In this document: piece by piece, positions 1 to 64,000 of the stretch
Numbering within the stretch: position 1 is the first letter of the stretch
Layout of the letters: each line of letters opens with the position of its first letter
DNA from: Escherichia phage rV5_ev147
Sequence record: LR597647
Direction: 5' to 3' (one strand)
Length of the DNA: 64,000 nucleotides
Made by a program: the position numbers and the translations under genes
The notes under the pieces: model-generated
The model's input: only the letters and a program-made list of their open reading frames with translations
Told to the model about the DNA's origin: nothing
Databases searched by the model: none

Positions 1-231
1 GTCGGACTGATAGCGTTGTGCCCAGATTGTCACACATCTGTGCATCCTGGGTTAGCAAATATCCGTGGAAAGTATGCTCAGGCAGTTAGTCAGTTGGCTA
101 AGGTGAATAAGATCACCAAGGGTATGGCAGAGGCGTATTACCGAGACTGCTTTGCAGAGTGGCGTGAGCTTAGTAAAGTTCCAGAATGGAAGACTGACTT
201 TTCGTGGATAGAGGGTTACCTTGATGGCTAA
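1..231 (+). CDS. hypothetical protein, possibly 5'-truncated by window edge (CPDCH Cys motif)
   Basis: ORF frame open to position 1; first ATG at 16. Confidence 0.3.
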   Translation, partial: VGLIALCPDCHTSVHPGLANIRGKYAQAVSQLAKVNKITKGMAEAYYRDCFAEWRELSKVPEWKTDFSWIEGYLDG

Positions 232-514
232 GAAACCTTTAAAAGAGAAATTTGATAAGACAGCTTTTGTATTCGATACACCTCTGGACGACATCATCAG
301 AGGTATGCAATCCTTGTATCGGAAGGCTGAATCTGAGCAGTTGTCTGAATCAGAACTTTACTGGCTTGGTTGGTGGGAGTTAAACCTGCCTAAAGCTGAA
401 AGTTCTTGTCTGAGAACTGTTAAAACGTGCGCCCAAGAAAACGCTGCACTTGGAATCTACCACAAAAGGAAAAGATCAACAAAAAGCTCTCCAAGAAAGA
501 CCAAAAAGTCTTGA
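221..514 (+). CDS. hypothetical protein with basic C-terminus
   Basis: ORF collinear with neighbours; Lys/Arg-rich tail. Confidence 0.35.
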   Translation: MMAKKPLKEKFDKTAFVFDTPLDDIIRGMQSLYRKAESEQLSESELYWLGWWELNLPKAESSCLRTVKTCAQENAALGIYHKRKRSTKSSPRKTKKS

Positions 515-540
515 CAAAAGTGTTATTAATCTGATATTAT
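511..540 (+). promoter_or_regulatory. sigma70-like promoter (TTGACA-18 bp-TATTAT)
   Basis: consensus -35 at 511-516, -10 at 535-540, RBS aggag before ATG 574. Confidence 0.5.
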
Positions 541-573
541 CGGTCAGATATCTATAAACTAGGAGAACTAGAT

Positions 574-882
574 ATGCTTAAAATTTTTATTGTTGAAGAT
601 AAAGATATTGTCCAGTTGTATGCAAACGAGAATCATAAAGGTATGATTCTGAAGAAGGCAAGCAACCTTCATGAAAACACAATTCAACCTGGCGATGTAA
701 TTAAGATCTGTGGTTATATGATATCAGACTCCTTGATGAAAATAACCCACCACTGGGGGTCTAATCCGTTCCTTTTTGAAAAGTATTGGGATGTTGAGTC
801 ACTTATTGCAGAGAGTGATGATGCATTCCATTACAGCATCCAACCATCTTGCAGAATAACTAACAGGAGGGTCTTTGAGTAG
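574..882 (+). CDS. hypothetical protein
   Basis: ORF with upstream promoter and RBS. Confidence 0.45.
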   Translation: MLKIFIVEDKDIVQLYANENHKGMILKKASNLHENTIQPGDVIKICGYMISDSLMKITHHWGSNPFLFEKYWDVESLIAESDDAFHYSIQPSCRITNRRVFE

Positions 883-2014
883 AGAATATCCACTTATTGA
901 GTCCATAGATTGTCTGGCTGATCTTCTTGAACCTGACGCTATAGTTTATTATGACTTCGATCAGGTTGCATATCAAGCTGCAGCAAGTTGTGAAAAAAGG
1001 ACAATTGAGGTAACACACAAAGCCTCCGGACGTAAGAAGATGTTTAAAACACGAACAGAGTTCTGGGGGCGGCAGAAGAACACCGTTGGTGGTTGGTTAA
1101 AAGCTGAGAATACCAACCGTGAAGCTGCATGTAAAAAGGCTGGCAAGGAGTTTATTCCGTGGACACGAGAAGATTTCGATGTCTTGGATATCCAAACCCC
1201 TGATCCTGTAGAGAACTGCTTGCACACAATTAAGTGTAAAGCTAATGCAGTCCTTAATTATCTCGGTATTCCGGAAGATCGGTGCGTGGGGGTACTTGGA
1301 GGCACAGGTAATTTCAGACTAGATCTTCCCATGCCGGAAAGATATAAAGCCAACCGTAACAATACTCTTCGACCACTGCTGCTTGGAGATGCAAGACAGT
1401 ATCTCCAAAAGCAGTATAATGCTCAAGTGATCAACGGTATCGAGGCTGACGACTGGTTAGCTATCCAGCAATTTGAAGGTTGGAACCACTACCAAAAAAC
1501 AGGTAAGTTCAACAAGTTTATTATCTCTATTGATAAGGACCAAAGAACACTACCGGGGCTTGTGTTCGATCCCATGCGAAACGATAAGGGAGATTTTGTA
1601 AGAGAAACCCCTATGCTGATCGATAACGGTATGGGGAACATCTTCATGAAGCCTAATGGAGAGGTTGGTGGTTACGGAATGCTGTTCTTCGGATACCAAA
1701 TGCTGTGTGGTGACTCTGCTGACAACATTAAGCCGTATCAAGGACTTATCGGTAAGGGTAAGTTCGGAGATGCCTCAGCATTCTACCTACTGTCTCAGTG
1801 CAGCACTCCAAAGGAGATGTGGGTGGCTATTATTGATCAGTACAAGAAGTGGTTCCCAAAAGGTGTTGTTAAGTATACTGACTTCAATGGTATTGATCGT
1901 AGAATTTCCGTAGGTCAGTGGATGAGTATAATTTTTGACTGTTTGTATATGAAGCGAACATTCAATGATCAAACAAAACTTGTTAACGTTCTTAGAAATG
2001 TTGGAGCAATTTGA
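875..2014 (+). CDS. 5'-3' exonuclease / flap endonuclease (FEN family)
   Basis: motifs GIEADDWLA and LCGDSADNIKPYQGLIGKGKF match the 5'-nuclease signature (EADD, GDxxDNIPG..GIG.KTA). Confidence 0.75.
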   Translation: MSREYPLIESIDCLADLLEPDAIVYYDFDQVAYQAAASCEKRTIEVTHKASGRKKMFKTRTEFWGRQKNTVGGWLKAENTNREAACKKAGKEFIPWTREDFDVLDIQTPDPVENCLHTIKCKANAVLNYLGIPEDRCVGVLGGTGNFRLDLPMPERYKANRNNTLRPLLLGDARQYLQKQYNAQVINGIEADDWLAIQQFEGWNHYQKTGKFNKFIISIDKDQRTLPGLVFDPMRNDKGDFVRETPMLIDNGMGNIFMKPNGEVGGYGMLFFGYQMLCGDSADNIKPYQGLIGKGKFGDASAFYLLSQCSTPKEMWVAIIDQYKKWFPKGVVKYTDFNGIDRRISVGQWMSIIFDCLYMKRTFNDQTKLVNVLRNVGAI

Positions 2015-2346
2015 TGACTAAAAATTCTGTAGATAACGCAATTATGGAAGCTGTTTTTGAGGATGATCACACAACAGGGACACTTAAAACAAAAAATACA
2101 TTCGTTGTTGCCACAGGTATGTGGCGGTTGTATGAAGATGACACCATTTCATACATCCTGTACACGGATGATTACGCAGATGACCGTGTATGGTCTGCTG
2201 TTTTAAAAGAGGATTGTGAGCTGATTGAGGGCGAGCGGTTATGCATGTTCACCAGTGTGGAAACAGATGTTAAGCTTTGCTCTCTCGTATTGTTCAAAGA
2301 TAAGGCTTATGCTCCTGATGAAGGAGAGGAGGATGAGGAAGCATGA
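2011..2346 (+). CDS. hypothetical acidic protein
   Basis: ORF, overlapping stop/start with neighbours. Confidence 0.4.
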   Translation: MMTKNSVDNAIMEAVFEDDHTTGTLKTKNTFVVATGMWRLYEDDTISYILYTDDYADDRVWSAVLKEDCELIEGERLCMFTSVETDVKLCSLVLFKDKAYAPDEGEEDEEA

Positions 2347-2972
2347 GAGAGCGTCTATTATCCATAGACCAGTCGTTGACACACACAGCTTGCGTTGTAT
2401 GGGACGATGGAAAGCCTGTTCATAAGGTTGTGTTACGAACTCAAAGCTCATCTGCAAAAGAGAAGAAACCAGGGACGGTTTCTTTTGCAACAGCTGCTGA
2501 GCGTATTGACTGGATCTGCAAACAGGTCAGATATTATATCCACACGCACGGCGTTGACACTGTAGTTATGGAAGGGCTTTCCTTTGGATCACGCGGGGAT
2601 GCCACACGTGAACTGGCTGGGTTGTTTTACGGTCTTGAAGTTATGCTTTGGGATGCCTTAGCTGATTGTGAAAATGACGGCCTGTTTAAGGTCCACACAG
2701 TGACACCAACAACTGCCAAAAAGTTTGCTCGTGGTCATCTTCCTGAGGAACTTGCTTTCGAGGAGAAGAAAAAGCTTGACAAAAAGACAGGTAAAGAGCA
2801 TACTGTGAAGAAACCTGTTACGATGGATAAAAAGTTGATGGTTAAGGCCTGCGAAGTATCTGAACCTGGGTTCCTAGATGGGATCAATTTGGTACAAGGT
2901 AAGGCCGATCTCGCAGATGCTTATTGGATAGGCAGGGCGCATCTGGAGGGATTATCGCAAAGCGTAAAATAA
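2343..2972 (+). CDS. RuvC-like Holliday junction resolvase (putative)
   Basis: IDQS...VVMEG...ATRELAGLFYGLEV pattern resembling RuvC catalytic D/E layout. Confidence 0.5.
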   Translation: MRERLLSIDQSLTHTACVVWDDGKPVHKVVLRTQSSSAKEKKPGTVSFATAAERIDWICKQVRYYIHTHGVDTVVMEGLSFGSRGDATRELAGLFYGLEVMLWDALADCENDGLFKVHTVTPTTAKKFARGHLPEELAFEEKKKLDKKTGKEHTVKKPVTMDKKLMVKACEVSEPGFLDGINLVQGKADLADAYWIGRAHLEGLSQSVK

Positions 2973-3529
2973 GAAAGAAAGCTGTCAAAGCCCCCGTTCA
3001 TAACGGGTGGTTAAAAGATTCTAAGGACATAGCCAACTTTCGAAAAGAATTGTCAGAGGAGCAGGATGGTCTTGATCCTATCTTGTGCGAGCCACTTCGT
3101 AAGCCTTGTTTGGATCATGACCATCTGACTGGTCGTTGCAGGGGTGTTTTGTCCCAATGCACTAATACCTTTGAGGGGTATGTGCTTAAATACTGGATGA
3201 AATACTGTAACGAGTATACAGATTGCAGTTTATCAGAGGCGTTGCGCCGGATGGCTGACTATTTGGAGAAAGACTACAGCGACTCCCCGCTCCACAAAAA
3301 CTACAGAGATGATATGACAAAGTTCTTGAGGAGATGCTCTAAAGCTACGATCATTGCACGAGCAGAATCAGATCTCAATCTTGTCATTAATCCGGAGTGC
3401 ACCAAGCATGAGGCTATTGAGTTCTACATGCAGGAGTTTATAAAGAAAACTGAGGAGAGAGATTTCTATGGGGATGAAAAAGGTATTCAATCCTTGCGAT
3501 TCAGTTCTGATCAGGATGAAATACCGTAA
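2924..3529 (+). CDS. endonuclease VII-like (HNH-type) recombination endonuclease
   Basis: CLDHDHLTGRCRGVLSQCTN matches T4 endo VII core (LDHDH..G..RG.LC..CN); start codon uncertain. Confidence 0.7.
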   Translation: MDRQGASGGIIAKRKIRKKAVKAPVHNGWLKDSKDIANFRKELSEEQDGLDPILCEPLRKPCLDHDHLTGRCRGVLSQCTNTFEGYVLKYWMKYCNEYTDCSLSEALRRMADYLEKDYSDSPLHKNYRDDMTKFLRRCSKATIIARAESDLNLVINPECTKHEAIEFYMQEFIKKTEERDFYGDEKGIQSLRFSSDQDEIP

Positions 3530-3689
3530 CTGGAAAGGTGTTGTTGCAGATCGCTGCGTTACTGAACCTAATTTATGGTTTGGCTCTACAGAGTATCATA
3601 AAGAAGAGCAGTGGTTGATGCGTGCCTTCGATGTAGACAAGGGCGAATATCGTGACTTCGCTTTAAAAGACATTCTTCAGTTTTACTAA
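3468..3689 (+). CDS. hypothetical protein
   Basis: ORF; start uncertain (overlap with upstream gene). Confidence 0.35.
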   Translation: MGMKKVFNPCDSVLIRMKYRNWKGVVADRCVTEPNLWFGSTEYHKEEQWLMRAFDVDKGEYRDFALKDILQFY

Positions 3690-3701
3690 GGAATCTTAAC
3701 G

Positions 3702-4685
3702 ATGATGACAAAGTTAACTCTTGAGCAAATTTTAACACTAAAGCAACAGGGATACACTAATAGACAAATTGCTCGTGAATTTTTAGGCCGTGAGTCACGT
3801 GAGAGCTGGATCCGACTACAGCTTAAACGTGCACAAGAGAATATGTCAGAGATTGTAGGAGAAGCAACGGAGCGCTTCCTTGAAGAGCACAAAGGTGCTA
3901 AAGTTTGGGTGTATGATACAGAGACATCTCCAACAAACGGCTGGTTCTTTGGGCACTATAAGACCAACATTCAAACCTGCGGTATTGAAATTATGCCCTA
4001 CATGCTAACTTTCGCAGGTAAGTGGTTAGACAGTCCTAGTGTGGTTGACTGCGCTCTTCCTGATTACAAAATGTGGGATGAGGATATTCACAATGATCTC
4101 GAATTGATTCAGGATTTGTGGTATTATCTGGATAAATGTGATGTCGCAGTAGCCCACAATTCAGGTTTTGACTGTGGGTGGGCCAACCAACGATTTGCAT
4201 TTCACGGATTGCCTCCAACAAGCCCCTACAAAGAGGTTGACACCCTTAAAATGATCAAGAAGGCATTCCGTTTGAATGCAAACACTTTGGAGTATGCATG
4301 CAAATACTTCCAACTTGCCCGACAGAAACTGATTGACCACACATTTGAAATGTGGATCAAGTGTGTTCACGGTGATCTTGAGGCGTTTAAACAGATGCGG
4401 GAGTACAATGTTGGCGATATCCTATCTCTGGAAGGCCTGTATTTGCTGGCTCGCCCGTTTGCTAAGCAGCACCCCAACATGTCATTGTACTACCAGGATG
4501 AGGAGCCAAAAGTTCGTTGCCCACGCTGTGGTGGAGAACACCTTCACGAGGAAGAAGCTTTGGCGTATACTCAACTGAGTGCATTTAAAACATACCGCTG
4601 CGAAGGTTGTGGATCTGTTGTTCGTGACCGTAACAACATCCGCACCAGAGAAGAAATGAAAAATACCCTGATTCAGATAATCTAA
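3702..4685 (+). CDS. DnaQ-like 3'-5' exonuclease with N-terminal HTH and C-terminal zinc ribbon
   Basis: Exo motifs VYDTETS and AHNSGFDCGW; HTH TNRQIAREF; CPRCGG...CEGCG. Confidence 0.65.
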   Translation: MMTKLTLEQILTLKQQGYTNRQIAREFLGRESRESWIRLQLKRAQENMSEIVGEATERFLEEHKGAKVWVYDTETSPTNGWFFGHYKTNIQTCGIEIMPYMLTFAGKWLDSPSVVDCALPDYKMWDEDIHNDLELIQDLWYYLDKCDVAVAHNSGFDCGWANQRFAFHGLPPTSPYKEVDTLKMIKKAFRLNANTLEYACKYFQLARQKLIDHTFEMWIKCVHGDLEAFKQMREYNVGDILSLEGLYLLARPFAKQHPNMSLYYQDEEPKVRCPRCGGEHLHEEEALAYTQLSAFKTYRCEGCGSVVRDRNNIRTREEMKNTLIQII

Positions 4686-4693
4686 CAATTATA

Positions 4694-4720
4694 GGGAGGC
4701 TTGCGCCTCCCTTTTCCTTT
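4694..4720 (+). terminator. rho-independent terminator
   Basis: hairpin GGGAGGC-ttgc-GCCTCCC followed by TTTTCCTTT. Confidence 0.6.
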
Positions 4721-4730
4721 TGGAGGCACT

Positions 4731-5549
4731 TTGAGCAAGAAAGAGTCCAACGACAAATACTACACAAACCCTGAGTATGCAGAATATCTTGTTGGTAAAG
4801 TAAAAGATAAGTATGGGAATTGTGCATACGTTGAGCCTTCTGCTGGAAGGGGTTCTTTTTCAAAACTATTTTCAGAGATACTGTCGTACGATTTAGTACC
4901 AGATCCTGAATTTGAAGGACCAACACCGTGCATTCAGGCAAACTTCTTGGAGGTGCATCCCAAGGCAGATGTCTTCATAGGTAACCCACCATTTGGCAAG
5001 AATTCATCCTTAGCTTGCAAATTCTTTAACCATTGTGCATCATTGCTAGAGCTTGGAGGGGCTATAGCCTTCATCTTGCCACGGACATTTGAAAAAATAT
5101 TTTTTGCAAACAAACTGGACATGTCGATGCACCTTGTCTACAGCGAAAGGTGCCCTAAGAATTCGTTTTTACTTAATGGCAAACCTTATGACGTGCCATG
5201 TGTTTTCCAAATTTGGGAGAAAAAGGCGTGCAATAGGGATCCTGTAGAGATTGGAGAGAATAAGTTATTTTCTTTTAGCACACCAGATGACTACGACTTC
5301 TGTGTAAGACGTGTTGGGTATAATGCTGGAAAAGTATTGGGGGATGATGACCCAAAATCTGAAGAATCAACATATTTCATAAAATCTTTAGTTAACGGTG
5401 TTGACAGAGTGTTTGCTGAATGCTATTCTTCTTTTCAAGAAGAAGCAGGTAAGACTGCTGGAATGAAGAGTATAGGTAAGAAAGAACTACAATACATTTT
5501 GGAGACCAGGTATGATCAAAAGCATAGACTTGACCAAAGAACTTACTGA
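4731..5549 (+). CDS. DNA N6-adenine methyltransferase (TTG start)
   Basis: AdoMet motif VEPSAGRGSF and catalytic IGNPPFG; GGAGG RBS 5 nt before TTG 4731. Confidence 0.7.
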   Translation: MSKKESNDKYYTNPEYAEYLVGKVKDKYGNCAYVEPSAGRGSFSKLFSEILSYDLVPDPEFEGPTPCIQANFLEVHPKADVFIGNPPFGKNSSLACKFFNHCASLLELGGAIAFILPRTFEKIFFANKLDMSMHLVYSERCPKNSFLLNGKPYDVPCVFQIWEKKACNRDPVEIGENKLFSFSTPDDYDFCVRRVGYNAGKVLGDDDPKSEESTYFIKSLVNGVDRVFAECYSSFQEEAGKTAGMKSIGKKELQYILETRYDQKHRLDQRTY

Positions 5550-5970
5550 TGCAAAAGCTTTTGGTGAGACAGCGGTACAAAGAGGACAGGCGATGGGACT
5601 GGCACTACCTTTCGTCTTAAAAGAGCACTTTACAGATTTTCAACTTATCAAAGGTGATAAGGGAATGCTTATCCTGGAGCATAAGTTGAGTAAGAAACGC
5701 TATAAAGTCGTTTTTAATTCTAAAGCTCCAACAAAACTGGGATTCAGAACTTACAATCTTAACCCATCCTACACTAAGGGTGTTGGAAGGGTAGAACAAC
5801 AGCATTTCAGTGCCAGAGCTTCTTTAGCCCCTTTGATGCTAAATTTCTCAGGGGTGGCTTTAGGATACCTTGATAAGAAAAGGGTTCTTCATGTTCGTTT
5901 CACAGACTTTGTAACGCTTTTAGCTAACAACGAGGTTGATGAGAAGGGACGTGTAAAAACAAACTTCTAA
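5512..5970 (+). CDS. hypothetical protein
   Basis: ORF collinear. Confidence 0.4.
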   Translation: MIKSIDLTKELTDAKAFGETAVQRGQAMGLALPFVLKEHFTDFQLIKGDKGMLILEHKLSKKRYKVVFNSKAPTKLGFRTYNLNPSYTKGVGRVEQQHFSARASLAPLMLNFSGVALGYLDKKRVLHVRFTDFVTLLANNEVDEKGRVKTNF

Positions 5971-5985
5971 TAACGCATAGTATGA

Positions 5986-6189
5986 TTGGAGACCGAAATG
6001 ACACTAGAGTTAACAATTCCAGACAGCTTTTCAGAAAACTTTATCCCAGAAATGATGAGTAAGATGCGATCATTGCTTGATCAGATTGAGGAGGTTGTTT
6101 GGGAAGACGATGCTGTAGTGGCTAACGAGCTGGTAGATAAGTGTAAAAGTATTATTGATGCAGTTGAAGAATACCACGGAGGTTTTTAA
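5986..6189 (+). CDS. hypothetical acidic protein
   Basis: ORF with RBS. Confidence 0.4.
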   Translation: METEMTLELTIPDSFSENFIPEMMSKMRSLLDQIEEVVWEDDAVVANELVDKCKSIIDAVEEYHGGF

Positions 6190-6803
6190 TGGATATTATT
6201 GTTCTTAACGCCCCACCCAGCAGTGGTAAGGATCACATTGCAGATCTCTTGTTGGAAGCTATTCCTAACTCACACCACCGTGAGGTTAAGGAAATGCTCT
6301 TCAGTGTGGCAATTAAGGCAGCTGGTGTAACTCCTCAACTCTGGAATGCACTTTATGACCGCCACTACAAAGAAGAGCCTTGCCCTTTCTTAATGATAGA
6401 CGGCAAGCATGTTTCTCCGCGAGAATGGATGATCCATTGTAGTGAAAATCTGATTAAACCTATCTTTGGTGAAGATGCTTTCGGTAAAGCCGCAGTCGCA
6501 TCTTTGAAGAAAGATTTCCCTGAAGGTAAAGGGGTTATTGTTTACTCCGATGGGGGATTCAAAGAGGAGCTGGCATGCCTTAGCGAGTACGCATACAGCA
6601 CAGGTGGAGATCTGTTGTTGTTCCGTATTCACCGTGTAGGATATGACTGGGGAAATGATTCCAGAACCTATCTAAGTCTGGAAAAGAACGGAATAAAAGG
6701 GGTTGAGTTTGATGTTGTAAACCCTGAAGGTGCACCTTGGGAGTGTGCATCGGAGATTGTGTGCAAGTATATTGATGCTAAAGAGGCCCAAGAAGAATGT
6801 TAA
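6189..6803 (+). CDS. deoxynucleoside monophosphate kinase-like P-loop protein
   Basis: N-terminal IIVLNAPPSSGKDHIADLL resembles phage dNMP kinase P-loop. Confidence 0.55.
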   Translation: MDIIVLNAPPSSGKDHIADLLLEAIPNSHHREVKEMLFSVAIKAAGVTPQLWNALYDRHYKEEPCPFLMIDGKHVSPREWMIHCSENLIKPIFGEDAFGKAAVASLKKDFPEGKGVIVYSDGGFKEELACLSEYAYSTGGDLLLFRIHRVGYDWGNDSRTYLSLEKNGIKGVEFDVVNPEGAPWECASEIVCKYIDAKEAQEEC

Positions 6804-7390
6804 TCGGAATTGATGTAGATCTGACACTGGTAGATTCAGGAACAGCATGGTGGGAGTGGTTGGAGCGTTTGTATGGTCCAGCCAGTAAGACAGTAGCTAA
6901 ACCTTCTAATGGGCTAATGTATTACGATCTGTCAAAGTATTGGCCTGATCGTCCCAAAGAAAACATCATAGGACCTTTTGATTTCTGGAGTGATCCGTTC
7001 CTCTACGACTTCCTTAAGCCTGAAGAGGGGGCTATTGAGGTTATGAAAGATTTGGTGGCTCGTGGTCACAAGCTTGCATTTATCTCGGTATGCAAGAAAG
7101 GTCACCTTGCATCTAAATCAAGGTTCTTAAAGCGTTGGACCAGTGATTTTATGGATCTGGACGATCACACCCAGGGCCACGGCTTCTACGCCACACATTT
7201 CAAAGGGAATGTGGCTGTAGATGTTATAATTGACGACAGGCATGAATACCTGAACCAATTCGCTTCACGACCTGAAGTTATTAAAATCCTAAAAGATACG
7301 CCTTATGAGCAATTCGAGGAGTTAAAGGTCAGTGTTGACTATACCGCTAATAGCTGGTATAAAATAGGAAAATTTTTAGAAGGTATTTGA
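6797..7390 (+). CDS. HAD-family 5'(3')-deoxyribonucleotidase
   Basis: N-terminal IGIDVDLTLVDS (DxD HAD motif I) and later VIIDD. Confidence 0.55.
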   Translation: MLIGIDVDLTLVDSGTAWWEWLERLYGPASKTVAKPSNGLMYYDLSKYWPDRPKENIIGPFDFWSDPFLYDFLKPEEGAIEVMKDLVARGHKLAFISVCKKGHLASKSRFLKRWTSDFMDLDDHTQGHGFYATHFKGNVAVDVIIDDRHEYLNQFASRPEVIKILKDTPYEQFEELKVSVDYTANSWYKIGKFLEGI

Positions 7391-7391
7391 A

Positions 7392-7592
7392 ATGGGCAGA
7401 TGTTCTAAAGGTGGCGATCCTGTAGTCAGATACGGTGACTGGCTAGAGGTGTATGATCTAGGAGGTAAGCTAGTGTATGCCTCTAGGATCACCCAAGATA
7501 TGTGCTCTGACATGTTCAACAGATACCTTGCATTTAAGGCCAACATAAACCCAGACGAAATTTCCAAAATTAAAACAAGGAGAGCTAAATAA
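7392..7592 (+). CDS. hypothetical protein
   Basis: ORF. Confidence 0.4.
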   Translation: MGRCSKGGDPVVRYGDWLEVYDLGGKLVYASRITQDMCSDMFNRYLAFKANINPDEISKIKTRRAK

Positions 7593-8575
7593 TGCTAAAA
7601 CTGTGCACTGCAAAGATTATTGCTGACAGCATTTCCGAGAAAGGTAAGCGTATCACCACTTTTGAACTAGAGTATCCTCGAATTATTCACTCAGAGCTTA
7701 TGACGCACCGAGTGTTCAGCCGAAACGCCATGTCTTCCCGTGCAGTACCTGTCGGCAAGATGCTGCAACAGATTGTGGAGAATCCGGCAATGCCAGTTCG
7801 CTTCGGTGTAAATAAGCGAGGAATGGAAGATGGTGGGGAACACGATCAAAAGATCCGTGTAGAGTACACTGACATGGAGCTAACTCCTGAAGAGTTTTGG
7901 AAAGAAGCTGCAAAAAACGCCGCTTGGCATGCAGAGAAGTTCGCCCTTGCTGGTTACCATAAGCAAGTATGTAACCGCTTAGTGGAGCCGTTCCAGCGCA
8001 TGAAAACAGTTGTAACAAGCACCGAGTGGAATAATTTTTTCCACCTCCGTTGCTGGCACGATGCGGATCCTACGATTCAGATGTTAGCTAATTGTATGTG
8101 GGAGGCTCTTGAGAATAGCACTCCTGAAATCCTTAAACCGGGTCAATGGCACACCCCATATGTAGAGCACGTTTATTTGGACGGAGAGTTTAACTACGCT
8201 GTACGTGACACAGAAGGAAAGCTCTGCATTCTCGATACTAAAGAAGCTCTGTCTATCAGTGCTAGTTGCTGTGCACAAGTATCTTATCGAAATATTGACA
8301 GCACGTTTGAAAAGGCAGATAGTGTGGCTAAAAAATTGATTGGTGGGGATCGTATTCATGCAAGCCCTTACGAGCACCAGGCAACACCTATGGATCACGA
8401 TAACGCAATGGAACGTTTAAACTACTACCTGTCTTCATGTGAAATCACACAAGACATCAGTACTTGGCAGGAAGGTGTAACCCATCAAGACCGTGATGGT
8501 AAATTCTGGTCTGCCAACTTTTGTGGGTGGGTTCAGCACAGACAACTGCTTAATAACCACTTCGTGAAAGGTTAA
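7592..8575 (+). CDS. thyX: flavin-dependent thymidylate synthase ThyX-like
   Basis: THR-x7-SSR resembles ThyX signature RHR-x7-SxR; sits in nucleotide metabolism module. Confidence 0.5.
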   Translation: MLKLCTAKIIADSISEKGKRITTFELEYPRIIHSELMTHRVFSRNAMSSRAVPVGKMLQQIVENPAMPVRFGVNKRGMEDGGEHDQKIRVEYTDMELTPEEFWKEAAKNAAWHAEKFALAGYHKQVCNRLVEPFQRMKTVVTSTEWNNFFHLRCWHDADPTIQMLANCMWEALENSTPEILKPGQWHTPYVEHVYLDGEFNYAVRDTEGKLCILDTKEALSISASCCAQVSYRNIDSTFEKADSVAKKLIGGDRIHASPYEHQATPMDHDNAMERLNYYLSSCEITQDISTWQEGVTHQDRDGKFWSANFCGWVQHRQLLNNHFVKG

Positions 8576-8604
8576 TCCTATCACAGCGATAGGTAACTTT
8601 TGTG

Positions 8605-8633
8605 TTGACTAATAGTATTAGATAATCTATAAT
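8605..8633 (+). promoter_or_regulatory. sigma70-like promoter (TTGACT-17-TATAAT)
   Basis: consensus hexamers, 17 bp spacer. Confidence 0.55.
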
Positions 8634-8634
8634 A

Positions 8635-9135
8635 ATGGCTCACTTTGTTGGTGAGCCAGAAATGGAGACAGATATGAGTAATGTTATGATTCCTAAAAAG
8701 ACATTTATTTCAGTTACTTTAGATTTTCTATCTACCGTCCCCGGGTTTAACGTTCGCACACGAAACGGTCTCCGAGCTGCACTCTTTGCCGTAGGGTTTG
8801 ATTTAAAAAGTATTGATGTTCTTCGTGGAAAAAACGTTCGATGCAAAAATAAGCCAACACATTATCGAAAGGCAGATGTATTTGCTGGTGTCATGCGTGC
8901 AGACTTTAGATACCCACAAATGTATAACGGTGTAGATATTTTAGATGTAGATAAAGCACCTGGTGAGGCAATGCTTGTTCAAGATCTCCCGTATGATATC
9001 CCTGTAGAGGATCGTGTTAATGTAAGAAAGTATACAAAACAATCTGAAAAGGCTGAAGATATTCATATTGTTGATGAACCTTTCAATTTTGAAGATCTGC
9101 ATCGCCTGGAAAAATTATTCGGTATTGAAAGCTAA
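8635..9135 (+). CDS. hypothetical protein (start uncertain)
   Basis: ORF; first ATG lies inside promoter footprint so true start probably downstream. Confidence 0.4.
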   Translation: MAHFVGEPEMETDMSNVMIPKKTFISVTLDFLSTVPGFNVRTRNGLRAALFAVGFDLKSIDVLRGKNVRCKNKPTHYRKADVFAGVMRADFRYPQMYNGVDILDVDKAPGEAMLVQDLPYDIPVEDRVNVRKYTKQSEKAEDIHIVDEPFNFEDLHRLEKLFGIES

Positions 9136-9145
9136 GGTGGTGAAG

Positions 9146-9376
9146 ATGAGTCATAACTCCAAGTGGAAGGATCTTGGTTTTGCAAGTCGGGCAGAGTATG
9201 TTGGTTGGCTTTGGTTCAATGGCCTGACAAACGATATTAAAATGTATGATGATGTCTATTATGACGAGTATACAGGTAAAATTATAAATATCTCTGTAGA
9301 AGAGGATACTTTTATCCAGCAAGATACTGATACCTGCCTTGATAAATACGTTAGTGAAGTGGAGGAAGCAAATTGA
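9146..9376 (+). CDS. hypothetical protein
   Basis: RBS aaggtggtgaag before ATG 9146. Confidence 0.4.
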   Translation: MSHNSKWKDLGFASRAEYVGWLWFNGLTNDIKMYDDVYYDEYTGKIINISVEEDTFIQQDTDTCLDKYVSEVEEAN

Positions 9377-11688
9377 TCACCAAGGTAATTAAAAGCAACG
9401 GATGTGAAGTGGCATTCGATCCAGAACGTTTAAATAAGGCAGCTATTTTCGGTGACGATGGTAACGGCAATTGGTCACATATTGCACTGGATGCCTACAA
9501 GCGGTTGTATGATGGATGTACAACCAAAGAAGTTAACCAAGCTATTATAGACTCTTGTGTTAGCCGTAAAGACGAAGCACATTCCCGTATGGCTGGTCGT
9601 GTTCTTATTGGTCAGATCTATAAAGAGGCTTTTGGAGGGTTTACAAAGATCCCTTCCTTACCATCATTTTACAATGACATGGTTGAGAAAGGTTATTGGG
9701 AGGATATGGGTTATAGCTTTACCGAGCTAAACACTTTAGACGCTGTTATTGACCACAGTAAAGATCTCGGTTATGGCTATGCAGTCCTTAAACAGTTTCG
9801 CGACAAATACGGGATCAAGGATACTCTTAAAGACACCTTGTTTGAATCTCCCCAGATGATGTTTATGGGGATAGCAATGGCTGTCATGAAGAATATGCCG
9901 AAAGAACGTCGTATCAACGATGTTGTAAAATTATACACTTATCTGTCCGACTTAAAGATCAATGCCCCAACACCGTACTTAAACGGGCTGCGCACAGGTA
10001 AGACAGGGTATGCATCTTGTTGTGTAATAAAAGCTGACGATACAGCAAAATCTATTGGTGTGGCACGTGAAGTTGCGTACACAATGACGGTTAACCAAGC
10101 AGGTATCGGCTACTACTTATCCTCAAGATCTGCAGGCGATGGTGTTCGTGGTAACACTATTAAACATATGGGTAAGATTCCATATTATCGAGGTATTGAT
10201 GCTGGGGTTAAGGAGAACAGACAACAATCACGTGGTGGTTCTGCAACAGTATCATTCCTTGCACTGGACCCGCAGATTGATGAGCTAATCCGTTTGAGAA
10301 ACCCTATGACTGTTGCTTCAAAAAGAATCAACACCATGGACTACTCCATCGGTATTAATAGGTCGTTTATCAACCGTGTGGCTAAGAATTTAGATTGGAT
10401 GCTTGTTTCTTATAAGCACGCGCCTCAACTGCATGAGGGTATCTTCACCATGTCTATGGAGGAGTTTGATGCAGAGGTTGATCGTATTGCTAAAGATGAC
10501 AGTATTCCTAAAACATGGATCCGAGCTAGAGATCTTGCTGTTGAACTGATCACGCAGCGCACTGAGGTGGGAAGGCTGTACGTATACTGGACAGATGAGA
10601 TGAATAGACATACACCTTTTAAAGATGTGATCTATTCAAGTAACCTGTGTGCAGAAATAGCCCTCCCGACAAAAGGCTATTCAGATATGCGTAATATCTT
10701 CAAGTACGATGCTGATGATGGAGAGGTTGCATTGTGCTTCCTGTCATCTCTTGTAGCTGGAAGGGTTACTCCAGAGGAGTATGAGGATGTTGCATACTAC
10801 ACGGTGCTTATGATTGACAATGTTATGGAAATCATGACATATCCGTATGAAAATATGGAAAGCACAGTTAAAAAACGCAGATCCATCGGGGTTGGCCTTA
10901 CCAATGTTGCACATTTTATTGCCAGCCACAAGGTTACTTACGGGTCTCCTGAAAGTAAACAGCTCGTTCACGATCTTGCAGAACTTCACAGCTACAGCTT
11001 GCATAAGGCAAGTTTACGGTTGGCAAAAGAGCGTGGTGTCTGCGAGTGGATGCATAAAACAAAATATCCAGAAGGTTGGTTACCAATCGACACCTATAAC
11101 AAAGAGGTCGATAGCGTGGTGAAAGATCCTTCTCTTAAACAGGATTGGGAAGGGTTACGTAAAGAAATCATTGAGAATGGTGGGCTACGTAATAGCGTTC
11201 TTGAAGCATATATGCCTAATGAAAGCTCTTCGCTGGCAACAAACACCACTAACGGGGTTTATCCTGTCCGTGAGCACATTATCTTTAAAAAGTCGCCACA
11301 AGGGCAGGTGCTGTTTATCGTTCCTGACTATGATGAGTTGAAAGAGTATTACACCTCGGCTTGGGACGTTGATACTAACGACATGATCGATATGTATGCC
11401 GTGATTCAAAAATTCACAGGTCAGGCAATCAGCGCGGATTTATACATAGACTACACCAAGTTGAAAGATGGTAAAATTTCAATGAAGGAGCAGTTAGGGT
11501 ACCTTATCCGTGCCACTAAATTCGGGATGAAGACATGGTATTATTTAAACTCTAGGGTTGGTGCTGGTGACTCCTTGGCAGAGGAACTTCATGCCAAGAA
11601 ACAGGCTGAAGATGAAACCAGAAAGAACTATCCTTTGATTGCAGATAGTTCAGTTGAAGATCCGTATTGCGAAAGCTGTGCACTATAA
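9373..11688 (+). CDS. nrdA: ribonucleotide reductase class Ia large subunit NrdA (TTG start)
   Basis: N-terminal ATP-cone, catalytic SNLCAEI motif, C-terminal CESC pair; GGAGG RBS. Confidence 0.9.
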   Translation: MITKVIKSNGCEVAFDPERLNKAAIFGDDGNGNWSHIALDAYKRLYDGCTTKEVNQAIIDSCVSRKDEAHSRMAGRVLIGQIYKEAFGGFTKIPSLPSFYNDMVEKGYWEDMGYSFTELNTLDAVIDHSKDLGYGYAVLKQFRDKYGIKDTLKDTLFESPQMMFMGIAMAVMKNMPKERRINDVVKLYTYLSDLKINAPTPYLNGLRTGKTGYASCCVIKADDTAKSIGVAREVAYTMTVNQAGIGYYLSSRSAGDGVRGNTIKHMGKIPYYRGIDAGVKENRQQSRGGSATVSFLALDPQIDELIRLRNPMTVASKRINTMDYSIGINRSFINRVAKNLDWMLVSYKHAPQLHEGIFTMSMEEFDAEVDRIAKDDSIPKTWIRARDLAVELITQRTEVGRLYVYWTDEMNRHTPFKDVIYSSNLCAEIALPTKGYSDMRNIFKYDADDGEVALCFLSSLVAGRVTPEEYEDVAYYTVLMIDNVMEIMTYPYENMESTVKKRRSIGVGLTNVAHFIASHKVTYGSPESKQLVHDLAELHSYSLHKASLRLAKERGVCEWMHKTKYPEGWLPIDTYNKEVDSVVKDPSLKQDWEGLRKEIIENGGLRNSVLEAYMPNESSSLATNTTNGVYPVREHIIFKKSPQGQVLFIVPDYDELKEYYTSAWDVDTNDMIDMYAVIQKFTGQAISADLYIDYTKLKDGKISMKEQLGYLIRATKFGMKTWYYLNSRVGAGDSLAEELHAKKQAEDETRKNYPLIADSSVEDPYCESCAL

Positions 11689-11695
11689 TTTTAAA

Positions 11696-11716
11696 GGGGC
11701 TTCGGCCCCATTTTAG
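11696..11716 (+). terminator. hairpin with T-run between nrdA and nrdB (attenuator/partial terminator)
   Basis: GGGGC-ttcg-GCCCC followed by ATTTTAG. Confidence 0.45.
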
Positions 11717-11726
11717 AGGTAGAATA

Positions 11727-12815
11727 ATGGCTGTATTTAATGCTGAGAACACCGCTCATAAAACTGGTGACTATCCGCTGTTTCTGGGACAGCAAATGGG
11801 TATGTACGACTCTATCAACAAAAAATATCCACAACTGTTTGAACTATACAAAAAACAAAAAGAGCAAGATTGGGCAGAGGATGAAGTGGATTTGTCGCAA
11901 TCTATTTCAGATTTTGTAACATGCTCAAAGTCAACTTATGACGTGATGGTGCAGACCTTGATGTGGCAATGGGAGGCTGATAGCGTTGCGGCAAGATCGA
12001 TCATCTGCCTCTTTTCACCATTCATCACTAATAGTGAGCTTTTCACTTTATTGATGAAACAGTCAGAGATTGAAGTTCTTCACGCACTAACTTACTCAGA
12101 GATTGTTAGACAATGCCTCCCCAATGCCCGTGAGATTATAGAAGAGATTCAGGAAAACCAAAACGTTCTGAGCAGATCCGGCGTTATTGTCAAATACATG
12201 CAAGAGCTTGAGGTTATTGGTGCAAAATACCGCCTGGATCCTTCTAGTGTTGAAGAAGATATTGTGCGGAAATGCATTCTTAGAGCGCTTTTTGCGCTTT
12301 TAGCTCTGGAAAGTATTGAGTTTATTGCAAGTTTTGCATGCACTTTCGCAGTAGCTGAACAGGGTATCTTTGTTCAGGTGGCGCAGCTTGTTCAAAAAAT
12401 CATGCTTGACGAAATGCTACATTCGAAAGGTGATTTTGCCATCATTGATATCTTGCTTAATGATCCCGCATGGGAGAAAAGCTTCCTTGAGATAAAGGGG
12501 GAGTTAAAAGAGATTCTTGATGAAGTACGAACCAAAGAGTACGGTTGGAGTGACTATATTTTCAGCGAAGGAAGAGCGATTATAGGTCTTAACTCACCGT
12601 TGCTTAAAGAGTGGGTTGACTATAACTGCTCACCGATTTATGATTACTACGACATCGACAAAGACTTTGTGCCGCCAACAAAGGACCCGCTACCGTTTAT
12701 GCAGGTGTGGATGAAACCTTCATTACAACAGACGGCGAACCAAGAAATGTCGAACACTGACTACCGCGTCAACACAACTGTTAACGACGCTGAAGAAGAA
12801 ATTTGGGAGTTTTAA
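11727..12815 (+). CDS. nrdB: ribonucleotide reductase small subunit NrdB
   Basis: di-iron ligand-like E/H motifs, position after nrdA. Confidence 0.8.
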   Translation: MAVFNAENTAHKTGDYPLFLGQQMGMYDSINKKYPQLFELYKKQKEQDWAEDEVDLSQSISDFVTCSKSTYDVMVQTLMWQWEADSVAARSIICLFSPFITNSELFTLLMKQSEIEVLHALTYSEIVRQCLPNAREIIEEIQENQNVLSRSGVIVKYMQELEVIGAKYRLDPSSVEEDIVRKCILRALFALLALESIEFIASFACTFAVAEQGIFVQVAQLVQKIMLDEMLHSKGDFAIIDILLNDPAWEKSFLEIKGELKEILDEVRTKEYGWSDYIFSEGRAIIGLNSPLLKEWVDYNCSPIYDYYDIDKDFVPPTKDPLPFMQVWMKPSLQQTANQEMSNTDYRVNTTVNDAEEEIWEF

Positions 12816-12818
12816 TAT

Positions 12819-13097
12819 ATGAGCTGCGAAAAATCTTTTTTCATCATCATTTACGGTAAGGATAACTGCCCACATTGTGTCAGAGCAAAAGAATTTGCAA
12901 TCAGCAAAGGTCTGCCTTTTGTATATAAGACACTTGGCGAGGGCTACACAAAAGAAGAGCTTATTGAGAAGTGCAGTCCAATTGTCCCCAGAACGTTGCC
13001 GCAGATCTTCTTAGAAAGCGATCTTGACAGTGTCCATATAGGCGGTGCCGACGATTTCATCTCTTTTGTTAAGAATGGTTTTGGAGAGAAAAAGTGA
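12819..13097 (+). CDS. glutaredoxin/NrdH-like redoxin
   Basis: CPHC active site in first 20 residues, 92 aa. Confidence 0.7.
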   Translation: MSCEKSFFIIIYGKDNCPHCVRAKEFAISKGLPFVYKTLGEGYTKEELIEKCSPIVPRTLPQIFLESDLDSVHIGGADDFISFVKNGFGEKK

Positions 13098-15217
13098 AAG
13101 TTGTAAAACGGGACGGTAGAGAAGAGTTCTATAACGGAATTAAGGTGATCAAGGCGGCAGAGTCCGCCTTACTTGAGTCTGGACATACTGAAGAAGAAGC
13201 TTACCGGATCGCCTGCGCGGTTAATGAAGTTGTTGCTAACAATCTACCAACCGACCAGTGCACGATCTCTGTAAAAAATATCCATATCCTTGTTGAAGAT
13301 GCTCTTATGGATATGGGTTTAAAATGTGCAGCCAGAGAATACATCCAGTATAGACAGACAAGAGATAATAACAGAGAGGCAGGTGGAAAACTGCTTGCAG
13401 ATATTAGTGGCTTCTTGGATCGAACTTGTGATGAATTTACAAAAGAAAACGCAAATAAGCCTACTAATCATGTACACACTCATCGCGACCTGCTTGCAGG
13501 TATTCTTAGCAAACACCTTGCATCAACACAGATCCTGCCAGACCGTGTCTCCGAAGAGCACAATAAAGGATTCATCCATGTGCATGATCTTGACTACTTG
13601 ATCAGTCCGTTAACAAACTGTTGTTTGGTAAATTATCCAGATATGTTGGAAAACGGATTCAACATTGGTAACGCCCATGTCAGTAAGCCGAAGTCAATAG
13701 GGGTTGCAACAACAATCCTTAGCCAAATCTCTAGTGCGGTAGCTAGTGCTCAATATGGTGGTCAGACTATGAGCCATATTGATCATTATCTGGCACAGTA
13801 TGCTGAAGCAACCTATGAGAAGAACCTTAAATTTTGCCAGGAACATTGGTTGCCGGATGCTGAAACTGTTGCAATGCAAATGACAGATAAAGACGTATTT
13901 GACAGCATGCAGACTTTGCTCTATCAAATCAACACGTTAACTTCTGTCAACGGGCAAACTCCATTCATCACATTGAGTTTAGGACTGGATACCTCGGTCT
14001 TTGGTAGAATGATTACCAAAAACTACCTGAAAGTCCACAAAATGGGTCTTGGTGAAGAACGTATCACACCTGTGTTCCCTAAAGTGCTGTTCTTCCTGGA
14101 AGAGGGTGTCAACATGAACCCTGGGGATCCTAACTATGATTTGAAACGATTAGCTCTGGAATGCTGTGCAGAACGTATCTATCCTGACTTCGTATCTGTA
14201 CCACTAAATAGAAAAGTGACAGGCTCGACAGATGGCAAAGTAACTAGCATGGGTTGCAGGAGTTTTCTTAGCAAATACAATGACTTGGAAACAGGCGAGG
14301 AGAAATACCTTGGCAGATTTAACTTAGGCGTTGTTAGCCTTAACCTGCCAATGATTGCGGCAAAAGCCAAGACGGAAGGTGTTGATTTCTTTGCAGTTCT
14401 TGACGAATACTTGGATCTTGCATACGAGGCTCACCTTGTAAGGGTTAATCGTCTAAAAGGAACAAAGGCAGGGCAGAACCCCATCATGTGGTGTGAAGGC
14501 GCTCTTGCTCGCCTGGATCCTGAAGAGAGTATTGATAAACTCTTCTATGACGGGTACGCTTCCATCAGTATTGGGTATATCGGTGTGTATGAAACCTGTC
14601 AGATTTTGGGCAGAGAGGGTGACAAGGCTTTAGCTCTTGGAATCCTTCAGCACATGAGAGATGCTTGTGAGCGATACAAGAAGGAAAGTAGACTAGCATT
14701 TAGCTTGTACGGCACTCCTTCTGAGAGTCTATGCTATAAAGCTGCAACCTGTCTGGATCGTGAATATCCGGAAGTGTTGAAGCACGAGCATGAATATCTC
14801 ACCAACAGTTTCCATCAGCCAGTATGGATAAATAGCTCTCCTTTTGATAAGTGGGAGTATGAGGAAGGTTTTGCTATGATCTCCTCTGGTGGCAACATCG
14901 GATACGTAGAAACACCTAACCTGAAAAACAACCTAGATGCTTTAGAGGCTCTTGTTGACTTCGGGTATAAACACATTATGTATTTTGGTATTAACCAACC
15001 TGTGGATAAATGTCTCAAGTGTGGTTTCTCTGGTGAGTTCAGTGCAACAGCTAAAGGCTTTGTATGCCCAGAGTGTGGAAACCATGAAGAGGGAACGATC
15101 AGTGTAATTCGACGTGTGTCTGGATACCTTTCCAGTCCTAACTCCCGTCCTTACAATAAAGGTAAGCAAGCGGAAGTTATCGAGCGAGTTAAGCACTACG
15201 GAAGTTGTGGTTGCTGA
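13094..15217 (+). CDS. nrdD: anaerobic ribonucleotide reductase NrdD (class III), GTG start
   Basis: ATP-cone VVKRDGREE, C-terminal CxxC...CxxC and glycyl-radical motif RVSGY. Confidence 0.85.
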   Translation: MKVVKRDGREEFYNGIKVIKAAESALLESGHTEEEAYRIACAVNEVVANNLPTDQCTISVKNIHILVEDALMDMGLKCAAREYIQYRQTRDNNREAGGKLLADISGFLDRTCDEFTKENANKPTNHVHTHRDLLAGILSKHLASTQILPDRVSEEHNKGFIHVHDLDYLISPLTNCCLVNYPDMLENGFNIGNAHVSKPKSIGVATTILSQISSAVASAQYGGQTMSHIDHYLAQYAEATYEKNLKFCQEHWLPDAETVAMQMTDKDVFDSMQTLLYQINTLTSVNGQTPFITLSLGLDTSVFGRMITKNYLKVHKMGLGEERITPVFPKVLFFLEEGVNMNPGDPNYDLKRLALECCAERIYPDFVSVPLNRKVTGSTDGKVTSMGCRSFLSKYNDLETGEEKYLGRFNLGVVSLNLPMIAAKAKTEGVDFFAVLDEYLDLAYEAHLVRVNRLKGTKAGQNPIMWCEGALARLDPEESIDKLFYDGYASISIGYIGVYETCQILGREGDKALALGILQHMRDACERYKKESRLAFSLYGTPSESLCYKAATCLDREYPEVLKHEHEYLTNSFHQPVWINSSPFDKWEYEEGFAMISSGGNIGYVETPNLKNNLDALEALVDFGYKHIMYFGINQPVDKCLKCGFSGEFSATAKGFVCPECGNHEEGTISVIRRVSGYLSSPNSRPYNKGKQAEVIERVKHYGSCGC

Positions 15218-15220
15218 TTC

Positions 15221-15251
15221 TTGACAAAAGCCACAAGGATGTGGCATATTA
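15221..15251 (+). promoter_or_regulatory. sigma70-like promoter with palindrome GCCACAAGGATGTGGC in spacer
   Basis: TTGACA at 15221; palindrome 15230-15245; -10-like ATATTA. Confidence 0.45.
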
Positions 15252-15280
15252 TTGACACACAGTGAGCTAGGAGGTGCAGT

Positions 15281-15397
15281 ATGTCATCAGGTATTTATAA
15301 AATTTGCAAGTGCGGCTGTAGTTGTAATCTTCGTTGGTGCAAGGCACTAGACGATTTTATTTGGCATTGCCCTAAATGTGATGCGGAGTATCTATGA
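15281..15397 (+). CDS. 38-aa Cys-rich zinc-ribbon-like micro-protein
   Basis: AGGAGG RBS; CKCGCSC...CPKC; ATGA overlap with nrdG start. Confidence 0.4.
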   Translation: MSSGIYKICKCGCSCNLRWCKALDDFIWHCPKCDAEYL

Positions 15398-15867
15398 ACA
15401 TTGCTGGATACACAGAAATATCTTACACCGAAGGACCAGGTATTAGAACTGCCTTGTGGGTATCTGGGTGCCCACACGCTTGCCCTGGTTGCTTTAATCA
15501 GGCATTTTGGTCAAAAGATAAGGGGAGGAAGTTCACTGAAGAAGACTTGCAAAAAATCTTGTCAGATTTAGATAACCCGTCTGTGTGCGGTATCTCTCTA
15601 CTGGGTGGAGAACCCTTAGCATACTATAATGAGCCAGATATTATTAGCCTGATGGAGAAAATTAAGGAAAAATTTGGTGACAAGAAAACTATTCTTGTAT
15701 ATACTGGGTTCACATTTGACCATATCTCTAGTGATGTTCTTAAACTGGCTGATATCATCATTGACGGTAAGTATGTAAAAGATTTACCAACCAAGAAACC
15801 GTTCCGAGGCAGTGATAACCAAAGAATGTTTAAAAAAGTATCAGGCGGTTGGGTTCAGGTAGACTAG
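15394..15867 (+). CDS. nrdG: anaerobic RNR activating enzyme NrdG (radical SAM)
   Basis: CPHACPGC radical-SAM cluster motif. Confidence 0.8.
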   Translation: MNIAGYTEISYTEGPGIRTALWVSGCPHACPGCFNQAFWSKDKGRKFTEEDLQKILSDLDNPSVCGISLLGGEPLAYYNEPDIISLMEKIKEKFGDKKTILVYTGFTFDHISSDVLKLADIIIDGKYVKDLPTKKPFRGSDNQRMFKKVSGGWVQVD

Positions 15868-15870
15868 TTG

Positions 15871-15900
15871 TTGACAAAGCTTTGTTGAGTTGGTTATAAT
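15871..15900 (+). promoter_or_regulatory. sigma70-like promoter (TTGACA-18-TATAAT)
   Basis: consensus hexamers. Confidence 0.55.
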
Positions 15901-15929
15901 TGCCGTAATGAAAGCAGAGGAGGTGCCAA

Positions 15930-16043
15930 ATGGCTAAAAAAGCCTTGAAGAAGGCGTACAAGAAAGAGATTGCGCTTGAGCTTAAGAAAAAACACAAGCG
16001 TGAAAAGAAACATCATGAAGATGAAGAGGGGGTGCAACAGTGA
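15930..16043 (+). CDS. 37-aa highly basic peptide
   Basis: strong RBS agaggaggt; Lys-rich; stop overlaps GTG start of next ORF. Confidence 0.35.
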   Translation: MAKKALKKAYKKEIALELKKKHKREKKHHEDEEGVQQ

Positions 16044-16390
16044 CACAAGAACGTATCGATTTGGCTAATAAGTTTGTAGATCTCATTTTGCCACGGTTAG
16101 TTACTCAACATGCAGATGCTATTTCTACTAATCTTGATGGCTTACGCCTAATGCTGAATCGCACAGATGACCCTCGTATTCGGGCTGATTTAGAAGCCTC
16201 TGCCAACAAACTGGAAAAGTTCTTGCAAGTAGACACGCAAGAAGCCTTGCACAAGATTATGGTGGAAGGTTTCTCTAAAGAATTTACCATTAAAGAGCTT
16301 AAGGAGCTGATCCACCAAGAAGAGATGAATATCCGAGTTCAGGCTGTTGCAAGCAGCATGGAAGCGGCTATTGAAAAACTGTTGCAGTAA
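16040..16390 (+). CDS. hypothetical protein
   Basis: ORF. Confidence 0.4.
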   Translation: MTQERIDLANKFVDLILPRLVTQHADAISTNLDGLRLMLNRTDDPRIRADLEASANKLEKFLQVDTQEALHKIMVEGFSKEFTIKELKELIHQEEMNIRVQAVASSMEAAIEKLLQ

Positions 16391-16428
16391 AAGTACTTGG
16401 CACATCTCAATCTGAAAGGAGTCCCAAC

Positions 16429-17217
16429 ATGGGTCGAGCTAAAGAAACAAAACGCATGCGTGATGAAGCTAGAGAGGCTCGCAAATCTGATCGCCTGCGT
16501 AAGGCTGCTGAGAAATTTGCTGACGAAAGAGAGCACACCGCTCCAGCTCTCCGACCAATGAATAAGAAGCAGCAAAAGTATCTTGATTATCTAGGGTCAC
16601 GTAAGATTATTATTGTAAACGGTGTGTTTGGATCCGGTAAGACATTCATGGCATCTGCATATGCAGGTGATCTTCTGCGTAAGAACGAGATTGATAAGAT
16701 TATTGTTGCACGTCCTTACGTTCAGACAGGAAAGACTTCAGGATTTAAACCTGGAAATGCAATGCAGAAACTGTGGCCCTATCTTCGAAGCATGATGGAC
16801 ACGATTTGTCGTCGTGTTGGCAAAGGTGCTTTTGCCGCAATGCTGGGAGACGGTCAGAACAGCCGTATCGAGATTTGTGAAGTTGAAAGCATTCGTGGTC
16901 GTAGTTTCGATGAGCGATGCTTTGTCCTGATTGACGAGGCACAGCAAACTAACCCTGAAGAAATGTTGTCAATTATCACAAGGATCTCTGATCAAGCCAC
17001 CCTTGTAATTATGGGTGATAATAGCCAACGTGACATCCCTGGTAAATCTGGCCTTGCATGGGTGACGGATTTCTTTACTCGTCATCCAGATCCTGAGGTT
17101 GGAATGATCAGCTTTGATAGTCCAGACGATGTCGTTCGTTCTGGGTTGGGTCGTCAGATCGCACTCAATCTTATTGAGGATCGTGCAAATCATATTTGGA
17201 CCCCTGTTTCCGAGTAA
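16429..17217 (+). CDS. phoH: PhoH-like ATPase
   Basis: Walker A GVFGSGKTF and PhoH-like IIVARPYVQTGK...GFKPG. Confidence 0.75.
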   Translation: MGRAKETKRMRDEAREARKSDRLRKAAEKFADEREHTAPALRPMNKKQQKYLDYLGSRKIIIVNGVFGSGKTFMASAYAGDLLRKNEIDKIIVARPYVQTGKTSGFKPGNAMQKLWPYLRSMMDTICRRVGKGAFAAMLGDGQNSRIEICEVESIRGRSFDERCFVLIDEAQQTNPEEMLSIITRISDQATLVIMGDNSQRDIPGKSGLAWVTDFFTRHPDPEVGMISFDSPDDVVRSGLGRQIALNLIEDRANHIWTPVSE

Positions 17218-17261
17218 TACAGAAGGGTGGTTATTCCACCCTTAAATATCTAAAACAGTTG

Positions 17262-17290
17262 TTGACAAATAGGTAAGCTTTAGATATTAT
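17262..17290 (+). promoter_or_regulatory. sigma70-like promoter (TTGACA-17-TATTAT)
   Basis: consensus hexamers; preceded by hairpin GGGTGG-ttatt-CCACCC. Confidence 0.55.
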
Positions 17291-17318
17291 TATCGGACAA
17301 AACAGAGAGAAGGACAGT

Positions 17319-17630
17319 ATGGCTACAATACAAGAGAAACTGAATAAAATATACTGCCTGTTTGTCTATAACGGCGAGACAATTTTGGCAAATAAGGGAT
17401 CCAAGAATGTGTGGACCAAGGACAGCGGTGGTAATATAATTAACTTAGCGTTGCTACGTGAGCGCCGACACAGATTCTTTATCGAGTCTCGAATTATTGA
17501 AAGCAGCACTTGCTACAGAACAGGCGATAAAGTAATTGTTGACAATGATACGTGGTATGTGGTAGACTGGCAATCATCGAGTTGTGATGCTTCTGACAAT
17601 CGTAAGTATTCCATAGTGATTGCTAAATAA
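17319..17630 (+). CDS. hypothetical protein
   Basis: ORF downstream of promoter. Confidence 0.45.
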   Translation: MATIQEKLNKIYCLFVYNGETILANKGSKNVWTKDSGGNIINLALLRERRHRFFIESRIIESSTCYRTGDKVIVDNDTWYVVDWQSSSCDASDNRKYSIVIAK

Positions 17631-17690
17631 AGGTAAATGTGAATCAGGTTTAAATAAATAGCTTTCAACTTCCAATATTAAGGATTTCTC

Positions 17691-18740
17691 ATGAATTTAA
17701 CACCTCGCAGAACCATGGTACACGGCATGAAAGAAAAACAGAACGGTTTCGAACCTATGAGTAATAAAATGTTTGGTATGCCGGGCGGTATCATGGAAAC
17801 ATACAGCTACCCAACACCTGTTGTTGACCACGTTCTTTATATCGACGATTTGGAAGACTTACAAGATCATATGTCTCGTCTGCAGACGATCCGTATGGCT
17901 CAGCCGGAAGAAAGCATTCGGGTGATCATCAATAGCCCTGGGGGTTGCGTGCACATTGCAATGGCTTATCTGCAGGCATTCCGAGAGTCTCAGGCAAGCG
18001 TTGTTGCACATGCTGAAGGGATGTGCTGCTCTGCTGGAACAATCTTATGGCTTGGTTGTAAAGAACGTACTGTGGCTCCGGACACAGAGTTTATGTTCCA
18101 CTACTATCAAGGTGGCACTTATGGTAACGGTGTGAACATGAATACTCAGGTCAGCTACTGGAAAAAACGTTTTGAACGCCTGATCGAAAAATACTACGGT
18201 GGGGTGCTGACAGAAGATGAGATCGCATCCATCACAGCTGGTGGCGAAGTGTGGTTGGACGGAGAAGAGCTGGCAGCACGCACTGGAGCTATTATTCTGG
18301 ATGAAGGCAACATACAACGCATCCAGAACGGACAAAAACCGAAAAAGCTTCTGGCAAAAGGTGATGAAGAAGGCGTGTTAGGTGAAGCAGGTCTTCCGGA
18401 GATTCACCAGTGCACATCTTTAGATGAGTTAGTTCATGCTGTTGAATCTGCAAAAGCGGGTGGTTCGAAAGGTGATGTTCACACTGTGTTCCTGAATCTG
18501 CAGATGGAAAGTGGCGAGACCGTCAGAATTGCCCTGAGTGAGATTACTTCAGAAGATCTGCAGAGATTCTCTGTCGTTGAACTTCAGGATATTCTGTCTC
18601 AATTGAAGACTACTCTGAACGGCGGTGAAGAGGTTAAGGTGAAAGATAAGACTCGCAAGCGTCTGGTGGACAATATTATTAAAACAGCAAAAGAGCTCAA
18701 TGAAAAAATCCTGGGTGCAGGAATTGTCGAAGAAGCTTAA
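17691..18740 (+). CDS. ClpP-like serine peptidase with C-terminal extension
   Basis: INSPGG and GMCCSAG motifs resembling ClpP/S49; 349 aa. Confidence 0.55.
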   Translation: MNLTPRRTMVHGMKEKQNGFEPMSNKMFGMPGGIMETYSYPTPVVDHVLYIDDLEDLQDHMSRLQTIRMAQPEESIRVIINSPGGCVHIAMAYLQAFRESQASVVAHAEGMCCSAGTILWLGCKERTVAPDTEFMFHYYQGGTYGNGVNMNTQVSYWKKRFERLIEKYYGGVLTEDEIASITAGGEVWLDGEELAARTGAIILDEGNIQRIQNGQKPKKLLAKGDEEGVLGEAGLPEIHQCTSLDELVHAVESAKAGGSKGDVHTVFLNLQMESGETVRIALSEITSEDLQRFSVVELQDILSQLKTTLNGGEEVKVKDKTRKRLVDNIIKTAKELNEKILGAGIVEEA

Positions 18741-18752
18741 ACATTAATTCTA

Positions 18753-18777
18753 AAGCCCTCTTCGGAGGGCTTTTATG
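18753..18777 (+). terminator. rho-independent terminator
   Basis: AAGCCCTC-ttcg-GAGGGCTT followed by TTTAT. Confidence 0.6.
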
Positions 18778-18791
18778 ATCTGGAGATTTGC

Positions 18792-19325
18792 ATGACTTGT
18801 GCTAGAAAACCTGATGAACAACGTAACGCCTACGATGAGTATGTGACACCGGAGTGGTGTGCAGAAGGGCTGTATGACCTTATTCCGTTCCCAGAAGACT
18901 GGACCTACTTAGAGCCTTGCAGGAATAGTGCCTCAGGTGTGTTCTACTCCCGTATGCCGTTAGGATCTGCATGGGGAGAAATACAAGAAGGTGTTGACTA
19001 TCTGAATACAGAATACAACCATGTTGACTGTATTATCACCAACCCACCATACAGCCTGGCTCGTGAGTTTGTAGACAAGGCGTTGAAAGATGCTGACGTA
19101 GTTATTATGCTTTTGCGTCTTAATTTTCTGGAAAGCAAAGCCAGATTTGAATGGTGGCTTGATAATGCACCTACTACTGTGATCACAATATCTAAGCGTC
19201 CATCATTTCAATCAAACGGCAGAACTGACGGGCAAGCATATGCATATTTTGTGTGGGATAAGAAAAACCGTTTAGACTTGCCGCCGTTTATGTGGTTGGC
19301 ACCCCCAGAGGTAGACCTGAAATGA
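18792..19325 (+). CDS. phage Dam-type DNA N6-adenine methyltransferase
   Basis: CIITNPPYS catalytic motif, about 170 aa. Confidence 0.75.
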   Translation: MTCARKPDEQRNAYDEYVTPEWCAEGLYDLIPFPEDWTYLEPCRNSASGVFYSRMPLGSAWGEIQEGVDYLNTEYNHVDCIITNPPYSLAREFVDKALKDADVVIMLLRLNFLESKARFEWWLDNAPTTVITISKRPSFQSNGRTDGQAYAYFVWDKKNRLDLPPFMWLAPPEVDLK

Positions 19326-19606
19326 AAATGAGTGCTAAGGACAAATTACACCAGCTAGCGCTAAAACGCCCTGTAACGCTCCCTGACGAGCTTAACTCCA
19401 TTTATGATGCGATTGTAGGGGAGATACAAAATAAAGCGTTAGCAGGCTTTCTGGGGTGCGGATTTTCGATAAATCTACCCTCGCATCTCTCAGATTACTT
19501 CCCGCACATTGTTGGAGATTTAAGGGCAGGAGGTCTGCAGGTAGATGTTGTTGGCATCTCCCCAGAGAAAAATAATACGGTTGCCTACTTGACAGTAACC
19601 TGGTAG
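19322..19606 (+). CDS. hypothetical protein
   Basis: ATGA overlap with upstream stop. Confidence 0.4.
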   Translation: MKMSAKDKLHQLALKRPVTLPDELNSIYDAIVGEIQNKALAGFLGCGFSINLPSHLSDYFPHIVGDLRAGGLQVDVVGISPEKNNTVAYLTVTW

Positions 19607-19642
19607 TTGTGTATTGTTGTTTTCAACAAGAGGGGGTCATTT

Positions 19643-19882
19643 ATGTACAAGTCATTTTCAATCTACTCAAGACAGGCGAAACACTGCACAGAGATCCTGA
19701 TCACTCAGAAAAAATCTGTGGAAGGTGAGTGGGAATATCACCATAAAATGTTGCGTCCAGACTGGGTTTTTGATAGACTTATTGCTATGATCCCTCTCGG
19801 AGAAGTATACCCTCTGACAGCCCATCGCGATGCTTGGGATTTAATTGATTACATAGATTCATTTAAGGAGCCTAGATTATGA
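19643..19882 (+). CDS. hypothetical protein
   Basis: RBS agggggt before ATG 19643; promoter-like TTGACA 19589. Confidence 0.4.
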   Translation: MYKSFSIYSRQAKHCTEILITQKKSVEGEWEYHHKMLRPDWVFDRLIAMIPLGEVYPLTAHRDAWDLIDYIDSFKEPRL

Positions 19883-20277
19883 AGATTGAGATTACTAAAG
19901 AAGGTAAGAAAGTGTCCGGCAACTATGCAACAGTAATTCGGGATTTAATGTTTGAAGCCACCAAGATCGGTACATCTAAAGTTGGTCAAACTGTTAGTGT
20001 GAAAAGTAATATCTCCACAGGAGAGAAGGTATTCATTGTGGTCAAAGGGCAGGATCCCGTGGAAGGAACAGTGGGCCGAGGTGGCTACCTGTGCATTTCT
20101 GAAGAGCCGCGTATGTTAGTGGCTGACGCTACTATGGGTGGGAAACGTGTGTGCGAGGCGGATGAGGTAATGATTATCCAACCTGTTGATCCAGATGACC
20201 CAGCAACTTGGGTGGTAGGAAATGAAATCTTCTCTTTAGAAGAGTTATCCTTCCCAGCACCGCGCTCTGTTCAGTAA
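19879..20277 (+). CDS. hypothetical protein (possible distant member of small-protein family 1)
   Basis: MKIEIT N-terminus. Confidence 0.4.
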   Translation: MKIEITKEGKKVSGNYATVIRDLMFEATKIGTSKVGQTVSVKSNISTGEKVFIVVKGQDPVEGTVGRGGYLCISEEPRMLVADATMGGKRVCEADEVMIIQPVDPDDPATWVVGNEIFSLEELSFPAPRSVQ

Positions 20278-20314
20278 TAATTTATCTTACCAGGGACGGT
20301 AGGTAGGAGGTAGC

Positions 20315-20548
20315 ATGAAAGTTAAATTTCTTACAGATTTAGGGTACCCTTCCTTGGTTGACTGTGTTGGTAAAATTGTGGAAGCAAAACGGCTATCTGC
20401 AAACGAGAATGTTGTCCTGGTTAAAGGGAAGGATTTACTAGCTGCAGGTGCAGAGTCTGGCAGGATCTCTCCTGATTATATGTATTACCTATCTTTAAGT
20501 AATCTGCCAGAGCGAGGCGGTAAAGGCCTTGAAGTTGTGGAGGAGTGA
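20315..20548 (+). CDS. small acidic protein, paralog family 1
   Basis: MKVKF..GKDLLAAGA..EVVEE. Confidence 0.5.
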   Translation: MKVKFLTDLGYPSLVDCVGKIVEAKRLSANENVVLVKGKDLLAAGAESGRISPDYMYYLSLSNLPERGGKGLEVVEE

Positions 20549-21078
20549 CAGGTATGCTTCTGATTAACTGGGAAGACCTCTATGGGGACAAAGACCCTGT
20601 TGCGTTTGTTGATCGTAGGTGGAGATACACTGAAGAACAACTGGCGGCAAAAAATTTAACTGCAAAACGCAGAAAGATCATCCAGTGCAAGTACAAATAC
20701 GCACAGTTTGCTGCAAAAGTGTCTCCACAAATCGAGAACTTTGTGCTTAAATTGTATGACGAGTACCTCAAATTCAAATTGGATTTTGTGCAGGTGTACC
20801 GTGCACAGGTACGACCAGATACCAACATATGTAGATGGAAGGTTGTTTGTGAAGGTAAAGATTTGCCGCTCAGCTTGACAATTGAGTGGCGTTATGGGTA
20901 TCATGAGTGTGGTCTGTATGATATTTGGGATGTCATTGTAGATCCTGCTAAGCATCTGAACACAGAGGAGCTGGAATATATCAATAAGGTTATTCTCGAT
21001 ATGTTTTTCAGCTACACACATGAAAACTCTGAGAAAGAACGGGATAATTTTCTTGACACCCTCAGCGACCATTTGTAG
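20545..21078 (+). CDS. hypothetical protein
   Basis: ORF. Confidence 0.45.
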   Translation: MTGMLLINWEDLYGDKDPVAFVDRRWRYTEEQLAAKNLTAKRRKIIQCKYKYAQFAAKVSPQIENFVLKLYDEYLKFKLDFVQVYRAQVRPDTNICRWKVVCEGKDLPLSLTIEWRYGYHECGLYDIWDVIVDPAKHLNTEELEYINKVILDMFFSYTHENSEKERDNFLDTLSDHL

Positions 21079-21108
21079 TATACAATTTAACCTACAAAGG
21101 GAGGACCA

Positions 21109-21336
21109 ATGAGTATAAATGTTGTGCTAATAGGTTACCTGGTAATGTCCGTTATAACAGCGGTATTCTTGACAGGTGTATGCATCGTGTCCAGACGAAG
21201 GGTGAAGTTTGATGATTTTATCACCATCATCACTGCTGCACCTTTTTGGCCTGTTGTTATCTTCATCGTAATAATGTGCCTAGTTGATTACTACAAGAAT
21301 ATCAGGAAGGAGAGTAGGGATGGAGACCGCACCTAA
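21109..21336 (+). CDS. small membrane protein
   Basis: two hydrophobic segments; RBS aagggagg. Confidence 0.45.
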   Translation: MSINVVLIGYLVMSVITAVFLTGVCIVSRRRVKFDDFITIITAAPFWPVVIFIVIMCLVDYYKNIRKESRDGDRT

Positions 21337-21472
21337 AACTATCTATACTGTTCTTAAAGAGATTGCGTTCTACGCAGATCTTAGCCAGGCACCTTTATGG
21401 GAAAAGAGCATGTATTTAAAATGGTGCGTTAATTTAGGGAGACCTTCCAGTGTTTCAAGCCATGTTTATTGA
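21320..21472 (+). CDS. hypothetical small protein
   Basis: RBS aggaaggag before ATG 21320. Confidence 0.3.
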   Translation: METAPKTIYTVLKEIAFYADLSQAPLWEKSMYLKWCVNLGRPSSVSSHVY

Positions 21473-21555
21473 GATGCTATCTGGGATATTGTTACTGGTA
21501 GCCATCTTAGGTGGTGCAGTTCTGATGTATAACTATCTTGAAAAAGGAGACAGCA

Positions 21556-21741
21556 ATGGTAAAAAATAAATCTTTAGAGCAGGCTGAAAACCTTCTCCAC
21601 GAGCTGGTAAAGGAGTGGAAAGTTGAATACTCAGATTTTAATGCACGAGAGGGTGAAGATTATTGGCCTACGGAGCGCTCAGAGGGCGAATGGTATCAAG
21701 ATTTTATAGAGTGGTTATATCAGACGTGCGATGAGGGGTGA
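21556..21741 (+). CDS. hypothetical acidic protein
   Basis: RBS aaaggaga before ATG 21556. Confidence 0.4.
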   Translation: MVKNKSLEQAENLLHELVKEWKVEYSDFNAREGEDYWPTERSEGEWYQDFIEWLYQTCDEG

Positions 21742-22208
21742 CGATGTTTGTTAAATATGTAAAAACGTGCCTCAACAGTCTTGGCAGAGAGCATTGGTAC
21801 ACCTTGCTTGAAAAAGGGGAAATTTTAACAAAATCTGGAAAGATAACTTTGATACCTCTTGATAGTAAAGGTAAAGACCCGTCACGACTTGTTATAGATG
21901 ATTACGTTACAGGTGTGACGTTCGAGGTCTCTGTGGAGAGGTTAATACGCAGAGCTGGCGGCCCTTATGACCGAAGAGAGTATGTTTTCGATTCCGTTAC
22001 AGAGATGGGGGAGCATCCGTCTTTAATGTTCAGGATGGTAATCAGAGATATGAGGTCATCTATAGATAGGATCGTAAAGGACATTAAGGAACCTTTTAGA
22101 GTAAAAGTTAAGAAGTTTTTCGATTCTAAGATTAACATACTCGCCGTTGCACTAGGTGTAGTTCAACTTCTGTTAATTTTGCACTATTTTGAACTACTAT
22201 TTAAGTAG
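21738..22208 (+). CDS. hypothetical protein with C-terminal hydrophobic anchor
   Basis: ORF; C-terminal ILAVALGVVQLLLIL. Confidence 0.45.
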   Translation: MTMFVKYVKTCLNSLGREHWYTLLEKGEILTKSGKITLIPLDSKGKDPSRLVIDDYVTGVTFEVSVERLIRRAGGPYDRREYVFDSVTEMGEHPSLMFRMVIRDMRSSIDRIVKDIKEPFRVKVKKFFDSKINILAVALGVVQLLLILHYFELLFK

Positions 22209-22270
22209 TAGTTGAGATATGGCACAAAGGATGTGCCATAGTGAAATAAACTAAGAAAGAGGTAGAGAGA

Positions 22271-22618
22271 ATGCCAAAGATTAAAACGTTATTACTGTGG
22301 GTAGCTGTTTTAGCTTTTATAGGGTACTGGACTTGGGAAACTGAATTAAAAGATATCGGATATACCAGTCTTGAGAGCAAGGCGTGCATTGGCATAACCG
22401 ATGCGTTCAGGCAAAATGCTATGGATCACGAATGTGTTGATGCAGATATAGATGAGAAACTGTCTAAGGACAAAGATTTTTACCATGGGCATGCTTTACT
22501 TGATAGTGGTGACACTGTAGAGTTCTGGTCGTGGTTTCGTGAAGATGGAACAATAAAAACAGCAGTAAAGATCTCTAACAAAGAGTTAATGCTGTTGCAG
22601 CAAAAGGAGGCTCAATGA
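22271..22618 (+). CDS. hypothetical protein with N-terminal TM/signal segment
   Basis: RBS agaggtagagag; TLLLWVAVLAFIGYWTW. Confidence 0.45.
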   Translation: MPKIKTLLLWVAVLAFIGYWTWETELKDIGYTSLESKACIGITDAFRQNAMDHECVDADIDEKLSKDKDFYHGHALLDSGDTVEFWSWFREDGTIKTAVKISNKELMLLQQKEAQ

Positions 22619-22902
22619 TCTGGATATCCTATGCTGATGGCACCATGCTGTATACTGCAGGTACCAGATATGAAGTTCAGGAGAACGATAAAAAATTTAT
22701 CGTAAAAACATTTGACAAGGACGACAACCTTTTGCTAGAATTGACTTACAAAGTTGGAGAGGTATCCAATATCCAGTTGGATTGTGGTCATAAAGATAAT
22801 CCACTCAAAAAACCTGGAGTAGGTAAGGCTTCAGAAGAACGTCTGTCTCGTATTGCAGAAAGCGTTTCTCCCCAAAAATCTAAGAAGAGGACTAGAAAAT
22901 GA
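22615..22902 (+). CDS. hypothetical protein
   Basis: overlapping stop/start. Confidence 0.45.
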   Translation: MIWISYADGTMLYTAGTRYEVQENDKKFIVKTFDKDDNLLLELTYKVGEVSNIQLDCGHKDNPLKKPGVGKASEERLSRIAESVSPQKSKKRTRK

Positions 22903-23093
22903 AAAACTTACGTTTTAACACTTATTACTACAACACATTGAATGATTTGTATTATATTGTTCGAAGTAAAAGTCCTGAAACAGTCCTATTCTGCCGCGAA
23001 CCTTTCAAAGGGGAGGAAGTAGAGTCTGAGATGAATGTTAGCCAGATCACCTCTTTGTTGCTCTCAGGCGCAATGGAAGAAGCAATATTCTAA
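22899..23093 (+). CDS. hypothetical protein
   Basis: ORF. Confidence 0.4.
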   Translation: MKNLRFNTYYYNTLNDLYYIVRSKSPETVLFCREPFKGEEVESEMNVSQITSLLLSGAMEEAIF

Positions 23094-23111
23094 ACCAGGC
23101 AGGAGGGTTTT

Positions 23112-23300
23112 ATGAAGCACTATTGCCTGTCTGGTAGAATGGGTGCAGATTGTGATTGGGTTTTCTTAAAACTTGTCAGCATTCGAGAGTTCATCCCAGA
23201 GGAAGAGCAAGAAAGCGAGCTGATGTCATGGATCAACCATTACGGTAACACTTTTCGGCATGTTAAGGTAGAAGAGTTGCCAAGCGAGGCTGAATTATGA
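23112..23300 (+). CDS. hypothetical protein
   Basis: RBS aggagggt. Confidence 0.4.
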   Translation: MKHYCLSGRMGADCDWVFLKLVSIREFIPEEEQESELMSWINHYGNTFRHVKVEELPSEAEL

Positions 23301-23593
23301 AACTTTTTGAGTGGTTTAAAAAGTTTAAATATAAAGCTGTAGCCATCGTGCCGTGGTCCATTCAGTGGGTTGATGAAGGTGGTCTACCGATACCTGGTGA
23401 CAAAGATACTGGGTACTGGATTATGATGGAGAACGGGTTTGGAAAGCGAAAGTATACGTGCACAAACTCTACTCGATCTGCACTTAATAGAGTGCCTGGT
23501 TACAAACTTATGGTTGTGTGGAAAATGTCAGGCGTGCCTCCAGCCAATGCTCAATTTCTTACTGACAATCCGACCACGGTAGAGGGAGATTGA
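23297..23593 (+). CDS. hypothetical protein
   Basis: ORF. Confidence 0.45.
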   Translation: MKLFEWFKKFKYKAVAIVPWSIQWVDEGGLPIPGDKDTGYWIMMENGFGKRKYTCTNSTRSALNRVPGYKLMVVWKMSGVPPANAQFLTDNPTTVEGD

Positions 23594-23877
23594 TAATGAA
23601 AAAGATTAACAGTAGTGAAGTAGAGTTTAAACTTGTCGGAAAAGGCACTTACTGGGAAGTTCGTCAAAAGGTATATTTGTTCGGTCTTATTCCCTACTGG
23701 TCTAAATTCTACTGGGGAGCTAACGAGTTGGGAAGATACGCCACCAAATCAATGGCACTTATTGGTATAGCAGAGTACATTGCAGCCCGAGACAGGGTTG
23801 GAACCACTTATTACTACACTGCTGACGATATTCGTAACAGTGTTTACGTCCCACAACCACCTGATGGAGACCGTTGA
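23590..23877 (+). CDS. hypothetical protein
   Basis: ORF. Confidence 0.45.
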   Translation: MIMKKINSSEVEFKLVGKGTYWEVRQKVYLFGLIPYWSKFYWGANELGRYATKSMALIGIAEYIAARDRVGTTYYYTADDIRNSVYVPQPPDGDR

Positions 23878-24101
23878 TGAAAGTTAAAGTTTTAGATTCA
23901 AGCTTCTATATTGGTCAGGAGCCTTTAGTAGGAAAAGTGTTTACTGCTGTCCCTAACGAAGATTACCCTGACCTTTTAAAAATAAAAGGAGCAGATCTTA
24001 TTGCCGCTGGTGCATCTCAGGAATGCTTTGACAGTCAGTGGACCTATAACTTTGCCCTAGGTGAGGATGTAGAGGTAGTGGAGGACGATCATGAAGGTTA
24101 A
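23874..24101 (+). CDS. small acidic protein, paralog family 1
   Basis: MKVKVL..GADLIAAGA..EVVEDD. Confidence 0.5.
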   Translation: MMKVKVLDSSFYIGQEPLVGKVFTAVPNEDYPDLLKIKGADLIAAGASQECFDSQWTYNFALGEDVEVVEDDHEG

Positions 24102-24345
24102 AATTCTTGATTCTAACGTCTACTTGGGACAATCCTTCCTGAATGGAAAGGTCGTTCCTGCGGTATACTTTGAAGGGTTGCCGTGGGATGATCCTGTGCG
24201 GCAACATCACAGTTATGTAGGCCACAACGTGGTGTTTATCTTGGGATCAGACCTGATCACCGCTGGTGCACCTGAATATTATTTCGGGGAAGAGTCCTAT
24301 TATGCCTTTGGGGCAGGGTCAGATGCAGATATTGTAGAACTGTGA
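24091..24345 (+). CDS. small acidic protein, paralog family 1
   Basis: MKVKIL..GSDLITAGA..IVEL. Confidence 0.5.
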   Translation: MKVKILDSNVYLGQSFLNGKVVPAVYFEGLPWDDPVRQHHSYVGHNVVFILGSDLITAGAPEYYFGEESYYAFGAGSDADIVEL

Positions 24346-24357
24346 TGGGTAACCGTT

Positions 24358-24756
24358 GTGAAAAATAAACTATTCAAAGTTACAATGAAAATTCGCGGAG
24401 CTTGGAGCGTAAAGCAAGGGCGTATCCCAGAATTTGAGAAAGACTTCTACGTAGTCTCCACCTCGGAGGAGGCTGCATGCTGGCAGGCTGGCTATGCCTA
24501 TGCAAGAACCTGGTACGAAGGATACCAGACCGGGGGATATGACGGAGAAATTATCAGCAGGGGTGTGGAAGAAATTAATGTGTTGACAAGTGAAAAAGTT
24601 TTTGTTATAGTGCATCCAGATTCCAGAGTGAAGCATTACTGGAACGCCAGAACAAAAACTTGGACACCGTTTGCAGATTCTGCTACGCCACTTTTAAACC
24701 AGAAAGCTCTTGACTCTGCCCCAAGTTATGGGATTGTTGAAGAAAAGCTAAACTGA
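24358..24756 (+). CDS. hypothetical protein, paralog family 2 (start uncertain)
   Basis: C-terminal HPDSRVKHYWNARTKTWTP shared with ORF 26562-26957. Confidence 0.45.
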   Translation: MKNKLFKVTMKIRGAWSVKQGRIPEFEKDFYVVSTSEEAACWQAGYAYARTWYEGYQTGGYDGEIISRGVEEINVLTSEKVFVIVHPDSRVKHYWNARTKTWTPFADSATPLLNQKALDSAPSYGIVEEKLN

Positions 24757-24773
24757 AACAGTGAGGTACTAAC

Positions 24774-25064
24774 ATGATGGATTTAGTTCTGGACACGGAT
24801 AACACCGGAGAGTTTAAAAAGGATGGTGTAACAAGCGTTGACCAATCCTTCCCTGCCAAGATTGACTCAAAATGGACCTACAAGTTTGATGGAGAGATCT
24901 TCGCAAATGATGAGAAGGTTGTAGATGCTGCAGCCATTTTGAACGCTCTAGGGTACGACCCTGTGAATTCTTTGATCAAGGATCCTGTTGAGTTTGCAGA
25001 GTATGTTCGAAAAATGGCAGATCTTGCTGTGGATATTTTAAAAACTATCGACGACAAGCTGTAA
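24774..25064 (+). CDS. hypothetical acidic protein
   Basis: RBS gtgaggt. Confidence 0.45.
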   Translation: MMDLVLDTDNTGEFKKDGVTSVDQSFPAKIDSKWTYKFDGEIFANDEKVVDAAAILNALGYDPVNSLIKDPVEFAEYVRKMADLAVDILKTIDDKL

Positions 25065-25070
25065 AAACTG

Positions 25071-25099
25071 TTGACACAACGCTTCAGATTTAGTATCAT
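25071..25099 (+). promoter_or_regulatory. sigma70-like promoter (TTGACA-17-TATCAT) followed by leader hairpin
   Basis: hexamers plus hairpin AGAGGG-tttggtt-CCCTCT at 25110-25135. Confidence 0.5.
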
Positions 25100-25146
25100 T
25101 GTTTTAAAAGAGGGTTTGGTTCCCTCTTCTTTAAAAGGAACACGTT

Positions 25147-25464
25147 ATGCAAATTGAAATCACTGGCAACGTAGAAATCACTGAAGGTATGGTGTCTTTC
25201 ATTTCCCACAAAATGTCTAAGCTGGAGCGTTTGCACCCATCTGCCAACTATGCACGTGTGAGTGTAAAAGTTGAAAATGATCACCAGGAAGTTATGGCGT
25301 TCATTTTTGACAATTCTGGAAAAGAAGTTATTGCCAAGGCTAAAGGCAGTGATGCTTACGAGGCAACTGACCGTATGGTAGATGTTGCAGCACGTCAGCT
25401 GGCTAAATGCGGTGGAAAGAAAGGTAAGGGGAAAGGCAAAGTAAAGATTGACTTTGGAGAATGA
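25147..25464 (+). CDS. hpf: ribosome hibernation promoting factor / RaiA (YfiA) family homolog
   Basis: MQIEITGNVEITEGM...KLERL...VSVKVEN...G.DAYEA.DRMVDVAARQLAK follows E. coli HPF (MQLNITGNNVEITEAL...) along its length. Confidence 0.8.
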   Translation: MQIEITGNVEITEGMVSFISHKMSKLERLHPSANYARVSVKVENDHQEVMAFIFDNSGKEVIAKAKGSDAYEATDRMVDVAARQLAKCGGKKGKGKGKVKIDFGE

Positions 25465-25601
25465 GGTGCTACAATGGGTGTGATTGAGAAATTAGTCCCA
25501 AATGTAGAGATTGCATGCTTTGAAATTATGTTTGCAATCGCAGTTGTAGTTAATGTGTTAGGTTACGGCTATTAATATCAAATAATTGAGGAGACCTCTA
25601 A

Positions 25602-25871
25602 ATGAAAATTAAATTATTCAAAACTGAGCTGGCAGACAAAAATTGTGGTCTGGTTGAAGGCATGATTGTTGAAGCACAACCAGTGGACTATATGAAGGTG
25701 GTTCGTGATGCCCTGGGTGAAGGTTTTGATCTGATGGAGCCAGCCCTGCGGGAAGATGTTATCGAGATGGCTAAAAAGCACACACCTGAAGGTTTGGTGG
25801 TGTTTATTGCACCGGGTAACGGAGAAGAGTTGATTGTAACTCCTGATGTGTATGAGATTGTAGAGGAATAA
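25602..25871 (+). CDS. small acidic protein, paralog family 1
   Basis: MKIKLF..C-terminal YEIVEE. Confidence 0.5.
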   Translation: MKIKLFKTELADKNCGLVEGMIVEAQPVDYMKVVRDALGEGFDLMEPALREDVIEMAKKHTPEGLVVFIAPGNGEELIVTPDVYEIVEE

Positions 25872-25961
25872 TCCTGCTTGGATTAGCATACTTCCTCGAT
25901 AAGGAAGGTTTGTAATTATTTGTGGGAAAGGAATCCCATCTCTTACCAGAGGTGATACTAT

Positions 25962-26225
25962 ATGATTGTTTATTTTAAAACTTCAGGTGGATACCCTGAT
26001 TCTCAAAGCTTGATCGGAAAAACGTGCACAGCATACTCACCTCTTGATGAGGAGGTAAGCGATATTCTACGAAATATGTATCGGATTGATCCCCAAGAAG
26101 CTTTTGATCAAAACCTTGTATTTGTCAAGGGCTCAGACATGAAGTCTTTGGGAGCATTCCCTGAAGCAGATGATGATGCCGTTTATTCGTTCATGACCCC
26201 TTTTGAAGCTATGGTTGTTGGGTGA
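25962..26225 (+). CDS. small acidic protein, paralog family 1 (divergent)
   Basis: VFVKGSDMKSLGA segment. Confidence 0.45.
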   Translation: MIVYFKTSGGYPDSQSLIGKTCTAYSPLDEEVSDILRNMYRIDPQEAFDQNLVFVKGSDMKSLGAFPEADDDAVYSFMTPFEAMVVG

Positions 26226-26229
26226 TAAT

Positions 26230-26562
26230 ATGAAAGTACGCTTTATTGGTGAAACAATTCCTGTGCATCTCAGGTCGCCTGAAGATTCTGCGGATCTTGC
26301 ATCTCAGAAGGCGAGAGGTTATGATAAGAAAGTAATCTCAACCGATGTAGAACTTGAGGCTACTAGTCTACCTGACCCTGCTGCATTCTTTAATCATTAT
26401 GGATACTATTTCAGCAATCTGATGAATATCGGTGAGCTTGTGTTTATTAGTGGTGGAGAAATTGTTAGCAAGCTTGGCGGCGATCCGGATATCTTTCATG
26501 AAACCTGTCCTTTTGCATTTGTGGTAGGTTCAGATGTGGAAGTTATTGAGGAGGTGCGGTAA
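26230..26562 (+). CDS. small acidic protein, paralog family 1
   Basis: MKVRF..VVGSDVEVIEE. Confidence 0.45.
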   Translation: MKVRFIGETIPVHLRSPEDSADLASQKARGYDKKVISTDVELEATSLPDPAAFFNHYGYYFSNLMNIGELVFISGGEIVSKLGGDPDIFHETCPFAFVVGSDVEVIEEVR

Positions 26563-26957
26563 TGGTAAGCCTATACCGTGTTGAGTATAGCTCAGATACT
26601 GTATACAACGTAAGAAGCAAAGATCGCAGCGACAGAGTGCAAGAAATGTATGTTCTTGCCGACAGTCCGTTATCTGCAGCGTTCAAGGCAGGGGCTCTTG
26701 CATCTCGTTGGAAATTTGAAGGTGGATCTTTCTATGAAGAAACCCTTGAAGATTCTGTTGTTATTTCTTCTGTAGAGGTTTCAGATGACTACGAAGGGAA
26801 AAAGTTCGTAATGCGGCACCCACACAGCAACATTGCGTACTACTGGGATGTTCTGAACAACGAGTGGACCCCAGATCTTCAGAAGGCTACTGTGCTAACA
26901 CCGTTTTTGGCAGATAAGTTCCCACCAGAAGGTAATTTATCCGCACTGTTTCAGTAA
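26562..26957 (+). CDS. hypothetical protein, paralog family 2
   Basis: HPHSNIAYYWDVLNNEWTP shared with 24358-24756. Confidence 0.45.
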   Translation: MVSLYRVEYSSDTVYNVRSKDRSDRVQEMYVLADSPLSAAFKAGALASRWKFEGGSFYEETLEDSVVISSVEVSDDYEGKKFVMRHPHSNIAYYWDVLNNEWTPDLQKATVLTPFLADKFPPEGNLSALFQ

Positions 26958-26974
26958 TTTTCTTGCACACAGGT

Positions 26975-27004
26975 GTTGACAACGCCAACCCTGTGTGAAA
27001 TAAT
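26975..27004 (+). promoter_or_regulatory. promoter (TTGACA-18-AATAAT) bracketed by 8-bp inverted repeat CACACAGG/CCTGTGTG
   Basis: IR at 26967-26974 and 26990-26997 flanks the -35. Confidence 0.45.
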
Positions 27005-27033
27005 ACCTTCATCTTAACAAGACAGGGGACCGA

Positions 27034-27294
27034 TTGATGAAGATTAAATTGAAAAACCTTGAAACGGCAGAGATTCAGGACGGTGTTGATTTCCGTTCTA
27101 AAGATGGTGACATCTTAGAGGTAAATATTCCAACCTACGAGCTGATTAAAGGTTTTGGCAACGTTCCGGAAGAGGATATTACAGAAATTCTTATGATGTT
27201 GATTCTTGACGGAACTGTGTTTGTAGGTGAAGGTGAGAACGCTATTGCAATCCCAGGCCATTTTTATGAAGTAGTTGACGAAGAGGTGCTGTAA
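27034..27294 (+). CDS. small acidic protein, paralog family 1
   Basis: MKIKLKN..YEVVDEEVL. Confidence 0.5.
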   Translation: MMKIKLKNLETAEIQDGVDFRSKDGDILEVNIPTYELIKGFGNVPEEDITEILMMLILDGTVFVGEGENAIAIPGHFYEVVDEEVL

Positions 27295-27645
27295 ATGAAA
27301 GTAGAAATTACCGGTTTTGATGTGAATGTGGTTCCGGAAGATATTTTAGCTAAACTTCCAGAAGGTTTTGGTAACGGCGTTGTGGTGGATGCTGTTCCTC
27401 CTACCAAAGACATTCTGCTGCAGTATGGTGTAGCAGAGGAAGATGTCGATAAAGTTCTTACAATGATGGCAATCGATCGTGTTGTCGTTGTTAAAGGTCT
27501 CGATAATTTTGAGAGTGATCCCCTGATTATTCGTGGAGATGACTACAAAATCATCGATAATGAAGGCCAAGAGTTCTATGAACCTTGTGCAGAAGATATT
27601 CTTAACTTATTACTGGAAGCAGGTACCGAAGAGGAGGACGAATAA
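27295..27645 (+). CDS. small acidic protein, paralog family 1
   Basis: MKVEITG, very acidic C-terminus. Confidence 0.5.
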   Translation: MKVEITGFDVNVVPEDILAKLPEGFGNGVVVDAVPPTKDILLQYGVAEEDVDKVLTMMAIDRVVVVKGLDNFESDPLIIRGDDYKIIDNEGQEFYEPCAEDILNLLLEAGTEEEDE

Positions 27646-27974
27646 TGAAGATTGACCCGTTACTGAAGGCTCGTGCAGAAAAAGCGTACACCATTAAGTT
27701 GACCAACTTGGTTCCTACTTGTCATCCGGATGTAGGTTGGCCCGAAGGTTTGGTGGAGGGAACTGTAACAGCTGCATACCTTCCTAACATCAAATACCTC
27801 ATGGAAATCTTGGAGCTGGATGAGGAAACGGCAGAAGAGTTCCAGTTGGACATGAAACAAAGTGGGACTCTGGTTATTCACGGGTGGTACAATACTAAAG
27901 ATGCAGAAGACCCTCTGGTAACTTCTAATCTGGCATATGAAATCTTAGGGCCTTTGAACCTGGAGGAAGACTAA
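27645..27974 (+). CDS. hypothetical acidic protein
   Basis: ATGA overlap. Confidence 0.45.
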   Translation: MKIDPLLKARAEKAYTIKLTNLVPTCHPDVGWPEGLVEGTVTAAYLPNIKYLMEILELDEETAEEFQLDMKQSGTLVIHGWYNTKDAEDPLVTSNLAYEILGPLNLEED

Positions 27975-28261
27975 TGAAAGATCTGGTTAAGATTAAGATT
28001 AAAGATACCAATGGAGAACTCAGCCATTTTGGAATTAATGATGGTGACGAGCTGATCGCACACCTGCCTACCAAGGAGGTTGTAAGCAAAGCAGTTGCCG
28101 GAGAAGAAGCTGCAATGCAGGCTGCAGGTGTGGATGAAAACTATGTAGCTATGTGCATGTGCCGAGATCAGGTTGTTCTGTATAAAGCGTATCGACCAAA
28201 CGGAGCCACGGAGTGGCTTGTATTCCGACCCGAAGGATATGAAATCTTAGAGGCACTATGA
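27974..28261 (+). CDS. hypothetical protein
   Basis: ATGA overlap. Confidence 0.45.
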   Translation: MKDLVKIKIKDTNGELSHFGINDGDELIAHLPTKEVVSKAVAGEEAAMQAAGVDENYVAMCMCRDQVVLYKAYRPNGATEWLVFRPEGYEILEAL

Positions 28262-28350
28262 TAAATCTTGCCAAGGTTGCAACGGCACTGTTAATTATTT
28301 GCTGGTCAGTAACCTTAACACTGTGTCTTGTATTTCAGTGAGGTGCTTGT

Positions 28351-28614
28351 ATGAACATCCTGATGTGGGTTATAGCAGTGGCGTTTGTTGCATGTTTTTG
28401 CTGCTGGGTTGCGGTGAGGATTTCTGTAGCTACCCTTCGGAAGTTGGGGTTCTCAGAATGGGATATTAATATCCTTTCTTTTCGCAATGAAACAATCTCA
28501 GCCGCCCTGCTTTGTAAGAAATTTAAGTGGGAACCTTGTGAGGTCATGAGCTATCTAAGAACAGGCGATATCCCTGAAAGATTTAAAAAAGTTCTTGACG
28601 GCAAGGATAAATGA
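28351..28614 (+). CDS. small membrane protein
   Basis: N-terminal TM ILMWVIAVAFVACFCCWVAV. Confidence 0.45.
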   Translation: MNILMWVIAVAFVACFCCWVAVRISVATLRKLGFSEWDINILSFRNETISAALLCKKFKWEPCEVMSYLRTGDIPERFKKVLDGKDK

Positions 28615-28769
28615 CAGTATAGTGACTAACAAGAGGTGAGGGGTGACTGATTTTACTGAAGCTTTAATGATGGCCTTGTCTGTTTTAGCGCTATCGGTGT
28701 GTTTTGGGGCGTTATTCACATCTCTGGTTAAAGTTTTACATACAGTATTATTACCCAAGGAGCGCAGTA

Positions 28770-29021
28770 ATGACGAAGATTGACTTGAATGCTGGTGATC
28801 ATGTTGTTGTCAAATGCGTTGGAGATTATCTTGGATTCACAATCGGCAATACTTACGAGGCGGTAGTGGCGAAGGTTTATCATGATAAAGTCCTCAGTCT
28901 TGTATTTGACTGTGATGATGACGGAGATGACCGTTACGTCTGTGAGGTGCTGGCTCGTGACGATAGTGAAGACCAGAAATTCCTGGTTATTGAACTGAAC
29001 GGTATTTTTGTAGAACGTTAA
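28770..29021 (+). CDS. hypothetical protein
   Basis: RBS aaggagcg before ATG 28770. Confidence 0.45.
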   Translation: MTKIDLNAGDHVVVKCVGDYLGFTIGNTYEAVVAKVYHDKVLSLVFDCDDDGDDRYVCEVLARDDSEDQKFLVIELNGIFVER

Positions 29022-29049
29022 TTTAAAACAACATAAGGAGACTCTTACT

Positions 29050-29355
29050 ATGGCTAAATCTAAAGTTGAACTGTTCACCTCTCTTCCTTCTGACACTGCA
29101 GAACGTGATCGCCTTCGCAAAACAATTGAAGAACTGGTGGAACTCCAGCTTCAGATTAAAGATTTGAAAGATGCCATCAAGGATATCATTCTTGTTGAGA
29201 AGCAGGATCATCTGTATTCTCCTAAATTCATCAAATCTTTGGTGGCTACAGAGTTTGATATCCGCTACGAAGCTGAAAAACGTCGCGCTAAGATTGAAGA
29301 AGAGGTTGAGCACATGTCTGAGGCAGACATTCTGTTCAAACGCTCTGTAGAATAA
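29050..29355 (+). CDS. hypothetical coiled-coil protein
   Basis: RBS aaggagac. Confidence 0.45.
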   Translation: MAKSKVELFTSLPSDTAERDRLRKTIEELVELQLQIKDLKDAIKDIILVEKQDHLYSPKFIKSLVATEFDIRYEAEKRRAKIEEEVEHMSEADILFKRSVE

Positions 29356-29362
29356 TATGGCA

Positions 29363-29390
29363 GAGGGGCTACGGCCCCTCTTTCACTATT
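29363..29390 (+). terminator. rho-independent terminator
   Basis: AGAGGGGC-tacg-GCCCCTCT plus T-rich tail. Confidence 0.55.
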
Positions 29391-29407
29391 TGCAAAAGGA
29401 ACCAGCT

Positions 29408-29734
29408 ATGAGAATGCCAATCACTGTGAAAGAGCTAAATGAACGTGATGCAGGTGGTCTATGGCCTGCACGAAAAATCCGCTACGTCTATATGAAAGAG
29501 AATCTTGAACATCTTGATCAACAGATCAAGGTCGGTGATATTTTCGAGGTCTTCTATTCCAATCGTCGCAACTGGGAAACCATTCAGCCTTCTGGTTTTG
29601 TTCTTGCCAAACTTGACACTGGAGAAGTGATTATTCCTGGGTTGGATATTGTCTTCAAAATTATCCAGGAGTGGGATCCGGATAAGATTAGATATGAAGA
29701 GTTATTCGGTGAAGGTATTATCAAACCTGTGTGA
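29408..29734 (+). CDS. hypothetical protein
   Basis: RBS aaaggaac before ATG 29408. Confidence 0.45.
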   Translation: MRMPITVKELNERDAGGLWPARKIRYVYMKENLEHLDQQIKVGDIFEVFYSNRRNWETIQPSGFVLAKLDTGEVIIPGLDIVFKIIQEWDPDKIRYEELFGEGIIKPV

Positions 29735-30042
29735 GGTGGATTATGTCTACAAAGGCGGCTAAATACTCCTATATGCCATCAACCTCTGCAGAGGTAGACT
29801 TTAGTTTCGATGTGTTTCCACTGTTTGAGGTGGTTCTGGCATACCCAACAATACTATCTACTCCTGAATCACTTGTACCTGTTAAGTTGCAGAACGCTAT
29901 GCATTCCATGCACTACAACAACAAATGTAGGCACAGATGGTGTCAGGACGAGGAAAAAGATTTGGATAGTTTGAGAGATTTTGACAGTCACCTTTTGACA
30001 CCTTTCAGCTACTCCAACCTTGATAAGCCCTCGTGGGTATAG
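29731..30042 (+). CDS. hypothetical protein
   Basis: ORF. Confidence 0.4.
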   Translation: MRWIMSTKAAKYSYMPSTSAEVDFSFDVFPLFEVVLAYPTILSTPESLVPVKLQNAMHSMHYNNKCRHRWCQDEEKDLDSLRDFDSHLLTPFSYSNLDKPSWV

Positions 30043-30066
30043 CAAAATATCAAATTTAAGACACCT

Positions 30067-30095
30067 AGGACGCTCTGTGGCGTCCTTTTCTTTAT
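30067..30095 (+). terminator. rho-independent terminator
   Basis: AGGACGC-tctgtg-GCGTCCT followed by TTTTCTTTAT. Confidence 0.6.
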
Positions 30096-30255
30096 CTGGT
30101 GCACGATTGCATACCTTGGGTAGTTAATCTCATTACAGAGCGTTTAAGAGCTCCCTACAAACAACTCCATATTTCGAGCGTAGCGAGAACGCACGTCCGT
30201 TTTGACCCAAATCACCATACGCTCGGATTTTAACCAAACCCTCGCGGCGTTTCTG

Positions 30256-30284
30256 TTGACACATTACCGATCCAGTGATAGTAT
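30256..30284 (+). promoter_or_regulatory. sigma70-like promoter (TTGACA-17-TAGTAT)
   Basis: consensus hexamers. Confidence 0.5.
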
Positions 30285-30304
30285 CCACACATAGTTTGTA
30301 GAAT

Positions 30305-30406
30305 ATGGAGTACACAATGAGAACATTGTCCGAAGTTTTAGTGGTGATCCTGATGATCATTACGTCCATAGCGGCTGTTGCCGGAATACTCACGGGTGGA
30401 ACATGA
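30305..30406 (+). CDS. small hydrophobic peptide (29-33 aa)
   Basis: downstream of promoter; single TM-like segment; ATGA overlap with next ORF. Confidence 0.3.
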   Translation: MEYTMRTLSEVLVVILMIITSIAAVAGILTGGT

Positions 30407-30615
30407 TCAACACACATGCATCTGAAGAGACATCCGAAGGAGTGACCATCTGTCCCTTGGCCGAGCCGGGGAAAGAGGAAAACTTCGATTCTGAAGATTC
30501 TCCATCTCCGTCCCAGGTAGACCCTGAGGCTGATGACCTGACGTGGGAGGACATCGTAGACATCTGGTTCTCTATTATGCCTGAGCACGAAGAGTTCAGA
30601 GGTGGTAGACTATGA
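30403..30615 (+). CDS. hypothetical acidic protein
   Basis: ORF collinear with plus-strand arm. Confidence 0.4.
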   Translation: MINTHASEETSEGVTICPLAEPGKEENFDSEDSPSPSQVDPEADDLTWEDIVDIWFSIMPEHEEFRGGRL

Positions 30616-30736
30616 AGCACCGAGCCCACACCGGTTCCTCATGCTAAAGCATGGCCTGAAGAGGCAAACGTGTATAATTCCTGTGCATTAGAACGTATAA
30701 AACCCTGTTCACACTTTCATTCCCAGAGGAGATTTT

Positions 30737-30952
30737 ATGAAGATAGAGATATTTGGTGGAGCTGACAACACTCGTGGCCTGATTTACCTTGAATTCGATG
30801 AATCATACCTGCCAGAGGTGTTAAATATAGACTCTGTTGCTGAGGCTTTGGGAGTAAACCCTAAAGAACTCCACTCTTGTGCTGAGATCGATGGTTGGGA
30901 AGAGACCATGAACATTGATTTCAGTGAAGTAGAGGATGAACCGCTGGACTGA
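30737..30952 (+). CDS. small acidic protein (family 1-like)
   Basis: RBS agaggag; MKIEIFGG, acidic C-terminus. Confidence 0.45.
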   Translation: MKIEIFGGADNTRGLIYLEFDESYLPEVLNIDSVAEALGVNPKELHSCAEIDGWEETMNIDFSEVEDEPLD

Positions 30953-32423
30953 CACACAATTAGCTGCCCGGCTAAAGTGCTGGAAGCACCTATAACACAT
31001 CTTTCAACTAAATTTCCTACCACCACAATCACTTACCTCCCACACATGACTGTTTGCTTGTTTAGTGAGCAGTCATGCCTTGACATTCTTGCCTATCCTG
31101 ATAAAATTAAGTTCTTCTCTTTTCTTTTACCGAGTAATTCGGGTTTTCTGTTCTCTTCGGTTTGAAGGGGTATAGAGATACACCTGAGTGAACAGGGTGA
31201 ACAACCGAACCATTAGCTATGGCATTAGCATGGCGAAGCGGACGGGTGACGAAAGAGGGGCCGGAGGACACCAGTCACTGCCATATGATATATGGGTGAT
31301 AACCTGAAGAGTCTGAATAAGTGTTTAAGTACCAGTCAGAGGAAAAGGTGAATGGTAGCCGAAGGGGGGGAGGGGGGTTTCTTGTATCTTTAATTTGTAT
31401 ATTATGTATACACTTGTAAACCAATCTAATCTGAATCTGTTTACCACACAAAGCGGATAGAGACAAATATTGCCTATTAAACTTGAATTATTTATAGAAA
31501 ATACCACAACACCCCTTAAGTCTTTGATTTTACACACAAATCCTACAGATATTCAACCTCCATATTTAACATACTTGTAACATATTCCATACTCTACCTG
31601 TCTGATCAATTTCCCCAACTACATTCTCATATTTTCCCTGTCTGTACTACCCCTGCCCCGCCGGGAGTCCCGTCATATCTGGCTTTCCAGCAAATATCAC
31701 ACCCACAAATATCATTGCCTGAAGAGGGTTTCATCCCATAATACCTGCCTTACCTGAAGAGCGCTTCATACACCACGTAAATTTTTTAATTGACCTCCCC
31801 CTGCCCCGCCGGAGAGGTTGGCTTTTCCCACACAGACCTGAAGAGTCAGCCAGAAATATCTGAATAGGCCCAATTCTACCACGATTTTGACCTGACCTAC
31901 AGGGAGGCCCGAAGGGTCTAGCTTTCAGCTAGAGTCCTTGCAGGACCTACAGGAGCGCTGCCAGGCGGACGGAATGGGAATACTTCTCATTCTTATAACA
32001 ATTCTCAAATATCGAGGCAGTGAGAGAAATTAATAGGCCAGGCCGTTCACACAGTGGCACAACATTTGCAACCTATTTTGTGTGGATGAATGAGAATACC
32101 TATCATTGTGAGAACTGTTATCATTACGGGCAATTTAACATAATACCCATTATGCGCACCACTGGCGATACATACAAGGATTGATAACATGAGTTACAGT
32201 TTACGCATATAACAATCATATTTCTTACTATTTGTGTGGGATATAGTTAGCAGCCAATAGATTAGATATTGACCTGCGGACTTCCAACCGTCTAGACGTC
32301 TAAACGCCCACACAACAAGGATTATACATACATTACTGAATGTAAACAGGACCGCAAAAATGCTACCATACCAGTTTGTAAATTTTTCATGCAGCACTTG
32401 ACAAAGAGGAGGAAAACTTGTCT

Positions 32424-32475
32424 GACATAATGGTGACATAACTGACACGATTGACATAATTGACATGCCTGACTG
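32424..32475. repeat. iteron array: 5-6 direct copies of TGACA(T/C) at 9-11 bp spacing
   Basis: copies at 32424, 32435, 32444, 32452, 32461, 32470. Confidence 0.5.
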
Positions 32476-32520
32476 TTCACGCTCTCATTATTCCCGCCCT
32501 TACTATTCACGCCCTTTACT

Positions 32521-32610
32521 GCTTACATTCTTGATAGTCTACATGCTTAATGGTTTACATGACTAATAGTTTACATAGCTAACTGTTTACGCATAAACTG
32601 TTTACACAGA
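32521..32610. repeat. iteron array: about 6 copies of (G)TTTAC(A/G) at 15-16 bp spacing
   Basis: copies near 32523, 32540, 32555, 32570, 32586, 32601. Confidence 0.5.
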
Positions 32611-32618
32611 TATGATAA

Positions 32619-32910
32619 GCCATGCCATTCGTTTGCATGATAACAATAACGATCAACAACAATAAAGACTGAAATGATAACGTTGTTGATTTGACTGACT
32701 AACAATTAACAGGCTAATAATCTATGACATAATATAAAAGCAGGGCAACTATTAGCAGATCTATAGTTGCCTTGCTTGTTATGTCATGATTAACTAAATA
32801 CAAGGCAACTATGATCTGATTAATAGTTTGCAGACAAACTATCACGGGGGTGATGGTTACTGCTTTTATATTATGTCGCGACTCCGTCGCGCCATGCCAT
32901 TCGTTTGCAT
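32619..32910. repeat. 252-bp palindrome-rich segment flanked by perfect 20-bp direct repeats GCCATGCCATTCGTTTGCAT
   Basis: DR at 32619-32638 and 32891-32910; nested inverted repeats inside. Confidence 0.5.
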
Positions 32911-33571
32911 AGTTGCCTTATTGTTACAGATAAAATAATTGTATTGTTAATTATTTCTTATCTTTCTATTAGTCATCTAATGATTCCAGTTAGTATAGTA
33001 ACGTACAGTAAACATTAGACGACTAAAGATTTCTCTGATTATGATAACTTGCCGTGACAATTTCAGACTGTTTACGAAAAATGTTGACACCTGAGCTGAT
33101 TTATGTTATGCAATTTAAACGAATAATTATTTTATGCAGGTATTGACTATTCTGTTATTCTATGGTCGGAATAAATACTTAGCAGGCTATAGAATGGTGA
33201 GCGTACGTAAATTCTGAGATCTGTCGGCTATAGTTATACTCGATTTTTCACGTAGAACACGCTTTTTGGTTTGTGTAAGTGTATGACTTATAAAGATTTT
33301 TAGTTGTTGACAAGATATTGAAGATGTGCATCAGGTTAAATTTTGTGCAATAGCTGCATTACGTGCAATTTTGGAAGGAAAACGGGTAAAAATAGCACCG
33401 CTACCACACAATGAAAGGTTATGCAATAGTTATTTTACATGTATATTTGTACAGTGTGTGGGATTGATGGCTCGTCAATTATTCCACTTGCCAGGTAGGG
33501 CCGTTTATGGTAGGGAGGAAGAGCAGACAAAAAGAAAGGGACCTAAGCCCCTTGATAATTCAGTTAAAAAA

Positions 33572-33991
33572 TTATAATGATTCGTATATTTCAAAAATCC
33601 GATTTGCCAGGTCGTTACGGTACCGGAATTTTTCATCACGTTTGATCATAAGATCTTTATAGCCGTACTCTTTAAGCACTTCATTAACTTTATGGCGGCA
33701 CACCTTCATATTATCCTGAGCGTCACCAATAAACCTGTTGCTATGGTGCATGGCTTTAATTTCTTCTTCCAGGACCAGGGCAACTATGCGGACCGGATCA
33801 AGCTGATAGGCGGTAACATCCATGCGGCATTGTAAACGGCTTTTTACGTCTGCCACCGGATATACTGCAACCTCTTCCCCGTCAACATTGACAATAATTA
33901 GTTTACCATCGATTTCGAATCCTTTCGCCGCCGGACCGTGACAAAAAGCGTTATCAAAGCTATATGCCGGATTATTAGATTTAATGTTCAT
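33572..33991 (-). CDS. hypothetical protein
   Basis: first gene of minus-strand arm. Confidence 0.45.
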   Translation of the reverse strand: MNIKSNNPAYSFDNAFCHGPAAKGFEIDGKLIIVNVDGEEVAVYPVADVKSRLQCRMDVTAYQLDPVRIVALVLEEEIKAMHHSNRFIGDAQDNMKVCRHKVNEVLKEYGYKDLMIKRDEKFRYRNDLANRIFEIYESL

Positions 33992-34134
33992 GGTGTTTTT
34001 ACCTCTTAGTTAATTTTCTTACAACTTCCCTTCAAAAAAGAATATAGCAAAACTGCCGATCCCTGTCAACCAGGGATAGCATAATTTTTATGTGATCAAG
34101 GGGCTTTAAGCCCCTGACCGTGCACCTTGTTGTA

Positions 34135-34398
34135 TTATTTGTTGCTCATCCAGTTTTCCCAAGCTGCCTGATAATCTGCCTCACTACGGCGGATCTCTTC
34201 TTGCTCTTCAAGTCGGATCTCTTCTTCCAGGTACCCCAAGATGTCAGCCTTTTTGGTCTGGCGTAGCATCCAGTCATCTTTTTTGCGAGTGAAGATCTTA
34301 TAAGCTTTCTCGCAAACCTCTTTTTTGCTACCTTTCTGGACTTCAAGAACACGATAAGCCATATATTGAACTAATTTGAGCTGATCAAGGCGTTTCAT
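34135..34398 (-). CDS. hypothetical protein
   Basis: RBS aaagaggaaaaac. Confidence 0.45.
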   Translation of the reverse strand: MKRLDQLKLVQYMAYRVLEVQKGSKKEVCEKAYKIFTRKKDDWMLRQTKKADILGYLEEEIRLEEQEEIRRSEADYQAAWENWMSNK

Positions 34399-34460
34399 GA
34401 TGTTTTTCCTCTTTATGTGGTTTTTGTTTAGTGGGCCTTTTGGCCCGTGTCATTATCTTA

Positions 34461-34733
34461 TTACTTACGGCGGCAGAATTCAAGCGTTTTTAATTGATAA
34501 TCTTCCTCAGCCTGGAGTACAACCGCCTCGATCATTTCGTTGGCATTGTTGAAGCCATATCCTTTAGCGAATTCATCCGCACCACCTTCGTGATCATGTT
34601 CTGCGTTCATCGCTTCCACGAAATGGAATTCAAGATTATTGAGATAAGGGCTTGATGTTCCGTCCTCTTTTTCGATGAGATCCCAAATAGCATTGAAACG
34701 TGATTCAACTTCTTGGTTAATCCAGCTTAACAT
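34461..34733 (-). CDS. hypothetical acidic protein
   Basis: RBS agaggaaa before ATG at 34733. Confidence 0.45.
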   Translation of the reverse strand: MLSWINQEVESRFNAIWDLIEKEDGTSSPYLNNLEFHFVEAMNAEHDHEGGADEFAKGYGFNNANEMIEAVVLQAEEDYQLKTLEFCRRK

Positions 34734-34945
34734 GGCGTTTTCCTCTCTTCCGGTTGTTGTGTGGGCGCTTTTGCCCCCTTCGAGATAAATGCTACCCCAC
34801 CACCTGGCAGATGTCAACGGTTTTTATAGTTTTTATATAGCAGGCACACCCGGTGATTGTCTCCCCCCGTCGCCAGGTGCCTGCCGTGAAACAAGTATAA
34901 CAAAAAACAGGACCATTGCAAGCCCTGTTTTGTAGTTTATAAGGA

Positions 34946-35137
34946 TTATATTTTTTCGCCTATGTAGTCCGGTCGGTTTTTCTCTGTCATGCGCTTTAGC
35001 AATTCTTGCATGTTACTTATGGCTTGTAGTGTATCCCCTTCCAGGCTTGAATCGACATAATCAGGATCGTCTATGACCTTTCTATGATTATGATAACGCA
35101 GTACCGCCAATACCTTTCTAACTTGTTCGATATTCAT
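34946..35137 (-). CDS. hypothetical protein
   Basis: ORF. Confidence 0.4.
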   Translation of the reverse strand: MNIEQVRKVLAVLRYHNHRKVIDDPDYVDSSLEGDTLQAISNMQELLKRMTEKNRPDYIGEKI

Positions 35138-35286
35138 TTTTACCGCTCTTTAAAACAAGGTGCCAACCGTTTCCAATAGATCACTGACTACCAGGACAAT
35201 ACCGATCAGTACATACCTAACCATAAGGAGAAAGAGCGCCAGCGATCCCGCCACAATCCCCAAGGTGATGATTATCTTTCTCATGG

Positions 35287-35571
35287 TTAACGGTTTACGT
35301 AAGTTTTCCCGTTTACGGTGATGGGCAGATCCTCCAGGTCTGGATCTTCCTTAAGGTCGCGAGCAAGTTCACCGCACCGGACACCCTCGAATCCGTAGTA
35401 CTCTGTCGTGCCGTCCTTAAAAGTTTTAGCGGCAAGGCATAAGCGATAAGTAACCCCGATTCGATTGACGGCATGAATATCCGTTAGATTAACCTCTTTT
35501 GCCAGCTCTTTAGCCATTACAGGCGCATTAAGTCCAACAACCAGGGCAACCACTGCGATCATCTTTTTCAT
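35287..35571 (-). CDS. secreted/periplasmic small protein with signal peptide
   Basis: N-terminal MKKMIAVVALVVGLNAPVMA. Confidence 0.5.
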   Translation of the reverse strand: MKKMIAVVALVVGLNAPVMAKELAKEVNLTDIHAVNRIGVTYRLCLAAKTFKDGTTEYYGFEGVRCGELARDLKEDPDLEDLPITVNGKTYVNR

Positions 35572-35662
35572 TGTGTCTATCCTCTTTCTGCTACGTTTAA
35601 GGCGGCGGTAACCGCCTGTTTATGCTTTGTTGGTTAATTTTCGGGTATCGGTATAAATTAAA

Positions 35663-35878
35663 CTATGCTGTACGCTCAACTATAACAACGGTTTGAGGGA
35701 TCTCACCTTCCACCACTATCAAGGCCTTTTTCTGCGTGATGGATATCTTTGCCCGTTGCAGCGTGGCGGTGAAGTCTTTCATTTCGTCACGTGGTGTTTT
35801 AGTGCAATACCAGATCTCAGGCTTGCCGATCTGTAAGTTGCGTAAAAATTCCGTTTTGCCTGTTTTGTTAGTGATCAT
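35663..35878 (-). CDS. hypothetical protein
   Basis: RBS gaggt. Confidence 0.45.
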   Translation of the reverse strand: MITNKTGKTEFLRNLQIGKPEIWYCTKTPRDEMKDFTATLQRAKISITQKKALIVVEGEIPQTVVIVERTA

Positions 35879-35887
35879 TTGCCAACC

Positions 35888-35992
35888 TCACCCGATACCG
35901 TTGGAAGACAAGATCACATTAGCCATGGTTGCAATCAGGCCAATACCCAGGGCAATAACCAGGATCACCGCATCAATTAATTTCTGTTTCAT
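35888..35992 (-). CDS. 34-aa hydrophobic peptide
   Basis: RBS gaggaaaac; single TM segment. Confidence 0.35.
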   Translation of the reverse strand: MKQKLIDAVILVIALGIGLIATMANVILSSNGIG

Positions 35993-36333
35993 TTTGTTTT
36001 CCTCTTCTTGTTCCAGGTGGCGGACCATTCCACCGCCTTATGTATTATGCTTTGTAAGATGGTTGTTTGTTTTCAAACTATTTTAACGATAATCATCGTA
36101 CGCTTTATTAACCTGGCGAATATAACATTCAAAAGCCAGATCAATAGATTTATATTCACGGATATACTCACCATAGGAAACCACATACATTTCTATAGCT
36201 TCCTCATATGCGAGGAGAATAGAATCCAAGCCTACGATCTCAGTCTTTGCAATAATAGCCATGATTTTTATCCTCTTTGTGGTTGGTGGGGCTTGCCCCT
36301 TTGATTTATATACTACAGTCTTATATGGTCATG

Positions 36334-36567
36334 TCAACTATTTTCAAAAAATTTTTCTGCTGTGATATTTTTCCCGGTAGGGTTCGCTACTTTCAAAATT
36401 TTATCATGCACTGGACGCCCAAAAGAATAAGCGCCGTACACAGTACACCAATAATCGCCGTCAGGCTGTACTATTACCGCCGCATAGGGTACGCCTTTTT
36501 CGTTTTTGCTGACAAAATAGATCACGTTGCCATTAATAGCCTCGGCGCGTTTAATTTGTTCCATCAT
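36334..36567 (-). CDS. hypothetical protein
   Basis: RBS aagagagg; GC hairpin upstream. Confidence 0.45.
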   Translation of the reverse strand: MMEQIKRAEAINGNVIYFVSKNEKGVPYAAVIVQPDGDYWCTVYGAYSFGRPVHDKILKVANPTGKNITAEKFFENS

Positions 36568-36622
36568 GATGATTTGCCTCTCTTTATTTTCATAATTGGG
36601 GGCCTTTTCGGCCCCGCCAGGT

Positions 36623-36907
36623 TTATTTGTTGATAGCGTGCAGCGGGAAAGGTACGCCAGGTTGATAGATAACTTTTACAACCTCATCAGGGCAAAAGAA
36701 ATTACAAAATTCACCCTGATAAGCCTCATCCTCTTTTAATTCTTCATCAACATACTGGAAAAAGTAGTCAATGCTTGGATAATCCTGACCGGGATTATAT
36801 TCAACCATGGTTAATAACAATTCTTGATCATTCCGTATGATATGCATACCAGCTTTTAAGTATTTGGCTTCCATTTCTACTACATCGCCAACGGTAACAA
36901 TAGCCAT
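36623..36907 (-). CDS. hypothetical acidic protein
   Basis: RBS aggagtt. Confidence 0.45.
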   Translation of the reverse strand: MAIVTVGDVVEMEAKYLKAGMHIIRNDQELLLTMVEYNPGQDYPSIDYFFQYVDEELKEDEAYQGEFCNFFCPDEVVKVIYQPGVPFPLHAINK

Positions 36908-37114
36908 GGTTTTAACTCCTATCTATCCGGTTAATGATTGGAGGCCTCACCGCCCCCCCGACACCCTTTATTATCCATATTGTAGGACTTGATGCAAGTA
37001 CTTCTTTAAAAATTTTTTAAGCGCCTTGGGGGCCGCTGTAACGCCAAAATAATAAAGGCTATGCAACCGCATAGCCTTTATGTGATTATATCGCTGCAGG
37101 CCCTGCCAGGGGCC

Positions 37115-37465
37115 TTATTTTGCATTCTTTCCTATATTGCCGCTACGGTACCAGCGTTTACGGTGAAAATGGTAATAATCACCATCGGCATTAAACATCA
37201 GATGATTTTCAATAACCAGCTTACGAAGGTGGGCCGGATCTTGTTCCATTCTTGCCAGATTCTGGCGGCTGTTACGTAAGCGGATAAATTCCATATTCAG
37301 GCCGTTGATTGCAGCATGGATGTCAAAGTAACCACCTTTGAGACGTTCACGCATGGAGTTAAGCTCAACACAATATACAGATTTCTCACAAATCAAGGTA
37401 TTAGCCAGGGCGCGGACCTGGGCAAGGGGGTTAAGCTCATTAAGGTAATATAGTTTTACTTTCAT
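37115..37465 (-). CDS. hypothetical protein
   Basis: ORF. Confidence 0.45.
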   Translation of the reverse strand: MKVKLYYLNELNPLAQVRALANTLICEKSVYCVELNSMRERLKGGYFDIHAAINGLNMEFIRLRNSRQNLARMEQDPAHLRKLVIENHLMFNADGDYYHFHRKRWYRSGNIGKNAK

Positions 37466-37482
37466 AAAATCACCTGCTGAAA

Positions 37483-37788
37483 TTAGTTTGAGAAAACATC
37501 GTTCACAATAGCGATCACAATGCCGCCCACCTTGTCACGGTCAACAATGCACAAATCACCATAGATCATGTGGTAGTCTGGATGATCTTTCACGGAATAA
37601 TCAATGAGTGTTTTCTTGTCATCCAGCTTACTAACTTCCATTCTCATAACGATATGAGAATCATCAAAGGCATTATTCCGAAAAGTCATAACCTGACCGC
37701 CAGGGCACCCGGTGATTTCCACCTCCACGCCGTCTACGATCTGACCATCAAAGAAATAAAGATTATTAGCCTGGATAAACATGATCAT
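37483..37788 (-). CDS. hypothetical protein
   Basis: RBS aaaggag before ATG at 37788. Confidence 0.45.
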   Translation of the reverse strand: MIMFIQANNLYFFDGQIVDGVEVEITGCPGGQVMTFRNNAFDDSHIVMRMEVSKLDDKKTLIDYSVKDHPDYHMIYGDLCIVDRDKVGGIVIAIVNDVFSN

Positions 37789-37826
37789 TACTCCTTTTTG
37801 CACTGATTATTTTAACAGGGTTTAAA

Positions 37827-37870
37827 TTTACTTTATTGATGGCCCTGGAGTCAAGGCCATCTAAAAATAA
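37827..37870 (-). promoter_or_regulatory. conserved 44-bp element, copy 1 (palindrome GATGGCC-n10-GGCCATC with embedded TTGACT)
   Basis: identical to copies at 41566 and 42187; lies between stop of upstream gene and RBS of next. Confidence 0.5.
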
Positions 37871-37873
37871 ATT

Positions 37874-38074
37874 TTACAGGCCTACAATCTCTTTAATTCG
37901 TTTTACTGCTGCCTCAGCGCCTTGAGGGTAAAAATTATGGTAACCAATCACGCGAGTGATACTAATCGCCGTTTGATGATCTTCATAATCACCTTTAAAG
38001 ATTTCTTGACCGTCAATCAGCACGGCAATTTTTTCTTCTTTTTTGAAGTTAATAACGCGGATATTGTTGCTCAT
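37874..38074 (-). CDS. hypothetical protein
   Basis: RBS aaaggagaaac; 5' UTR hairpin GGGGAG-aca-CTCCCC. Confidence 0.45.
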   Translation of the reverse strand: MSNNIRVINFKKEEKIAVLIDGQEIFKGDYEDHQTAISITRVIGYHNFYPQGAEAAVKRIKEIVGL

Positions 38075-38169
38075 TTTGTTTCTCCTTTTGGAACTTTGTC
38101 TATGCGGTGGGGAGTGTCTCCCCGTTGATTGTTATTATCCATATTCTGGATCGGATTGCAACACTCAGG

Positions 38170-38210
38170 GAGAAAAAAATTTGAAAAGTTAGGCCCCAGG
38201 GATCGGGGCC
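38170..38210 (-). terminator. rho-independent terminator (minus strand)
   Basis: GGCCCC-gatccct-GGGGCC followed by T-runs. Confidence 0.55.
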
Positions 38211-38553
38211 GTTATCAATTACTTACAGCGATAAAATACATCCCTACGCCTAACAATATTTCAAGGGCGATGATCTCAAGCCATACCATAACACGGCGCG
38301 CCTTATCGGTGCGGGGCTTATCCTTGGGTGTCATCGTCTCCCCCTTTCCTCCTGTTAGCAGTGACGTGGTTTGCAATGGCCCCCAGGAGTATTATCACCA
38401 CGCACATTACAAGAAAAATTATCTCTGTCGTTGTTCGATCCATTGTTATAAAATTCCTTAAGATCAGGCCTGAAAATAAAGCTTTCGTTATTGAATCCAT
38501 CCCGCCAGGCGGCTGGCTTCAAATCTTCACTAAAGGGGTTAATTAACGTGGCA

Positions 38554-38925
38554 TTATTTAAACGGCTGGTCCACATATTTTCTATTCCTCTCAAATAGGC
38601 GATCCGCCTCAGTTAAACAAATCTCATGGGCGTGATCTCTGGTTTTAGCTTCATCGAAAACCTGTTGTGCAAGGCTGCAACGTAGGGAGACTGGAAGATC
38701 GCTGTAGTAGGCGTTGACAAATGTTTGAGCGTCGTACAGGTCTGAAAATACTTTACCCTTTCTATTATTCCCCTTGTCAACAATTGCAAGGATAACAAGT
38801 ACAATAGTTGCAACCACCCCCAGGAAAATAGATATAATAAACCATAAAAAAGCGGATCTACCCATCTTGCCAGCGATCCAGGCGTTGAACAAGGCAACTA
38901 CTACAGCCAAAATAATAAATTCCAT
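38554..38925 (-). CDS. membrane protein
   Basis: RBS aagagg before ATG at 38925; two TM segments. Confidence 0.45.
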   Translation of the reverse strand: MEFIILAVVVALFNAWIAGKMGRSAFLWFIISIFLGVVATIVLVILAIVDKGNNRKGKVFSDLYDAQTFVNAYYSDLPVSLRCSLAQQVFDEAKTRDHAHEICLTEADRLFERNRKYVDQPFK

Positions 38926-38989
38926 TCTATGTACCTCTTTTGCAGTTCTGTTTAACAATAAGGCGGCAAATATGCCGCCTGTTACCTGA

Positions 38990-39370
38990 TTAAAAAATAT
39001 CGCCGTAAATCTTTCCGCTTTCTGCCCACACCACCACGCGGGGCATGTTATCCCATACATCTTGTTTCAGATTTAACGCGTGCAATTCTTCGGTGGTGCT
39101 CATACCGGGCACGGGCTGATTGTATACTGCAAAACGACCGCCTGCATAATCATAGGCCAGAGTTAAATCACACTGGATCATCTTTTTGATCATGGCGTTA
39201 AGCATAGCGTTAGCCGCGTACTGGTCACGTTTTAAAGGCAACTCTTTGATTAGTTTGCGATAGTTTTCGATATGGTCGCACACTGTTTCACGTGGAAGAT
39301 CTTTCATATCTTCACGGAATGTAACCAGGTTAAACATAACGGTGTCAATAGCTTTAGTAGTGTTTTTCAT
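38990..39370 (-). CDS. hypothetical protein
   Basis: RBS aaagaggaaaac. Confidence 0.45.
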   Translation of the reverse strand: MKNTTKAIDTVMFNLVTFREDMKDLPRETVCDHIENYRKLIKELPLKRDQYAANAMLNAMIKKMIQCDLTLAYDYAGGRFAVYNQPVPGMSTTEELHALNLKQDVWDNMPRVVVWAESGKIYGDIF

Positions 39371-39460
39371 GATGTTTTCCTCTTTGTTTTGTGGGGGGCA
39401 AGTCATCTCGCCCCTTGAGTTTTTAATATAGCAGGTTTTTAGATTATTGCAACACTTTAT

Positions 39461-40084
39461 TTATGAAAAACTCATCTCCCCATATTCATCCACATCAAAC
39501 CGCCAATCATTGGCTTCAATAAGGCCGATCAGGTTTTCGGTAGTAAACTGTTCAAGATAGGCCTCCTCCAGGTCTACGTAAACCTTGCGGGATAGCTCCC
39601 GTACCGTCTCGGTGATCAGCTCTTCCAGCTCTTCAACTTTGTCCTCTTGCTTGGTGGTCAGGTCTAGCCAATTAGTATCGATGCACCCTCCTATTGTGTT
39701 TTCGTGATGATAATGGCTAAACGGGATACGTTCAACACTGGCTGATAACTCGCCATCGTGCATTGTGCCGAACAAGTGACGAATTGATCGGAACTTGGTC
39801 AGGGCCTTTACTTTACGCAAGAATTTTTCTAAATCCACGTTTTCAGCACTGATTGACGCGCCATCGCCTTGACACCAAAAGCCGGACCAACGTACTTCGG
39901 TATCTTCAAGGCCGTACTCTGGAAAGACATATTCTTTATAGTGTTCAATTACACTTTCTGCAAAAAAATTATCCCCGCTGTGTTCTTCTCTTTCGCGGAC
40001 CATTTCAATAGCTTTTTCTTTTTGTTCGTCGGTCAGCACGTCGAAAGATAAATTGTAACCTGTGGTAATGTTAACGGTGGTCAT
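39461..40084 (-). CDS. hypothetical acidic protein
   Basis: promoter, hairpin and RBS upstream. Confidence 0.45.
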   Translation of the reverse strand: MTTVNITTGYNLSFDVLTDEQKEKAIEMVREREEHSGDNFFAESVIEHYKEYVFPEYGLEDTEVRWSGFWCQGDGASISAENVDLEKFLRKVKALTKFRSIRHLFGTMHDGELSASVERIPFSHYHHENTIGGCIDTNWLDLTTKQEDKVEELEELITETVRELSRKVYVDLEEAYLEQFTTENLIGLIEANDWRFDVDEYGEMSFS

Positions 40085-40141
40085 GATATTTTCTCCTATT
40101 TTCTTTGTTAGTGGCGGGAAGTTTTCCCGCCTGTGTGTTTA

Positions 40142-40169
40142 AGTATACTTATCGAGATTTACTTGTCAA
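40142..40169 (-). promoter_or_regulatory. sigma70-consensus promoter (TTGACA-16-TATACT) with downstream 5' UTR hairpin
   Basis: hexamers at 40164-40169 and 40142-40147 (minus); hairpin GGCGGGAA-gttt-TCCCGCC at 40113-40131. Confidence 0.6.
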
Positions 40170-40419
40170 CACTATTTTTTAAATTATTGTGGCGTAAAAT
40201 GTTCAAGATCTCTTCAACGTCATCAACACGGCGGCAATTTTTAAACGCTACCAGTTGCCCCAGTATTTTAATCACTGGACGGCCTTGCCAGTGCCCTTGG
40301 AGAAAGCGAGCTTTAACTTTATCGGTGGAACTATCACGCCACCAAATGGCCTTGTTGTTGCAGTAGTAAAAATTATTCAGGACAACATCAACTTTATCAA
40401 AATTTTTTAATTTACGCAT
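40159..40419 (-). CDS. hypothetical basic protein
   Basis: ORF. Confidence 0.4.
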   Translation of the reverse strand: MRKLKNFDKVDVVLNNFYYCNNKAIWWRDSSTDKVKARFLQGHWQGRPVIKILGQLVAFKNCRRVDDVEEILNILRHNNLKNSVDK

Positions 40420-40451
40420 GGCGTTTACTCCTTTCTCTCTTTGATGTGGTT

Positions 40452-40479
40452 AGTATAGCTAACCTGTTTAAGATGTCAA
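40452..40479 (-). promoter_or_regulatory. sigma70-consensus promoter (TTGACA-16-TATACT)
   Basis: hexamers; RBS aaaggag before ATG 40419. Confidence 0.55.
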
Positions 40480-40621
40480 GCTTTAAATAAAATCACTGTC
40501 AATGATATTTTTAACGCCATAAAACGGCCCTAAGCGATGTTTTCAGGTTAAAGGGGGGGCGATTGCATAGGTGGGGCCTTTTTGGCGCTTACAGGGCCAA
40601 CCGGGGGCGCTATTCGTAGGA

Positions 40622-40659
40622 TAGAAATAAAAAGCCCCGCACAATGGCGGGGCGTTGGT
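40622..40659 (-). terminator. rho-independent terminator (minus strand)
   Basis: CGCCCCGC-cattgt-GCGGGGC followed by TTTTTATTT. Confidence 0.6.
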
Positions 40660-40661
40660 TG

Positions 40662-40859
40662 TTATTTGCCTTTGTGGCGGTATCGTTCCGCCTGTCGTTC
40701 ACGTTCCAAAAGCAGGCCCGGTAATTTGCGATCATAATGATTCCGCCAGATCTTCCCAAATCTTTTTGGCTTATTCAGTTTATTGTTGCGCTGGCGGCGT
40801 TCCGGCAGCTCTTCGGAAGCATGAGATCGCTTTACAATCTTCTCAAAATTAATCTTCAT
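40662..40859 (-). CDS. hypothetical basic protein
   Basis: RBS aggggggaa before ATG at 40859. Confidence 0.4.
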   Translation of the reverse strand: MKINFEKIVKRSHASEELPERRQRNNKLNKPKRFGKIWRNHYDRKLPGLLLERERQAERYRHKGK

Positions 40860-40913
40860 ATATTCCCCCCTTGCTAACTTCAATATTGGCCTGAATAGCC
40901 CGGATACGGCGCT

Positions 40914-41201
40914 TTATAACTTCCTGATCTGTGTGATCGTATCCCAAAAGTCTACGATTTTTGCGCCTCCAGCCTTTAGGCGGTATAGTGTTTCTTGCAT
41001 CTTGTAAGCCGGGATCGGTCGCGGTGTTACCTGGTCGCCCTTCTCATTCTTGTACTTGATAATATAGTCTTCATTGTCGTTGAATACCCAAAACGGGTAT
41101 TCTGTAAGGGCGTTGCTATCTTTTTCGTTTTTAGATTGGATCTTGTTTACAATTAAAGCCGTAGCAATAGCGCCAATAATAAAACTTGCCCCGCTGATCA
41201 T
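40914..41201 (-). CDS. small protein with N-terminal TM segment
   Basis: RBS aaaggagaaag before ATG at 41201. Confidence 0.45.
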   Translation of the reverse strand: MISGASFIIGAIATALIVNKIQSKNEKDSNALTEYPFWVFNDNEDYIIKYKNEKGDQVTPRPIPAYKMQETLYRLKAGGAKIVDFWDTITQIRKL

Positions 41202-41276
41202 GTACTTTCTCCTTTCATTGTATTGATAAACTATCTTTATAGATGGCCCTGCTACCAGGACCACCGAAAAAACAGC

Positions 41277-41522
41277 TTATTTGACGATACCGACAAAACA
41301 GATCCCGCCTTCCCCTATATAGGCAATATCGGTAATTTTATAATTTGTCAAGATCCGCGTGTTCAGATCATTAATAAAATCGGTCATCGCGTTGGTGTAG
41401 TTGTCTTCCGTGTCTAAGGCATAATCCCAGGTGTACACCTTTTTACGTCCGAAGCCTTTTACCATGATACGGGCGCTTTTGGTGTTGGTAGGGGCATAAT
41501 ATTTGGTGATTAGTGCTGCCAT
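41277..41522 (-). CDS. hypothetical protein
   Basis: RBS aggagtt; copy 2 of 44-bp element upstream. Confidence 0.45.
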   Translation of the reverse strand: MAALITKYYAPTNTKSARIMVKGFGRKKVYTWDYALDTEDNYTNAMTDFINDLNTRILTNYKITDIAYIGEGGICFVGIVK

Positions 41523-41565
41523 GGTTTTAACTCCTATGCATTAGTTCAGTGTTAACAGTATAAAG

Positions 41566-41609
41566 TTTACTTTATTGATGGCCCTGGAGTCAAGGCCATC
41601 TAAAAATAA
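41566..41609 (-). promoter_or_regulatory. conserved 44-bp element, copy 2
   Basis: TTGACT-18-TAAACT reading on minus strand, palindrome GATGGCC/GGCCATC. Confidence 0.5.
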
Positions 41610-41611
41610 TC

Positions 41612-41953
41612 TTACTCGTTTTCTTCCAGTTCTGCAAGCTCTTCTTTTGCTTCTTCTAACTCTGTCTGTAATTCCTGGTATTCTTCATCGTCCTCAATAT
41701 CCAGGCTGTCGATGTAGTCGCTAAATCCGCAGCGGTAAGCGATAGGATCTAGCTCCTTGAGGATACGCGACGGAAGAAAAGAAATGTTTCCGATCATAAT
41801 TTCGCCGTAGATCTCGTCTAACCATTCATCATAGTTTTCGTCGTACTTGTCCTCGTCGATTTCAAAGTTATCGATCTTGTTCTCAAGGTCTGCGATCTGT
41901 TTTTTCAGTGCGGCGATCTGAATAGCTTTTTCTGCGGCGGTCATAGTAGTCAT
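41612..41953 (-). CDS. acidic coiled-coil protein
   Basis: RBS aaaggagaaaac; promoter and hairpin upstream. Confidence 0.45.
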   Translation of the reverse strand: MTTMTAAEKAIQIAALKKQIADLENKIDNFEIDEDKYDENYDEWLDEIYGEIMIGNISFLPSRILKELDPIAYRCGFSDYIDSLDIEDDEEYQELQTELEEAKEELAELEENE

Positions 41954-42004
41954 GGTGTTTTCTCCTTTTGTGTGCTCTGGGAAGTTTTCCCGTTTACGTG
42001 TTTA

Positions 42005-42032
42005 AGTATATCAATCTAAGTTAGCTTGTCAA
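42005..42032 (-). promoter_or_regulatory. sigma70-consensus promoter (TTGACA-16-TATACT)
   Basis: hexamers; hairpin GGGAA-gtt-TTCCC downstream. Confidence 0.6.
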
Positions 42033-42152
42033 TTAAAAATTTAAGAAAAATTTTGCAAAACTGTTAGCGCTACTCATTAACATTTGCGCCAGGATGTAAC
42101 CGACAACGCAGGCGATAATAGTTACCTTTGTGTATTGGCGTGTAGTGCTCAT
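42024..42152 (-). CDS. 42-aa membrane peptide
   Basis: downstream of 44-bp element copy 3; hydrophobic core. Confidence 0.3.
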
Positions 42153-42186
42153 CTTAAAGCCCCCTTTTTCGCTTAGCTGAGATTAA

Positions 42187-42230
42187 TTTACTTTATTGAT
42201 GGCCCTGGAGTCAAGGCCATCTAAAAATAA
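42187..42230 (-). promoter_or_regulatory. conserved 44-bp element, copy 3
   Basis: same 44-mer. Confidence 0.5.
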
Positions 42231-42232
42231 AT

Positions 42233-42637
42233 TTAGTAAGTTTTAAGTACTTTACCGTCTAACCTGTCAAGCTGGATCTCAATAGCTGCAGAGAATCTAT
42301 TGTACACCACATCGCCCATAGAATCCAACCAGTCTATGACATTATACACTTGCTCTTTGTTCTTGCAGGTCCGGATCCGTTTCATGATGTAAGCCGGATC
42401 AATATTGGTACTCTCGTTGGTGCTCCCCTGTACCTGGTTTGCCGTATTAGTTACATCTTTAATGGCCTTTACCACCACCTGGAATGGCTTTAAGGTGCCT
42501 TTTGCGTTCATCTCACGCGCTTTTGCGGCGCGGTTGTTATATGTTACACAACGGCGGCAAATGTTGATCAAATGCATGTCAATAATTTTTTCATCGTTTG
42601 CCAGTTCATTCATGATGCGGCGTACGTTCTTATTCAT
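42233..42637 (-). CDS. hypothetical protein
   Basis: promoter, hairpin and RBS upstream. Confidence 0.45.
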   Translation of the reverse strand: MNKNVRRIMNELANDEKIIDMHLINICRRCVTYNNRAAKAREMNAKGTLKPFQVVVKAIKDVTNTANQVQGSTNESTNIDPAYIMKRIRTCKNKEQVYNVIDWLDSMGDVVYNRFSAAIEIQLDRLDGKVLKTY

Positions 42638-42685
42638 GATCTTTTTCCTTTGTGTTGGCGGGAAACATTCCCGCCTTTTGTGACT

Positions 42686-42714
42686 AGTTTACTTGAATTT
42701 TGCAGCGTGTCAAC
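42686..42714 (-). promoter_or_regulatory. sigma70-like promoter (TTGACA-17-TAAACT) with 5' UTR hairpin
   Basis: hairpin GGCGGGAA-tgtt-TCCCGCC at 42653-42675. Confidence 0.6.
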
Positions 42715-42719
42715 AATTT

Positions 42720-43118
42720 TTATTCGTGGGCGCATGTTACAATGTGCTTTTTATAGCCAAGGTGGTTAGCAAGTGCCGACAAAAACTCTTCTTCATAGAT
42801 CCAGCCGTTGGCAGTGATCCCCATAGCATTTAATGCGCTCTCAAGTGCTGCATTAGCTTTATCGTAACCGTGACCGCTCGCCTTCCCGCCAGTATAACCG
42901 TACTTATTGTTCTTGTTGTCGTGAATCCAAAAAACGCAGTATTGAGTGTTCCCGCTGGCGGCGGCATAATACCGGATCTCAGCTACTTCGTGCAAATTAT
43001 TGTCATCGTCCAGGCCAACCAGATTATAAGCCTTGTAGAATCCACGATCACGGCGGCAGTTCTTGACATCAGAAAAAGAAAAGTCCGCATTATCAAAGTT
43101 AAAGGTAGTGGTTTTCAT
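42720..43118 (-). CDS. hypothetical protein
   Basis: RBS aagaggat. Confidence 0.45.
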   Translation of the reverse strand: MKTTTFNFDNADFSFSDVKNCRRDRGFYKAYNLVGLDDDNNLHEVAEIRYYAAASGNTQYCVFWIHDNKNNKYGYTGGKASGHGYDKANAALESALNAMGITANGWIYEEEFLSALANHLGYKKHIVTCAHE

Positions 43119-43182
43119 GATTTTATCCTCTTAGTGTCTTTTGTGCTTTTAGTGTATTTGGTGTCGGACTATATGTCAATAC

Positions 43183-43380
43183 CTATTTTTTATTAAACCA
43201 GTGGTTGATCTGGCCTTTTGTCAGGGCGCAACGATTAAGCTGTTGCCGGGTATAGCTCTGACCGCGACGGAATTTATAAAGGCCTTGCCCGTTGTTGATG
43301 GTTACGTCCGCCTGGCAAACCATTTGATCGGTGACGGCCTGGCGAGTGTTGCGACGTACTTTAATTCCGTAGGCGTTCAT
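43183..43380 (-). CDS. hypothetical basic protein
   Basis: RBS agagagg. Confidence 0.4.
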   Translation of the reverse strand: MNAYGIKVRRNTRQAVTDQMVCQADVTINNGQGLYKFRRGQSYTRQQLNRCALTKGQINHWFNKK

Positions 43381-43468
43381 GATTTTTATCCTCTCTGTTA
43401 ATTAGTGTGGTGTTGTTCACCTTGCGAGGATAAGAATAACAGAACTATCCGAGCTGTCAACCATTGGT

Positions 43469-43639
43469 TAGAATTTTTTTGGTAAGAATTCTCCAGCCGC
43501 CGCCCCTGCCAGGTTAACCATCATTTTTTCGTACTCTTCTTTATGTTCCAACGCTCCCGCCATAGCCTTTTCAACCAGGGCGATAGCCTCAGCGTCATTA
43601 ATAGCTACATTTTCCAGGGGGATCATATTACCTTTCATT
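43469..43639 (-). CDS. 56-aa hypothetical protein
   Basis: strong RBS gaggagg 7 nt before ATG. Confidence 0.4.
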
Positions 43640-44165
43640 TTTGTACCTCCTCTTCAATTGTTACCTATCCTATAGCATAGGCCCACCAGGTTTGCAAGCC
43701 TTCATTCTCTCCTACCTGGTCAGTTAGGTCCTGCCAGGCTGGCCCCGCCAGGTTGCAGCGGTCAGCGCATCAGGTTAGAAAAATTTTTTTGAAAAGTGTT
43801 GACAGCGGCCCCGCCAGGTGGCACAATATACCTATCGAAAGGACGGCAGGCACCGGTGACGGGGAGACAACCACCGGGGATGGGCGCTGCATAAAATGAG
43901 AACGGTTATCATTATCGTCTAAAAATTTATGCAAAAACTTCTTGCTTTCTTTGTCCTGTGTGTTACTATAATAACAAGCCGGGGCAGTAGGGGCCGGGAG
44001 ACAATCACCGGGGGTGCCCGTTATTCTGCAAACGAGAATGATTATCATTCAAAATTCTAAATGAGAACTTTTCTCATTTCATAAATTTAGTTAGCATGCT
44101 AATTACCTACCGTGACAATTCTATATAAAATAATACCTCCTAAAATATTTCCATATACAAATTTT

Positions 44166-44365
44166 AAAAATCCATTTCCGAAAACGAAAAATCGCTTTCG
44201 TTCCCAAAAATTTTAGACCTGGTGCTGGACCAATTTCAAGAAAATCCGATTCAGAAAACGAAAAACAGATCGAGTACTGAGAAGTTTATCGAGAAAAATT
44301 TTCAGAAAATTCAATCTTTGAAACGAAAAACAGATCGAGTACCTAGAAAGCTGCACCGCAATTTC
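44166..44365. repeat. three degenerate tandem repeats of about 65 bp (AAAAT-C-ATT...GAAAACGAAAAA...ATTTCAAG)
   Basis: units starting near 44166, 44232, 44296; GAAAACGAAAAACAGATCGAGTAC duplicated. Confidence 0.45.
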
Positions 44366-44654
44366 AAGATGGTGGTTAGATTATTACCATAAAAGGTCAA
44401 GGGTGAGTGGGAAAGTTCTGGTAGAGGGGTGTGAGCATACGCGGAAAATCTAGAATGGTAGTCCGGAATATGGTGCAAACGATAGGATGAGTGGTTCAGC
44501 TCGTCGTGCCTACTCTGAAAAAATCCATTTTAGTTTTCGATCCATTTTCTGATTTTCTAACAATTTTAAAATATCTGGCCGGGTGAAATATCAAAAGGAG
44601 GAAATCCATTTTAGAAATCCTCCTTATACTTGATATGTCAGAAATTTTCAAGTA

Positions 44655-44984
44655 TCAGCTATCTTTGTTTTTAGGTTTATACATGCGGAGAGGTATAGTC
44701 TTTGTAACATTCCATTTACTCAACCCTTCCCAGCTCCAGTTGTGGGCATGGTATCCGGTTATGCATGCACTGCTGGAGTGATCGTAAGCATAAGAGAACG
44801 CTAAGCGCACCAGGTGAGGCCAGTCTTTCCACGGTTGTGGTCCGTAAGCTTTTCTCCAACACCGACACAAACTAAATGTCTCAAGAATAGGCAGGATAAC
44901 AAATCCATACACCGCCACCAGAATAGCCAGCGCAATGATTGTCAGGAATACATACCCTGCAGTTGAAACGATGATCTCTGTCAT
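44655..44984 (-). CDS. membrane protein
   Basis: N-terminal TM VFLTIIALAILVAVYGFVILPIL. Confidence 0.45.
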   Translation of the reverse strand: MTEIIVSTAGYVFLTIIALAILVAVYGFVILPILETFSLCRCWRKAYGPQPWKDWPHLVRLAFSYAYDHSSSACITGYHAHNWSWEGLSKWNVTKTIPLRMYKPKNKDS

Positions 44985-45184
44985 TTGTCGTCCCCTTTCT
45001 TACGGATATAGATGTGAGAGCCTGCCTGTATATAAATTTCTCGACCATCTTCTGCAAAGATATGAAATACACGATCACCTTCATACTCGATACGTGATAT
45101 CTTCATAATGGTCTTTCCACCTGGGATGCGGATCTCGTCCCCCACAGCGATGTTCCATGCAGATTTAAGCTTAAACATCTGCAC
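44981..45184 (-). CDS. hypothetical protein
   Basis: ATGA overlap. Confidence 0.4.
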   Translation of the reverse strand: MQMFKLKSAWNIAVGDEIRIPGGKTIMKISRIEYEGDRVFHIFAEDGREIYIQAGSHIYIRKKGDDK

Positions 45185-45416
45185 CCTCCTTTGGGAACTT
45201 AAACTCTGGCATAGCCATATACGCTACAACAGGGTTGTGATCAAAGTAGAACTGACCGTTAATTATCCCGGTTTTGTCCACATAGTTACCAGATCCTGCA
45301 AGAACAACCTCGCAAGCTCCGAAATCCACATTGCCATCCTCATCAGCCATGGCTACGATATACTTTCCAAGAGGCATGTTTTTAACGCCGTCTACAAATG
45401 TCCACCCTTTGTTCAT
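45171..45416 (-). CDS. hypothetical protein
   Basis: ORF. Confidence 0.45.
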   Translation of the reverse strand: MNKGWTFVDGVKNMPLGKYIVAMADEDGNVDFGACEVVLAGSGNYVDKTGIINGQFYFDHNPVVAYMAMPEFKFPKEGADV

Positions 45417-45436
45417 ACTTTATCTCCTGCATTCTC

Positions 45437-45769
45437 TTAAGGTAACCAGTAAACAATCTCGCCTTTCAGCTTCATGTCGTTTCCAACATAAATTTGCCAG
45501 CCATCCATCTTAGCAGCTGCAGGCCCAAAGTCATCCGCACCCCTTACCTCTTTCCAGGTCCCGTAGTCAGGTTGCCAGATGTAAAATCCACCTTCTTTGT
45601 CCCATGCTCCATACACTACGTTTAACAAGTTTCCCATTGCAACAATAGTGGGCCGTGGGAACAATGCATCTACAGATGCGCCACAATATCTGGTATCTTT
45701 TAAATTGCACTCCCAAAAGATGTCTGCCAGTGTGGCGGCGATAGCTTTACGTCTTTCTAATGTTACCAT
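45437..45769 (-). CDS. hypothetical protein
   Basis: ORF. Confidence 0.45.
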   Translation of the reverse strand: MVTLERRKAIAATLADIFWECNLKDTRYCGASVDALFPRPTIVAMGNLLNVVYGAWDKEGGFYIWQPDYGTWKEVRGADDFGPAAAKMDGWQIYVGNDMKLKGEIVYWLP

Positions 45770-45776
45770 ATCATAC

Positions 45777-45968
45777 TCACTTGTTGTTAATAAGTTCTAA
45801 AACTTTCTGTCTTACCTTATCAATATCTGTTGATTCAAAAACTGTACGATATCCCCAACTTTGCCCATAAGAATGGCTGCAATCACCATAACACCATTGC
45901 TCAATTTGATAGTATTCAAGGAACGGGTGCTGTCTAACTATGATACCGTCCCGGTTAAAAATTACCAT
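45777..45968 (-). CDS. hypothetical protein
   Basis: ORF. Confidence 0.4.
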   Translation of the reverse strand: MVIFNRDGIIVRQHPFLEYYQIEQWCYGDCSHSYGQSWGYRTVFESTDIDKVRQKVLELINNK

Positions 45969-46031
45969 AATACATCACTCTCTGTTAGTTTATGCGTATA
46001 TTATACACTGCAGTTTTCAGATGTCAACCTC

Positions 46032-46226
46032 TTACAGATTGCTCCAGTACAATCGGCATTTACATTTTGGGCAATGAGGTTCTTTTATGTAATAACCGTC
46101 AGTCTTTGGAACACTTTTTGGTGCAGTTTTAATATTGTACCTGGTAAAACATCGGAAGCAGGTTACCTCTCCAATCTGTTGATCGTTGATCCACTCGCCA
46201 GAGTAAAGTTCTTTCTTGTTCCTCAT
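46032..46226 (-). CDS. small zinc-ribbon protein
   Basis: CFRC...CPKCKC. Confidence 0.4.
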   Translation of the reverse strand: MRNKKELYSGEWINDQQIGEVTCFRCFTRYNIKTAPKSVPKTDGYYIKEPHCPKCKCRLYWSNL

Positions 46227-46462
46227 AAGCCCTCCTCAGTCCTCCAGAACAAATACCAACTCTCCGGTAAATGTTTTTGCAAAGTAATAGCCTGAACATT
46301 CATCACTTTTGTACAGCCACCACGTGTCCCAGTCAGGAAGTCGTACAAGGATATGCTAGGCCCATCTATTACTGGGTATTCTTCAAACGGCCCTTGATTA
46401 TCCGATTGCGTGGACACACATATGCAGGTTTTCATGCCAGAATCTCCAGCCAGAAAGCGCAC
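46223..46462 (-). CDS. hypothetical protein
   Basis: ATGA overlap. Confidence 0.4.
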   Translation of the reverse strand: MRFLAGDSGMKTCICVSTQSDNQGPFEEYPVIDGPSISLYDFLTGTRGGCTKVMNVQAITLQKHLPESWYLFWRTEEGL

Positions 46463-46656
46463 GGGAACACTTTGATGATTGAATCTTTACCCGGTTCGGC
46501 AGTTCTTTTTCCGTAGGGTAGGTAGAAATACCCTCCTGCAGATTCGAACACAGCCCCTTCGGTTGTATCTATCACAGCTAGAATTAAGATTTTAGTCTCC
46601 ACAGTGCTCTCCTCTCTTAGTTGTTGTGGAAACTATATCACCTCAGAAGATGGTCG

Positions 46657-47214
46657 TCAACACTTTTTGTACTCTACTACAACCACATCAATATCTGTGG
46701 TTGCAAGATTAATTACATCTTCTACATGTTCCCACTTTAGACCGCCAATACCGCATCCGATTTTAGGAATGTAGAACGGCAATGACACACCTTTGAATAC
46801 CTCGTTGACTCGCTCAAAACCTTTCATGATTGAGAAGTATTCAGCATTGGGCCCTGGGTAGAACTGGGTATACAGGTTGATTCCATATACGACCCTGTTC
46901 TTGGCAAAATGCTCCCAACAAGAAAACATACCCAGCTTGTCTAGATTCCCATAAGCAGTCTCTTTGTCGGCTGCCAGTGCTTGAGGGAACTCACGGGCAA
47001 TATCTTTCGCTATGCCTGCACCCATTGTGTGAAAGCAGTTACAACCGTGGATCATGTGGCCTGACCCTTTCTTGAAAATGGAGATTAGATCTCCCTTTAC
47101 AGTATCAATAATCACGGTATTCCAGCTCCTCTTCTGCAATTTCCAAAAACTCATCCCAACCCTGTGGCATATTTGAGTTGCCGAAGTGGCTTTCGTAGTA
47201 GAGATTTTTACCAC
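46657..47214 (-). CDS. macro-domain protein, TARG1/OARD1- and DarG-like (ADP-ribose processing)
   Basis: KGDLISIF...IHGCNCFHTMGAGIAKDI and IPKIGCGIGGLKWEHVEDVI parallel TARG1 (GDLF..HCISEDCRMGAGIA / MPRIGCGLDRLQWENV); start uncertain. Confidence 0.7.
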   Translation of the reverse strand: MVKISTTKATSATQICHRVGMSFWKLQKRSWNTVIIDTVKGDLISIFKKGSGHMIHGCNCFHTMGAGIAKDIAREFPQALAADKETAYGNLDKLGMFSCWEHFAKNRVVYGINLYTQFYPGPNAEYFSIMKGFERVNEVFKGVSLPFYIPKIGCGIGGLKWEHVEDVINLATTDIDVVVVEYKKC

Positions 47215-47530
47215 TTGGAAGGTAGAAATCTGTTACCTCATAGAATCCACAATCGTCGCACTCACCTTCTTCAAACTTGGCCTCAACCTTAATACCGAGG
47301 AAGGTGAAAAGTTTATGGATATCTTCAGTTTCGAACTCCCAGTGAATGTTGTTTTCCGCATCGGTGTAGAACTGGATCAGCAGACCATTGTCCAGTTTAC
47401 CAAAATACTCTGTGAAGTAACTTCCTTCCCAGAAATCTTTATGACAAATAATATCCATGCGTTTGCCCATAATAATGGTGTGAGCGTTTTGGGCATCGTC
47501 ACGAATCAGTTTTGGCATTTCATAGATCAT
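47105..47530 (-). CDS. hypothetical acidic protein
   Basis: ORF; 3' end overlaps macro ORF. Confidence 0.4.
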   Translation of the reverse strand: MIYEMPKLIRDDAQNAHTIIMGKRMDIICHKDFWEGSYFTEYFGKLDNGLLIQFYTDAENNIHWEFETEDIHKLFTFLGIKVEAKFEEGECDDCGFYEVTDFYLPSGKNLYYESHFGNSNMPQGWDEFLEIAEEELEYRDY

Positions 47531-47598
47531 CTTAGTTCTCCGGGTTCAACAGGTGGTGGTGCTACAGGAAGATCATAAAACATGGCTATCACAGTCTC

Positions 47599-47796
47599 TT
47601 ACACAGGAATTGCTTCAAATAGACCGTTATCTATACCGTCCTTCAGATAGAGATTATATTCTATGTCGGTATCTGTATAAAGGGCAGCATCCAGCATTCT
47701 ATCTGTGAGTCCATCCATCGGGTGGAGAAACCACCACCCACGCCAGTCAAAGTAACAGCCTGGTGCATCTTCTCTTACACGGATTCGATAAATCAT
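47599..47796 (-). CDS. hypothetical protein
   Basis: ORF. Confidence 0.4.
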   Translation of the reverse strand: MIYRIRVREDAPGCYFDWRGWWFLHPMDGLTDRMLDAALYTDTDIEYNLYLKDGIDNGLFEAIPV

Positions 47797-47892
47797 GGGC
47801 AGTGGCCTCCTGTTAGTTATACATCCCAGTTTTCTTCGTTCATCACGTCCTCCCGTTCTATGAAGTTATAATTGCACACCTTTCAACTTGTG

Positions 47893-48309
47893 TCAACAGA
47901 AAACTTCAACAAATTCTTCCACAGTTTTAATGTCGTGGGAAAAAGGTTTACGGCTATAACGGGCAATAGCACTATCAACCACCGCCCGGTACTCCAAATC
48001 TTCAGAATATTTCATGAAGCATTGCAGCGTCTCTGGGCAGATAGCTAAATAGCTCCACCACCCCTCTTCAGATTGGTAGTCGAATCCCATACTCTCCAAC
48101 CATGAAGCATATACGCCTGCACCTTCAAGCCAGTGAGTATTTTCATCCAGAAACTTGTTAATAGACATGTGAGCTTCTAAGCATTTATCCAGCTCTTTTC
48201 CGTTAACCAGCCATGCACTGACTGTGGCGCATCCGAGGTCTACAGATTGAGTTGACAGGTTGTATTGGTCATAGTTCTCAGGTTTAACAATGATATCTTC
48301 TAATGTCAT
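47893..48309 (-). CDS. hypothetical acidic protein
   Basis: ORF. Confidence 0.45.
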   Translation of the reverse strand: MTLEDIIVKPENYDQYNLSTQSVDLGCATVSAWLVNGKELDKCLEAHMSINKFLDENTHWLEGAGVYASWLESMGFDYQSEEGWWSYLAICPETLQCFMKYSEDLEYRAVVDSAIARYSRKPFSHDIKTVEEFVEVFC

Positions 48310-48371
48310 TTTTCAGATCTCCTTATACAAAAATGCCCCACCCTTTCGGGCAGGGCTATGTTAACTAGATG

Positions 48372-49598
48372 TTAGAATGGGATGTCATCATCAAAGGCGT
48401 ACTGTGCTGGATTCTGATCCATCGGGTCATCTTCCTCGTCATTTACAGGAGGAGCGTCTACAGTGTTTTGCTGTGGAGCTGCTTCCTGTTTGGCAGCTTG
48501 AGGTTCTTGATGGTCAGTGGACTCAGCACCGTTCTTGATCCAATCGTACAACGGCTCAGCCAGATTAGTCAAGACATCTTTTGCTTCTGCAGTAATTGCC
48601 GCTGCAAAATCATCAACTTTCGTTTTCTTGTCAATACGGCGACAAGCGTTCAACACCGCATTACCGACACTGGCACCTACTTCATCTTCAGTTCGGTTGG
48701 TGGCTTGAGCATACTCTTTCTTAAGCTCAATGGTGACTACGTGCAGTGTTTTAGCCACGCTTAGTGGGTCATCCACTTTAAACCCGCGATCCAGGATGAT
48801 CTGCAAAGCATTGATGCTATGCCCCGTCTCTACACCAATAGGGTCGTAAGAGGATTTACGCTTGCCACCAGAGCCTTGAGTGCCGTTCTCTGCCTTAGGT
48901 GGATAGGCTTTGAAACCACTGATAATGTTTCCGGTGTCTTTGTCAACAATGGCTGCAACACGACCACCTACTACCAGGTCTTTAAGCTGCTCATCAGTGA
49001 CAACCATAGCACCTTCGCCAATCTTGTGGTCATTAACAGTAACCACGTTGCCAACAATCTGAGTCACATCACCATAGATGCGTAAAACGTCCTGATTGGC
49101 ATTCTGCTGAGGTTTCTGCTTCTGGCCTTGTGATTGTGCACCTTGTTGCTGTTTTTGCTGTTGAGTCGCTGCTGGGGCCTCTCCTGCACCCAGCTTAACC
49201 ATTTTAGCCAGTGATCCTTTATAATAGGTCTTACCGTTATGCTCGTTTGCCTTCAAAGGGATATTTACGATCCATCCCGGCGTTACGGTTTCCCACTTGT
49301 CATCAATTTTAACAGAGACAGAGTCTTGATGACCAGGTTTAAGCAGCTTATCACCCATACTGATCCAAACTTCTTCACCACCTTGAAGCAGGTTATCAGA
49401 GGAATCCAGTTCAGAAATCAGTAAAGAGATGGTGTGGCTGGATTCAATTTTCTTACCTTGCCACACAGTGGTTTTAATACCTGTTGTAGGATCAGCACCT
49501 TTGATAGGTTTGATGCTGACACGTTTAATCATGCCGTGAGCCAGTAAAACAGTTTCACGCGGATTCATCGGGTTAGCAAATTGTTGAATAACGCTCAT
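48372..49598 (-). CDS. ssDNA-binding protein-like, with E. coli SSB-type C-terminal tail
   Basis: C-terminus ...YAFDDDIPF (E. coli SSB ends ...MDFDDDIPF); Q/G-rich low-complexity linker; next to replication genes. Confidence 0.55.
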   Translation of the reverse strand: MSVIQQFANPMNPRETVLLAHGMIKRVSIKPIKGADPTTGIKTTVWQGKKIESSHTISLLISELDSSDNLLQGGEEVWISMGDKLLKPGHQDSVSVKIDDKWETVTPGWIVNIPLKANEHNGKTYYKGSLAKMVKLGAGEAPAATQQQKQQQGAQSQGQKQKPQQNANQDVLRIYGDVTQIVGNVVTVNDHKIGEGAMVVTDEQLKDLVVGGRVAAIVDKDTGNIISGFKAYPPKAENGTQGSGGKRKSSYDPIGVETGHSINALQIILDRGFKVDDPLSVAKTLHVVTIELKKEYAQATNRTEDEVGASVGNAVLNACRRIDKKTKVDDFAAAITAEAKDVLTNLAEPLYDWIKNGAESTDHQEPQAAKQEAAPQQNTVDAPPVNDEEDDPMDQNPAQYAFDDDIPF

Positions 49599-49963
49599 TA
49601 TTTGTCTCCTTGTTCTTCGTTAGTGTTTGCCGTGTGTGCAAACCCTGCTTGAATTAATTTGTCCTGAACTTGAGCCAGCAGGCCCATTGCAAAACTTGTG
49701 GTCCCAGAGAGGGCCATCAGCATATCTCGTTGTTGAGCTACCCAACCTAAGGCATAGTCCAAACGACGATATTTTTCTTCTTCACGCAAAGCTTGGAATA
49801 ATTGTTCAGCCTCTGGCTGTTGTGTGAGCTCCTGAAGTCTTCCCATGAAAGAAGAAAGCACTAGCAGAAGAGACACTTGATCTTTACTTAACCCTAAGAA
49901 AAATTCTTGAGGTTGTTCTTGCTCGTTCATCGCAACCGACGCTTGATCGTTCATTTGTTCCAT
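49598..49963 (-). CDS. hypothetical protein
   Basis: ATGA overlap with SSB-like gene. Confidence 0.45.
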   Translation of the reverse strand: MEQMNDQASVAMNEQEQPQEFFLGLSKDQVSLLLVLSSFMGRLQELTQQPEAEQLFQALREEEKYRRLDYALGWVAQQRDMLMALSGTTSFAMGLLAQVQDKLIQAGFAHTANTNEEQGDK

Positions 49964-50046
49964 TATGGAATCTCCGATTTTATTTGAACAACATAGAAGG
50001 AGACACTATTTTAGCATCCCCTTCTGTAAATTACAATAGGTATTTG

Positions 50047-50292
50047 TTAGCCAATCACTTCGAAAGTTCCCCAATTCCCGTCCAGCAGGCAGGTGATCGG
50101 ATCTCCATCGTCGTCAAAGATTTCAAAGTTTTCAGCATCCAGGATGTGGCCCTCGAACACAATACTCTCGTCGCCACCACCAGAAATAACAGCGTATTCC
50201 TTACCTTGAGTCAAGTTTTGACACCCTTTGCCACCAAAACCTACTTCCACACAACGTACTTTCTGTCCTGCGCGAGCAACTACTTCAGCCAT
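50047..50292 (-). CDS. hypothetical acidic protein
   Basis: RBS aggagac. Confidence 0.4.
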   Translation of the reverse strand: MAEVVARAGQKVRCVEVGFGGKGCQNLTQGKEYAVISGGGDESIVFEGHILDAENFEIFDDDGDPITCLLDGNWGTFEVIG

Positions 50293-50309
50293 CTTAAGGT
50301 CTCCTGATA

Positions 50310-50630
50310 TTAATCGTCAAGTTCAAAATAGATTTTAACAGCTTCATCAAAGATTGGAATCCCGATGTTGTTGATAAGCTGCCAAACTACCATATCTTTA
50401 CCTGGATCTGGGAGAATGTCAACCTTTCTCCATGCGCTGTATATCCAGTTCGGACCACCTTCTGCACTAACTGGCAGATTTTCACCAGCTTCCTGTAGAT
50501 ACTTATACAGCAAAAGATATTCTGGATACTCTAGAACACTGTCCTCTGTAGTATATAGCAGTTCACGGTATACTTTTAAAAACCCTGCGGGGGTGATGTT
50601 TTCAGTCTTCATTTGCTGCTTCTCCTGCAT
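50310..50630 (-). CDS. hypothetical protein
   Basis: ORF. Confidence 0.45.
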   Translation of the reverse strand: MQEKQQMKTENITPAGFLKVYRELLYTTEDSVLEYPEYLLLYKYLQEAGENLPVSAEGGPNWIYSAWRKVDILPDPGKDMVVWQLINNIGIPIFDEAVKIYFELDD

Positions 50631-50994
50631 TCATCAGATCTGCCATAGCGTCACCAACGAAGAGGACAACCACATCGTTGACAGCGTCAGCATCATCTTT
50701 GTTGACGTTGCTGAATTTAGGACACACAGCAATGATCATATAGACACCGTTGCCCACCTGAACTGTCCGTGTGGTGCACATCATGGCGGTATTTGTGCCT
50801 TCTTTGAAGGCGAAGCCTTGAAGACGCTCCTCTAGAGTGTTACCGGTAGATTTCAGAAGCGCCAGCTCGTCCAAGGCATAGATGATATCTCCGGAAGTTA
50901 GTGTTGCCTTTCCATCAGACACCATAATCACTCCATCAGCACCGTCAAGCTTAGAGGCTTCAAAGATATCAATATCCCAAATATTTTTCATCAC
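50602..50994 (-). CDS. hypothetical protein
   Basis: ORF. Confidence 0.45.
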   Translation of the reverse strand: MMKNIWDIDIFEASKLDGADGVIMVSDGKATLTSGDIIYALDELALLKSTGNTLEERLQGFAFKEGTNTAMMCTTRTVQVGNGVYMIIAVCPKFSNVNKDDADAVNDVVVLFVGDAMADLMNAGEAANED

Positions 50995-51263
50995 GCTTCC
51001 TCGTCGTCTAAGTAATCATCAAGAGAGGTGAAGATTTCACCGAAGTATTCTAAGATTTCTAGCTCACGTGTGGTGCAGCAAACATAATCTCCTTGGTCGT
51101 CCTTAATAGTGGCCTCTTTACCCAGAATATCTACTTCAAGTTCATCGTTCAACAGGACGGCCCCTGTGTAAACTTTGTCAGCTGTGCAGTCCCGAAAAGC
51201 AGAGTCCTTCTCCAGATAGTCTGGCTTAACCTTGGCTTTAATTCGTTGATATTGTTTGGTCAT
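50991..51263 (-). CDS. small protein, paralog family 3
   Basis: DSAFRDCT and KDDQGDYVCCT shared with 51327-51581; RBS aagggg. Confidence 0.45.
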   Translation of the reverse strand: MTKQYQRIKAKVKPDYLEKDSAFRDCTADKVYTGAVLLNDELEVDILGKEATIKDDQGDYVCCTTRELEILEYFGEIFTSLDDYLDDEEA

Positions 51264-51326
51264 TGCTGTGGTCCCCTTTCGTTTTGATAGGGCCATTATA
51301 GTAGGCCCTATCACTGTTGTCAAGTA

Positions 51327-51581
51327 TTAATGTTCAGGTTTTACAAAAACTACTTCATTAACAGTGCACCAGACAGAGTCTCCTTCATCATCTTTAAAGG
51401 TAAGGCACTGTGCTGAGTTTTCCAGCTCATCGATCTCTTCTTGTGATAAAGGGGCCCCTTCTTCCAGGAGGGCTTTTACCAGAGGGTTCTCACAAAACTC
51501 TGCTTCATAAATTGCACCGACTGTGCAATCTTTAAAAGCTCGGTCATTTGCAACGCATTCTGACTTCAAAGTAATTTTCAT
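51327..51581 (-). CDS. small protein, paralog family 3
   Basis: DRAFKDCT and KDDEGDSVWCT. Confidence 0.45.
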   Translation of the reverse strand: MKITLKSECVANDRAFKDCTVGAIYEAEFCENPLVKALLEEGAPLSQEEIDELENSAQCLTFKDDEGDSVWCTVNEVVFVKPEH

Positions 51582-51657
51582 CTTAGCAGTCTCCTTAGTT
51601 ATTTAAAAATCAACGCTCTGTTTGTGTAAAGCATCTTATATCTAATCTTACTTCTTG

Positions 51658-52056
51658 TCAATGACTATTTTCAATCAGCCACACAGGGTCGAGGTAAATT
51701 TGTTGGCGTGTTGCCCAATGACAAACTTCATTGTACATCTGAACCTCTTTGTCCGTCAGTTCACGAATAGGCTCATCTATACCCCCATTTTTGTGGTAAT
51801 CCCAGTCGGCATCGATTTCCCACAGCCATGACTTGTTGTCACCACGCTTACGCACACAGAAGTCACCAGGACGGCCTGCCAGTGCATTTAAGAACTCGTT
51901 CTCCGCTCGCTCCTGAAGAATACTAAGGAGCAAAACGTTGGAGCATGACCGTAAAATATGCTTCAGCTCACAATCATCAATCTCAACTTCAATACGTTGT
52001 TTGACTGTGTGGGTACCTTTTACTAACATACTACCTCCTCTAAACGAACTCTGCAA
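51658..52056 (-). CDS. hypothetical protein
   Basis: ORF. Confidence 0.45.
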   Translation of the reverse strand: MQSSFRGGSMLVKGTHTVKQRIEVEIDDCELKHILRSCSNVLLLSILQERAENEFLNALAGRPGDFCVRKRGDNKSWLWEIDADWDYHKNGGIDEPIRELTDKEVQMYNEVCHWATRQQIYLDPVWLIENSH

Positions 52057-52234
52057 GAGTTGTGTTGTTCACTGCACCGCAGTAAATGGAGTATCCCAGC
52101 CCATTAGAGTGCAGAAACCACGGCGTGCCGAAATTATCTTTCACGTAGACATCACCGTTGTTTGTAAAGGGCCAATATTCTTCCCCAAGGGTAAAATACC
52201 TATTCATACCTTCAGCAAGATACTTTACTTTCAT
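52040..52234 (-). CDS. small protein, paralog family 4
   Basis: VKDNFGTPWFLHSNG aligns with 52231-52458 and 52455-52862. Confidence 0.45.
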   Translation of the reverse strand: MKVKYLAEGMNRYFTLGEEYWPFTNNGDVYVKDNFGTPWFLHSNGLGYSIYCGAVNNTTLAEFV

Positions 52235-52458
52235 AGGTCCTCTTCAACAACTACAAACTTGGCAAGCAAAGTGGTTCCGTAGATATGATACTCGCCGTTT
52301 GCCAGATGGGAGATAAACCAGGCAACCCCTTCCTCGTCTTTAATCATTTTATTTGCACGAGCTTTATCGTAATAAACCTCGTAGGTCTTTCCTTCTTTAA
52401 AGAATGACAGGTCTGTCATCTTTTCTTCTACAAAAGTAGCTTTAACCAAAGTTGTCAT
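52231..52458 (-). CDS. small protein, paralog family 4
   Basis: IKDEEGVAWFISHLANG. Confidence 0.45.
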   Translation of the reverse strand: MTTLVKATFVEEKMTDLSFFKEGKTYEVYYDKARANKMIKDEEGVAWFISHLANGEYHIYGTTLLAKFVVVEEDL

Positions 52459-52862
52459 TGATCGGTCTCCTTCTTGTTAAGTCTGAATACTGCAATAATA
52501 GCATTCCCAAGGTGCAGTGTCAAATCATTTCCAAGATACCACAGCATCCCACGGTCATCTTTAATGAAAGGGTAGCAATTTGGTGCCTTCTCTTTAATGA
52601 AAGGGTGACAATCTGGTGCCTTCCAGACATTGTACACTTTCCCAACCTGAAAGAAATCAGGCCCTGTCGGGATTTTGGTGCCTGGCCACACTTGAGATAC
52701 CTGAACACACTCCACCTGCATAATAACAGGGATAGTCATGGATGTAAATGTTTTTGTTGGCTCTACTACCATAAAAGTCTCCTCTTTGCTCAACAACACT
52801 TCCATGTGTTGATAGTTTACATTAGTGACAATCACCCCAATTACGACCACACAAGTATTCAC
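52455..52862 (-). CDS. small protein, paralog family 4 (with internal 11-aa duplication)
   Basis: IKDDRGMLWYLGNDL; KAPDCHPFIKE/KAPNCYPFIKD tandem. Confidence 0.45.
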   Translation of the reverse strand: MNTCVVVIGVIVTNVNYQHMEVLLSKEETFMVVEPTKTFTSMTIPVIMQVECVQVSQVWPGTKIPTGPDFFQVGKVYNVWKAPDCHPFIKEKAPNCYPFIKDDRGMLWYLGNDLTLHLGNAIIAVFRLNKKETDQ

Positions 52863-55599
52863 CTGTGATCTGGAACGGGACTCCCATCATTTTAGAAGCT
52901 TGCCAGAAGCAATGCACCACCATTTCACCCACAGGGCTCCAGATAAGTTCAAGCTTCCCGTCATCGTTCAGGATAGGATCGTACACCGTGTTTCCGTCTC
53001 TGTCAACCACTTCGTTTCCGTTCTCATCCTTGCGTGCCTTTTTGTACTTATGACCGTCAAACACATGAAGTTTGGCTTCCTGCTCTGCCTTAAATGCTTC
53101 CAATTCTTCAATTGTGTCGAAGGTGTACACAGTCTTATACTTAGGCGTGTCAGGGACTTGAAGTTGGTACTCATCATGGTAATAAATAATACGACGAACA
53201 CCTTCATCGTACCACCCACGCTTCACCATTTGGTGGTGCATGAGTATCCCAACTAAGTCACACAACGATGCACCGCCATTTTGTTGGTATGCATTGAGTA
53301 AAGAGTGTTTAGATCGAGTCCAGATAGCATGACCATCAAAAGAGTAGATAAACTTCTTACCCGTTGCTTCCCAGAATTTCTCCAGATCTTCTTTACGCCC
53401 CTTAAGACCCGGGTTGGCATCCCAGAGTGCATCGATTACCCTTTGTCCCAACTCTGGAGAGATATCCAGCATATCTGCAACTTTATCTTTTTGTGCCCCG
53501 TACATAACCCCATACGTGATAGGTTTACCGTCGTTACGAGATACCTCTCTGCCTGCTACTTTTGTATATGCCTCGGCGTTGTTTTGGTGTGCGTCTCCGT
53601 TACTTACAACATCATAATACAAGCCGTTGTCGAACTCAAAGGCACCCCAAGCCCCGATAAGCTGCTCTAAGTTGGACCCGTCAATACCGATCTCAAAGTA
53701 TCCCGGAGGAACACCCCACAGACTACGCATCTCTTTACCCATAACCACTTTAGGAGATGGTTTAGGCATGTTCGCACAAATACTGTGTTTCTGTCGGGAA
53801 GTGTTTGTTAACCCAGAACTTTTAGCAGGAAGCTTATGGTCAATCTTCAAACGTGGGTGATTAAGAAGACCAGTATCAACCTTATCCTCCTTGATTGGAT
53901 CAAGTACCGATCTGCGGTTTCGCAATGATAACCACAAGACGATATCTTTAGCCATCTCTCCGTTCAATTTTTCAAGATTAGGGCATAGGTGTCCAAACGT
54001 ATCTTTCAGTTGCGGAGAAGTAATAAGTGCCCTAGCTTTTCTACGTATTTTCCCGAATACTTCCTTTTTAATCCTTTCGGAGTTAGGAAAGCTTCGGAAC
54101 TTGTGCACGGTTGTCTGGAACTTAGCATCAGTTTTGTTCCAGAAGTTGATAATCAGGTCACAATACTCTGACTCTAAAAGCTCGTCCATATATGCATATA
54201 CTCGTGCATCAACATCTGCATCAGGTAGAGCTTTCTTCTTGCTGTCTTTAGTTACATCCTTAGTTCTCCACATTGTCGGAAGCCAACCAGCACTGATCAG
54301 GTATCGCTTAATGTCGTCCTGGTTGCTGATTTTCATAGGTATCTTGCAGTCCGGCATTCGCTTCTGCTGTAGATCACTTATTGCCTGATCCATTAGCTCT
54401 TTAGGTAAAGGTTGTGGTGTGGAGGTGCCCTTAATATAGCCTCTCAAGAAATCAGCCATCTTATCGGGGTCTTTGCAGCCCATCTCTTCACACCATTTTA
54501 TCCCCATCTTACTGACATCTCCTGTAGAGGTAAATGCTCGCTTAGGCGGGGCTTTGAACTCTAAAGCGCTCATATCTACAGGATAGCCAAGCTTATCTTT
54601 TAACCATTTCCAACCATTATTGGAGATTGTCCCATCTTGGTTAAACGGCTTTTCAGGGAACTTGGGCCGCTGAGACATTGACAGCTCTTTTAAAGGTAGT
54701 TGCGGTTCAACACGATCAGCGATTTCTTTCATCCACGCATCGCAACGGTCACGTAAAGCAATAGCCCCATCTATGTCAAAATACACACCCTGACGGGCCT
54801 GCAGCTCCATCAGGAAGTGCTGCAGCATGCCTCGGCGTAATGCGTTCTTCCAGGTGATCTTCTTGAACCCTTTCGGCTTCTCTTTGGCAGGATCGTACAT
54901 AAAGTTCTGCATGTCAGATTTGCCGTAGAATACACCTTTTGATTCCGCTACCAGCTCTTTCCAGAGCAGCTCCTGGATGATAACGTCCTCGAATACACGA
55001 TCCACATACTTCCACAACGGAAGATCGCGCCAGTCATCAATTTGAACTTTCTGGTTACCAAGGGCGTAGCCCCATGCCATAAGGCCGTGAGGACCGACAG
55101 GCTGCATTTTCTTAGTAACCGGGTTGAATACAGAGTCCGGACAACCTTTTGGTAAAGGGCGATCAGGCCATAAGATTCGGCTCATCGCCAACGTATCAAA
55201 CAGGTTGACCTGGTGGTCGTTGATAGTCCCCATGCATTTAGGATCACGGAACATATCAAAATGAATACCGGATAATCTTTCCATCAGCATAAAGTCATAA
55301 CTGTAGCAGTTATGGCAGTTCAAAGCTGTTGGTGACCAGTCGGAATTGCCTGTAAGCCAACCTTCTAACTCCGAAAAATCTGCTATGCGAACTTCAAAAT
55401 CTTTATAAAGAGTTTTCTTTGCCAGAATAAAGTTCTTAGCCTTCTCTATATCCTCCTCGGAGTAGTGTGTGCGGTCATTTAGAGGAAGGAACAGCATAAA
55501 ACGGTTCTTATTCAGCTCTTTAAACAGGCCGCAGTGATAATAAAGATCTGGGTCTTCCAGCAAACCGGATGACTCAAAATCGAAAGACCACATGCTCAT
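52822..55599 (-). CDS. DNA polymerase, family A, with N-terminal 3'-5' exonuclease
   Basis: Exo I FDFESSG; motif B-like KPITYGVMYGAQ; motif C YYHDEYQLQV. Confidence 0.85.
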   Translation of the reverse strand: MSMWSFDFESSGLLEDPDLYYHCGLFKELNKNRFMLFLPLNDRTHYSEEDIEKAKNFILAKKTLYKDFEVRIADFSELEGWLTGNSDWSPTALNCHNCYSYDFMLMERLSGIHFDMFRDPKCMGTINDHQVNLFDTLAMSRILWPDRPLPKGCPDSVFNPVTKKMQPVGPHGLMAWGYALGNQKVQIDDWRDLPLWKYVDRVFEDVIIQELLWKELVAESKGVFYGKSDMQNFMYDPAKEKPKGFKKITWKNALRRGMLQHFLMELQARQGVYFDIDGAIALRDRCDAWMKEIADRVEPQLPLKELSMSQRPKFPEKPFNQDGTISNNGWKWLKDKLGYPVDMSALEFKAPPKRAFTSTGDVSKMGIKWCEEMGCKDPDKMADFLRGYIKGTSTPQPLPKELMDQAISDLQQKRMPDCKIPMKISNQDDIKRYLISAGWLPTMWRTKDVTKDSKKKALPDADVDARVYAYMDELLESEYCDLIINFWNKTDAKFQTTVHKFRSFPNSERIKKEVFGKIRRKARALITSPQLKDTFGHLCPNLEKLNGEMAKDIVLWLSLRNRRSVLDPIKEDKVDTGLLNHPRLKIDHKLPAKSSGLTNTSRQKHSICANMPKPSPKVVMGKEMRSLWGVPPGYFEIGIDGSNLEQLIGAWGAFEFDNGLYYDVVSNGDAHQNNAEAYTKVAGREVSRNDGKPITYGVMYGAQKDKVADMLDISPELGQRVIDALWDANPGLKGRKEDLEKFWEATGKKFIYSFDGHAIWTRSKHSLLNAYQQNGGASLCDLVGILMHHQMVKRGWYDEGVRRIIYYHDEYQLQVPDTPKYKTVYTFDTIEELEAFKAEQEAKLHVFDGHKYKKARKDENGNEVVDRDGNTVYDPILNDDGKLELIWSPVGEMVVHCFWQASKMMGVPFQITGEYLCGRNWGDCH

Positions 55600-55657
55600 A
55601 TACAGTTCTCCTTAAAGGGGAGGCGGTTGTACTACCCCTCCCACTCTTTGTTAAACA

Positions 55658-57736
55658 TTAAAAAGGTGTTTCATCATCCTCAAAACCAGGAACATGGTCA
55701 GAGGACGGATCATCGTACTGGAGTTCTTCCTGCGTGTCAACAGGCTTAACAGTAGGAGTTACAACCTTATCAGCCACAACCTTGCCCATAGGTGTTTCTA
55801 CAACTGCATGCTCCTGATCCTCAAACATAGCCTGAGGTCTCCAAACAACCTCCCCACCTTCTCCATCTGTAAACATTTGCATTTCTTTGTCCCAGTACCA
55901 ATTACTGGCATCATGGAACTTACCTGTGTGCGGGTCCATAACCAAAGTGTCAGCAATACCTAGAGTTTTTGCTGGACGGTTTTTAAGACCTACCAGACGG
56001 ACACGTCCACGAGAACGATCCACCATTTCTTCGGCCTCGACACCTATGACTACCCAACTCAACTGTTCAAGCCCCGCCGATCCTCGCAAATTCTCTTTTC
56101 GCACAGGATACCAGAAAGGTAACGGGTTACCATCCTTGTCCTTAGGAGGCACAATCTCTGTACGTTTGAGGTGAGCGATCACCAAGATAAACACGTTAAA
56201 CTGCTTACAAAACGCAGCCAGCTGAGTCATAGCCATGTCCAGTTCTTTTCGCTCATCCTTAACATTAAGCCCTGAAATTACCATGGACAGGTGATCCAGC
56301 ACAATATAACGGCAATGGTACAGGCAAACCATTTGCTTAAGCTTGGTAATCAACTCATCCACCGGAATAGACCCGAAATGTTTGAACACCTTGATTTTTC
56401 CAGCTTTTGCCCATGATTGGTGAATCTCTGCGTGTTCTTGATCAGTTAAAAACTGGCTAGGATCTTCAACAAACTCTTTAACATCAAACCCTAACTGGTT
56501 TGCATACAAGGAGTTAATTGCTTCCTCTGGGTCCTCCTCAAGATGGATCATACATAGACGATCATCCTCTTCATAGTCATCAGCCTTCGGGCATGTCGGG
56601 TCCATTAGGTATCTTGCAATACAGTGTTCCAGTTTTTTAGCTACGGTTGTTTTACCGCCACCTGATGGACCTGTAAGCATTACGAGTGTCCCTTTGTGCA
56701 AGCCTTTTAGCATTTTTTGCAGTTTTGGGAACTCTGCGCTGATATCTACCCCGTTGGAAGTCTTTTTCCGCAAAGACTCGATAGAGAAGTCTTCTAAATC
56801 CGACACCGCATCAGGCACATATTTAACAGGATGCCGGAACATGTTGACAATATCTTCCAGCTTTTTAGCCTTCAGCATGTCTCGGATATCTTTTACACCG
56901 TCAGGGTCGTTTACTTCACCAGGGTATTCTACGTGGTAAACGTTATCAGCCATCAAAAATGCTGCGATATTGTGCGTGGCCTCAACACCTTTAATGACGT
57001 GTTTTTGCTTCTCTACCTCGTTAGCTGCATCGTTATCCATTGCCAGCACAACTGTTCCATAGCTACGGATAAACTTCTCATTGTTTGCAAAAGTATCTAC
57101 TGCGTTTGCACATCCACAGTTAATTCCAACAAAAGGCAGGCAGGGTTTTCCTGCCAGATCACCACCGTTGATAACTGCATCGATCCCGTCCTGGACCTCT
57201 TTAGCCCACTGCTTCACCTTTGCCGGGGCTTTAGCGTTGGTGAGAATCCCTTTTACTTGTATCTGATATGCAGCCTGCCATGCTGCAATAACATCACCTT
57301 CCCCCTCACAAACGTTAATTTGCTTACGGTTGTTGGAAGATGCACACAGCTTTTGCCCAAACATCTGAGAGTTAGCCTTTACTATGCCAACAACTGAGAA
57401 ATGGCCCCTTTGCTCTTTAGGAATCGTCCAGTCACGCTTTTTGAAACCGGACAGATTTCCGTAGCGGTCGTAATATGGGAAATATGTTGCAGTGACTGTC
57501 ACACCGTCTTCTTGTGACAATGCTGATCGCACACCAAAATATTGTGCAGCCATCAGACCGATATTTTGTTGTGGGACAGGGACAATTTTAGTATTTTCTA
57601 AAACAGTCTCTACAGTTTCAACTTCTTTTTCATCACGATAGTCTCGTTTCACACTTCCCCCACTTTTATACTTAGTTGCTTTCGGGTTTGGCTCACCGAA
57701 ACGGTTGTATGCAGATGCCATAAATTTACTTCCCAT
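55658..57736 (-). CDS. DNA primase-helicase (TOPRIM plus DnaB-like ATPase, T7 gp4-type)
   Basis: TOPRIM VVLAMDNDAANE; Walker A GPSGGGKTT; helicase motif VIAHLKR. Confidence 0.75.
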   Translation of the reverse strand: MGSKFMASAYNRFGEPNPKATKYKSGGSVKRDYRDEKEVETVETVLENTKIVPVPQQNIGLMAAQYFGVRSALSQEDGVTVTATYFPYYDRYGNLSGFKKRDWTIPKEQRGHFSVVGIVKANSQMFGQKLCASSNNRKQINVCEGEGDVIAAWQAAYQIQVKGILTNAKAPAKVKQWAKEVQDGIDAVINGGDLAGKPCLPFVGINCGCANAVDTFANNEKFIRSYGTVVLAMDNDAANEVEKQKHVIKGVEATHNIAAFLMADNVYHVEYPGEVNDPDGVKDIRDMLKAKKLEDIVNMFRHPVKYVPDAVSDLEDFSIESLRKKTSNGVDISAEFPKLQKMLKGLHKGTLVMLTGPSGGGKTTVAKKLEHCIARYLMDPTCPKADDYEEDDRLCMIHLEEDPEEAINSLYANQLGFDVKEFVEDPSQFLTDQEHAEIHQSWAKAGKIKVFKHFGSIPVDELITKLKQMVCLYHCRYIVLDHLSMVISGLNVKDERKELDMAMTQLAAFCKQFNVFILVIAHLKRTEIVPPKDKDGNPLPFWYPVRKENLRGSAGLEQLSWVVIGVEAEEMVDRSRGRVRLVGLKNRPAKTLGIADTLVMDPHTGKFHDASNWYWDKEMQMFTDGEGGEVVWRPQAMFEDQEHAVVETPMGKVVADKVVTPTVKPVDTQEELQYDDPSSDHVPGFEDDETPF

Positions 57737-58520
57737 TAATTCTGCTCCTTACTACAGGCTCGTTTGCCAGGAATACGGCTTTTGCCCAGCCACGTGGTGT
57801 GAGGCTTCGAATCATCTTCGTTCTTGCACTCTTTCCACCCAGCTTGGCGTGTTGCATGGAATACCCGCTAACCACGTCAACTATTTGCGGGACAGGTTTT
57901 GTGGCTGGGATTATAAATCCATTACCTATCCAGCCGCAAGTTATTTTTGGATAGGCATCACGTGGAGCTATAAATTCAGGAAACCATGGGTTTACATCAT
58001 CTTCCGGTAAATACCCGCCATAATCCGAAGGGTGAAAACGGTAATCAGGTTTGCGCCACAGTGTGGACATAACACCCACAGGATTCTCTACATGCCACGG
58101 GCAATCGTAAATCTCTCCCAGCTCTTCCGCAACCCGAGCATCCTTTACAGCATTAATTTGGATCATGGGGTCCTTAGCCAGCTTTTTCTTAAAATGTGCA
58201 GCACCTGATACCGCTAAATGCGTGCACGGAGGAAATGCAAGAATAAAATCTGGAGCCGGATACATGCAAAAAGTTTCCTGAGGGAACCACGGGTCAATCC
58301 AATAGTCCACATAGTGAATGTTGGGATGATCGGTGATCACCTCTGCATAACTGCCGTGATCAGCGCCTTCTGCATTAAAGCACAGGCACAGGTACCCAGC
58401 TTTTGCCCAGTCAATGACTGCACCACCAGACCCGTCAAATAGACTCCACACAACACCTTTGTGGTAGTGTTCTTTGTAGATAAATTTCAATTTGCTGTCT
58501 CCTAATGCAAAAAGCCCCAC
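57726..58520 (-). CDS. DNA cytosine-5 methyltransferase (compact)
   Basis: motif I LFDGSGG, motif IV FPPCTHLAVSG (PC dyad), motif VI HVENPVG. Confidence 0.65.
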   Translation of the reverse strand: MGLFALGDSKLKFIYKEHYHKGVVWSLFDGSGGAVIDWAKAGYLCLCFNAEGADHGSYAEVITDHPNIHYVDYWIDPWFPQETFCMYPAPDFILAFPPCTHLAVSGAAHFKKKLAKDPMIQINAVKDARVAEELGEIYDCPWHVENPVGVMSTLWRKPDYRFHPSDYGGYLPEDDVNPWFPEFIAPRDAYPKITCGWIGNGFIIPATKPVPQIVDVVSGYSMQHAKLGGKSARTKMIRSLTPRGWAKAVFLANEPVVRSRINGK

Positions 58521-58541
58521 CCTTTCGGGCAGGGCCTAGTG

Positions 58542-59024
58542 TTAAACCCGGATACCTATTGTATACTCGGTGGATACCAATGTCAAATCTAAATTTAAAA
58601 TTTCTTGCATCTCATAATATGCGTCCAGGGTTAGATACATTTCCCCATCCTTTTCTGCATACTTGTCCAAGTGCTTAAGGCATTTCGGATAACTATCGAG
58701 TGCAGCTTTCAGACACTCAAATTCTGTGCTGTTAATGAATCCTTCCATCTTAGCTACCCGTTCTGGAGTAACGATAGCACTGTAGTGAGATTTAGCTTCC
58801 TGAATGCAATGGGTCCAAGCATCAACTTTCTCTTCGAAAAGCCCGAAGAACTTCTTTTTGGTGAGCTTCAGATTCTTTAAGTGCTTAAGCACTCGGTTGC
58901 CGATCACAGCCACATCACGAAACTTAAGGATCACTTTGTCGATATCCTCGCGGCCTATTTTCACAAAGCAAGCCTCGCACATTTCAGGAGTGGCATAGCC
59001 TACTTTCCACATAAAATCTGACAT
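58542..59024 (-). CDS. hypothetical protein
   Basis: ORF. Confidence 0.45.
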   Translation of the reverse strand: MSDFMWKVGYATPEMCEACFVKIGREDIDKVILKFRDVAVIGNRVLKHLKNLKLTKKKFFGLFEEKVDAWTHCIQEAKSHYSAIVTPERVAKMEGFINSTEFECLKAALDSYPKCLKHLDKYAEKDGEMYLTLDAYYEMQEILNLDLTLVSTEYTIGIRV

Positions 59025-59036
59025 AACACCCTCTCC

Positions 59037-59432
59037 TTATTCCTGAAAAGCAACGATATCATATGAACTTGCAGATGATCCTGGTGAAGAATGACTCCAG
59101 TCTAGGTCATCAGAGTAGTCAGCGTACTGTGCACCACTACGTAGTTTGTATTTTACCCACTTACCTGGTGCAGGGTTTTCACCACCTTCCCATACTTCCC
59201 AGCCTTCTGGCAGGCCGTCCTGGGGGTAGTCATCCACCTCACTAATAATCTTAGGGTTTGGCACCAAGATCCCTGCAGGCTCTTCCTTCCTGATAAGTGT
59301 CCACACAGTGTAGGTGTCTGAGCAGGCGCATGATAGCAAAGTATATCCACTATTCAGAACTTCTGCAAGCTCTTTCTCAGCATCTTCCAACTTGGTTAAG
59401 TGGTATTGGACAATCTTCACATCTGTAATCAT
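59037..59432 (-). CDS. hypothetical protein
   Basis: ORF. Confidence 0.45.
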   Translation of the reverse strand: MITDVKIVQYHLTKLEDAEKELAEVLNSGYTLLSCACSDTYTVWTLIRKEEPAGILVPNPKIISEVDDYPQDGLPEGWEVWEGGENPAPGKWVKYKLRSGAQYADYSDDLDWSHSSPGSSASSYDIVAFQE

Positions 59433-59737
59433 CAGAAACCTCCCACTTCTTCGGCAAATGCAGCTGCTGTCGTCGCTGCATCAAGATAGGACTCTAGTTC
59501 ACGGGCTGCACGTTTGTAAATTGAGTGGCGCATATCGTTTGGCAGTTTGTGGAAGTCCACCTCTTCACCGTTGTGGTAAACATGCACATCAGTGATCTGT
59601 CTAAATCCATAATAGTCAACATCAGAATCACGACACTCTGGGTCTGGCAACTGGACAACTGCCTGAGCTTCCACAGTGAACATATCGTCAAGTTCAAAAT
59701 CGATTTCAAAAGTGTATGGTTTATAACGTTTCATCAT
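59432..59737 (-). CDS. hypothetical acidic protein
   Basis: ORF; start shifted to internal ATG to avoid overlap. Confidence 0.4.
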   Translation of the reverse strand: MMKRYKPYTFEIDFELDDMFTVEAQAVVQLPDPECRDSDVDYYGFRQITDVHVYHNGEEVDFHKLPNDMRHSIYKRAARELESYLDAATTAAAFAEEVGGF

Positions 59738-59750
59738 TTGATTGTACTCT

Positions 59751-61076
59751 TTATTGATCAGACTTATCTTTCGCAACTAAGGCCGGGGCAAGTTTGTAAT
59801 AACGGAAGCCACCACCACCTTGCCAGTTTACAGACTTAGAAATACCCCCTTGATCTTCGCCATCGATCACTTTTTCCAAGCGCGGAATAATATGGGTATG
59901 ACAATGATCACCTAGCTCGATTGAGATCCAGCGTCTTTTCATCTTATGAGCTACAGCAGCAGTAGTTCCCGAACCACCGAATGAATCCAATACCAAATCG
60001 CCTTCTCGCGTGCACATTTCGAAAATCCGCTTCAAAAGCGCTTCTGGTTTTTTCCCATTTTTGAAACTAACGCCGCCTTCATTTGCTATTCCATTCCAAC
60101 TAATGTCTGTCCAAACATCAGTTATTAGTTCCGCAGGTTGCATCTCACCGTCAATTTCCAAAAGCCTATTGGAGTAAAAGACCATTTGCCTACCATTTGC
60201 GATATAAAATCCTTCAACATCCTCATTTGGATGTACATAAACCTTATCCCTATCTTTCTTTGACTTCTCGATAGTTTCTTTTCTCTTTATTTTAGCACCA
60301 CCACCAATTGCAACAGATTGAAATACACGTTCTGCATTATCAATTGCGAATTGTGCTAATTCATCATCGAATGTATCAGGCAGTTTTTTCTTGGCTTCTT
60401 TTGCATCTTTATAGCCATTGGCCTTTGCAAACGCATCGGCAATACCGCACCACGTCCAATTTTTATAATGGTCATCCGGGTTTAATAGGTATTTGTTATA
60501 TCCTGTATCATACCCTTTAGGTATATAGATTTTGTTAAGCGGTTTCTGGGTGCGATCTTTTGCATATACAAGCAAAAAGTTTGCTGTGGAGAAAACTGTG
60601 GCTCCTGTTGCCTTAAATCCCGAAGGGGAATTTGTGGTCATCGATATAGTATTTAACTGATTTGCACGACCAAAAATCTCGTCCATCAAAACTTTTAAAT
60701 ACGCCATTTCGCAATCATCTAAGTGAACGAATATTACCCCATCATCACTTAGAAGATTACGAATTATTTCTAACCTATCCCTCATTAAGCCCAGCCAAAT
60801 GGAATGCTCCAGGCTATCATCGTAATGCTCAAAAGCCCTCCCGGTATTGAATGGTGGGTCTATGTAAACACACTTCACTTTGCCTGCATACTCTTGCTCT
60901 AGCGCCTTCAATGCTAATAAGTTATCTCCAAAAATCAGTTTATTATCAAAAATATCGTTTTCGGTCACTTTCTGGCTGTGGTAAGATTTGCTAGAATCTT
61001 CTAACAAAATGTGTGGCTCTAACTTTTTGCGCTCGTTTTTACCTATCCAGGTAAGTTCTAATTTGGTTTTGCTCAT
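59751..61076 (-). CDS. DNA methyltransferase, N6-adenine/N4-cytosine (beta class)
   Basis: catalytic VYIDPPFNTG then AdoMet motif DLVLDSFGGSGTTA (IV before I). Confidence 0.8.
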   Translation of the reverse strand: MSKTKLELTWIGKNERKKLEPHILLEDSSKSYHSQKVTENDIFDNKLIFGDNLLALKALEQEYAGKVKCVYIDPPFNTGRAFEHYDDSLEHSIWLGLMRDRLEIIRNLLSDDGVIFVHLDDCEMAYLKVLMDEIFGRANQLNTISMTTNSPSGFKATGATVFSTANFLLVYAKDRTQKPLNKIYIPKGYDTGYNKYLLNPDDHYKNWTWCGIADAFAKANGYKDAKEAKKKLPDTFDDELAQFAIDNAERVFQSVAIGGGAKIKRKETIEKSKKDRDKVYVHPNEDVEGFYIANGRQMVFYSNRLLEIDGEMQPAELITDVWTDISWNGIANEGGVSFKNGKKPEALLKRIFEMCTREGDLVLDSFGGSGTTAAVAHKMKRRWISIELGDHCHTHIIPRLEKVIDGEDQGGISKSVNWQGGGGFRYYKLAPALVAKDKSDQ

Positions 61077-61137
61077 CGTTTGGTGCTCTCCTTAGTTTTT
61101 TGTGGGGAGGAGGCCTCCCCTTTATACTCACATCTTA

Positions 61138-61479
61138 CTACTCAAGGTCTTCAGAGTCAAGCTCAAAAAGAATCAAACTGTGCATGCCTGCAGATAGATT
61201 AACACACCCTGCAACAATAAGGGTCTGATAGTAAGGTTCAGCACCCTCAATGTCTTCGTTAAAATCCACAACAAGGTAGTCACCTTTGTTAAAGGTGTAT
61301 TTGTCCGATGTAAACGCAAAACCTGCCCAGTCCCCTACTGCAGGGTCTTTATCAGTCACCTTTGTTAACAGTAGATCTTTTTCACGGGATCTTTTAGTAA
61401 AATCGTGAATCACAACATCCTTCTCTTCAGGAGTTGGATTGCCACACACGTAGTTAACTATATTTCTCCACAAACTCAT
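61138..61479 (-). CDS. hypothetical protein
   Basis: ATGA overlap with helicase gene. Confidence 0.45.
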   Translation of the reverse strand: MSLWRNIVNYVCGNPTPEEKDVVIHDFTKRSREKDLLLTKVTDKDPAVGDWAGFAFTSDKYTFNKGDYLVVDFNEDIEGAEPYYQTLIVAGCVNLSAGMHSLILFELDSEDLE

Positions 61480-62846
61480 ACGTCCCCCTCTTCGGCTCTG
61501 GTTTCAAAATCTTTCCTGACAATTTTGTCTAAGTCAGGGAATGTTGTATTGTAAAACTCTACGACTCGCGGGTCAACAATAATGTCAACTTCTCTTAGTG
61601 GACGCAACAAGTTTATTCCTTGTATTGTCTTAACCCGACTCAAAGCAACATACGTCATCCCAGGAGAGAAAGCTCCGTTCTTTCCAAGGTCCAGGTTGTA
61701 ACAATCTAGCGTAAGTCCTTGACTTTTATGAGATGTTACGGCATACCCAGATTTCAGAGGAAGTTGCCTGTATGACCCAATCACTACCCTCTCTATAAAC
61801 TTCTCCATCTTCCTTTCTGCAATGTTGTATCTCTGAGATGGCTTATACTCGTTATTTTCCCACAACCTCTGCTCTATGTCAACCTGTGTTCCATCTTCAA
61901 GCTCTACCACCACCGCCTTGTTCTTAAATTTAACAATTGTGGCACGTGTTCCGTTAACATAATAAGGTACTTTGTGCGTCGGGTCAACATCGTTGGCGGT
62001 TATCATAACTTTCATGCCAATTTTCAACTTCATCTCCTGCTCAACTGGCAGGGTGGAGGGAAACTTACCCTTCATTTCACCAGTGTATACCTTCTCTGGG
62101 GCGTTGATGGCATCATAGAACCTTCTGTTCACTTCCTCTGCTTGTTTGTTGGTGGCGCAAATTGTGAGAGCGTCTGTTGGTACACCGCCTTTGTAACAGC
62201 GAGCATTAAGTTCTGCTACAACCTCTTTTATGCGACGACCCTCACGAACACAGTTGAGCATTGTGGCAAATCGAATAGACTCCTGTCGGAACTGGTCTAT
62301 TAGGGCTATGTTGTGAAGGTCCAGCTCTTTCCAAGATTCGGTATAGCAACATAGGTCTGTGTGGTAGAAGTTGAAGTAGGCCTCCTTCTCCATAGAAGAG
62401 ACAACAGGAGGTGCCTGGTAAAAATCGCCAAACAATATGACCTGTATGCCTCCGAAAGGTTTGTCATTTTTTCGAAGGAAGCGGAGTTTCCTATCCATCT
62501 CTATAAACTTATCAGCACGGATCATAGAGATTTCATCGATAATTAGGATGGTAAATGCCTTGCTTTTCAAAGGCTTTGCTGTTTTTGCCCTTATTGCAGT
62601 CCAGTCAGACTCCATGCTCACACCTGCTGCAAGATCGAAGGTTCGGTGTGCTGTTGCTCCATTAACGTTTAAAGCGGCTACCCCTGTCGGGGCAACCGTT
62701 ATGCAAGAGTCTCCATACATTGACTGGATCATGTTGATGAGGTACGTCTTCCCACAACCTGCGGGTCCTGAAACGAAGACATTCTCCCCACTCATGATTG
62801 CAACAAGGGCAGCATCTGTGCCTACATCATACTGCCCTTTTTCCAT
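61476..62846 (-). CDS. SF1 helicase, Dda/RecD-like
   Basis: Walker A GPAGCGKTY, Walker B LIIDEISM, motif VTSHKSQGLTLD. Confidence 0.8.
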   Translation of the reverse strand: MEKGQYDVGTDAALVAIMSGENVFVSGPAGCGKTYLINMIQSMYGDSCITVAPTGVAALNVNGATAHRTFDLAAGVSMESDWTAIRAKTAKPLKSKAFTILIIDEISMIRADKFIEMDRKLRFLRKNDKPFGGIQVILFGDFYQAPPVVSSMEKEAYFNFYHTDLCCYTESWKELDLHNIALIDQFRQESIRFATMLNCVREGRRIKEVVAELNARCYKGGVPTDALTICATNKQAEEVNRRFYDAINAPEKVYTGEMKGKFPSTLPVEQEMKLKIGMKVMITANDVDPTHKVPYYVNGTRATIVKFKNKAVVVELEDGTQVDIEQRLWENNEYKPSQRYNIAERKMEKFIERVVIGSYRQLPLKSGYAVTSHKSQGLTLDCYNLDLGKNGAFSPGMTYVALSRVKTIQGINLLRPLREVDIIVDPRVVEFYNTTFPDLDKIVRKDFETRAEEGDV

Positions 62847-64000
62847 TACGCCTCCTCGTAAAGAATGTCGATAGTGTTACCGTCTCGGTCAACCACGTAT
62901 TCAATCGGGTCTCCGTCCTTGCGTGCTTCCGGAGCTACCACAATCTCATAGCGGCATGCACGGCACTTAGCGCTATTGTGTTGGTATGGCACACTAACCA
63001 CATCTGCAGGGTCAACCATGACAGTCATTACAGTGCCGTAGCTCTTTGCATACTCCTTGCTGGCGCAGTGTAAGCCATAGGAGCACGCAGCTTCAGGATC
63101 ATCCTCTACAAAGTTACGAGGCATGGATACAAAAGCACCCTGGTATTGTGGAACTTTACCACTGTGCCAATCCACCCACTTGCTGCCGTTAAACTGAACC
63201 CCTTTGTAGCAAATGATTCGACCATCTTCTGCAATCTGGATATCGTTGGCCTGCATAAAATCGTAGAGCATGTTTACAGATTTTGCAGAAGGATTGCGTA
63301 GCAGGCGAACGAGGAATTTCACATAGCGGTCATCCAGTGTTCCGTCTGCATAGTCTTTCTCAATTTTCTTTGCAATGGTGGATCGCATCTCTACACCGTA
63401 GTAGTAGAGCTTACCATCTTTCATGATCAGGTTGTCTGCAAGTGTGGTGAACTCATTCTTGCGTTCCAGCCAGACAAGGATTTCACCAATTGCCTCATCA
63501 TATTCCTGAACAGAGATATGGTCGAAGACTTTCTGGTAAACTTCCTCACTTTCGCTGCGGCGAATTTCAAAAATGCCTTCGTTGCAGGTGATCTGGAGGA
63601 GTTCCCCACAAATAACTACTAAAGGCTCGATGCTTCGAGTCTGTTGCTGAGACACACTGCTCACCACCTCCAGCACCGGGTCTTTGACTTCTACTAAAGG
63701 TTCTTCTGACTTGATTGCCACCCCAGTGAACCCCACACCGTGAACAACACACAGTGGGTATACCACGCCCCAACGTTTAACGGAACCTTCGCCTAAGTCT
63801 AAGATCATGGCGTACTTACCATTATCTTCCAGCCCATATCGAAATAGACGGGCCTCTTCACGGGTTTCAAAATCCTCACGGGTGTAGCAGACGCTGTCAC
63901 GGTCAGGATCGAACAACTCTGGGGCACCAACTGCCAGTGTCCAGGTTGTGTCGCCTTTCTCAATGGCACATGTGAAACCCTTCTTCTCAAGTTCTGCACG
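62846..64000 (-). CDS. hypothetical protein, 5'-partial (frame open to window edge); KxDG-containing, possible ligase-like nucleotidyltransferase
   Basis: frame stays open upstream of 63916 to 64000; IMKDGKLYYYG and GSKWVDW loosely resemble RNA ligase motifs. Confidence 0.35.
   Translation of the reverse strand, partial: RAELEKKGFTCAIEKGDTTWTLAVGAPELFDPDRDSVCYTREDFETREEARLFRYGLEDNGKYAMILDLGEGSVKRWGVVYPLCVVHGVGFTGVAIKSEEPLVEVKDPVLEVVSSVSQQQTRSIEPLVVICGELLQITCNEGIFEIRRSESEEVYQKVFDHISVQEYDEAIGEILVWLERKNEFTTLADNLIMKDGKLYYYGVEMRSTIAKKIEKDYADGTLDDRYVKFLVRLLRNPSAKSVNMLYDFMQANDIQIAEDGRIICYKGVQFNGSKWVDWHSGKVPQYQGAFVSMPRNFVEDDPEAACSYGLHCASKEYAKSYGTVMTVMVDPADVVSVPYQHNSAKCRACRYEIVVAPEARKDGDPIEYVVDRDGNTIDILYEEA

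Follow-up and report, generated by a model that had tools for sequence, protein, structure and literature searches.

An rV5-like Vequintavirus with four solitary DNA methyltransferase genes: motif-specific modification and probable narrow protection from restriction

The 64-kb window, by which we mean the whole stretch of DNA that was analysed, carries four open reading frames that are DNA methyltransferases (MTases), each without a restriction partner, and the DNA is that of an rV5-like Vequintavirus. The genes are:

ORF1, 4731..5549, plus strand: 272 aa, two-domain gamma-class (M.TaqI/M.BseCI-like) N6-adenine DNA MTase
ORF2, 18792..19325, plus strand: 177 aa, minimal NPPY MTase without a separate target-recognition domain
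ORF3, 57726..58490, minus strand: 254 aa, compact Dcm-like C5-cytosine DNA MTase with a very small target-recognition region
ORF4, 59751..61076, minus strand: 441 aa, beta-class N6_N4 MTase of the type III Mod family

All four ORFs were found where an earlier note on this DNA had read four MTases, and each coincides with a CDS in the annotation of Escherichia phage rV5_ev156 (LR694165.1, Vequintavirus). A tested 7-kb stretch of that record was 100% identical to the window, and comparison of the record's last 64 kb with the window gave one 1-bp shift only, near position 40,944 of the window. The set of four is real, ordinary and known before, all four genes being already annotated in more than 100 Vequintavirus genomes, and for two of them published experimental counterparts exist. 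A useful comparison is Bas51 (Escherichia phage WalterGehring), a near-identical, fully annotated genome that encodes exactly these four MTases, with proteins that match the window's exactly or are 1–2 residues apart.

The absence of a cognate restriction endonuclease, also claimed in the earlier note, was confirmed. The ORFs flanking the four MTases gave no Pfam or PADLOC nuclease match; the nucleases in the Bas51 annotation are only homing endonucleases, EndoVII and exonucleases, with no restriction enzyme; and a restriction-enzyme profile, made from the bacterial neighbours of ORF1 homologues described below, found nothing among window ORFs of at least 50 aa (best E-value 1.3). Beside ORF4 no Res subunit was found: its neighbours are proteins of 113–160 aa without a Pfam or PADLOC match, and the nearby 456-aa helicase is PIF1/RecD-like. 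Nor is a Res annotated anywhere in the full Bas51 genome. None of the four MTases is part of a complete restriction-modification system.

None of ORF1, ORF2 and ORF3 reaches a curated Pfam or NCBIfam cutoff. Gamma-class membership was examined by motif order, i.e., an N-terminal (D/F)xYxTP followed by motif I, ExxxGxG, and motif IV, NPP(Y/F). ORF1 has DKYYTNP, EPSAGRGSF and GNPPFG in that order, and the motifs DxYYT-P, EPSAGxGxF and GNPPFG are invariant in its family. Its TTG start at 4731, as originally read, holds, with GGAGG directly ahead; a 282-aa version from TTG 4701 was rejected as spurious, that codon lying in a hairpin loop. ORF1 matches the PADLOC MTase_II profile PDLC03255 over its full length (E = 3.3e-34), and its AlphaFold model has a pLDDT of 92. 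The protein has a separate C-terminal target-recognition domain, and its cellular homologues are associated with a restriction enzyme: at 18 of 80 bacterial loci the next gene encodes a conserved protein of about 215 aa that matches PADLOC REase_II, with E-values down to 2.5e-14. ORF1 would thus be the modification half captured from a type II restriction-modification system.

ORF2 shows the same gamma-class order, with DEYVTP, a degenerate LEPCRNSASG and TNPPY, the TNPP motif being invariant in its family. It matches phrog_799 (E = 8e-67), and its family profile matches HsdM and M.TaqI at about 1e-4. Profile-to-profile comparison of the ORF1 and ORF2 families (hhalign, probability 97.2%, E = 3e-11) makes them remote homologues within one gamma-type NPPF/NPPY class, so that the description of the four MTases as belonging to four distinct families stands only in part.

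The function of ORF2 is read through its orthologue, bas51_0176 ("N6 adenine methyltransferase"), which lies in the same place, adjoining a ClpP-like protease gene, and is identical at 176 of 177 residues. The one difference, V174A near the C-terminus, is not expected to affect function. Nanopore sequencing showed that bas51_0176 is needed for m6A at GATC on Bas51 DNA, and the gene triggers retrons Asa1 and Squ1, its expression being toxic to E. coli (PMC12548924). The escape mutations D69G, D79G and T83P are loss-of-function changes that inactivate it; phages carrying them plate like the no-retron control, and the T83P phage keeps only 35 methylated GATC adenines out of the 1405 of the wild type (PMC12548924). 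Because the point mutants plate at that level, the MTase gene is not essential in the laboratory. Among the four MTases of the window, D69, D79 and T83 occur together only in ORF2, and from this residue numbering the published retron-trigger gene would be the ORF2 orthologue. By analogy with that orthologue, the experiment having been done on a protein one residue apart, ORF2 is taken to be a GATC-specific m6A DNA MTase, functionally Dam-like. The term "Dam-type" used in the earlier note fits this function, but not family membership: ORF2 falls below the cutoffs of PF05869 (19.2 bits, cutoff 28.1) and TIGR01712 (16.1, cutoff 97) and gives no match to PF02086.

The Bas51 methylome also bears on the other adenine enzymes. 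It consists of m6A calls, m5C and m4C not being called, and lists 1405 methylated adenines in GATC and 509 in GTAC (PMC12548924, S4 table). We counted 703 GATC and 258 GTAC sites in the Bas51 genome, i.e., 1406 and 516 adenines, so both motifs are about 100% methylated. Given the near-identity of the four proteins, the claim that the phage modifies its own DNA is supported. Methylated GTAC adenines numbered 509 in the wild type and 511 in the T83P mutant (PMC12548924). GTAC methylation, being unchanged in the mutant, does not depend on ORF2. Dam, Dcm and EcoKI of E. coli K-12 are not known to act on GTAC, and its methylation must therefore come from a second phage enzyme. That enzyme is ORF1 or ORF4, both of which are candidates, and we lean towards ORF1. 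ORF4 could instead be the GTAC enzyme, or could account for part of the remaining m6A sites; the T83P mutant has 349 "other" m6A calls (PMC12548924). The published methylome has only two m6A motifs (PMC12548924) as against three adenine-type enzymes encoded, and one of the three could be silent or redundant, be only weakly expressed, or act on another substrate.

The reading of ORF4 as a beta-class N6/N4 MTase was borne out by PF01555 (E = 4e-42). ORF4, which is identical to bas51_0070, matches positions 2–444 of the 575-position PADLOC MTase_III profile PDLC03636 (E = 1.5e-205), and its best solved relatives are the Mod subunits of H. pylori (6k0w, 1.4e-28) and EcoP15I (4zcf, 2.1e-24). From its DPPF motif the target is probably N6-adenine, and the gene would be the modification half captured from a type III restriction-modification system. 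ORF4 is found at 90% identity or more in 87 phage records, compared to 116–120 for each of ORF1, ORF2 and ORF3. The gene order is helicase, ORF4, three small genes, ORF3, primase/helicase and polymerase, with an 11-nt overlap between the stop end of ORF3 and the start of the primase/helicase gene. This placement of ORF3 and ORF4 inside the replication block suits methylation of nascent DNA.

ORF3 had been read as 264 aa from a GTG at 58520. That start is unlikely, as it lies inside a terminator-like hairpin (58509–58536), and the most likely start is the TTG at 58490, with AGGAG ahead at 58499–58503, which corrects the length to 254 aa. ORF3 had also been called unusually short, which is true compared to bacterial C5 enzymes but not within its own family, whose members are typically 226–250 aa; there are 3,545 database homologues, and matches occur in 1,503 phage records. 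The C5 assignment was examined by motif I (the FxGxG SAM loop), motif IV (the Pro-Cys catalytic dipeptide) and motif VI (ENV). The corresponding FDGSG, PPC and ENP were invariant or nearly so in 42 family members, and in ORF3 the invariant motifs are FDGSG, PPC (Cys99 in the 264-aa numbering), ENP and RSLTPRG. ORF3 matches phrog_757 (E = 4.7e-87). It gave no PF00145 match at E ≤ 0.1 and so does not reach that family's gathering cutoff; two homologues, P0054 and P0068, do pass it, with 24.7 and 25.4 bits against 22, through motifs I–IV only. The AlphaFold model (pLDDT 87.8) has a C5 fold, the top Foldseek PDB matches shown being all C5 MTases, i.e., the catalytic domains of DNMT3A/3B/3C (4e-7, TM about 0.5) and the prophage enzyme 3g7u.

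ORF3 is 54% identical to the Dcm-like enzyme of phage Bas06 (E = 3e-86), with C82, E128 and K175 aligned, and the genome of phage K42 is 95.4% identical to that of Bas06. The K42/Bas06 enzyme triggers retron Ec86, and K42 Dcm makes 5mC on the Ec86 msDNA, as measured by LC-MS; this msDNA carries a CCWGG site, and mutation of the site formed part of the published test (bioRxiv 10.1101/2023.08.16.553469). By analogy, the most likely product of ORF3 is 5-methylcytosine at a CCWGG-like site, and 54% identity can leave room for a change of specificity between ORF3 and its characterised relative.

What the modification does for the phage is a separate matter. The earlier note had proposed heavy self-protective modification, in which the four enzymes modify the genome so heavily as to give a broad shield from host restriction. 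The presence of four MTases with no restriction enzyme, and of two fully methylated 4-bp motifs with 961 sites in a 140.7-kb genome, speaks for this proposal. It is not supported, however, by the BASEL study, in which the Vequintavirinae were described, in a discussion of types I, II and III, as "exceptionally susceptible" to restriction-modification and lacking "any effective protection"; the low plating of wild-type phages on the tested systems largely refutes it. Further, methylation of GATC, GTAC and CCWGG cannot block cutting at other sites, and Bas51 has 21 EcoRI and 52 EcoRV sites. m6A at GATC would also expose the DNA to cutting by methyl-dependent enzymes such as DpnI. We consider a broad shield very improbable; protection can reach no further than enzymes whose target sites are the few methylated motifs. 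A more serious alternative, which we still think doubtful, is that methylation serves mainly replication, packaging, mismatch-repair evasion or gene regulation, restriction protection being a side effect. Dam, for example, serves P1 packaging and acts against MutH nicking. The embedding of ORF3 and ORF4 in the replication module would suit such a role, as would the conservation of ORF1–3 among phage records and the absence of GATC avoidance (observed/expected 0.99 in Bas51). The phage also has its own GATC enzyme despite host Dam; only 35 of 1406 GATC adenines are methylated without it, indicating that host Dam is outpaced by phage replication. Against a mainly non-defensive role, the ORF2 orthologue is dispensable in the laboratory, and GTAC is under-represented in Bas51 (observed/expected 0.59), as selection by GTAC-cutting enzymes would give.

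It might also be asked if all four are DNA MTases, and in particular if ORF1 is an RNA m6A enzyme of the METTL5/PH1948 type, acting on host or phage RNA, in which case ORF4 would be the GTAC enzyme. Among solved structures the best sequence matches of the ORF1 family profile are Ta1320 (3e-4) and METTL5 (0.017), ahead of M.TaqI (0.17), and some homologues are labelled "predicted RNA methylase" by their source; the count of two reported m6A DNA motifs for three adenine-type enzymes agrees with this idea. The full-length PADLOC type II match and the restriction-enzyme homologue directly after 18 of the 80 bacterial homologues argue for a DNA enzyme, however, as does the C-terminal domain, which aligns only with DNA MTases: the alignments cover 241 residues of M.BseCI, 252 of MmeI, 238 of CamA and 228 of M.TaqI, but about 150 of the RNA enzymes. 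Moreover, the GTAC m6A enzymes include a gamma-class member, M.HpyAXII. We thus think it improbable that any of the four is something other than a DNA MTase.

In sum, we are largely confident that four solitary MTases giving motif-specific modification and narrow protection is the best explanation as a whole. Each enzyme would use S-adenosyl-methionine to methylate replicating phage DNA at a short motif, with ORF2 placing m6A on essentially every GATC and a second adenine enzyme, ORF1 or ORF4, on essentially every GTAC. The result would be a narrow immunity to enzymes that cut GATC, GTAC and probably CCWGG and are blocked by methylation, rather than a general anti-restriction function. It would come at a cost, some retron defence systems sensing these enzymes: the MTases are also a liability, with the ORF2 orthologue triggering Asa1 and Squ1 and the ORF3 family triggering Ec86.

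Each of the four resembles a known system and departs from it. Like the classical Dam enzymes of T2/T4 and P1 (PF02086) and the short phage "Dam" of PF05869, ORF2 is a solitary phage GATC adenine MTase acting on phage DNA, and the PF05869 members are about as short as ORF2 (169-position profile); yet ORF2 forms a minimal family of its own, closer to the HsdM/TaqI cores of the gamma class. Among the type II m6A enzymes of that class, ORF1 resembles M.TaqI, M.BseCI and M.HpyAXII. The last of these is TaqI-like and GTAC-specific, with its catalytic Asn at residue 87 compared to 85 in ORF1. At 331–585 aa these enzymes are far larger than ORF1, and pairwise sequence similarity is not significant. 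The Dcm-like enzyme of the Drexlerviridae phages KarlJaspers (Bas06) and K42 is of the same compact family as ORF3 (236 compared to 254 aa), and the identity extends along the whole protein. The two align at the catalytic Cys and the Glu, as well as at the first Lys of a KK pair, and both resemble the DNMT3A catalytic domain, but ORF3 has Ile in place of the second Lys, and the phage lineages differ, a 51-kb siphovirus for the Bas06/K42 enzyme and a 137-kb myovirus for ORF3. ORF4 shares with EcoP15I Mod and H. pylori Mod the beta-class order, with DPPF first, FGGSGTT late and a variable region between, and aligns with their N-terminal and catalytic regions; unlike these Mod proteins of 618–644 aa, ORF4 is only 441 aa long, lacks profile positions 445–575 and a Res partner, and is solitary and phage-borne.

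All four methyltransferase (MTase) genes claimed in the earlier note are present where it had placed them, and public records carry annotations for each of them:

4731-5549, + strand: ORF1, 272 aa, phrog_5172 ("unknown function")
18792-19325, + strand: ORF2, 177 aa, phrog_799 "DNA methyltransferase" (8e-67)
57726-58490, - strand: ORF3, 254 aa, phrog_757 (4.7e-87)
59751-61076, - strand: ORF4, 441 aa, PF01555 N6_N4_Mtase (4e-42)

The 7-kb stretch with ORF3 and ORF4 is 100% identical to rV5_ev156 (LR694165.1, Vequintavirus) and shares over 95% identity with most of 123 phage records. The group, one of well-sampled E. coli myoviruses, includes the BASEL phage WalterGehring (Bas51, locus tags bas51_), whose complete annotated genome contains exactly these four MTases. 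The absence of a cognate restriction endonuclease was upheld by scans of flanking ORFs and by the Bas51 annotation: in the ORFs flanking the MTase genes neither Pfam nor PADLOC found anything, nor did PHROGs give an informative match, and the complete Bas51 annotation names no nucleases other than homing endonucleases, EndoVII and exonucleases. Apart from minor corrections the observation holds; the earlier interpretation is borne out in part only. In substance the finding is known. Annotations of the four genes exist in more than 100 genomes, and functional data have been published for two of the four. Compared with the last 64 kb of LR694165.1, the window shows a lone 1-bp offset near 40,944; record coordinates equal window minus 1 upstream of it and are the same downstream. 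Dozens of unannotated GenBank records labelled "Campylobacter phage" (MG0656xx, host C. jejuni; for example MG065684.1, MG065674.1 and MG065647.1) are 95-100% identical to these Vequintavirus genes, and would seem to be E. coli phages that were mislabelled or entered as contaminants, not true Campylobacter phages.

Curated profiles miss ORF2, with scores of 19.2 bits for Pfam Dam PF05869 (cutoff 28.1) and 16.1 for TIGR01712 (cutoff 97). Its family consists of 160-227-aa proteins in which TNPP(Y/F) is invariant; DxYxTP stands at the N-terminus and most members also have an EPCxGxG loop. The family profile matches gamma-class DNA adenine MTases (HsdM-type, M.TaqI, M.BseCI) at about 1e-4. Published work showed that engineered D69G, D79G and T83P mutants abolish retron defence, and nanopore 6mA calling gave a GATC motif that was almost gone in the T83P phage (PLoS Biol 2025, PMC12548924). 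Among the three adenine-MTase annotations of Bas51, Asp69, Asp79 and Thr83 occur together only in bas51_0176, and from this residue numbering we infer that bas51_0176 is the retron-trigger gene of that study. ORF2 is identical to bas51_0176 at 176 of 177 residues, and on the published data for this orthologue it is taken to be the GATC enzyme. A 174-aa ORF 1.2 kb downstream of ORF2 (20554-21078, +; phrog_13467, unknown function) appears, by size and position, to be the counterpart of the Bas51 "putative glycosidase" bas51_0171, in which a premature stop relieves retron Asa1 defence (PMC12548924).

ORF1 starts at TTG 4731, with GGAGG ahead of it; a longer version from 4701 was rejected, that codon lying within a hairpin loop. 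Pfam gave only matches below cutoff for ORF1, and PF26055, precomputed for some of its homologues, found no match when those homologues were rescanned. The family has 806 database homologues, in which DxYYT-P, EPSAGxGxF and GNPPFG are invariant. The best sequence matches of its profile among solved structures were Ta1320 and the rRNA m6A enzyme METTL5, leaving the possibility that ORF1 acts on RNA. However, the PADLOC type II DNA MTase model PDLC03255 matches over the full length (3.3e-34), and only DNA MTases align to both domains of the ORF1 model (M.BseCI over 241 residues, MmeI 252, CamA 238 and M.TaqI 228). Further, in 18 of 80 bacterial loci the ORF1 homologue is followed immediately, on the same strand, by a conserved gene for a protein of about 215 aa, which matches PADLOC REase_II (PDLC03460) with E values of 2.5e-14, 1.5e-13 and 6.9e-9. 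Taken together, the PADLOC match, the two-domain alignment and the REase_II neighbours indicate that ORF1 is the MTase component of a type II system whose nuclease is absent. A profile built from the 18 neighbouring nucleases found nothing in the window. A 152-aa ORF at 5512-5970 was considered as a restriction-enzyme remnant and rejected; the 18-member profile missed it, and its similarity to the bacterial downstream protein was marginal, covering 37 residues in a single comparison (E 0.002). The ~215-aa protein itself, found in 18 genomes of Sphingomonadales, Rhodobacterales and Poseidonibacter (e.g., loci L021, L036 and L038, ~3,770-4,450, +), has motifs such as HGKxFE, PTSIK and LNPKIDSKxQRRLQCS in common and no Pfam family, and belongs to a type II restriction-enzyme family that has been little described. 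Profile-profile comparison showed ORF1 and ORF2 to have homologous catalytic cores (97.2% probability, E 3e-11), and in effect ORF1 looks like an ORF2-like core with a recognition domain. The earlier note had counted four distinct families; there are four MTases, but given the homologous cores of ORF1 and ORF2 they fall into three classes.

Of the four proteins, ORF4 alone has a solid Pfam match. PADLOC MTase_III matches it at 1.5e-205 over profile positions 2-444 of 575, and its nearest solved relatives are H. pylori Mod and EcoP15I Mod. A DPPF motif points to N6-adenine over N4-cytosine chemistry, and its presence in ORF4 suggests an N6-adenine enzyme. There is no Res gene at ORF4, the adjoining helicase being PIF1/RecD-like. 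ORF4 is identical in Bas51. It is the most dispensable of the four, with only 87 phage records at 90% identity or more versus 116-120 for the other three genes. Directly downstream lies a 114-aa ORF (59432-59776, -; phrog_4240, unknown function) with a weak match to phrog_1573 "DNA methyltransferase" (1.4e-5, profile positions 55-133 of 138); its product might serve as a small accessory domain, at times fused to MTases.

ORF3, the C5 enzyme, is present, but its length of 264 aa in the earlier note depended on a GTG start at 58520, which we rejected; this codon falls within a terminator-like hairpin, in its 3' arm, and a T-run follows the hairpin. From TTG 58490, with AGGAG ahead, the product is 254 aa long. 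ORF3 matched no model of Pfam, NCBIfam or PADLOC. Searched as one sequence against solved structures it yielded a chance match only, and the family profile gave weak, non-significant matches to DNMT3B and M.HaeIII (E 0.26-0.56). Structure prediction was thus needed, since sequence-only searches were insufficient. The top Foldseek matches of the AlphaFold model (pLDDT 87.8) are all C5 enzymes, including the DNMT3A/3B/3C catalytic domains (E 4e-7, TM ~0.5) and the prophage C5 enzyme 3g7u. FDGSG, Pro-Pro-Cys, Glu-Asn-Pro and a C-terminal RSLTPRG are invariant among the homologues; these blocks correspond to C5-enzyme motifs I, IV and VI, with an element resembling motif IX. Two homologues passed the PF00145 cutoff, across motifs I-IV. 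The enzyme had been described as unusually short, which it is not: the best 120 of 3,545 database homologues are 219-262 aa long, so that its length is usual for its compact phage C5 family, which is known and abundant, being represented in 1,503 phage records that include Drexlerviridae, Dhillonvirus and phiKO2-like phages. Both ORF1 (4731) and ORF3 (58490) have a TTG start right behind a terminator-like hairpin; ORF2 and ORF4 start with ATG. The weak start codons may limit expression of MTases that are toxic when overproduced, as reported for the ORF2 orthologue (PMC12548924) and for Dcm of phage K42 (bioRxiv 10.1101/2023.08.16.553469).

In the published source data (PMC12548924), wild-type Bas51 has 1405 methylated adenines at GATC, 509 at GTAC and 576 elsewhere; the corresponding numbers for the T83P phage are 35, 511 and 349. 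The Bas51 genome has 703 GATC sites (1406 adenines) and 258 GTAC sites (516 adenines), so both motifs are essentially fully methylated. The drop at GATC in the T83P phage indicates that GATC methylation depends on the phage enzyme despite host Dam. GTAC methylation is independent of ORF2. No enzyme that methylates GTAC is known from E. coli K-12, so another enzyme of the phage is at work. With three adenine-type enzymes and two published virion m6A motifs, either ORF1 or ORF4 is left without an assigned product. The maker of GTAC m6A would be one of these two, and is somewhat more probably ORF1, which is favoured by a gamma-class precedent and by the habits of Mod enzymes. M.HpyAXII is a gamma-class, TaqI-like GTAC m6A enzyme with catalytic Asn 87, the counterpart in ORF1 being Asn 85; type III Mod enzymes usually leave one-strand marks at asymmetric sites. 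No ORF1 or ORF4 homologue with known specificity was retrieved, and H. pylori is absent among the 80 best genome loci of ORF1 homologues. The literature on GTAC shows that gamma-class GTAC m6A enzymes exist and no more; that on Vequintavirus methylomes and phage methylome surveys offered nothing specific besides the retron paper, PMC6563267 and PMC4690881 being annotation lists only. The ORF2 mutant retains ~349 calls outside GATC and GTAC, which could be noise or could be the product of the remaining adenine enzyme acting at a short asymmetric motif; with ORF4 as their source they would be a one-strand mark in the style of a type III Mod. Alternatively, the leftover enzyme may act not on phage DNA but on host DNA, RNA or defence-system nucleic acid. 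Complete and specific GATC methylation by the 177-aa ORF2, which has no recognisable target-recognition domain, would imply a recognition mode not among solved DNA MTase structures. We regard as rather doubtful the joint reading that ORF2 uses such a mode and that the spare enzyme accounts for the ~349 extra m6A or for a non-phage target. Only one 4-bp palindrome is more under-represented in Bas51 than GTAC, and GATC is not avoided (observed/expected 0.99). The GTAC ratio is 0.59 in Bas51 (L004-L006) and 0.68 in the window, though every GTAC is methylated.

The earlier note had proposed heavy self-protection against restriction. The modification is real and complete at GATC and GTAC, but it is not a broad shield: Bas51 has 21 EcoRI and 52 EcoRV sites, beyond masking by these methylations. 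High restriction sensitivity in a phage with four MTases indicates that MTase gene count poorly predicts anti-restriction capacity. The methylation may have a function other than defence, in replication, packaging or the evasion of repair; ORF3 and ORF4 lie within the replication module, which would fit such a function. As a discovery the set carries little weight; the gain is a cleaner MTase map for the phage group, with ORF2 for GATC, ORF3 Dcm-like, ORF1 an orphan type II enzyme, ORF4 a Res-less Mod, and GTAC narrowed down to ORF1 or ORF4.

At 30,950-33,570 the window has ~2.6 kb nearly without genes, where opposed transcription arms meet and GC skew flips sign. It contains repeated ACNGTTTACGCATA-like elements and, at ~32,619-32,926, perfect direct and inverted repeats of 18-20 nt; the Bas51 counterpart is a 2.4-kb unannotated gap (93,911-96,377). 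The stretch had no Rfam match, and a scan of the whole window at the gathering threshold gave no RNA family. It may function in regulation or as an origin.

MTases can also be liabilities, sensed by retrons, and by analogy those of this phage would expose it to retrons through the ORF2 orthologue and the ORF3 family. Retron Ec86 is triggered by the 711-bp dcm of K42, a phage with 95.4% genome identity to KarlJaspers (Bas06). By LC-MS, K42 Dcm was shown to place 5mC on the retron DNA, a CCWGG site of which was mutated as a test; K42 Dcm was also superposed on DNMT3A, and C82, E128, K175 and K176 were named as catalytic or binding residues (bioRxiv 10.1101/2023.08.16.553469). The motif of ORF3 in this phage we infer via this characterised relative. 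ORF3 is 54% identical to the Bas06 Dcm-like protein over the full length (E 3e-86), and this identity and the motifs place it in the compact phage C5 family, making it a member of the Dcm-like family that triggers retron Ec86. The Cys, the Glu and the first Lys of the Bas06 protein align with ORF3, whereas the second Lys is replaced by Ile in ORF3.

Follow-up and report, generated by a model that had tools for sequence, protein, structure and literature searches.

The presence of a ClpP-like serine protease gene in the genomes of rV5-type phages raises the question of where its product acts: on the maturing phage head, in place of the host's own ClpP, or elsewhere in the infected cell. The copy analysed here lies in a stretch of 64,000 nucleotides of Escherichia phage rV5_ev147 (record LR597647), referred to below as the window (Table 1). 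The gene itself is already known. It is rV5 gp122, a member of PHROG 5410, and since 2013 it has been labelled "ClpP protease subunit" in rV5; its sequence is 100% identical to the copies deposited for rV5-like phages, and the surrounding 16-20 kb region matches Escherichia phage rV5_ev156 (Vequintavirus) with 100% identity. The start codon is preceded, 8 nt upstream, by the Shine-Dalgarno sequence AAGGA. Against the PHROG 5410 profile ("ATP-dependent protease") gp122 scores 517.8 bits (E=2e-155), with residues 24-345 aligned to profile positions 4-322 of 323, and since the match runs over the full length, the C-terminal extension of the protein is a family-wide trait. Hits to the family were found in 945 phage records. 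In the literature searched, we found no experimental characterization of any PHROG 5410/1827 member, and functional work on phage ClpP-like proteases or PhoH–ClpP pairs was represented by gene lists only. Neither gp122 nor the small protein encoded just upstream, gp121, matched a PADLOC defence model, and an Rfam scan of the whole window returned no match.

The catalytic core of gp122 belongs to the ClpP fold. Pfam CLP_protease (PF00574, clan ClpP/crotonase) matches it at E=2.1e-12, with 47.7 bits against a gathering cutoff of 20.2, and among the 110 PDB sequence matches the best 60 are all ClpP. The AlphaFold2 model of residues 45-215 aligns with solved ClpPs at a Foldseek probability of 1.0 and E~4e-9, the target-normalised TM values ranging from 0.53 to 0.70 and falling mostly between 0.6 and 0.7. 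A previous sequence-only reading of this DNA had quoted two motifs from a "ClpP/S49-like core," and both are present, INSPGG at residues 80-85 (17928-17945) and GMCCSAG at residues 110-116 (18018-18038). The ClpP half of that description holds. The S49 half does not: membership in the S49 family (SppA, lambda gpC) was rejected, as there is no Pfam Peptidase_S49 match at E<=0.1, the TIGR00706 SppA_dom model gives 14.4 bits against 155, and a ClpP-type His is invariant.

Table 1. Features of the gp122 locus in the window (positions counted from the first nucleotide of the window)
Feature	Position	Strand	Basis
PhoH-like P-loop ATPase gene (rV5 gp120), conserved upstream neighbour	16429..17217	+	Pfam PhoH 160.9 bits
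Sigma70-type promoter-like site TTGACA-17-TATTAT (rV5 P121)	17262..17290	+	11/12 consensus match; core identical to published rV5 P121
Small ORF gp121, 103 aa, PHROG 5456, first gene of two-gene cassette	17319..17630	+	ORF list, PHROG
ClpP-like serine protease CDS, rV5 gp122	17691..18740	+	ATG start, 349 aa; ORF list, Pfam, PHROG 5410, rV5 Table S3
N-terminal 44 residues, variable, predicted disordered; conserved FG..PG and YSYP motifs	17691..17822	+	pLDDT 42-46, alignments
ClpP-fold catalytic core, residues 45-215, handle helix 150-169	17823..18335	+	AlphaFold2 pLDDT ~90; Foldseek
Predicted catalytic Ser114 codon, in GMCCSAG	18030..18032	+	Matches E. coli ClpP Ser97 in the alignment; invariant in 21/21 members and in ICP1 and TIETA homologues
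Predicted catalytic His137 codon, in MFHYYQGG	18099..18101	+	Aligned to ClpP His122; invariant in 21/21
Glu186 codon, equivalent of ClpP catalytic Asp171	18246..18248	+	HMMER local alignment ERDFWL/GGEVWL
Linker (residues 216-261) of variable length and sequence, largely disordered	18336..18473	+	Alignment; pLDDT 48-52 for residues 221-240
Family-specific acidic C-terminal module, beta-hairpin and three helices	18474..18719	+	pLDDT 81-93; invariant F293, E297, R322
Rho-independent terminator GCCCTCTTCGGAGGGCTTTTAT (rV5 t122)	18755..18776	+	Single exact match in window, 0 in 100 shuffles; t122 in rV5 Table S4
DNA N6-adenine methyltransferase-like gene (rV5 gp123), recurrent downstream neighbour	18792..19325	+	PHROG 799, E=8e-67

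A fold of this kind is compatible with more than one role, and the rival that survives best, which we nevertheless regard as unlikely, is that gp122 is a second head protease, or else one that matures other virion proteins or processes scaffold, with a gene that lies apart from the head module. Its nearest named HMM relatives are indeed ClpP-related head-maturation proteases: NCBIfam NF045542 (Clp_rel_HeadMat) scores 60.3 bits and NF045540 52 bits, PHROGs 1684 (E=8e-22), 94, 2976 and 133 are head-protease relatives, and ClpP models reach at most 39 bits, an observation that speaks against the interpretation we favour below. All of the head-protease models, however, score far under their curated cutoffs (60 bits versus 120 for NF045542). 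Also in favour of the rival, the ClpP-like gene co-occurs with one and the same head module, a lambda-E-type major capsid protein (MCP) plus S78_2, in Vequintavirinae, ICP1 and a Pakpunavirus-like phage. That module, however, brings its own candidate for the role: this phage encodes a separate prohead protease (LR694165.1, 56263-56667), a 134-aa Pfam Peptidase_S78_2/XkdF protein of phrog_1530 that scores 62 bits where the cutoff is 24. Its gene occupies the protease position in the canonical portal–protease–scaffold–decoration–MCP order, ~33 kb from gp122 and outside the window. The outcome that would have spoken against the earlier reading, with gp122 turning out to be a maturation protease beside structural genes beyond the window, was thus not observed. 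The same S78_2 head architecture is found in AlexBoehm, TIETA, ICP1 (its gp122-126) and Barba (gp096-099).

Location and timing point the same way. In all 12 lineages sampled, T4-like and T5-like phages among them, the ClpP-like gene lies outside the portal–MCP block; the T4-like and T5-like homologues sit in replication or nucleotide contexts, and the gene is therefore not tied to one head type. In keeping with the earlier remark that structural genes are distant, none is annotated across positions 1-50000 of the window in the identical record, and the large ORFs on the minus strand between 48 and 64 kb encode DNA polymerase, primase/helicase, helicase and rIIB, as judged by synteny with phage AlexBoehm. 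The genes for gp121 and gp122 form one cassette within the nucleotide-metabolism unit, bounded by a sigma70-type promoter and a terminator of its own; in rV5 this unit, 82-163, carries the nucleotide-metabolism genes, and all eight predicted late promoters fall in the morphogenesis region. RNA-seq of ICP1 places the gp176-gp211 subset, which holds a homologue of rV5 gp122 (36% identical in the protease domain), at a peak of 12 min, and the capsid operon with the predicted protease gp125 at 16 min. Read from sequence and from this homologue, then, the gene does not have the location, and probably not the expression, of a prohead protease gene: it lies outside the head module behind a separate sigma70-type promoter, and it corresponds to an earlier ICP1 block.

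Virion proteomics adds a further, weaker line. Mass spectrometry of mature rV5 virions identified 19 proteins, gp122 not among them, and in virions of the related phage W70 an S78_2-type protease was detected, with no phrog_5410 protein listed. Prohead proteases usually digest themselves and leave the head, and are often missing from mature virions, so the absence of gp122 is weak evidence. Moreover, rV5 gp133, which is encoded in the same region as gp122, is abundant in virions, so location alone cannot exclude virion association. Collectively, the dedicated S78_2 enzyme in the head slot, the sigma70-type cassette, the ICP1 timing and the absence from rV5 virions give good, though indirect, support to the original proposal that gp122 is not a prohead protease, and it is very probably not a capsid-maturation protease.

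One argument offered for that proposal was less secure. The C-terminal extension, first put at about 150 aa, is close to that size, comprising 134 aa beyond the core (residues 216-349), which divide into a disordered linker of ~46 aa and a folded module of ~88 aa. C-terminal extensions are found on true prohead proteases of the ClpP/S49 type as well, as in lambda C/Nu3, and the extension is thus a weak argument against a head role when taken on its own; a long extension on a flexible linker is reminiscent of those by which prohead proteases are targeted or provide scaffold, and if gp122 did process virion proteins, its module would target capsid or scaffold, as in protease-scaffold proteins of the lambda C/Nu3 type. 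For an internal Nu3-like start nested within the linker and C-terminal region, the only in-frame candidates are GTG229, GTG266 and ATG272, none with a convincing Shine-Dalgarno sequence. The module is acidic, with a pI of 5.0 in this gp122 and of 4.1-4.6 in 16 of the 21 members. An exhaustive profile search of 1.84 billion representatives returned six matches, all of them family members or fragments thereof (two fragments) save for one leucine-rich-repeat protein, which was judged spurious on account of its repeat pattern. BFVD yielded a single significant match, to a protein of 303 aa, a length in line with membership of the family. By these comparisons the ~88-aa module is unique to the gp122 family. 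Its assignment as a SAP/HeH/Rho-N helix-extended-helix domain was considered and set aside, as a significant profile or fold match together with a basic nucleic-acid-binding surface was not found.

The genes that flank gp122 recur in other lineages. A methyltransferase gene also lies 3' of the protease gene in Barbavirus and in Certrevirus CR3, and gp121 shares 27% identity over 63 aa (pairwise E=3e-5) with the ORF directly 5' of the Seunavirus protease gene. The conserved upstream neighbour is the PhoH-like ATPase gene, which in seven of 12 lineages, sampled manually, lies on the same strand and zero to four genes 5' of the protease gene, and is unlinked to it in the remaining five. The protease domains of these PhoH-linked lineages are only 25-36% identical to that of gp122, and in Otagovirus the PhoH and protease reading frames share 8 nt. 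Part of this linkage may nonetheless reflect inherited synteny.

Can gp122 take the place of ClpP? In that model, it would form a tetradecamer that docks onto host ClpX or ClpA, or mix with host ClpP, and so redirect the AAA+ unfoldases to substrates of the phage's choosing. The Pfam assignment, the uniform ClpP identity of the best PDB matches, the handle helix and the invariant Ser and His are what such a substitute would show, but the surfaces needed for docking are not. The hydrophobic pocket that receives the IGF/LGF loops of ClpX and ClpA includes Y60, Y62, F82, I90, M92, F112, L114, L48 and F49 (bioRxiv 10.1101/2023.03.01.530711; PMC11866002). Relative to an E. coli ClpP reference sequence validated against PDB 3mt6, seven of these positions are replaced in the gp122 family (Y60 by R77, Y62 by I/V79, F82 by E99, I90 by H107, M92 by E109, F112 by T127 and L114 by A/S129), and the L48/F49 segment is deleted. 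Five or six of the seven replacements are invariant, and five of the invariant ones are charged or polar (Arg, Glu, His, Glu and Thr). In addition, alignment of the N-terminal 44 residues, which are predicted to be disordered, revealed no similarity to the axial loops of ClpP. Scores against canonical ClpP models are likewise low, at 33.2 bits versus 308.6 for TIGR00493, 38.2 versus 249 for PRK00277 and 39.2 versus 228 for PRK12553; over the NCBIfam ClpP equivalogs and subfamilies the range is 21-39 bits, with cutoffs of 228-361. A true ClpP substitute is hence very unlikely. As the canonical ClpX/ClpA pocket has given way to invariant polar residues, the term "ATP-dependent" becomes doubtful for gp122, and databases that widely list it as "ATP-dependent Clp protease proteolytic subunit" probably mislead.

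The catalytic residues themselves tell a mixed story. The position of the third triad residue of ClpP, Asp171, is held by Glu in four of the 21 members and by Gln in 17. This residue was mapped through the HMMER local alignment, because MAFFT, run both globally and on the domain only, mis-threads the last 40 residues of ClpP; L189 was left unmapped. Asp190, near Glu186, is conserved in 20 of the 21 members and could stand in for Asp171. Since the canonical Asp is not conserved, the activity of gp122 is assumed here rather than shown. Ser114, His137, the INSPGG oxyanion loop (Gly85) and the CSAGT nucleophile elbow are, by comparison, invariant across members down to 41% identity, and the Ser and His are kept in the homologues from ICP1 and TIETA, whose identity is 25-36%, a pattern that carries the signature of selection on catalysis. 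That gp122 is a catalytically dead structural, adaptor or decoy subunit, one that poisons or titrates host Clp, for example, or builds a chaperone-like cage, would agree with the lost triad residue and with the strong remodelling of the surface and docking pocket, but sits so poorly with this invariance that we consider it highly improbable.

The explanation that we favour, and think probable, is that gp122 is an active serine peptidase of the ClpP fold, specific to its phage lineages, whose place of work is the cytoplasm of the infected cell in the middle phase, that of DNA metabolism, and not capsid maturation. Its middle-phase timing would follow that of the ICP1 homologue. The retained handle helix in the monomer model suggests that it may assemble into a self-compartmentalising oligomer. 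Canonical docking to host ClpX or ClpA would not be expected, because invariant Arg, Glu, His, Glu and Thr replace the IGF-loop pocket and the N-terminal axial loops lack conservation. The acidic module on its flexible linker may instead serve as a protein–protein recruitment domain for a substrate or partner, and the function of gp122 may be coupled to that of the adjacent PhoH-like ATPase. The targets may be regulatory proteins of host or phage, as the earlier reading proposed; candidate substrates are host proteins and phage early proteins, and bulk protein turnover is another candidate role.

A bolder proposal, which we consider quite unlikely, is that the PhoH-like ATPase and the ClpP-like peptidase constitute an unrecognised two-component phage module, either an ATP-dependent protease powered by PhoH in place of an AAA+ partner of the ClpX/ClpA type or a coupled RNA/protein turnover machine of the DNA-metabolism phase, for which the acidic C-terminal module of the Vequintavirinae form would act as a docking or substrate-recruitment element. 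The observations behind it are the lost unfoldase pocket, the upstream PhoH gene in seven of 12 divergent lineages and the Otagovirus overlap.

The case against gp122 as the head protease for the most part bears out what is already implied by curated annotations, that of the BASEL phage AlexBoehm for instance. New, at the level of sequence, are the Gln or Glu at the Asp171 position, the polar docking pocket, the family-unique acidic module and the upstream PhoH gene in seven of 12 lineages. Large lytic phages commonly carry this non-structural protease, so that one functional study would annotate many genomes. Moreover, its recurrent pairing with phoH, a gene in wide use as a viral marker (PMC6715854), provides a concrete handle on phage PhoH.

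Among known systems, the other protease of this genome, the Peptidase_S78_2 (XkdF-type) enzyme, is unrelated to gp122 in fold family; it lies between portal and scaffold in the late morphogenesis unit and fits the prohead role. The ClpP-related and S49-type head-maturation proteases (NF045542, NF045540; PHROGs 1684, 94 and 133; classical example, lambda gpC/Nu3) are the top-scoring named HMM relatives outside gp122's own PHROGs and share its layout, in which a C-terminal extension follows the protease core, but gp122 is encoded outside the head module, behind an early/middle-type promoter, and keeps a His where S49 proteases use a Ser-Lys dyad. With cellular ClpP (MEROPS S14; PF00574; TIGR00493), gp122 has in common the fold, the INSPGG oxyanion loop, the Ser-His pair and the handle helix. 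In contrast to ClpP, to which it is ~20% identical, it has Glu or Gln at Asp171, lacks the conserved pocket and axial loops, scores an order of magnitude under the equivalog cutoffs, and carries extra N-terminal and C-terminal regions of 44 and 134 aa. Its closest counterparts are the PHROG 5410/1827 proteins of other phages (Vibrio phage ICP1 GP211, Pakpunavirus, Otagovirus, Barbavirus and Demerecviridae), which like gp122 occur in a non-structural, nucleotide-metabolism context, frequently with a PhoH neighbour. ICP1 GP211 is also long, with an extension that shows no detectable homology to that of rV5 gp122 (hhalign probability 0.2%). Nothing sets the present gp122 apart from its other copies in Vequintavirus; what it has beyond the short forms of PHROG 1827 (~180-230 aa) is the linker with the acidic C-terminal module.

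Our analyses favor a picture in which gp122 is a non-structural, middle-phase, catalytically active peptidase of the ClpP fold that would work without the canonical ClpX/ClpA docking mode, would use its family-specific acidic module for recruitment, and is possibly coupled to PhoH; as a whole we regard this picture as probable. The sequence-only reading had taken the ORF, from its INSPGG and GMCCSAG motifs, for a ClpP/S49-like protease with a C-terminal extension of about 150 aa. The motifs and the ClpP core are borne out: residues 59-168 match Pfam CLP_protease (47.7 bits; gathering score, 20.2), the matches listed (60 of 110) in a solved-structure sequence search are all ClpP (best E=7e-8), and an AlphaFold2 model, with 21 family members as input alignment, is confident over residues 45-215 (pLDDT ~90) and resembles solved ClpPs in Foldseek (probability 1.0; ClpP-normalised TM 0.53-0.70, mostly 0.6-0.7). 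The S49 component finds no support, with no Peptidase_S49 match in the profile search of gp122, only 14 bits for SppA_dom, and an invariant His of the ClpP type. The extension is real but was put slightly too large, 134 residues (linker plus folded module) lying past the ClpP core. Because gp122 is a full-length match to PHROG 5410 ('ATP-dependent protease'; E=2e-155; residues 24-345 aligned to profile positions 4-322 of 323), the extension is a family feature and no peculiarity of this copy.

Coordinates of gp122, its neighbors and the head module of the same genome
Feature	Record	Position	Strand	Remark
gp122 ORF	window	17691..18740	+	ATG start, 349 aa
AAGGA ribosome-binding site	window	8 nt upstream of gp122 ORF	+	
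INSPGG motif	window	17928-17945	+	residues 80-85
GMCCSAG motif	window	18018-18038	+	residues 110-116
N-terminal extension	gp122			44 residues, disordered (AlphaFold2 model)
Disordered linker	gp122	residues 216-261		AlphaFold2 model
Folded C-terminal module	gp122	residues 262-343		AlphaFold2 model
PhoH-like ATPase gene	window	16429-17217		one gene upstream of gp122; Pfam 161 bits
sigma70 near-consensus site (= rV5 P121)	window	17262-17290		TTGACA-17-TATTAT; upstream of gp121
gp121 small ORF	window	17319-17630		between P121 and gp122
GC-rich hairpin + T-tract (= rV5 t122)	window	18755-18776		downstream of gp122
Terminase	LR694165.1	58409-59956	-	head module
Portal	LR694165.1	56750-58306	-	head module
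'Peptidase' (Peptidase_S78_2, XkdF-type)	LR694165.1	56263-56667	-	Pfam, 62 bits vs cutoff 24
Scaffold-like and decoration proteins	LR694165.1		-	head module
MCP	LR694165.1	53820-54827	-	head module

That this gene exists, and broadly what it encodes, was known before: rV5 gp122 is a 349-aa 'ClpP (ATP-dependent) protease subunit' in Table S3 of Kropinski et al. 2013 (PMC3606486), and its counterpart in the curated BASEL phage AlexBoehm is labeled 'ClpP-like protease'. The family, too, is already catalogued, and curated annotations already set gp122 apart from the prohead protease. Window positions 16000-20000, the interval over which identity was established, are 100% identical to 88384-92384 of LR694165.1 (rV5_ev156), and at least 80% of this interval is covered by 113 phage records, nearly all at >90% identity. 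The window matches the last ~64 kb of LR694165.1; ORF coordinates are the same to ~40.1 kb and 1 nt apart from ~41.6 kb onward, so the window is no base-for-base copy of that tail. Nineteen 'Campylobacter phage' records (MG0656xx), 17 of them listing Campylobacter jejuni as host, match this E. coli Vequintavirus region at 98.8-99.9% identity, which suggests that they are wrongly named or contaminated assemblies and not genuine phages of Campylobacter. Product names in LR694165.1 88424-91124 (window 16040-18740) are one CDS off: a 116-aa ORF (16040-16390) bears the name 'PhoH-like protein', the 103-aa ORF (17319-17630) bears 'ClpP ATP-dependent protease subunit', and the true PhoH and ClpP-like CDSs are named 'hypothetical protein'.

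Several lines of indirect evidence converge in support of the earlier proposal that gp122 is not a capsid-maturation protease: the head module, the context in other lineages, virion mass spectrometry, the flanking promoter and terminator, and ICP1 timing. Outside the window, this genome carries a head module of conventional layout, all of its genes on the minus strand, where an S78_2 protease, and not gp122, fills the slot beside the structural genes; its AlexBoehm orthologue scores 65 bits, and gp122 lies 33 kb away. In none of the 12 lineages sampled (Vequintavirus, Seunavirus, Certrevirus, Mohonavirus ICP1, a Pakpunavirus-like phage, Otagovirus, Barbavirus, two Demerecviridae genera, a T4-like 253-kb vibriophage, an N4-like Nahantvirus and an Acinetobacter phage) does a gp122 counterpart lie between portal and MCP; the genes are set among nucleotide-metabolism, replication or lysis genes. 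Prohead proteases are commonly absent from the mature head, and virion proteomics is for that reason a weak line of evidence. Virion proteomics of rV5 found 19 proteins, gp122 not among them. For virions of the related phage W70, which may or may not encode a gp122 homologue, the proteins reported include the S78_2-type protease (phrog_1530) and none of phrog_5410 (PMC11370258). The rV5 paper places gp133, ~11 genes downstream of gp122 by numbering (window ~22271-22618, approximate mapping), among the predominant virion MS proteins, so location in this non-structural region does not by itself rule out virion association. That gp122 is a second morphogenetic protease would fit its best named HMM relatives outside its own PHROGs, which are ClpP-related head-maturation proteases (NF045542, 60 bits vs at most 39 for ClpP models; PHROG 1684, E=8e-22), with scores on both kinds of model all far under curated cutoffs; we consider it unlikely. 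PHROG 1530 itself is named 'DNA methyltransferase'; its C-terminal part is an XkdF/Peptidase_S78_2 prohead protease (comparison loci L001:3955-4374, L008:3572-4042 and L004:16264-16668), and the misnomer has spread to the Pakpunavirus-like phage TIETA, whose head-module protease is deposited as 'DNA methyltransferase'.

Predictions for rV5 place P121 and t122 at the sites bracketing gp121-gp122. The eight late promoters predicted for rV5 all fall within the morphogenesis region, and the authors of the rV5 paper set unit 82-163, which holds the nucleotide-metabolism genes and gp122, apart from late genes 27-81. The counterpart in Vibrio phage ICP1, GP211, has 326 aa and is 36% identical to gp122 in the protease domain. 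In ICP1 RNA-seq the gp176-gp211 subset has its peak at 12 min; the capsid operon gp122-126 (ICP1 numbering), predicted protease gp125 included, is late, at 16 min (PMC7567579). Elsewhere in the window, a perfect 12/12 sigma70 consensus, TTGACA-18-TATAAT, at 15871-15900, just downstream of nrdG, equals published rV5 P118 except for one spacer base and would drive gp118-gp119-PhoH. The rV5 'late promoter' motif TGGTAAAATA occurs 16 times in the window at ≤1 mismatch vs 6.7 expected (a count that none of 100 shuffles attains), with one copy at 17429-17438, inside gp121 and 262 nt upstream of the gp122 start; this excess in a non-late window may simply reflect extended -10 elements. The stretch ~30600-33500, a 'non-coding' box on the rV5 map, has no ORF >90 aa and gave no Rfam match. 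It has a GC minimum of 0.34 at 32.2-33.4 kb and coincides with a sign change of the GC skew and with the turn of the genes from + to - strand. Iterated repeats are dense in it: three copies of ACWGTTTACGCATA, a perfect 20-nt direct repeat (32619 and 32891), direct and inverted copies of the AAGCAGGGCAACTAT type, and a perfect 18-nt inverted repeat (32726/32860); it looks origin-like or iteron-like.

In 7 of the 12 lineages a PhoH gene precedes the ClpP-like gene on the same strand, with zero to four small ORFs in between: in the window, in Seunavirus (PhoH 158 bits), in Certrevirus CR3 (201 bits), in Barbavirus (166 bits, directly adjacent and followed, as in the window, by a Dam methylase), in Otagovirus psageK4 (155 bits, its ORF sharing 8 nt with that of the protease) and, by annotation only, in ICP1 (GP208...GP211) and Acinetobacter phage MD-2021a (psiH). 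Five lineages lack this order: the Pakpunavirus-like phage, the two T5-like genera, the T4-like vibriophage and the N4-like phage. This adjacency may point to functional coupling and may also be inherited synteny; protease-domain identity to gp122 in the lineages that share this order with the window is only 25-36%. No comment on the pairing turned up in the literature searched. That the two proteins form a two-component module is decidedly doubtful; if true, it would be of importance for the question of what phage PhoH exactly does. gp121 appears conserved within Vequintavirinae, being 27% identical over 63 aa to the ORF directly upstream of the Seunavirus protease gene. Deposited labels are again one gene off in RefSeq for Pseudomonas phage psageK4 (NC_073681.1, locus L010:3762-5513), where 'PhoH-like protein' is the name given to gp050, a DUF7375 protein, 'putative Clp protease' that given to gp049, which is PhoH, and 'putative serine protease' that given to the ClpP-like gp048; in TIETA, DUF7375 directly precedes the ClpP-like gene, with no PhoH at that place.

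A genuine ClpX/ClpA-dependent substitute for ClpP would suit the 'ATP-dependent' label, and we judge it very unlikely from the docking pocket. Aligned with E. coli ClpP (reference sequence identical to PDB 3mt6), the ADEP/IGF-loop pocket, its residue identities confirmed in the literature, is replaced in the gp122 family: Y60 by R77, Y62 by I/V79, F82 by E99, I90 by H107, M92 by E109, F112 by T127 and L114 by A/S129, with the L48/F49 segment deleted. Apart from I/V at 79 and A/S at 129, these replacements do not vary among family members, and the pocket is similarly polar in ICP1 and TIETA. Across 21 family members, at identities down to 41%, there is no change in Ser114, His137, the INSPGG loop or the CSAGT elbow, a pattern that argues for gp122 being catalytically active as a serine peptidase. 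Which residue completes the triad is uncertain, because the position of ClpP Asp171 (taken from the HMMER local alignment ERDFWL/GGEVWL) is Glu186 in gp122 and Gln in 17 of 21 members, and Asp190, two residues past a conserved Trp, is found nearby in 20 of 21; GP211 retains the canonical Asp. An inactive ClpP-fold protein is highly improbable beside the invariant Ser and His. Canonical docking by ClpX or ClpA is unlikely and the 'ATP-dependent' label unsupported, since the pocket is replaced and the N-terminal segment is disordered and does not resemble the axial loops of ClpP.

Follow-up and report, generated by a model that had tools for sequence, protein, structure and literature searches.

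Three paralogous families of small proteins in an accessory region of an rV5-like Vequintavirus

The accessory block of the phage studied here contains three families of paralogous small genes, five in family A, five in family B and two in family C, all of them without functional annotation. The window (the whole stretch of 64,000 nucleotides that was analysed) derives from an rV5-like Vequintavirus and is 100% identical to phage rV5_ev156, and the three families make up 12 of the 37 genes in a block of approximately 11 kb that is otherwise a series of 'hypothetical' entries. The genes are real, conserved and non-structural. Every ORF comes with a start codon and a ribosome-binding site of its own and is listed as an independent CDS in the records of rV5_ev156, Murica, FV3, SYGMH1, naswa and rV5; in view also of the purifying selection described below, the ORFs, which a first-pass annotation had placed correctly, are not frameshifted pieces of fewer, longer genes.

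That annotation had read the locus as a tandem array of eight to eleven members of a single small-protein fold. Tandem paralogy is indeed present, with similarity well above chance, but only within subsets: the ORFs are not all mutually linked, and they split into two five-member families and a duplicated partner gene. The features thought to unite the whole set were an MK start, an internal motif and an acidic C-terminus. The motif (G-x-DL-I-AAGA) is confined to family A among the families compared, while the two terminal features are not family-specific. Specifically, an MK start is also found in 8 of the 25 block genes outside families A, B and C, and the GAGGAG that encodes a terminal Glu-Glu pair in many cases serves the following gene as its Shine-Dalgarno sequence, so that these two features had overstated the unity of the set.

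Members and arrangement of the three families

An iterative HMM search of the complete set of 461 window ORFs settles on five family A genes and no others (here and below, the A, B and C genes, the two excluded ORFs, the promoter-like sites and the motif DNA lie on the + strand), each matching the profile over its full length, including the GxDL-I-x-AGA motif. Their signature reads MKVK…GK…G-x-DL-I-AAGA…Y-F…EVVEE, its conserved positions are glycines and the hydrophobic core rather than acidic residues, and most pairs align with hhalign probabilities of 77-99%. A20315 (rV5 ORF127; 20315..20548; 77 aa, pI 5.4) represents a subtype with an LPERGGKG insert ahead of the last strand, and aligns at 89-99% with 23877, 24091 and 25962. 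A23877 (ORF140; 23877..24101; 74 aa) was chosen for modelling and is overlapped by 11 nt by A24091 (ORF141; 24091..24345; 84 aa), in which a short insert separates strand 2 from strand 3. A25962 (ORF147; 25962..26225; 87 aa) carries a helical insert and entered the profile at E 1.3e-6, and A26230 (ORF148; 26230..26562; 110 aa), with the largest insert, entered at E 1.4e-4; the latter joins the family through 23877 and 24091 (82-95%), as against 5-7% to 20315 or 25962.

Leave-one-out profiles recover each of the five family B members at 14-34 bits, scores reached by 0 of 2000 shuffles and 0 of 456 other ORFs. The core consists of 27037, 27295 and 27645 (hhalign 80-91%), to which 27974 and 25602 attach at 15-44%. 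B27037 (ORF150; 27037..27294; 85 aa, net charge -13), the member chosen for modelling, aligns at 88-91% with B27295 (ORF151; 27295..27645; 116 aa, net charge -21), which has an acidic C-terminal extension. B27645 (ORF152; 27645..27974; 109 aa), absent from the earlier list, scores 14.4 bits (0/2000 shuffles) and aligns at 80-82% with 27295. The weakest-attached member is B25602 (ORF146; 25602..25871; 89 aa), with 15.2 bits (0/2000 shuffles), 35-44% to 27974 and 21-23% to 27037. Orthologs of this gene are named 'sigma 54 modulation factor' in some records, but it has neither the PF02482 S30AE domain nor any other Pfam match, and its reading as a ribosome hibernation factor was rejected. Three ORFs had been proposed as weaker relatives, and one of them, B27974 (ORF153/154 in rV5; 27974..28261; 95 aa), joins family B at 21 bits. 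The other two do not rise above shuffled sequences and have no hhalign support: 19879..20277 (ORF126, 132 aa, phrog_5748) is not significantly similar to any A, B or C member, and 30737..30952 (71 aa, very acidic, MKIEI start) does not exceed 4% in hhalign or 9.2 bits against a B profile, within the shuffle range.

The suggested second pair proved to be related (phmmer E = 3e-9, hhalign 92.8%, both in phrog_7379) and constitutes family C. C24358 (ORF142; 24358..24756) is the third gene of a first A-A-C cassette and encodes 132 aa from GTG 24358 or 123 aa from ATG 24385; C26562 (ORF149; 26562..26957; 131 aa) is the third gene of a second cassette, and its start codon shares the sequence TAATG with the stop codon of 26230.

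End-to-end matches to PHROGs (E 1e-31 to 1e-76) were obtained for phrog_5009, 13920, 13661, 11868, 12359, 12155, 12457, 12794 and 7379, in which every A, B and C member is listed as 'unknown function'. As here, PHROGs group three A genes (A20315, at E 8e-36, with 23877 and 24091, in phrog_5009) and the two C genes; unlike here, they distribute the five A genes among three families and the five B genes among as many families as genes. Neither the 5 + 5 paralogy nor the A-A-C cassettes nor the link to homologs in other phages is recorded in PHROGs, and the rV5 genome paper does not mention the paralogs.

Translational coupling ties the genes into sub-operons (A-A-C, A-A-C and B-B-B-B), within which the junctions read TAAATG or TAATG and the spacing is -11 to +12 nt. 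Immediately upstream of the array is a gene for a Dam-type methyltransferase, and in the middle of it one for the ribosome hibernation factor HPF (25147-25464); the latter is the sole gene, neighbours included, that was recognised in Pfam, NCBIfam and PDB searches. Two strong sigma-70-like matches are found, namely TTGACA-17-TATCAT at 25071..25099, upstream of the HPF gene ('P144' of rV5, DQ832317), and the TG-extended TTGACA-17-AATAAT at 26976..27004, upstream of B-B-B-B ('P150', DQ832317). The array therefore appears to be transcribed from host sigma-70-type promoters, and any expression timing given here derives from these promoter-like sequences; a literature search returned neither a transcriptome nor a functional screen covering the A, B and C genes.

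Predicted folds and the relation between families A and B

The AlphaFold model of A23877 (pLDDT 91.6) is a five-stranded, generic SH3-like small beta-barrel, and the ortholog of A25962 from Shigella phage CM1 (87 aa) in BFVD resembles it with a TM-score of 0.79. The AF2 model of B27037 (pLDDT 85.8) has the order b1 b2 [two helices] b3 b4 b5, a barrel of five strands interrupted by two helices; it matches a 95-aa Vequintavirus protein in BFVD (E 2e-3) that is probably B27974. Sequence and profile searches gave no Pfam, NCBIfam or PDB match for A, B or C, no catalytic family was matched by either model in these or in fold searches, and solved structures were matched, by sequence or fold, only at the level of generic SH3-type barrels. 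Model A superposes over approximately 55 residues, at 2.5-3.7 Å rmsd, on KOW domains (Spt5/NusG), PsaE, the retroviral integrase C-terminal domain and eukaryotic SH3 domains. Membership of the KOW or NusG-Spt5 family was rejected, since there is no Pfam match at E <=1 and the likeness exists at fold level only. It is very unlikely, in our judgement, that the products are KOW-like or ribosomal-protein-like barrels docking on the ribosome, RNA polymerase, NusG partners or Rho, alongside the HPF encoded mid-array.

The two barrels could also be branches of one ancient superfamily beyond sequence recognition, and the single ten-member expansion first proposed would then be essentially right. The strand order of the two models is identical, strands 2 and 3 of B flank its helices, at the point where inserts occur in the longer A members, both families show an MK[IV]K first strand and a [YE][EV][IV][VL]E last strand, and their genes are interleaved within one block. 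However, no A-B pair exceeds 10% in hhalign, also when divergent orthologs are included, A-B HMM scores (0-4 bits) equal those of shuffles, and model B reaches the best BFVD match of model A only at rank 16 (TM 0.37). The shared termini have reasons other than homology, in the common MK start and in Glu codons lying over the next Shine-Dalgarno sequence. A common origin is therefore considered doubtful, though it is a serious contender. A25962, with its helical insert, was considered as a bridge between A and B and rejected (hhalign <=2%).

Conservation, natural variants and occurrence in other phages

Each of the ten A and B genes is matched one-to-one, by position, with an ortholog in a relative in which these genes are 29-74% identical, and every member is under purifying selection (dN/dS 0.05-0.27, the pooled value of 23877 being raised artificially by a paralogous match in Bas59). 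In approximately 121 Vequintavirus records B and C were matched throughout and the family A query 23877 in 117, and at least 80% of the 8.5 kb region is covered in 114 of 121. Fast evolution of the arms-race type was not seen, as dN/dS is no higher than in neighbouring genes; this, with the stability of the array across 121 genomes, is unlike the fast turnover of arms-race anti-defence genes. In the published table of 19 proteins from mass spectrometry of rV5 virions there is no A, B or C peptide (PMC3606486), and on these data the products are not virion structural proteins.

The paralogs are ancient, being 19-40% identical to each other. A recent duplication at the DNA level was rejected, since the only repeat is one of 30 nt at 80% identity: the DNA encoding the G-x-DL-I-AAGA motif of 23877 (23988..24017, direct repeat D3), which resembles 24244-24273 in 24091. 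The same motif DNA is the crossover point of natural hybrid genes (chimeras P0014 and P0019), which lower the copy number. A segment corresponding to 20951..24670 is absent from the viable phage Bas59 (EduardKellenberger), and its deletion takes A23877, A24091, most of C24358 and approximately 13 further small genes; one A-A-C cassette is dispensable. Such losses, whether by deletion in Bas59 or by hybrid genes in nature, could be taken to mean that the paralogs are redundant relics of duplications long past, retained through drift or because they act as spacers or translational-coupling elements, with no specific role. Yet every paralog is an intact ORF under purifying selection, retention is near-universal, each A and B paralog keeps its positional ortholog even in the divergent relative, and family A persists across unrelated phage lineages, all of which makes this explanation highly improbable.

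An exhaustive search for family A lists 45 proteins at E<1e-3 among 1.84 billion representatives, of which a few, namely P0091, P0110 and P0129, are repeat-protein false positives. The Vequintavirus members align with the distant ones at an hhalign probability of 99.6%, and the family is present in unrelated phages of the Enterobacterales; the hosts of the unrelated phages in which it recurs are E. coli, Proteus, Klebsiella, Pantoea and Aeromonas. In other phages it occupies accessory slots, for example between Q and the lysis genes of lambdoid prophages, among the small ORFs of replication or early modules, and in mEp010. In P0102, P0122 and P0097, from other phages, two or three A domains are fused in one polypeptide, a hint of the Rosetta-stone type that A copies work together; the extra regions of the fused proteins P0127, P0116, P0124 and P0113 gave no Pfam match. 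For B and C, tblastn found no homologs outside Vequintavirus, and the only match beyond it is a fold-level one to a protein of Vibrio phage Vc1.

Putative role

The acidity of the products had suggested a function in DNA mimicry, in which acidic surfaces that imitate DNA would inhibit restriction enzymes, nucleoid proteins or further host factors that bind DNA. Acidity is indeed enriched (mean pI of A and B 4.4, against 6.1 for the remaining genes of the block), most members have a pI of 4.05-4.8 and a net charge of -6 to -21, B27295 and B27037 carry -0.15 to -0.18 charges per residue, and with the Dam-type methyltransferase just upstream, restriction-related functions may be nearby. But acidity is neither unique to these families, since unrelated genes of the block are equally acidic, nor constant: the net charge is -1 in A20315 and ranges from +1 to -11 among distant A members, whose pI goes up to 7.75, and it is not the acidic residues that family A conserves. 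Ocr, ArdA and Arn are acidic DNA-mimic anti-restriction proteins, and the products resemble them in being small acidic phage proteins for which early synthesis is expected; they differ in that A, B and C have no sequence, profile or fold match to them and that their charge is variable (+1 to -21) rather than conserved. More broadly, Pfam, NCBIfam, PHROGs and PDB revealed no resemblance to any anti-defence family. Mimicry of DNA is quite unlikely for the locus as a whole; it is a weak idea for family A, and plausible only for the most acidic B proteins, 27295 and 27037.

Small protein-binding modules for host takeover or counter-defence are the most likely putative role. The locus combines two families of ancient origin, which expanded independently and encode small, mostly acidic proteins predicted to be beta-barrels of a single domain, SH3-like in A and with a helical insert in B, plus a duplicated partner gene (C). 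Coupling in sub-operons may fix the proportions in which the products are synthesised jointly; they would function as sets, probably hetero-oligomers or multivalent binders, and would be neither enzymes nor parts of the virion. Their targets may be proteins of the host, for which binding is plausible, or of competing elements; neither homology nor experiment links A, B or C to any particular target. We hold this explanation as a whole only tentatively, at somewhat less than even confidence. The unremarkable dN/dS and the stability of the array, noted above, count against it. Coupling and domain fusions suggest co-assembly, short of proof. A bolder version, in which A-A-C and B-B-B-B form hetero-oligomers of a new modular class of takeover or anti-defence effectors, each paralog offering its own binding surface and family A being a widespread core domain, is unlikely. 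The forms of family A that it brings together are single genes, dispersed copies, tandem genes and multi-domain fusions.

Paralogous accessory genes are common in large virulent phages, and the copy number, first described as unusual, is therefore notable rather than extraordinary. An example of an amplified counter-defence gene is tifA in T4 (PMC9391042). The present array and such amplified genes or other paralogous accessory or early sets are alike in being multiplied small non-structural genes, dispensable in the laboratory, whereas the copies in the window are ancient and individually conserved rather than recent and head-to-tail, and counter-defence is here only putative.

The assignment of 12 of 37 hypothetical genes to three families turns a formerly opaque region into a few testable units, in a group of phages used in therapy and typing. 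Family A, recurrent and fused yet lacking a Pfam entry, deserves a domain definition, and the Bas59 deletion and the natural hybrids provide ready starting material for genetics. If counter-defence or takeover is indeed what the products serve, their two coupled arrays would offer a compact model of how small binders diversify in phages.

Three families in the array

The first-pass annotation had read this locus as one tandem family of eight to eleven small acidic paralogs, accompanied by a second pair. The paralogy is genuine, but the single family is not: blastp, HMM and hhalign comparisons separate families A, B and C and leave genes 19879 and 30737 unlinked, so that the array is one of 5 + 5 + 2 genes (named here by their start coordinates in the window). 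Specifically, all-against-all blastp of 236 plus-strand ORFs connected 24091 with 23877 (2e-13), 20315 with 23877 (5e-6), 24358 with 26562 (2e-7) and 27034 with 27295 (2e-3). Iterative HMM searches of 461 ORFs on both strands converged on exactly five genes for family A (20315, 23877, 24091, 25962 and 26230), while seeds from the other listed ORFs gave a significant link only between 27037 and 27295, with 27974, 27645 and 25602 borderline. Membership of family B was settled by a leave-one-out procedure, in which 25602, 27037, 27295, 27645 (absent from the original list) and 27974 each scored 14-34 bits against a profile of the other four ortholog groups; these scores lie above those of all 2000 composition-preserving shuffles and of all 456 other ORFs, the best of which gave 9.2 bits.

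With hhalign profiles enlarged with orthologs from a divergent relative, pairs within A gave probabilities of 77-99%, except 26230 against 20315 and 25962 (only 5-7%); 26230 joins the family via 23877 and 24091. Within B, the core of 27037, 27295 and 27645 gave 80-91%, and 27974 and 25602 attach at 15-44%. Every A-B pair remained at or below 10%, divergent orthologs included, and members of either family scored no better than shuffles against the profile of the other. Nothing was found for 25962 as an A-B bridge, and 19879 and 30737, proposed as weaker relatives, showed no relationship to either family in seed searches, the shuffle test and hhalign. The second pair reported, 24358 with 26562, stands up and forms family C (phrog_7379).

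The common MK start and acidic end had been taken as marks of a single set. The set looked over-uniform because the MK start is common in the surrounding block (8 of 25 genes outside the three families) and because terminal Glu-Glu codons (GAGGAG) in many genes double as the Shine-Dalgarno sequence of the next gene, for example upstream of 20554, 24091, 26562, 27295, 27645 and 27974. In family A, however, unrelated phages too retain the E-[VI]-[VI]-E-E ending, which makes up the final strand.

Gene integrity, age and organisation

The family members are genuine genes: each comes with a start codon and a ribosome-binding site of its own, each is retained as an individual ORF in Murica, FV3, SYGMH1, naswa and Aya, and the pooled dN/dS values (0.05-0.27) resemble those of neighbouring genes. 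In the rV5 record (DQ832317, 9026-9296) the ortholog of window 27974-28261 is divided between ORFs 153 and 154, which overlap; the window and other genomes have the gene in one piece, and the split reflects either a frameshift or a sequencing error. Orthologs of 25602-25871 (e.g. naswa_172) are named as a second 'sigma 54 modulation factor' in several GenBank records, probably an annotation carry-over error, as Pfam detects no S30AE domain in 25602 and the true hibernation factor (HPF) is the adjoining gene 25147-25464 (PF02482, E 1.8e-12).

In a 128-kb metagenomic relative (L016), each of the five A and five B genes has a single ortholog at the corresponding position, at only 29-74% identity; the duplications are accordingly old. 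This genome has one C copy only, with an unrelated 96-aa ORF in place of the C gene after the first A-A pair, and an extra 98-aa gene (L016 11092-11388; PF27050, Phage_P22_Y8K6) separates the second C gene from the B array. At the DNA level a single repeat survives in the window, 30 nt long, where 23877 and 24091 encode the motif.

The genes run in the order A … A-A-C … HPF … B, A-A-C, B-B-B-B, and within a sub-operon adjacent genes meet at TGATG, TAATG or TAAATG or overlap by up to 11 nt. In rV5 numbering, family A comprises ORFs 127, 140, 141, 147 and 148, family B 146, 150, 151, 152 and 153/154, and family C 142 and 149. HPF and the B array are each preceded by a strong sigma-70-like site (25071 and 26976, respectively), and the two sites coincide with promoters P144 and P150 of the rV5 record. 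Six plus-strand sites, all with a perfect TTGACA, match 11 of 12 consensus positions (20875, 22712, 24583, 25071, 26976 and 31080), and the region holds 43 promoter-like sites, some inside genes, against 30.7 ± 5.4 in shuffles, a pattern consistent with transcription of the block by the host polymerase.

The array sits within a plus-strand block of about 37 small genes (19.3-31 kb), annotated throughout as 'hypothetical' or 'Phage protein' with the sole exception of the hibernation factor. The rV5 genome paper counts '88 mainly small ORFs' in the region and leaves paralogy unmentioned (PMC3606486). GC skew reverses near 30-31 kb, at the end of the transcription unit. Upstream lie nrdD/G, phoH, clpP-like and dam-like genes, the ClpP-like protease gene (17691-18740, 349 aa) lying close to the start of the block; a 2026 preprint on CBASS-activating phage proteases reportedly mentions Vequintavirinae (PMC12991175). 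In the middle of the block, 21744-22208 encodes the basic, 154-aa gp133 of rV5, a predominant virion protein in mass spectrometry (15.9% coverage; PMC3606486), which is labelled HNH endonuclease in other records and has no significant Pfam match.

Over 19800-28300 the window matches Escherichia phage rV5_ev156 at 100% identity and about 120 further Vequintavirus records at 98-99%. Among the latter are 18 'Campylobacter phage' records (MG0656xx, host Campylobacter jejuni), whose host labels look doubtful and may stem from contamination or co-isolation.

Predicted folds and distant relatives

The AlphaFold2 model of family A (A23877, 15-sequence alignment; pLDDT 91.6, pTM 0.79) has five strands, the DLIAAG motif forming a short helix after strand 3. 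Its Foldseek matches in BFVD are small, uncharacterised proteins from numerous Enterobacterales phages, the phage CM1 ortholog of 25962 among them (TM 0.79). The same strand order recurs in the family B model (27037, 27-sequence alignment; pLDDT 85.8, pTM 0.74), where a pair of helices is inserted after strand 2 and before strand 3. In BFVD this model matched a protein of Vibrio phage Vc1 (TM 0.73) and a Vequintavirus protein of 95 aa that is probably orthologous to 27974; the best match of model A came up only at rank 16 (TM 0.37). The models thus suggest a general topology in common, which falls short of demonstrating homology. Model B also weakly matched an 83-aa Shigella phage CM1 protein in BFVD (TM 0.52, E 0.018) equal in length to the product of 28770-29021, which may on that account be a further small barrel; by sequence that gene is unrelated to A or B (hhalign at most 5.5%).

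Word-indexed searches with A, B and C returned rV5-like sequences only. An exhaustive profile search with family A recovered 45 proteins at E<1e-3 among 1.84 billion representatives, a few of which (P0091, P0110 and P0129) are repeat-protein false positives. True matches are mostly 63-80 aa long and share the signature MKVKLLNDGGY.G…GKVV.A…G.DLI.AGA…Y.F…E.EVVEE; Vequintavirus against distant members gives an hhalign probability of 99.6%. By tblastn the distant members fall in E. coli mEp phages and in phages of Proteus, Klebsiella, Pantoea and Aeromonas. They always sit in blocks of small accessory genes, for example alongside small ORFs in a Proteus phage, flanked by Prim-Pol and AAA_24 ATPase genes, or, in lambdoid prophages, separating the Q antiterminator from the lysis genes. 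Two unrelated phages have a pair of A copies each, dispersed in the genome, and single polypeptides hold two (P0102, P0122) or three (P0097) A domains. For B and C, sequence searches found nothing outside Vequintavirus.

Dispensability and possible roles

Window ~20951-24670 is missing from phage EduardKellenberger (Bas59), which was isolated on E. coli K-12; A23877, A24091 and about 13 other genes are lost with it, so one cassette is dispensable in the laboratory. The deletion junction lies in an imperfect homology of 13 nt (GYAGATYCTGCTA; window 20926-20960 and 24661-24695, Bas59 locus 14612-14646), where the 5′ part of 20554 continues in frame into the tail of C24358. The hybrid ORF is annotated 'putative glycosidase', a name for which no support was found. 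Natural hybrids also combine the N-terminal half of 23877 with the C-terminal half of 24091 (P0014, P0019), or a 20315-type N-terminus with the 23877 C-terminus (P0028), with the crossover in the DLIAAGA motif in all three.

Tryptic peptides of the families were sought in the rV5 virion mass spectrometry table, and none of six (four A, two B) was present. The locus holds two expanded small-barrel families and a duplicated partner, which are old, conserved and non-structural and are organised in coupled sub-operons. Because of this coupling, the tandem fusions within single proteins elsewhere and the accessory-slot contexts, the products could be co-produced binding modules, possibly hetero-oligomers, that would target host or competitor proteins in takeover or counter-defence, a reading we hold tentatively and at somewhat less than even chances. 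Against a classic arms-race role stand the stability of the array and a rate of evolution no higher than that of neighbouring genes. The DNA-mimic role suggested earlier from acidity is weak for family A, since charge is not conserved (net +1 to -11, with A20315 only -1), and may hold for B27295 (-21) and B27037 (-13). The KOW-like fold, a resemblance confined to the level of the predicted fold, and the neighbouring HPF gene hint at a possible link to translation or transcription.

PHROGs already unites three A genes (phrog_5009), as it does the C pair, all under 'unknown function'; no entry matching the families was found in Pfam, NCBIfam or PDB, and no description of them in the literature searched. 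Since paralogous accessory genes are well known from large phages, the array counts as a further, uncharacterised instance of them, useful as a lead rather than surprising.
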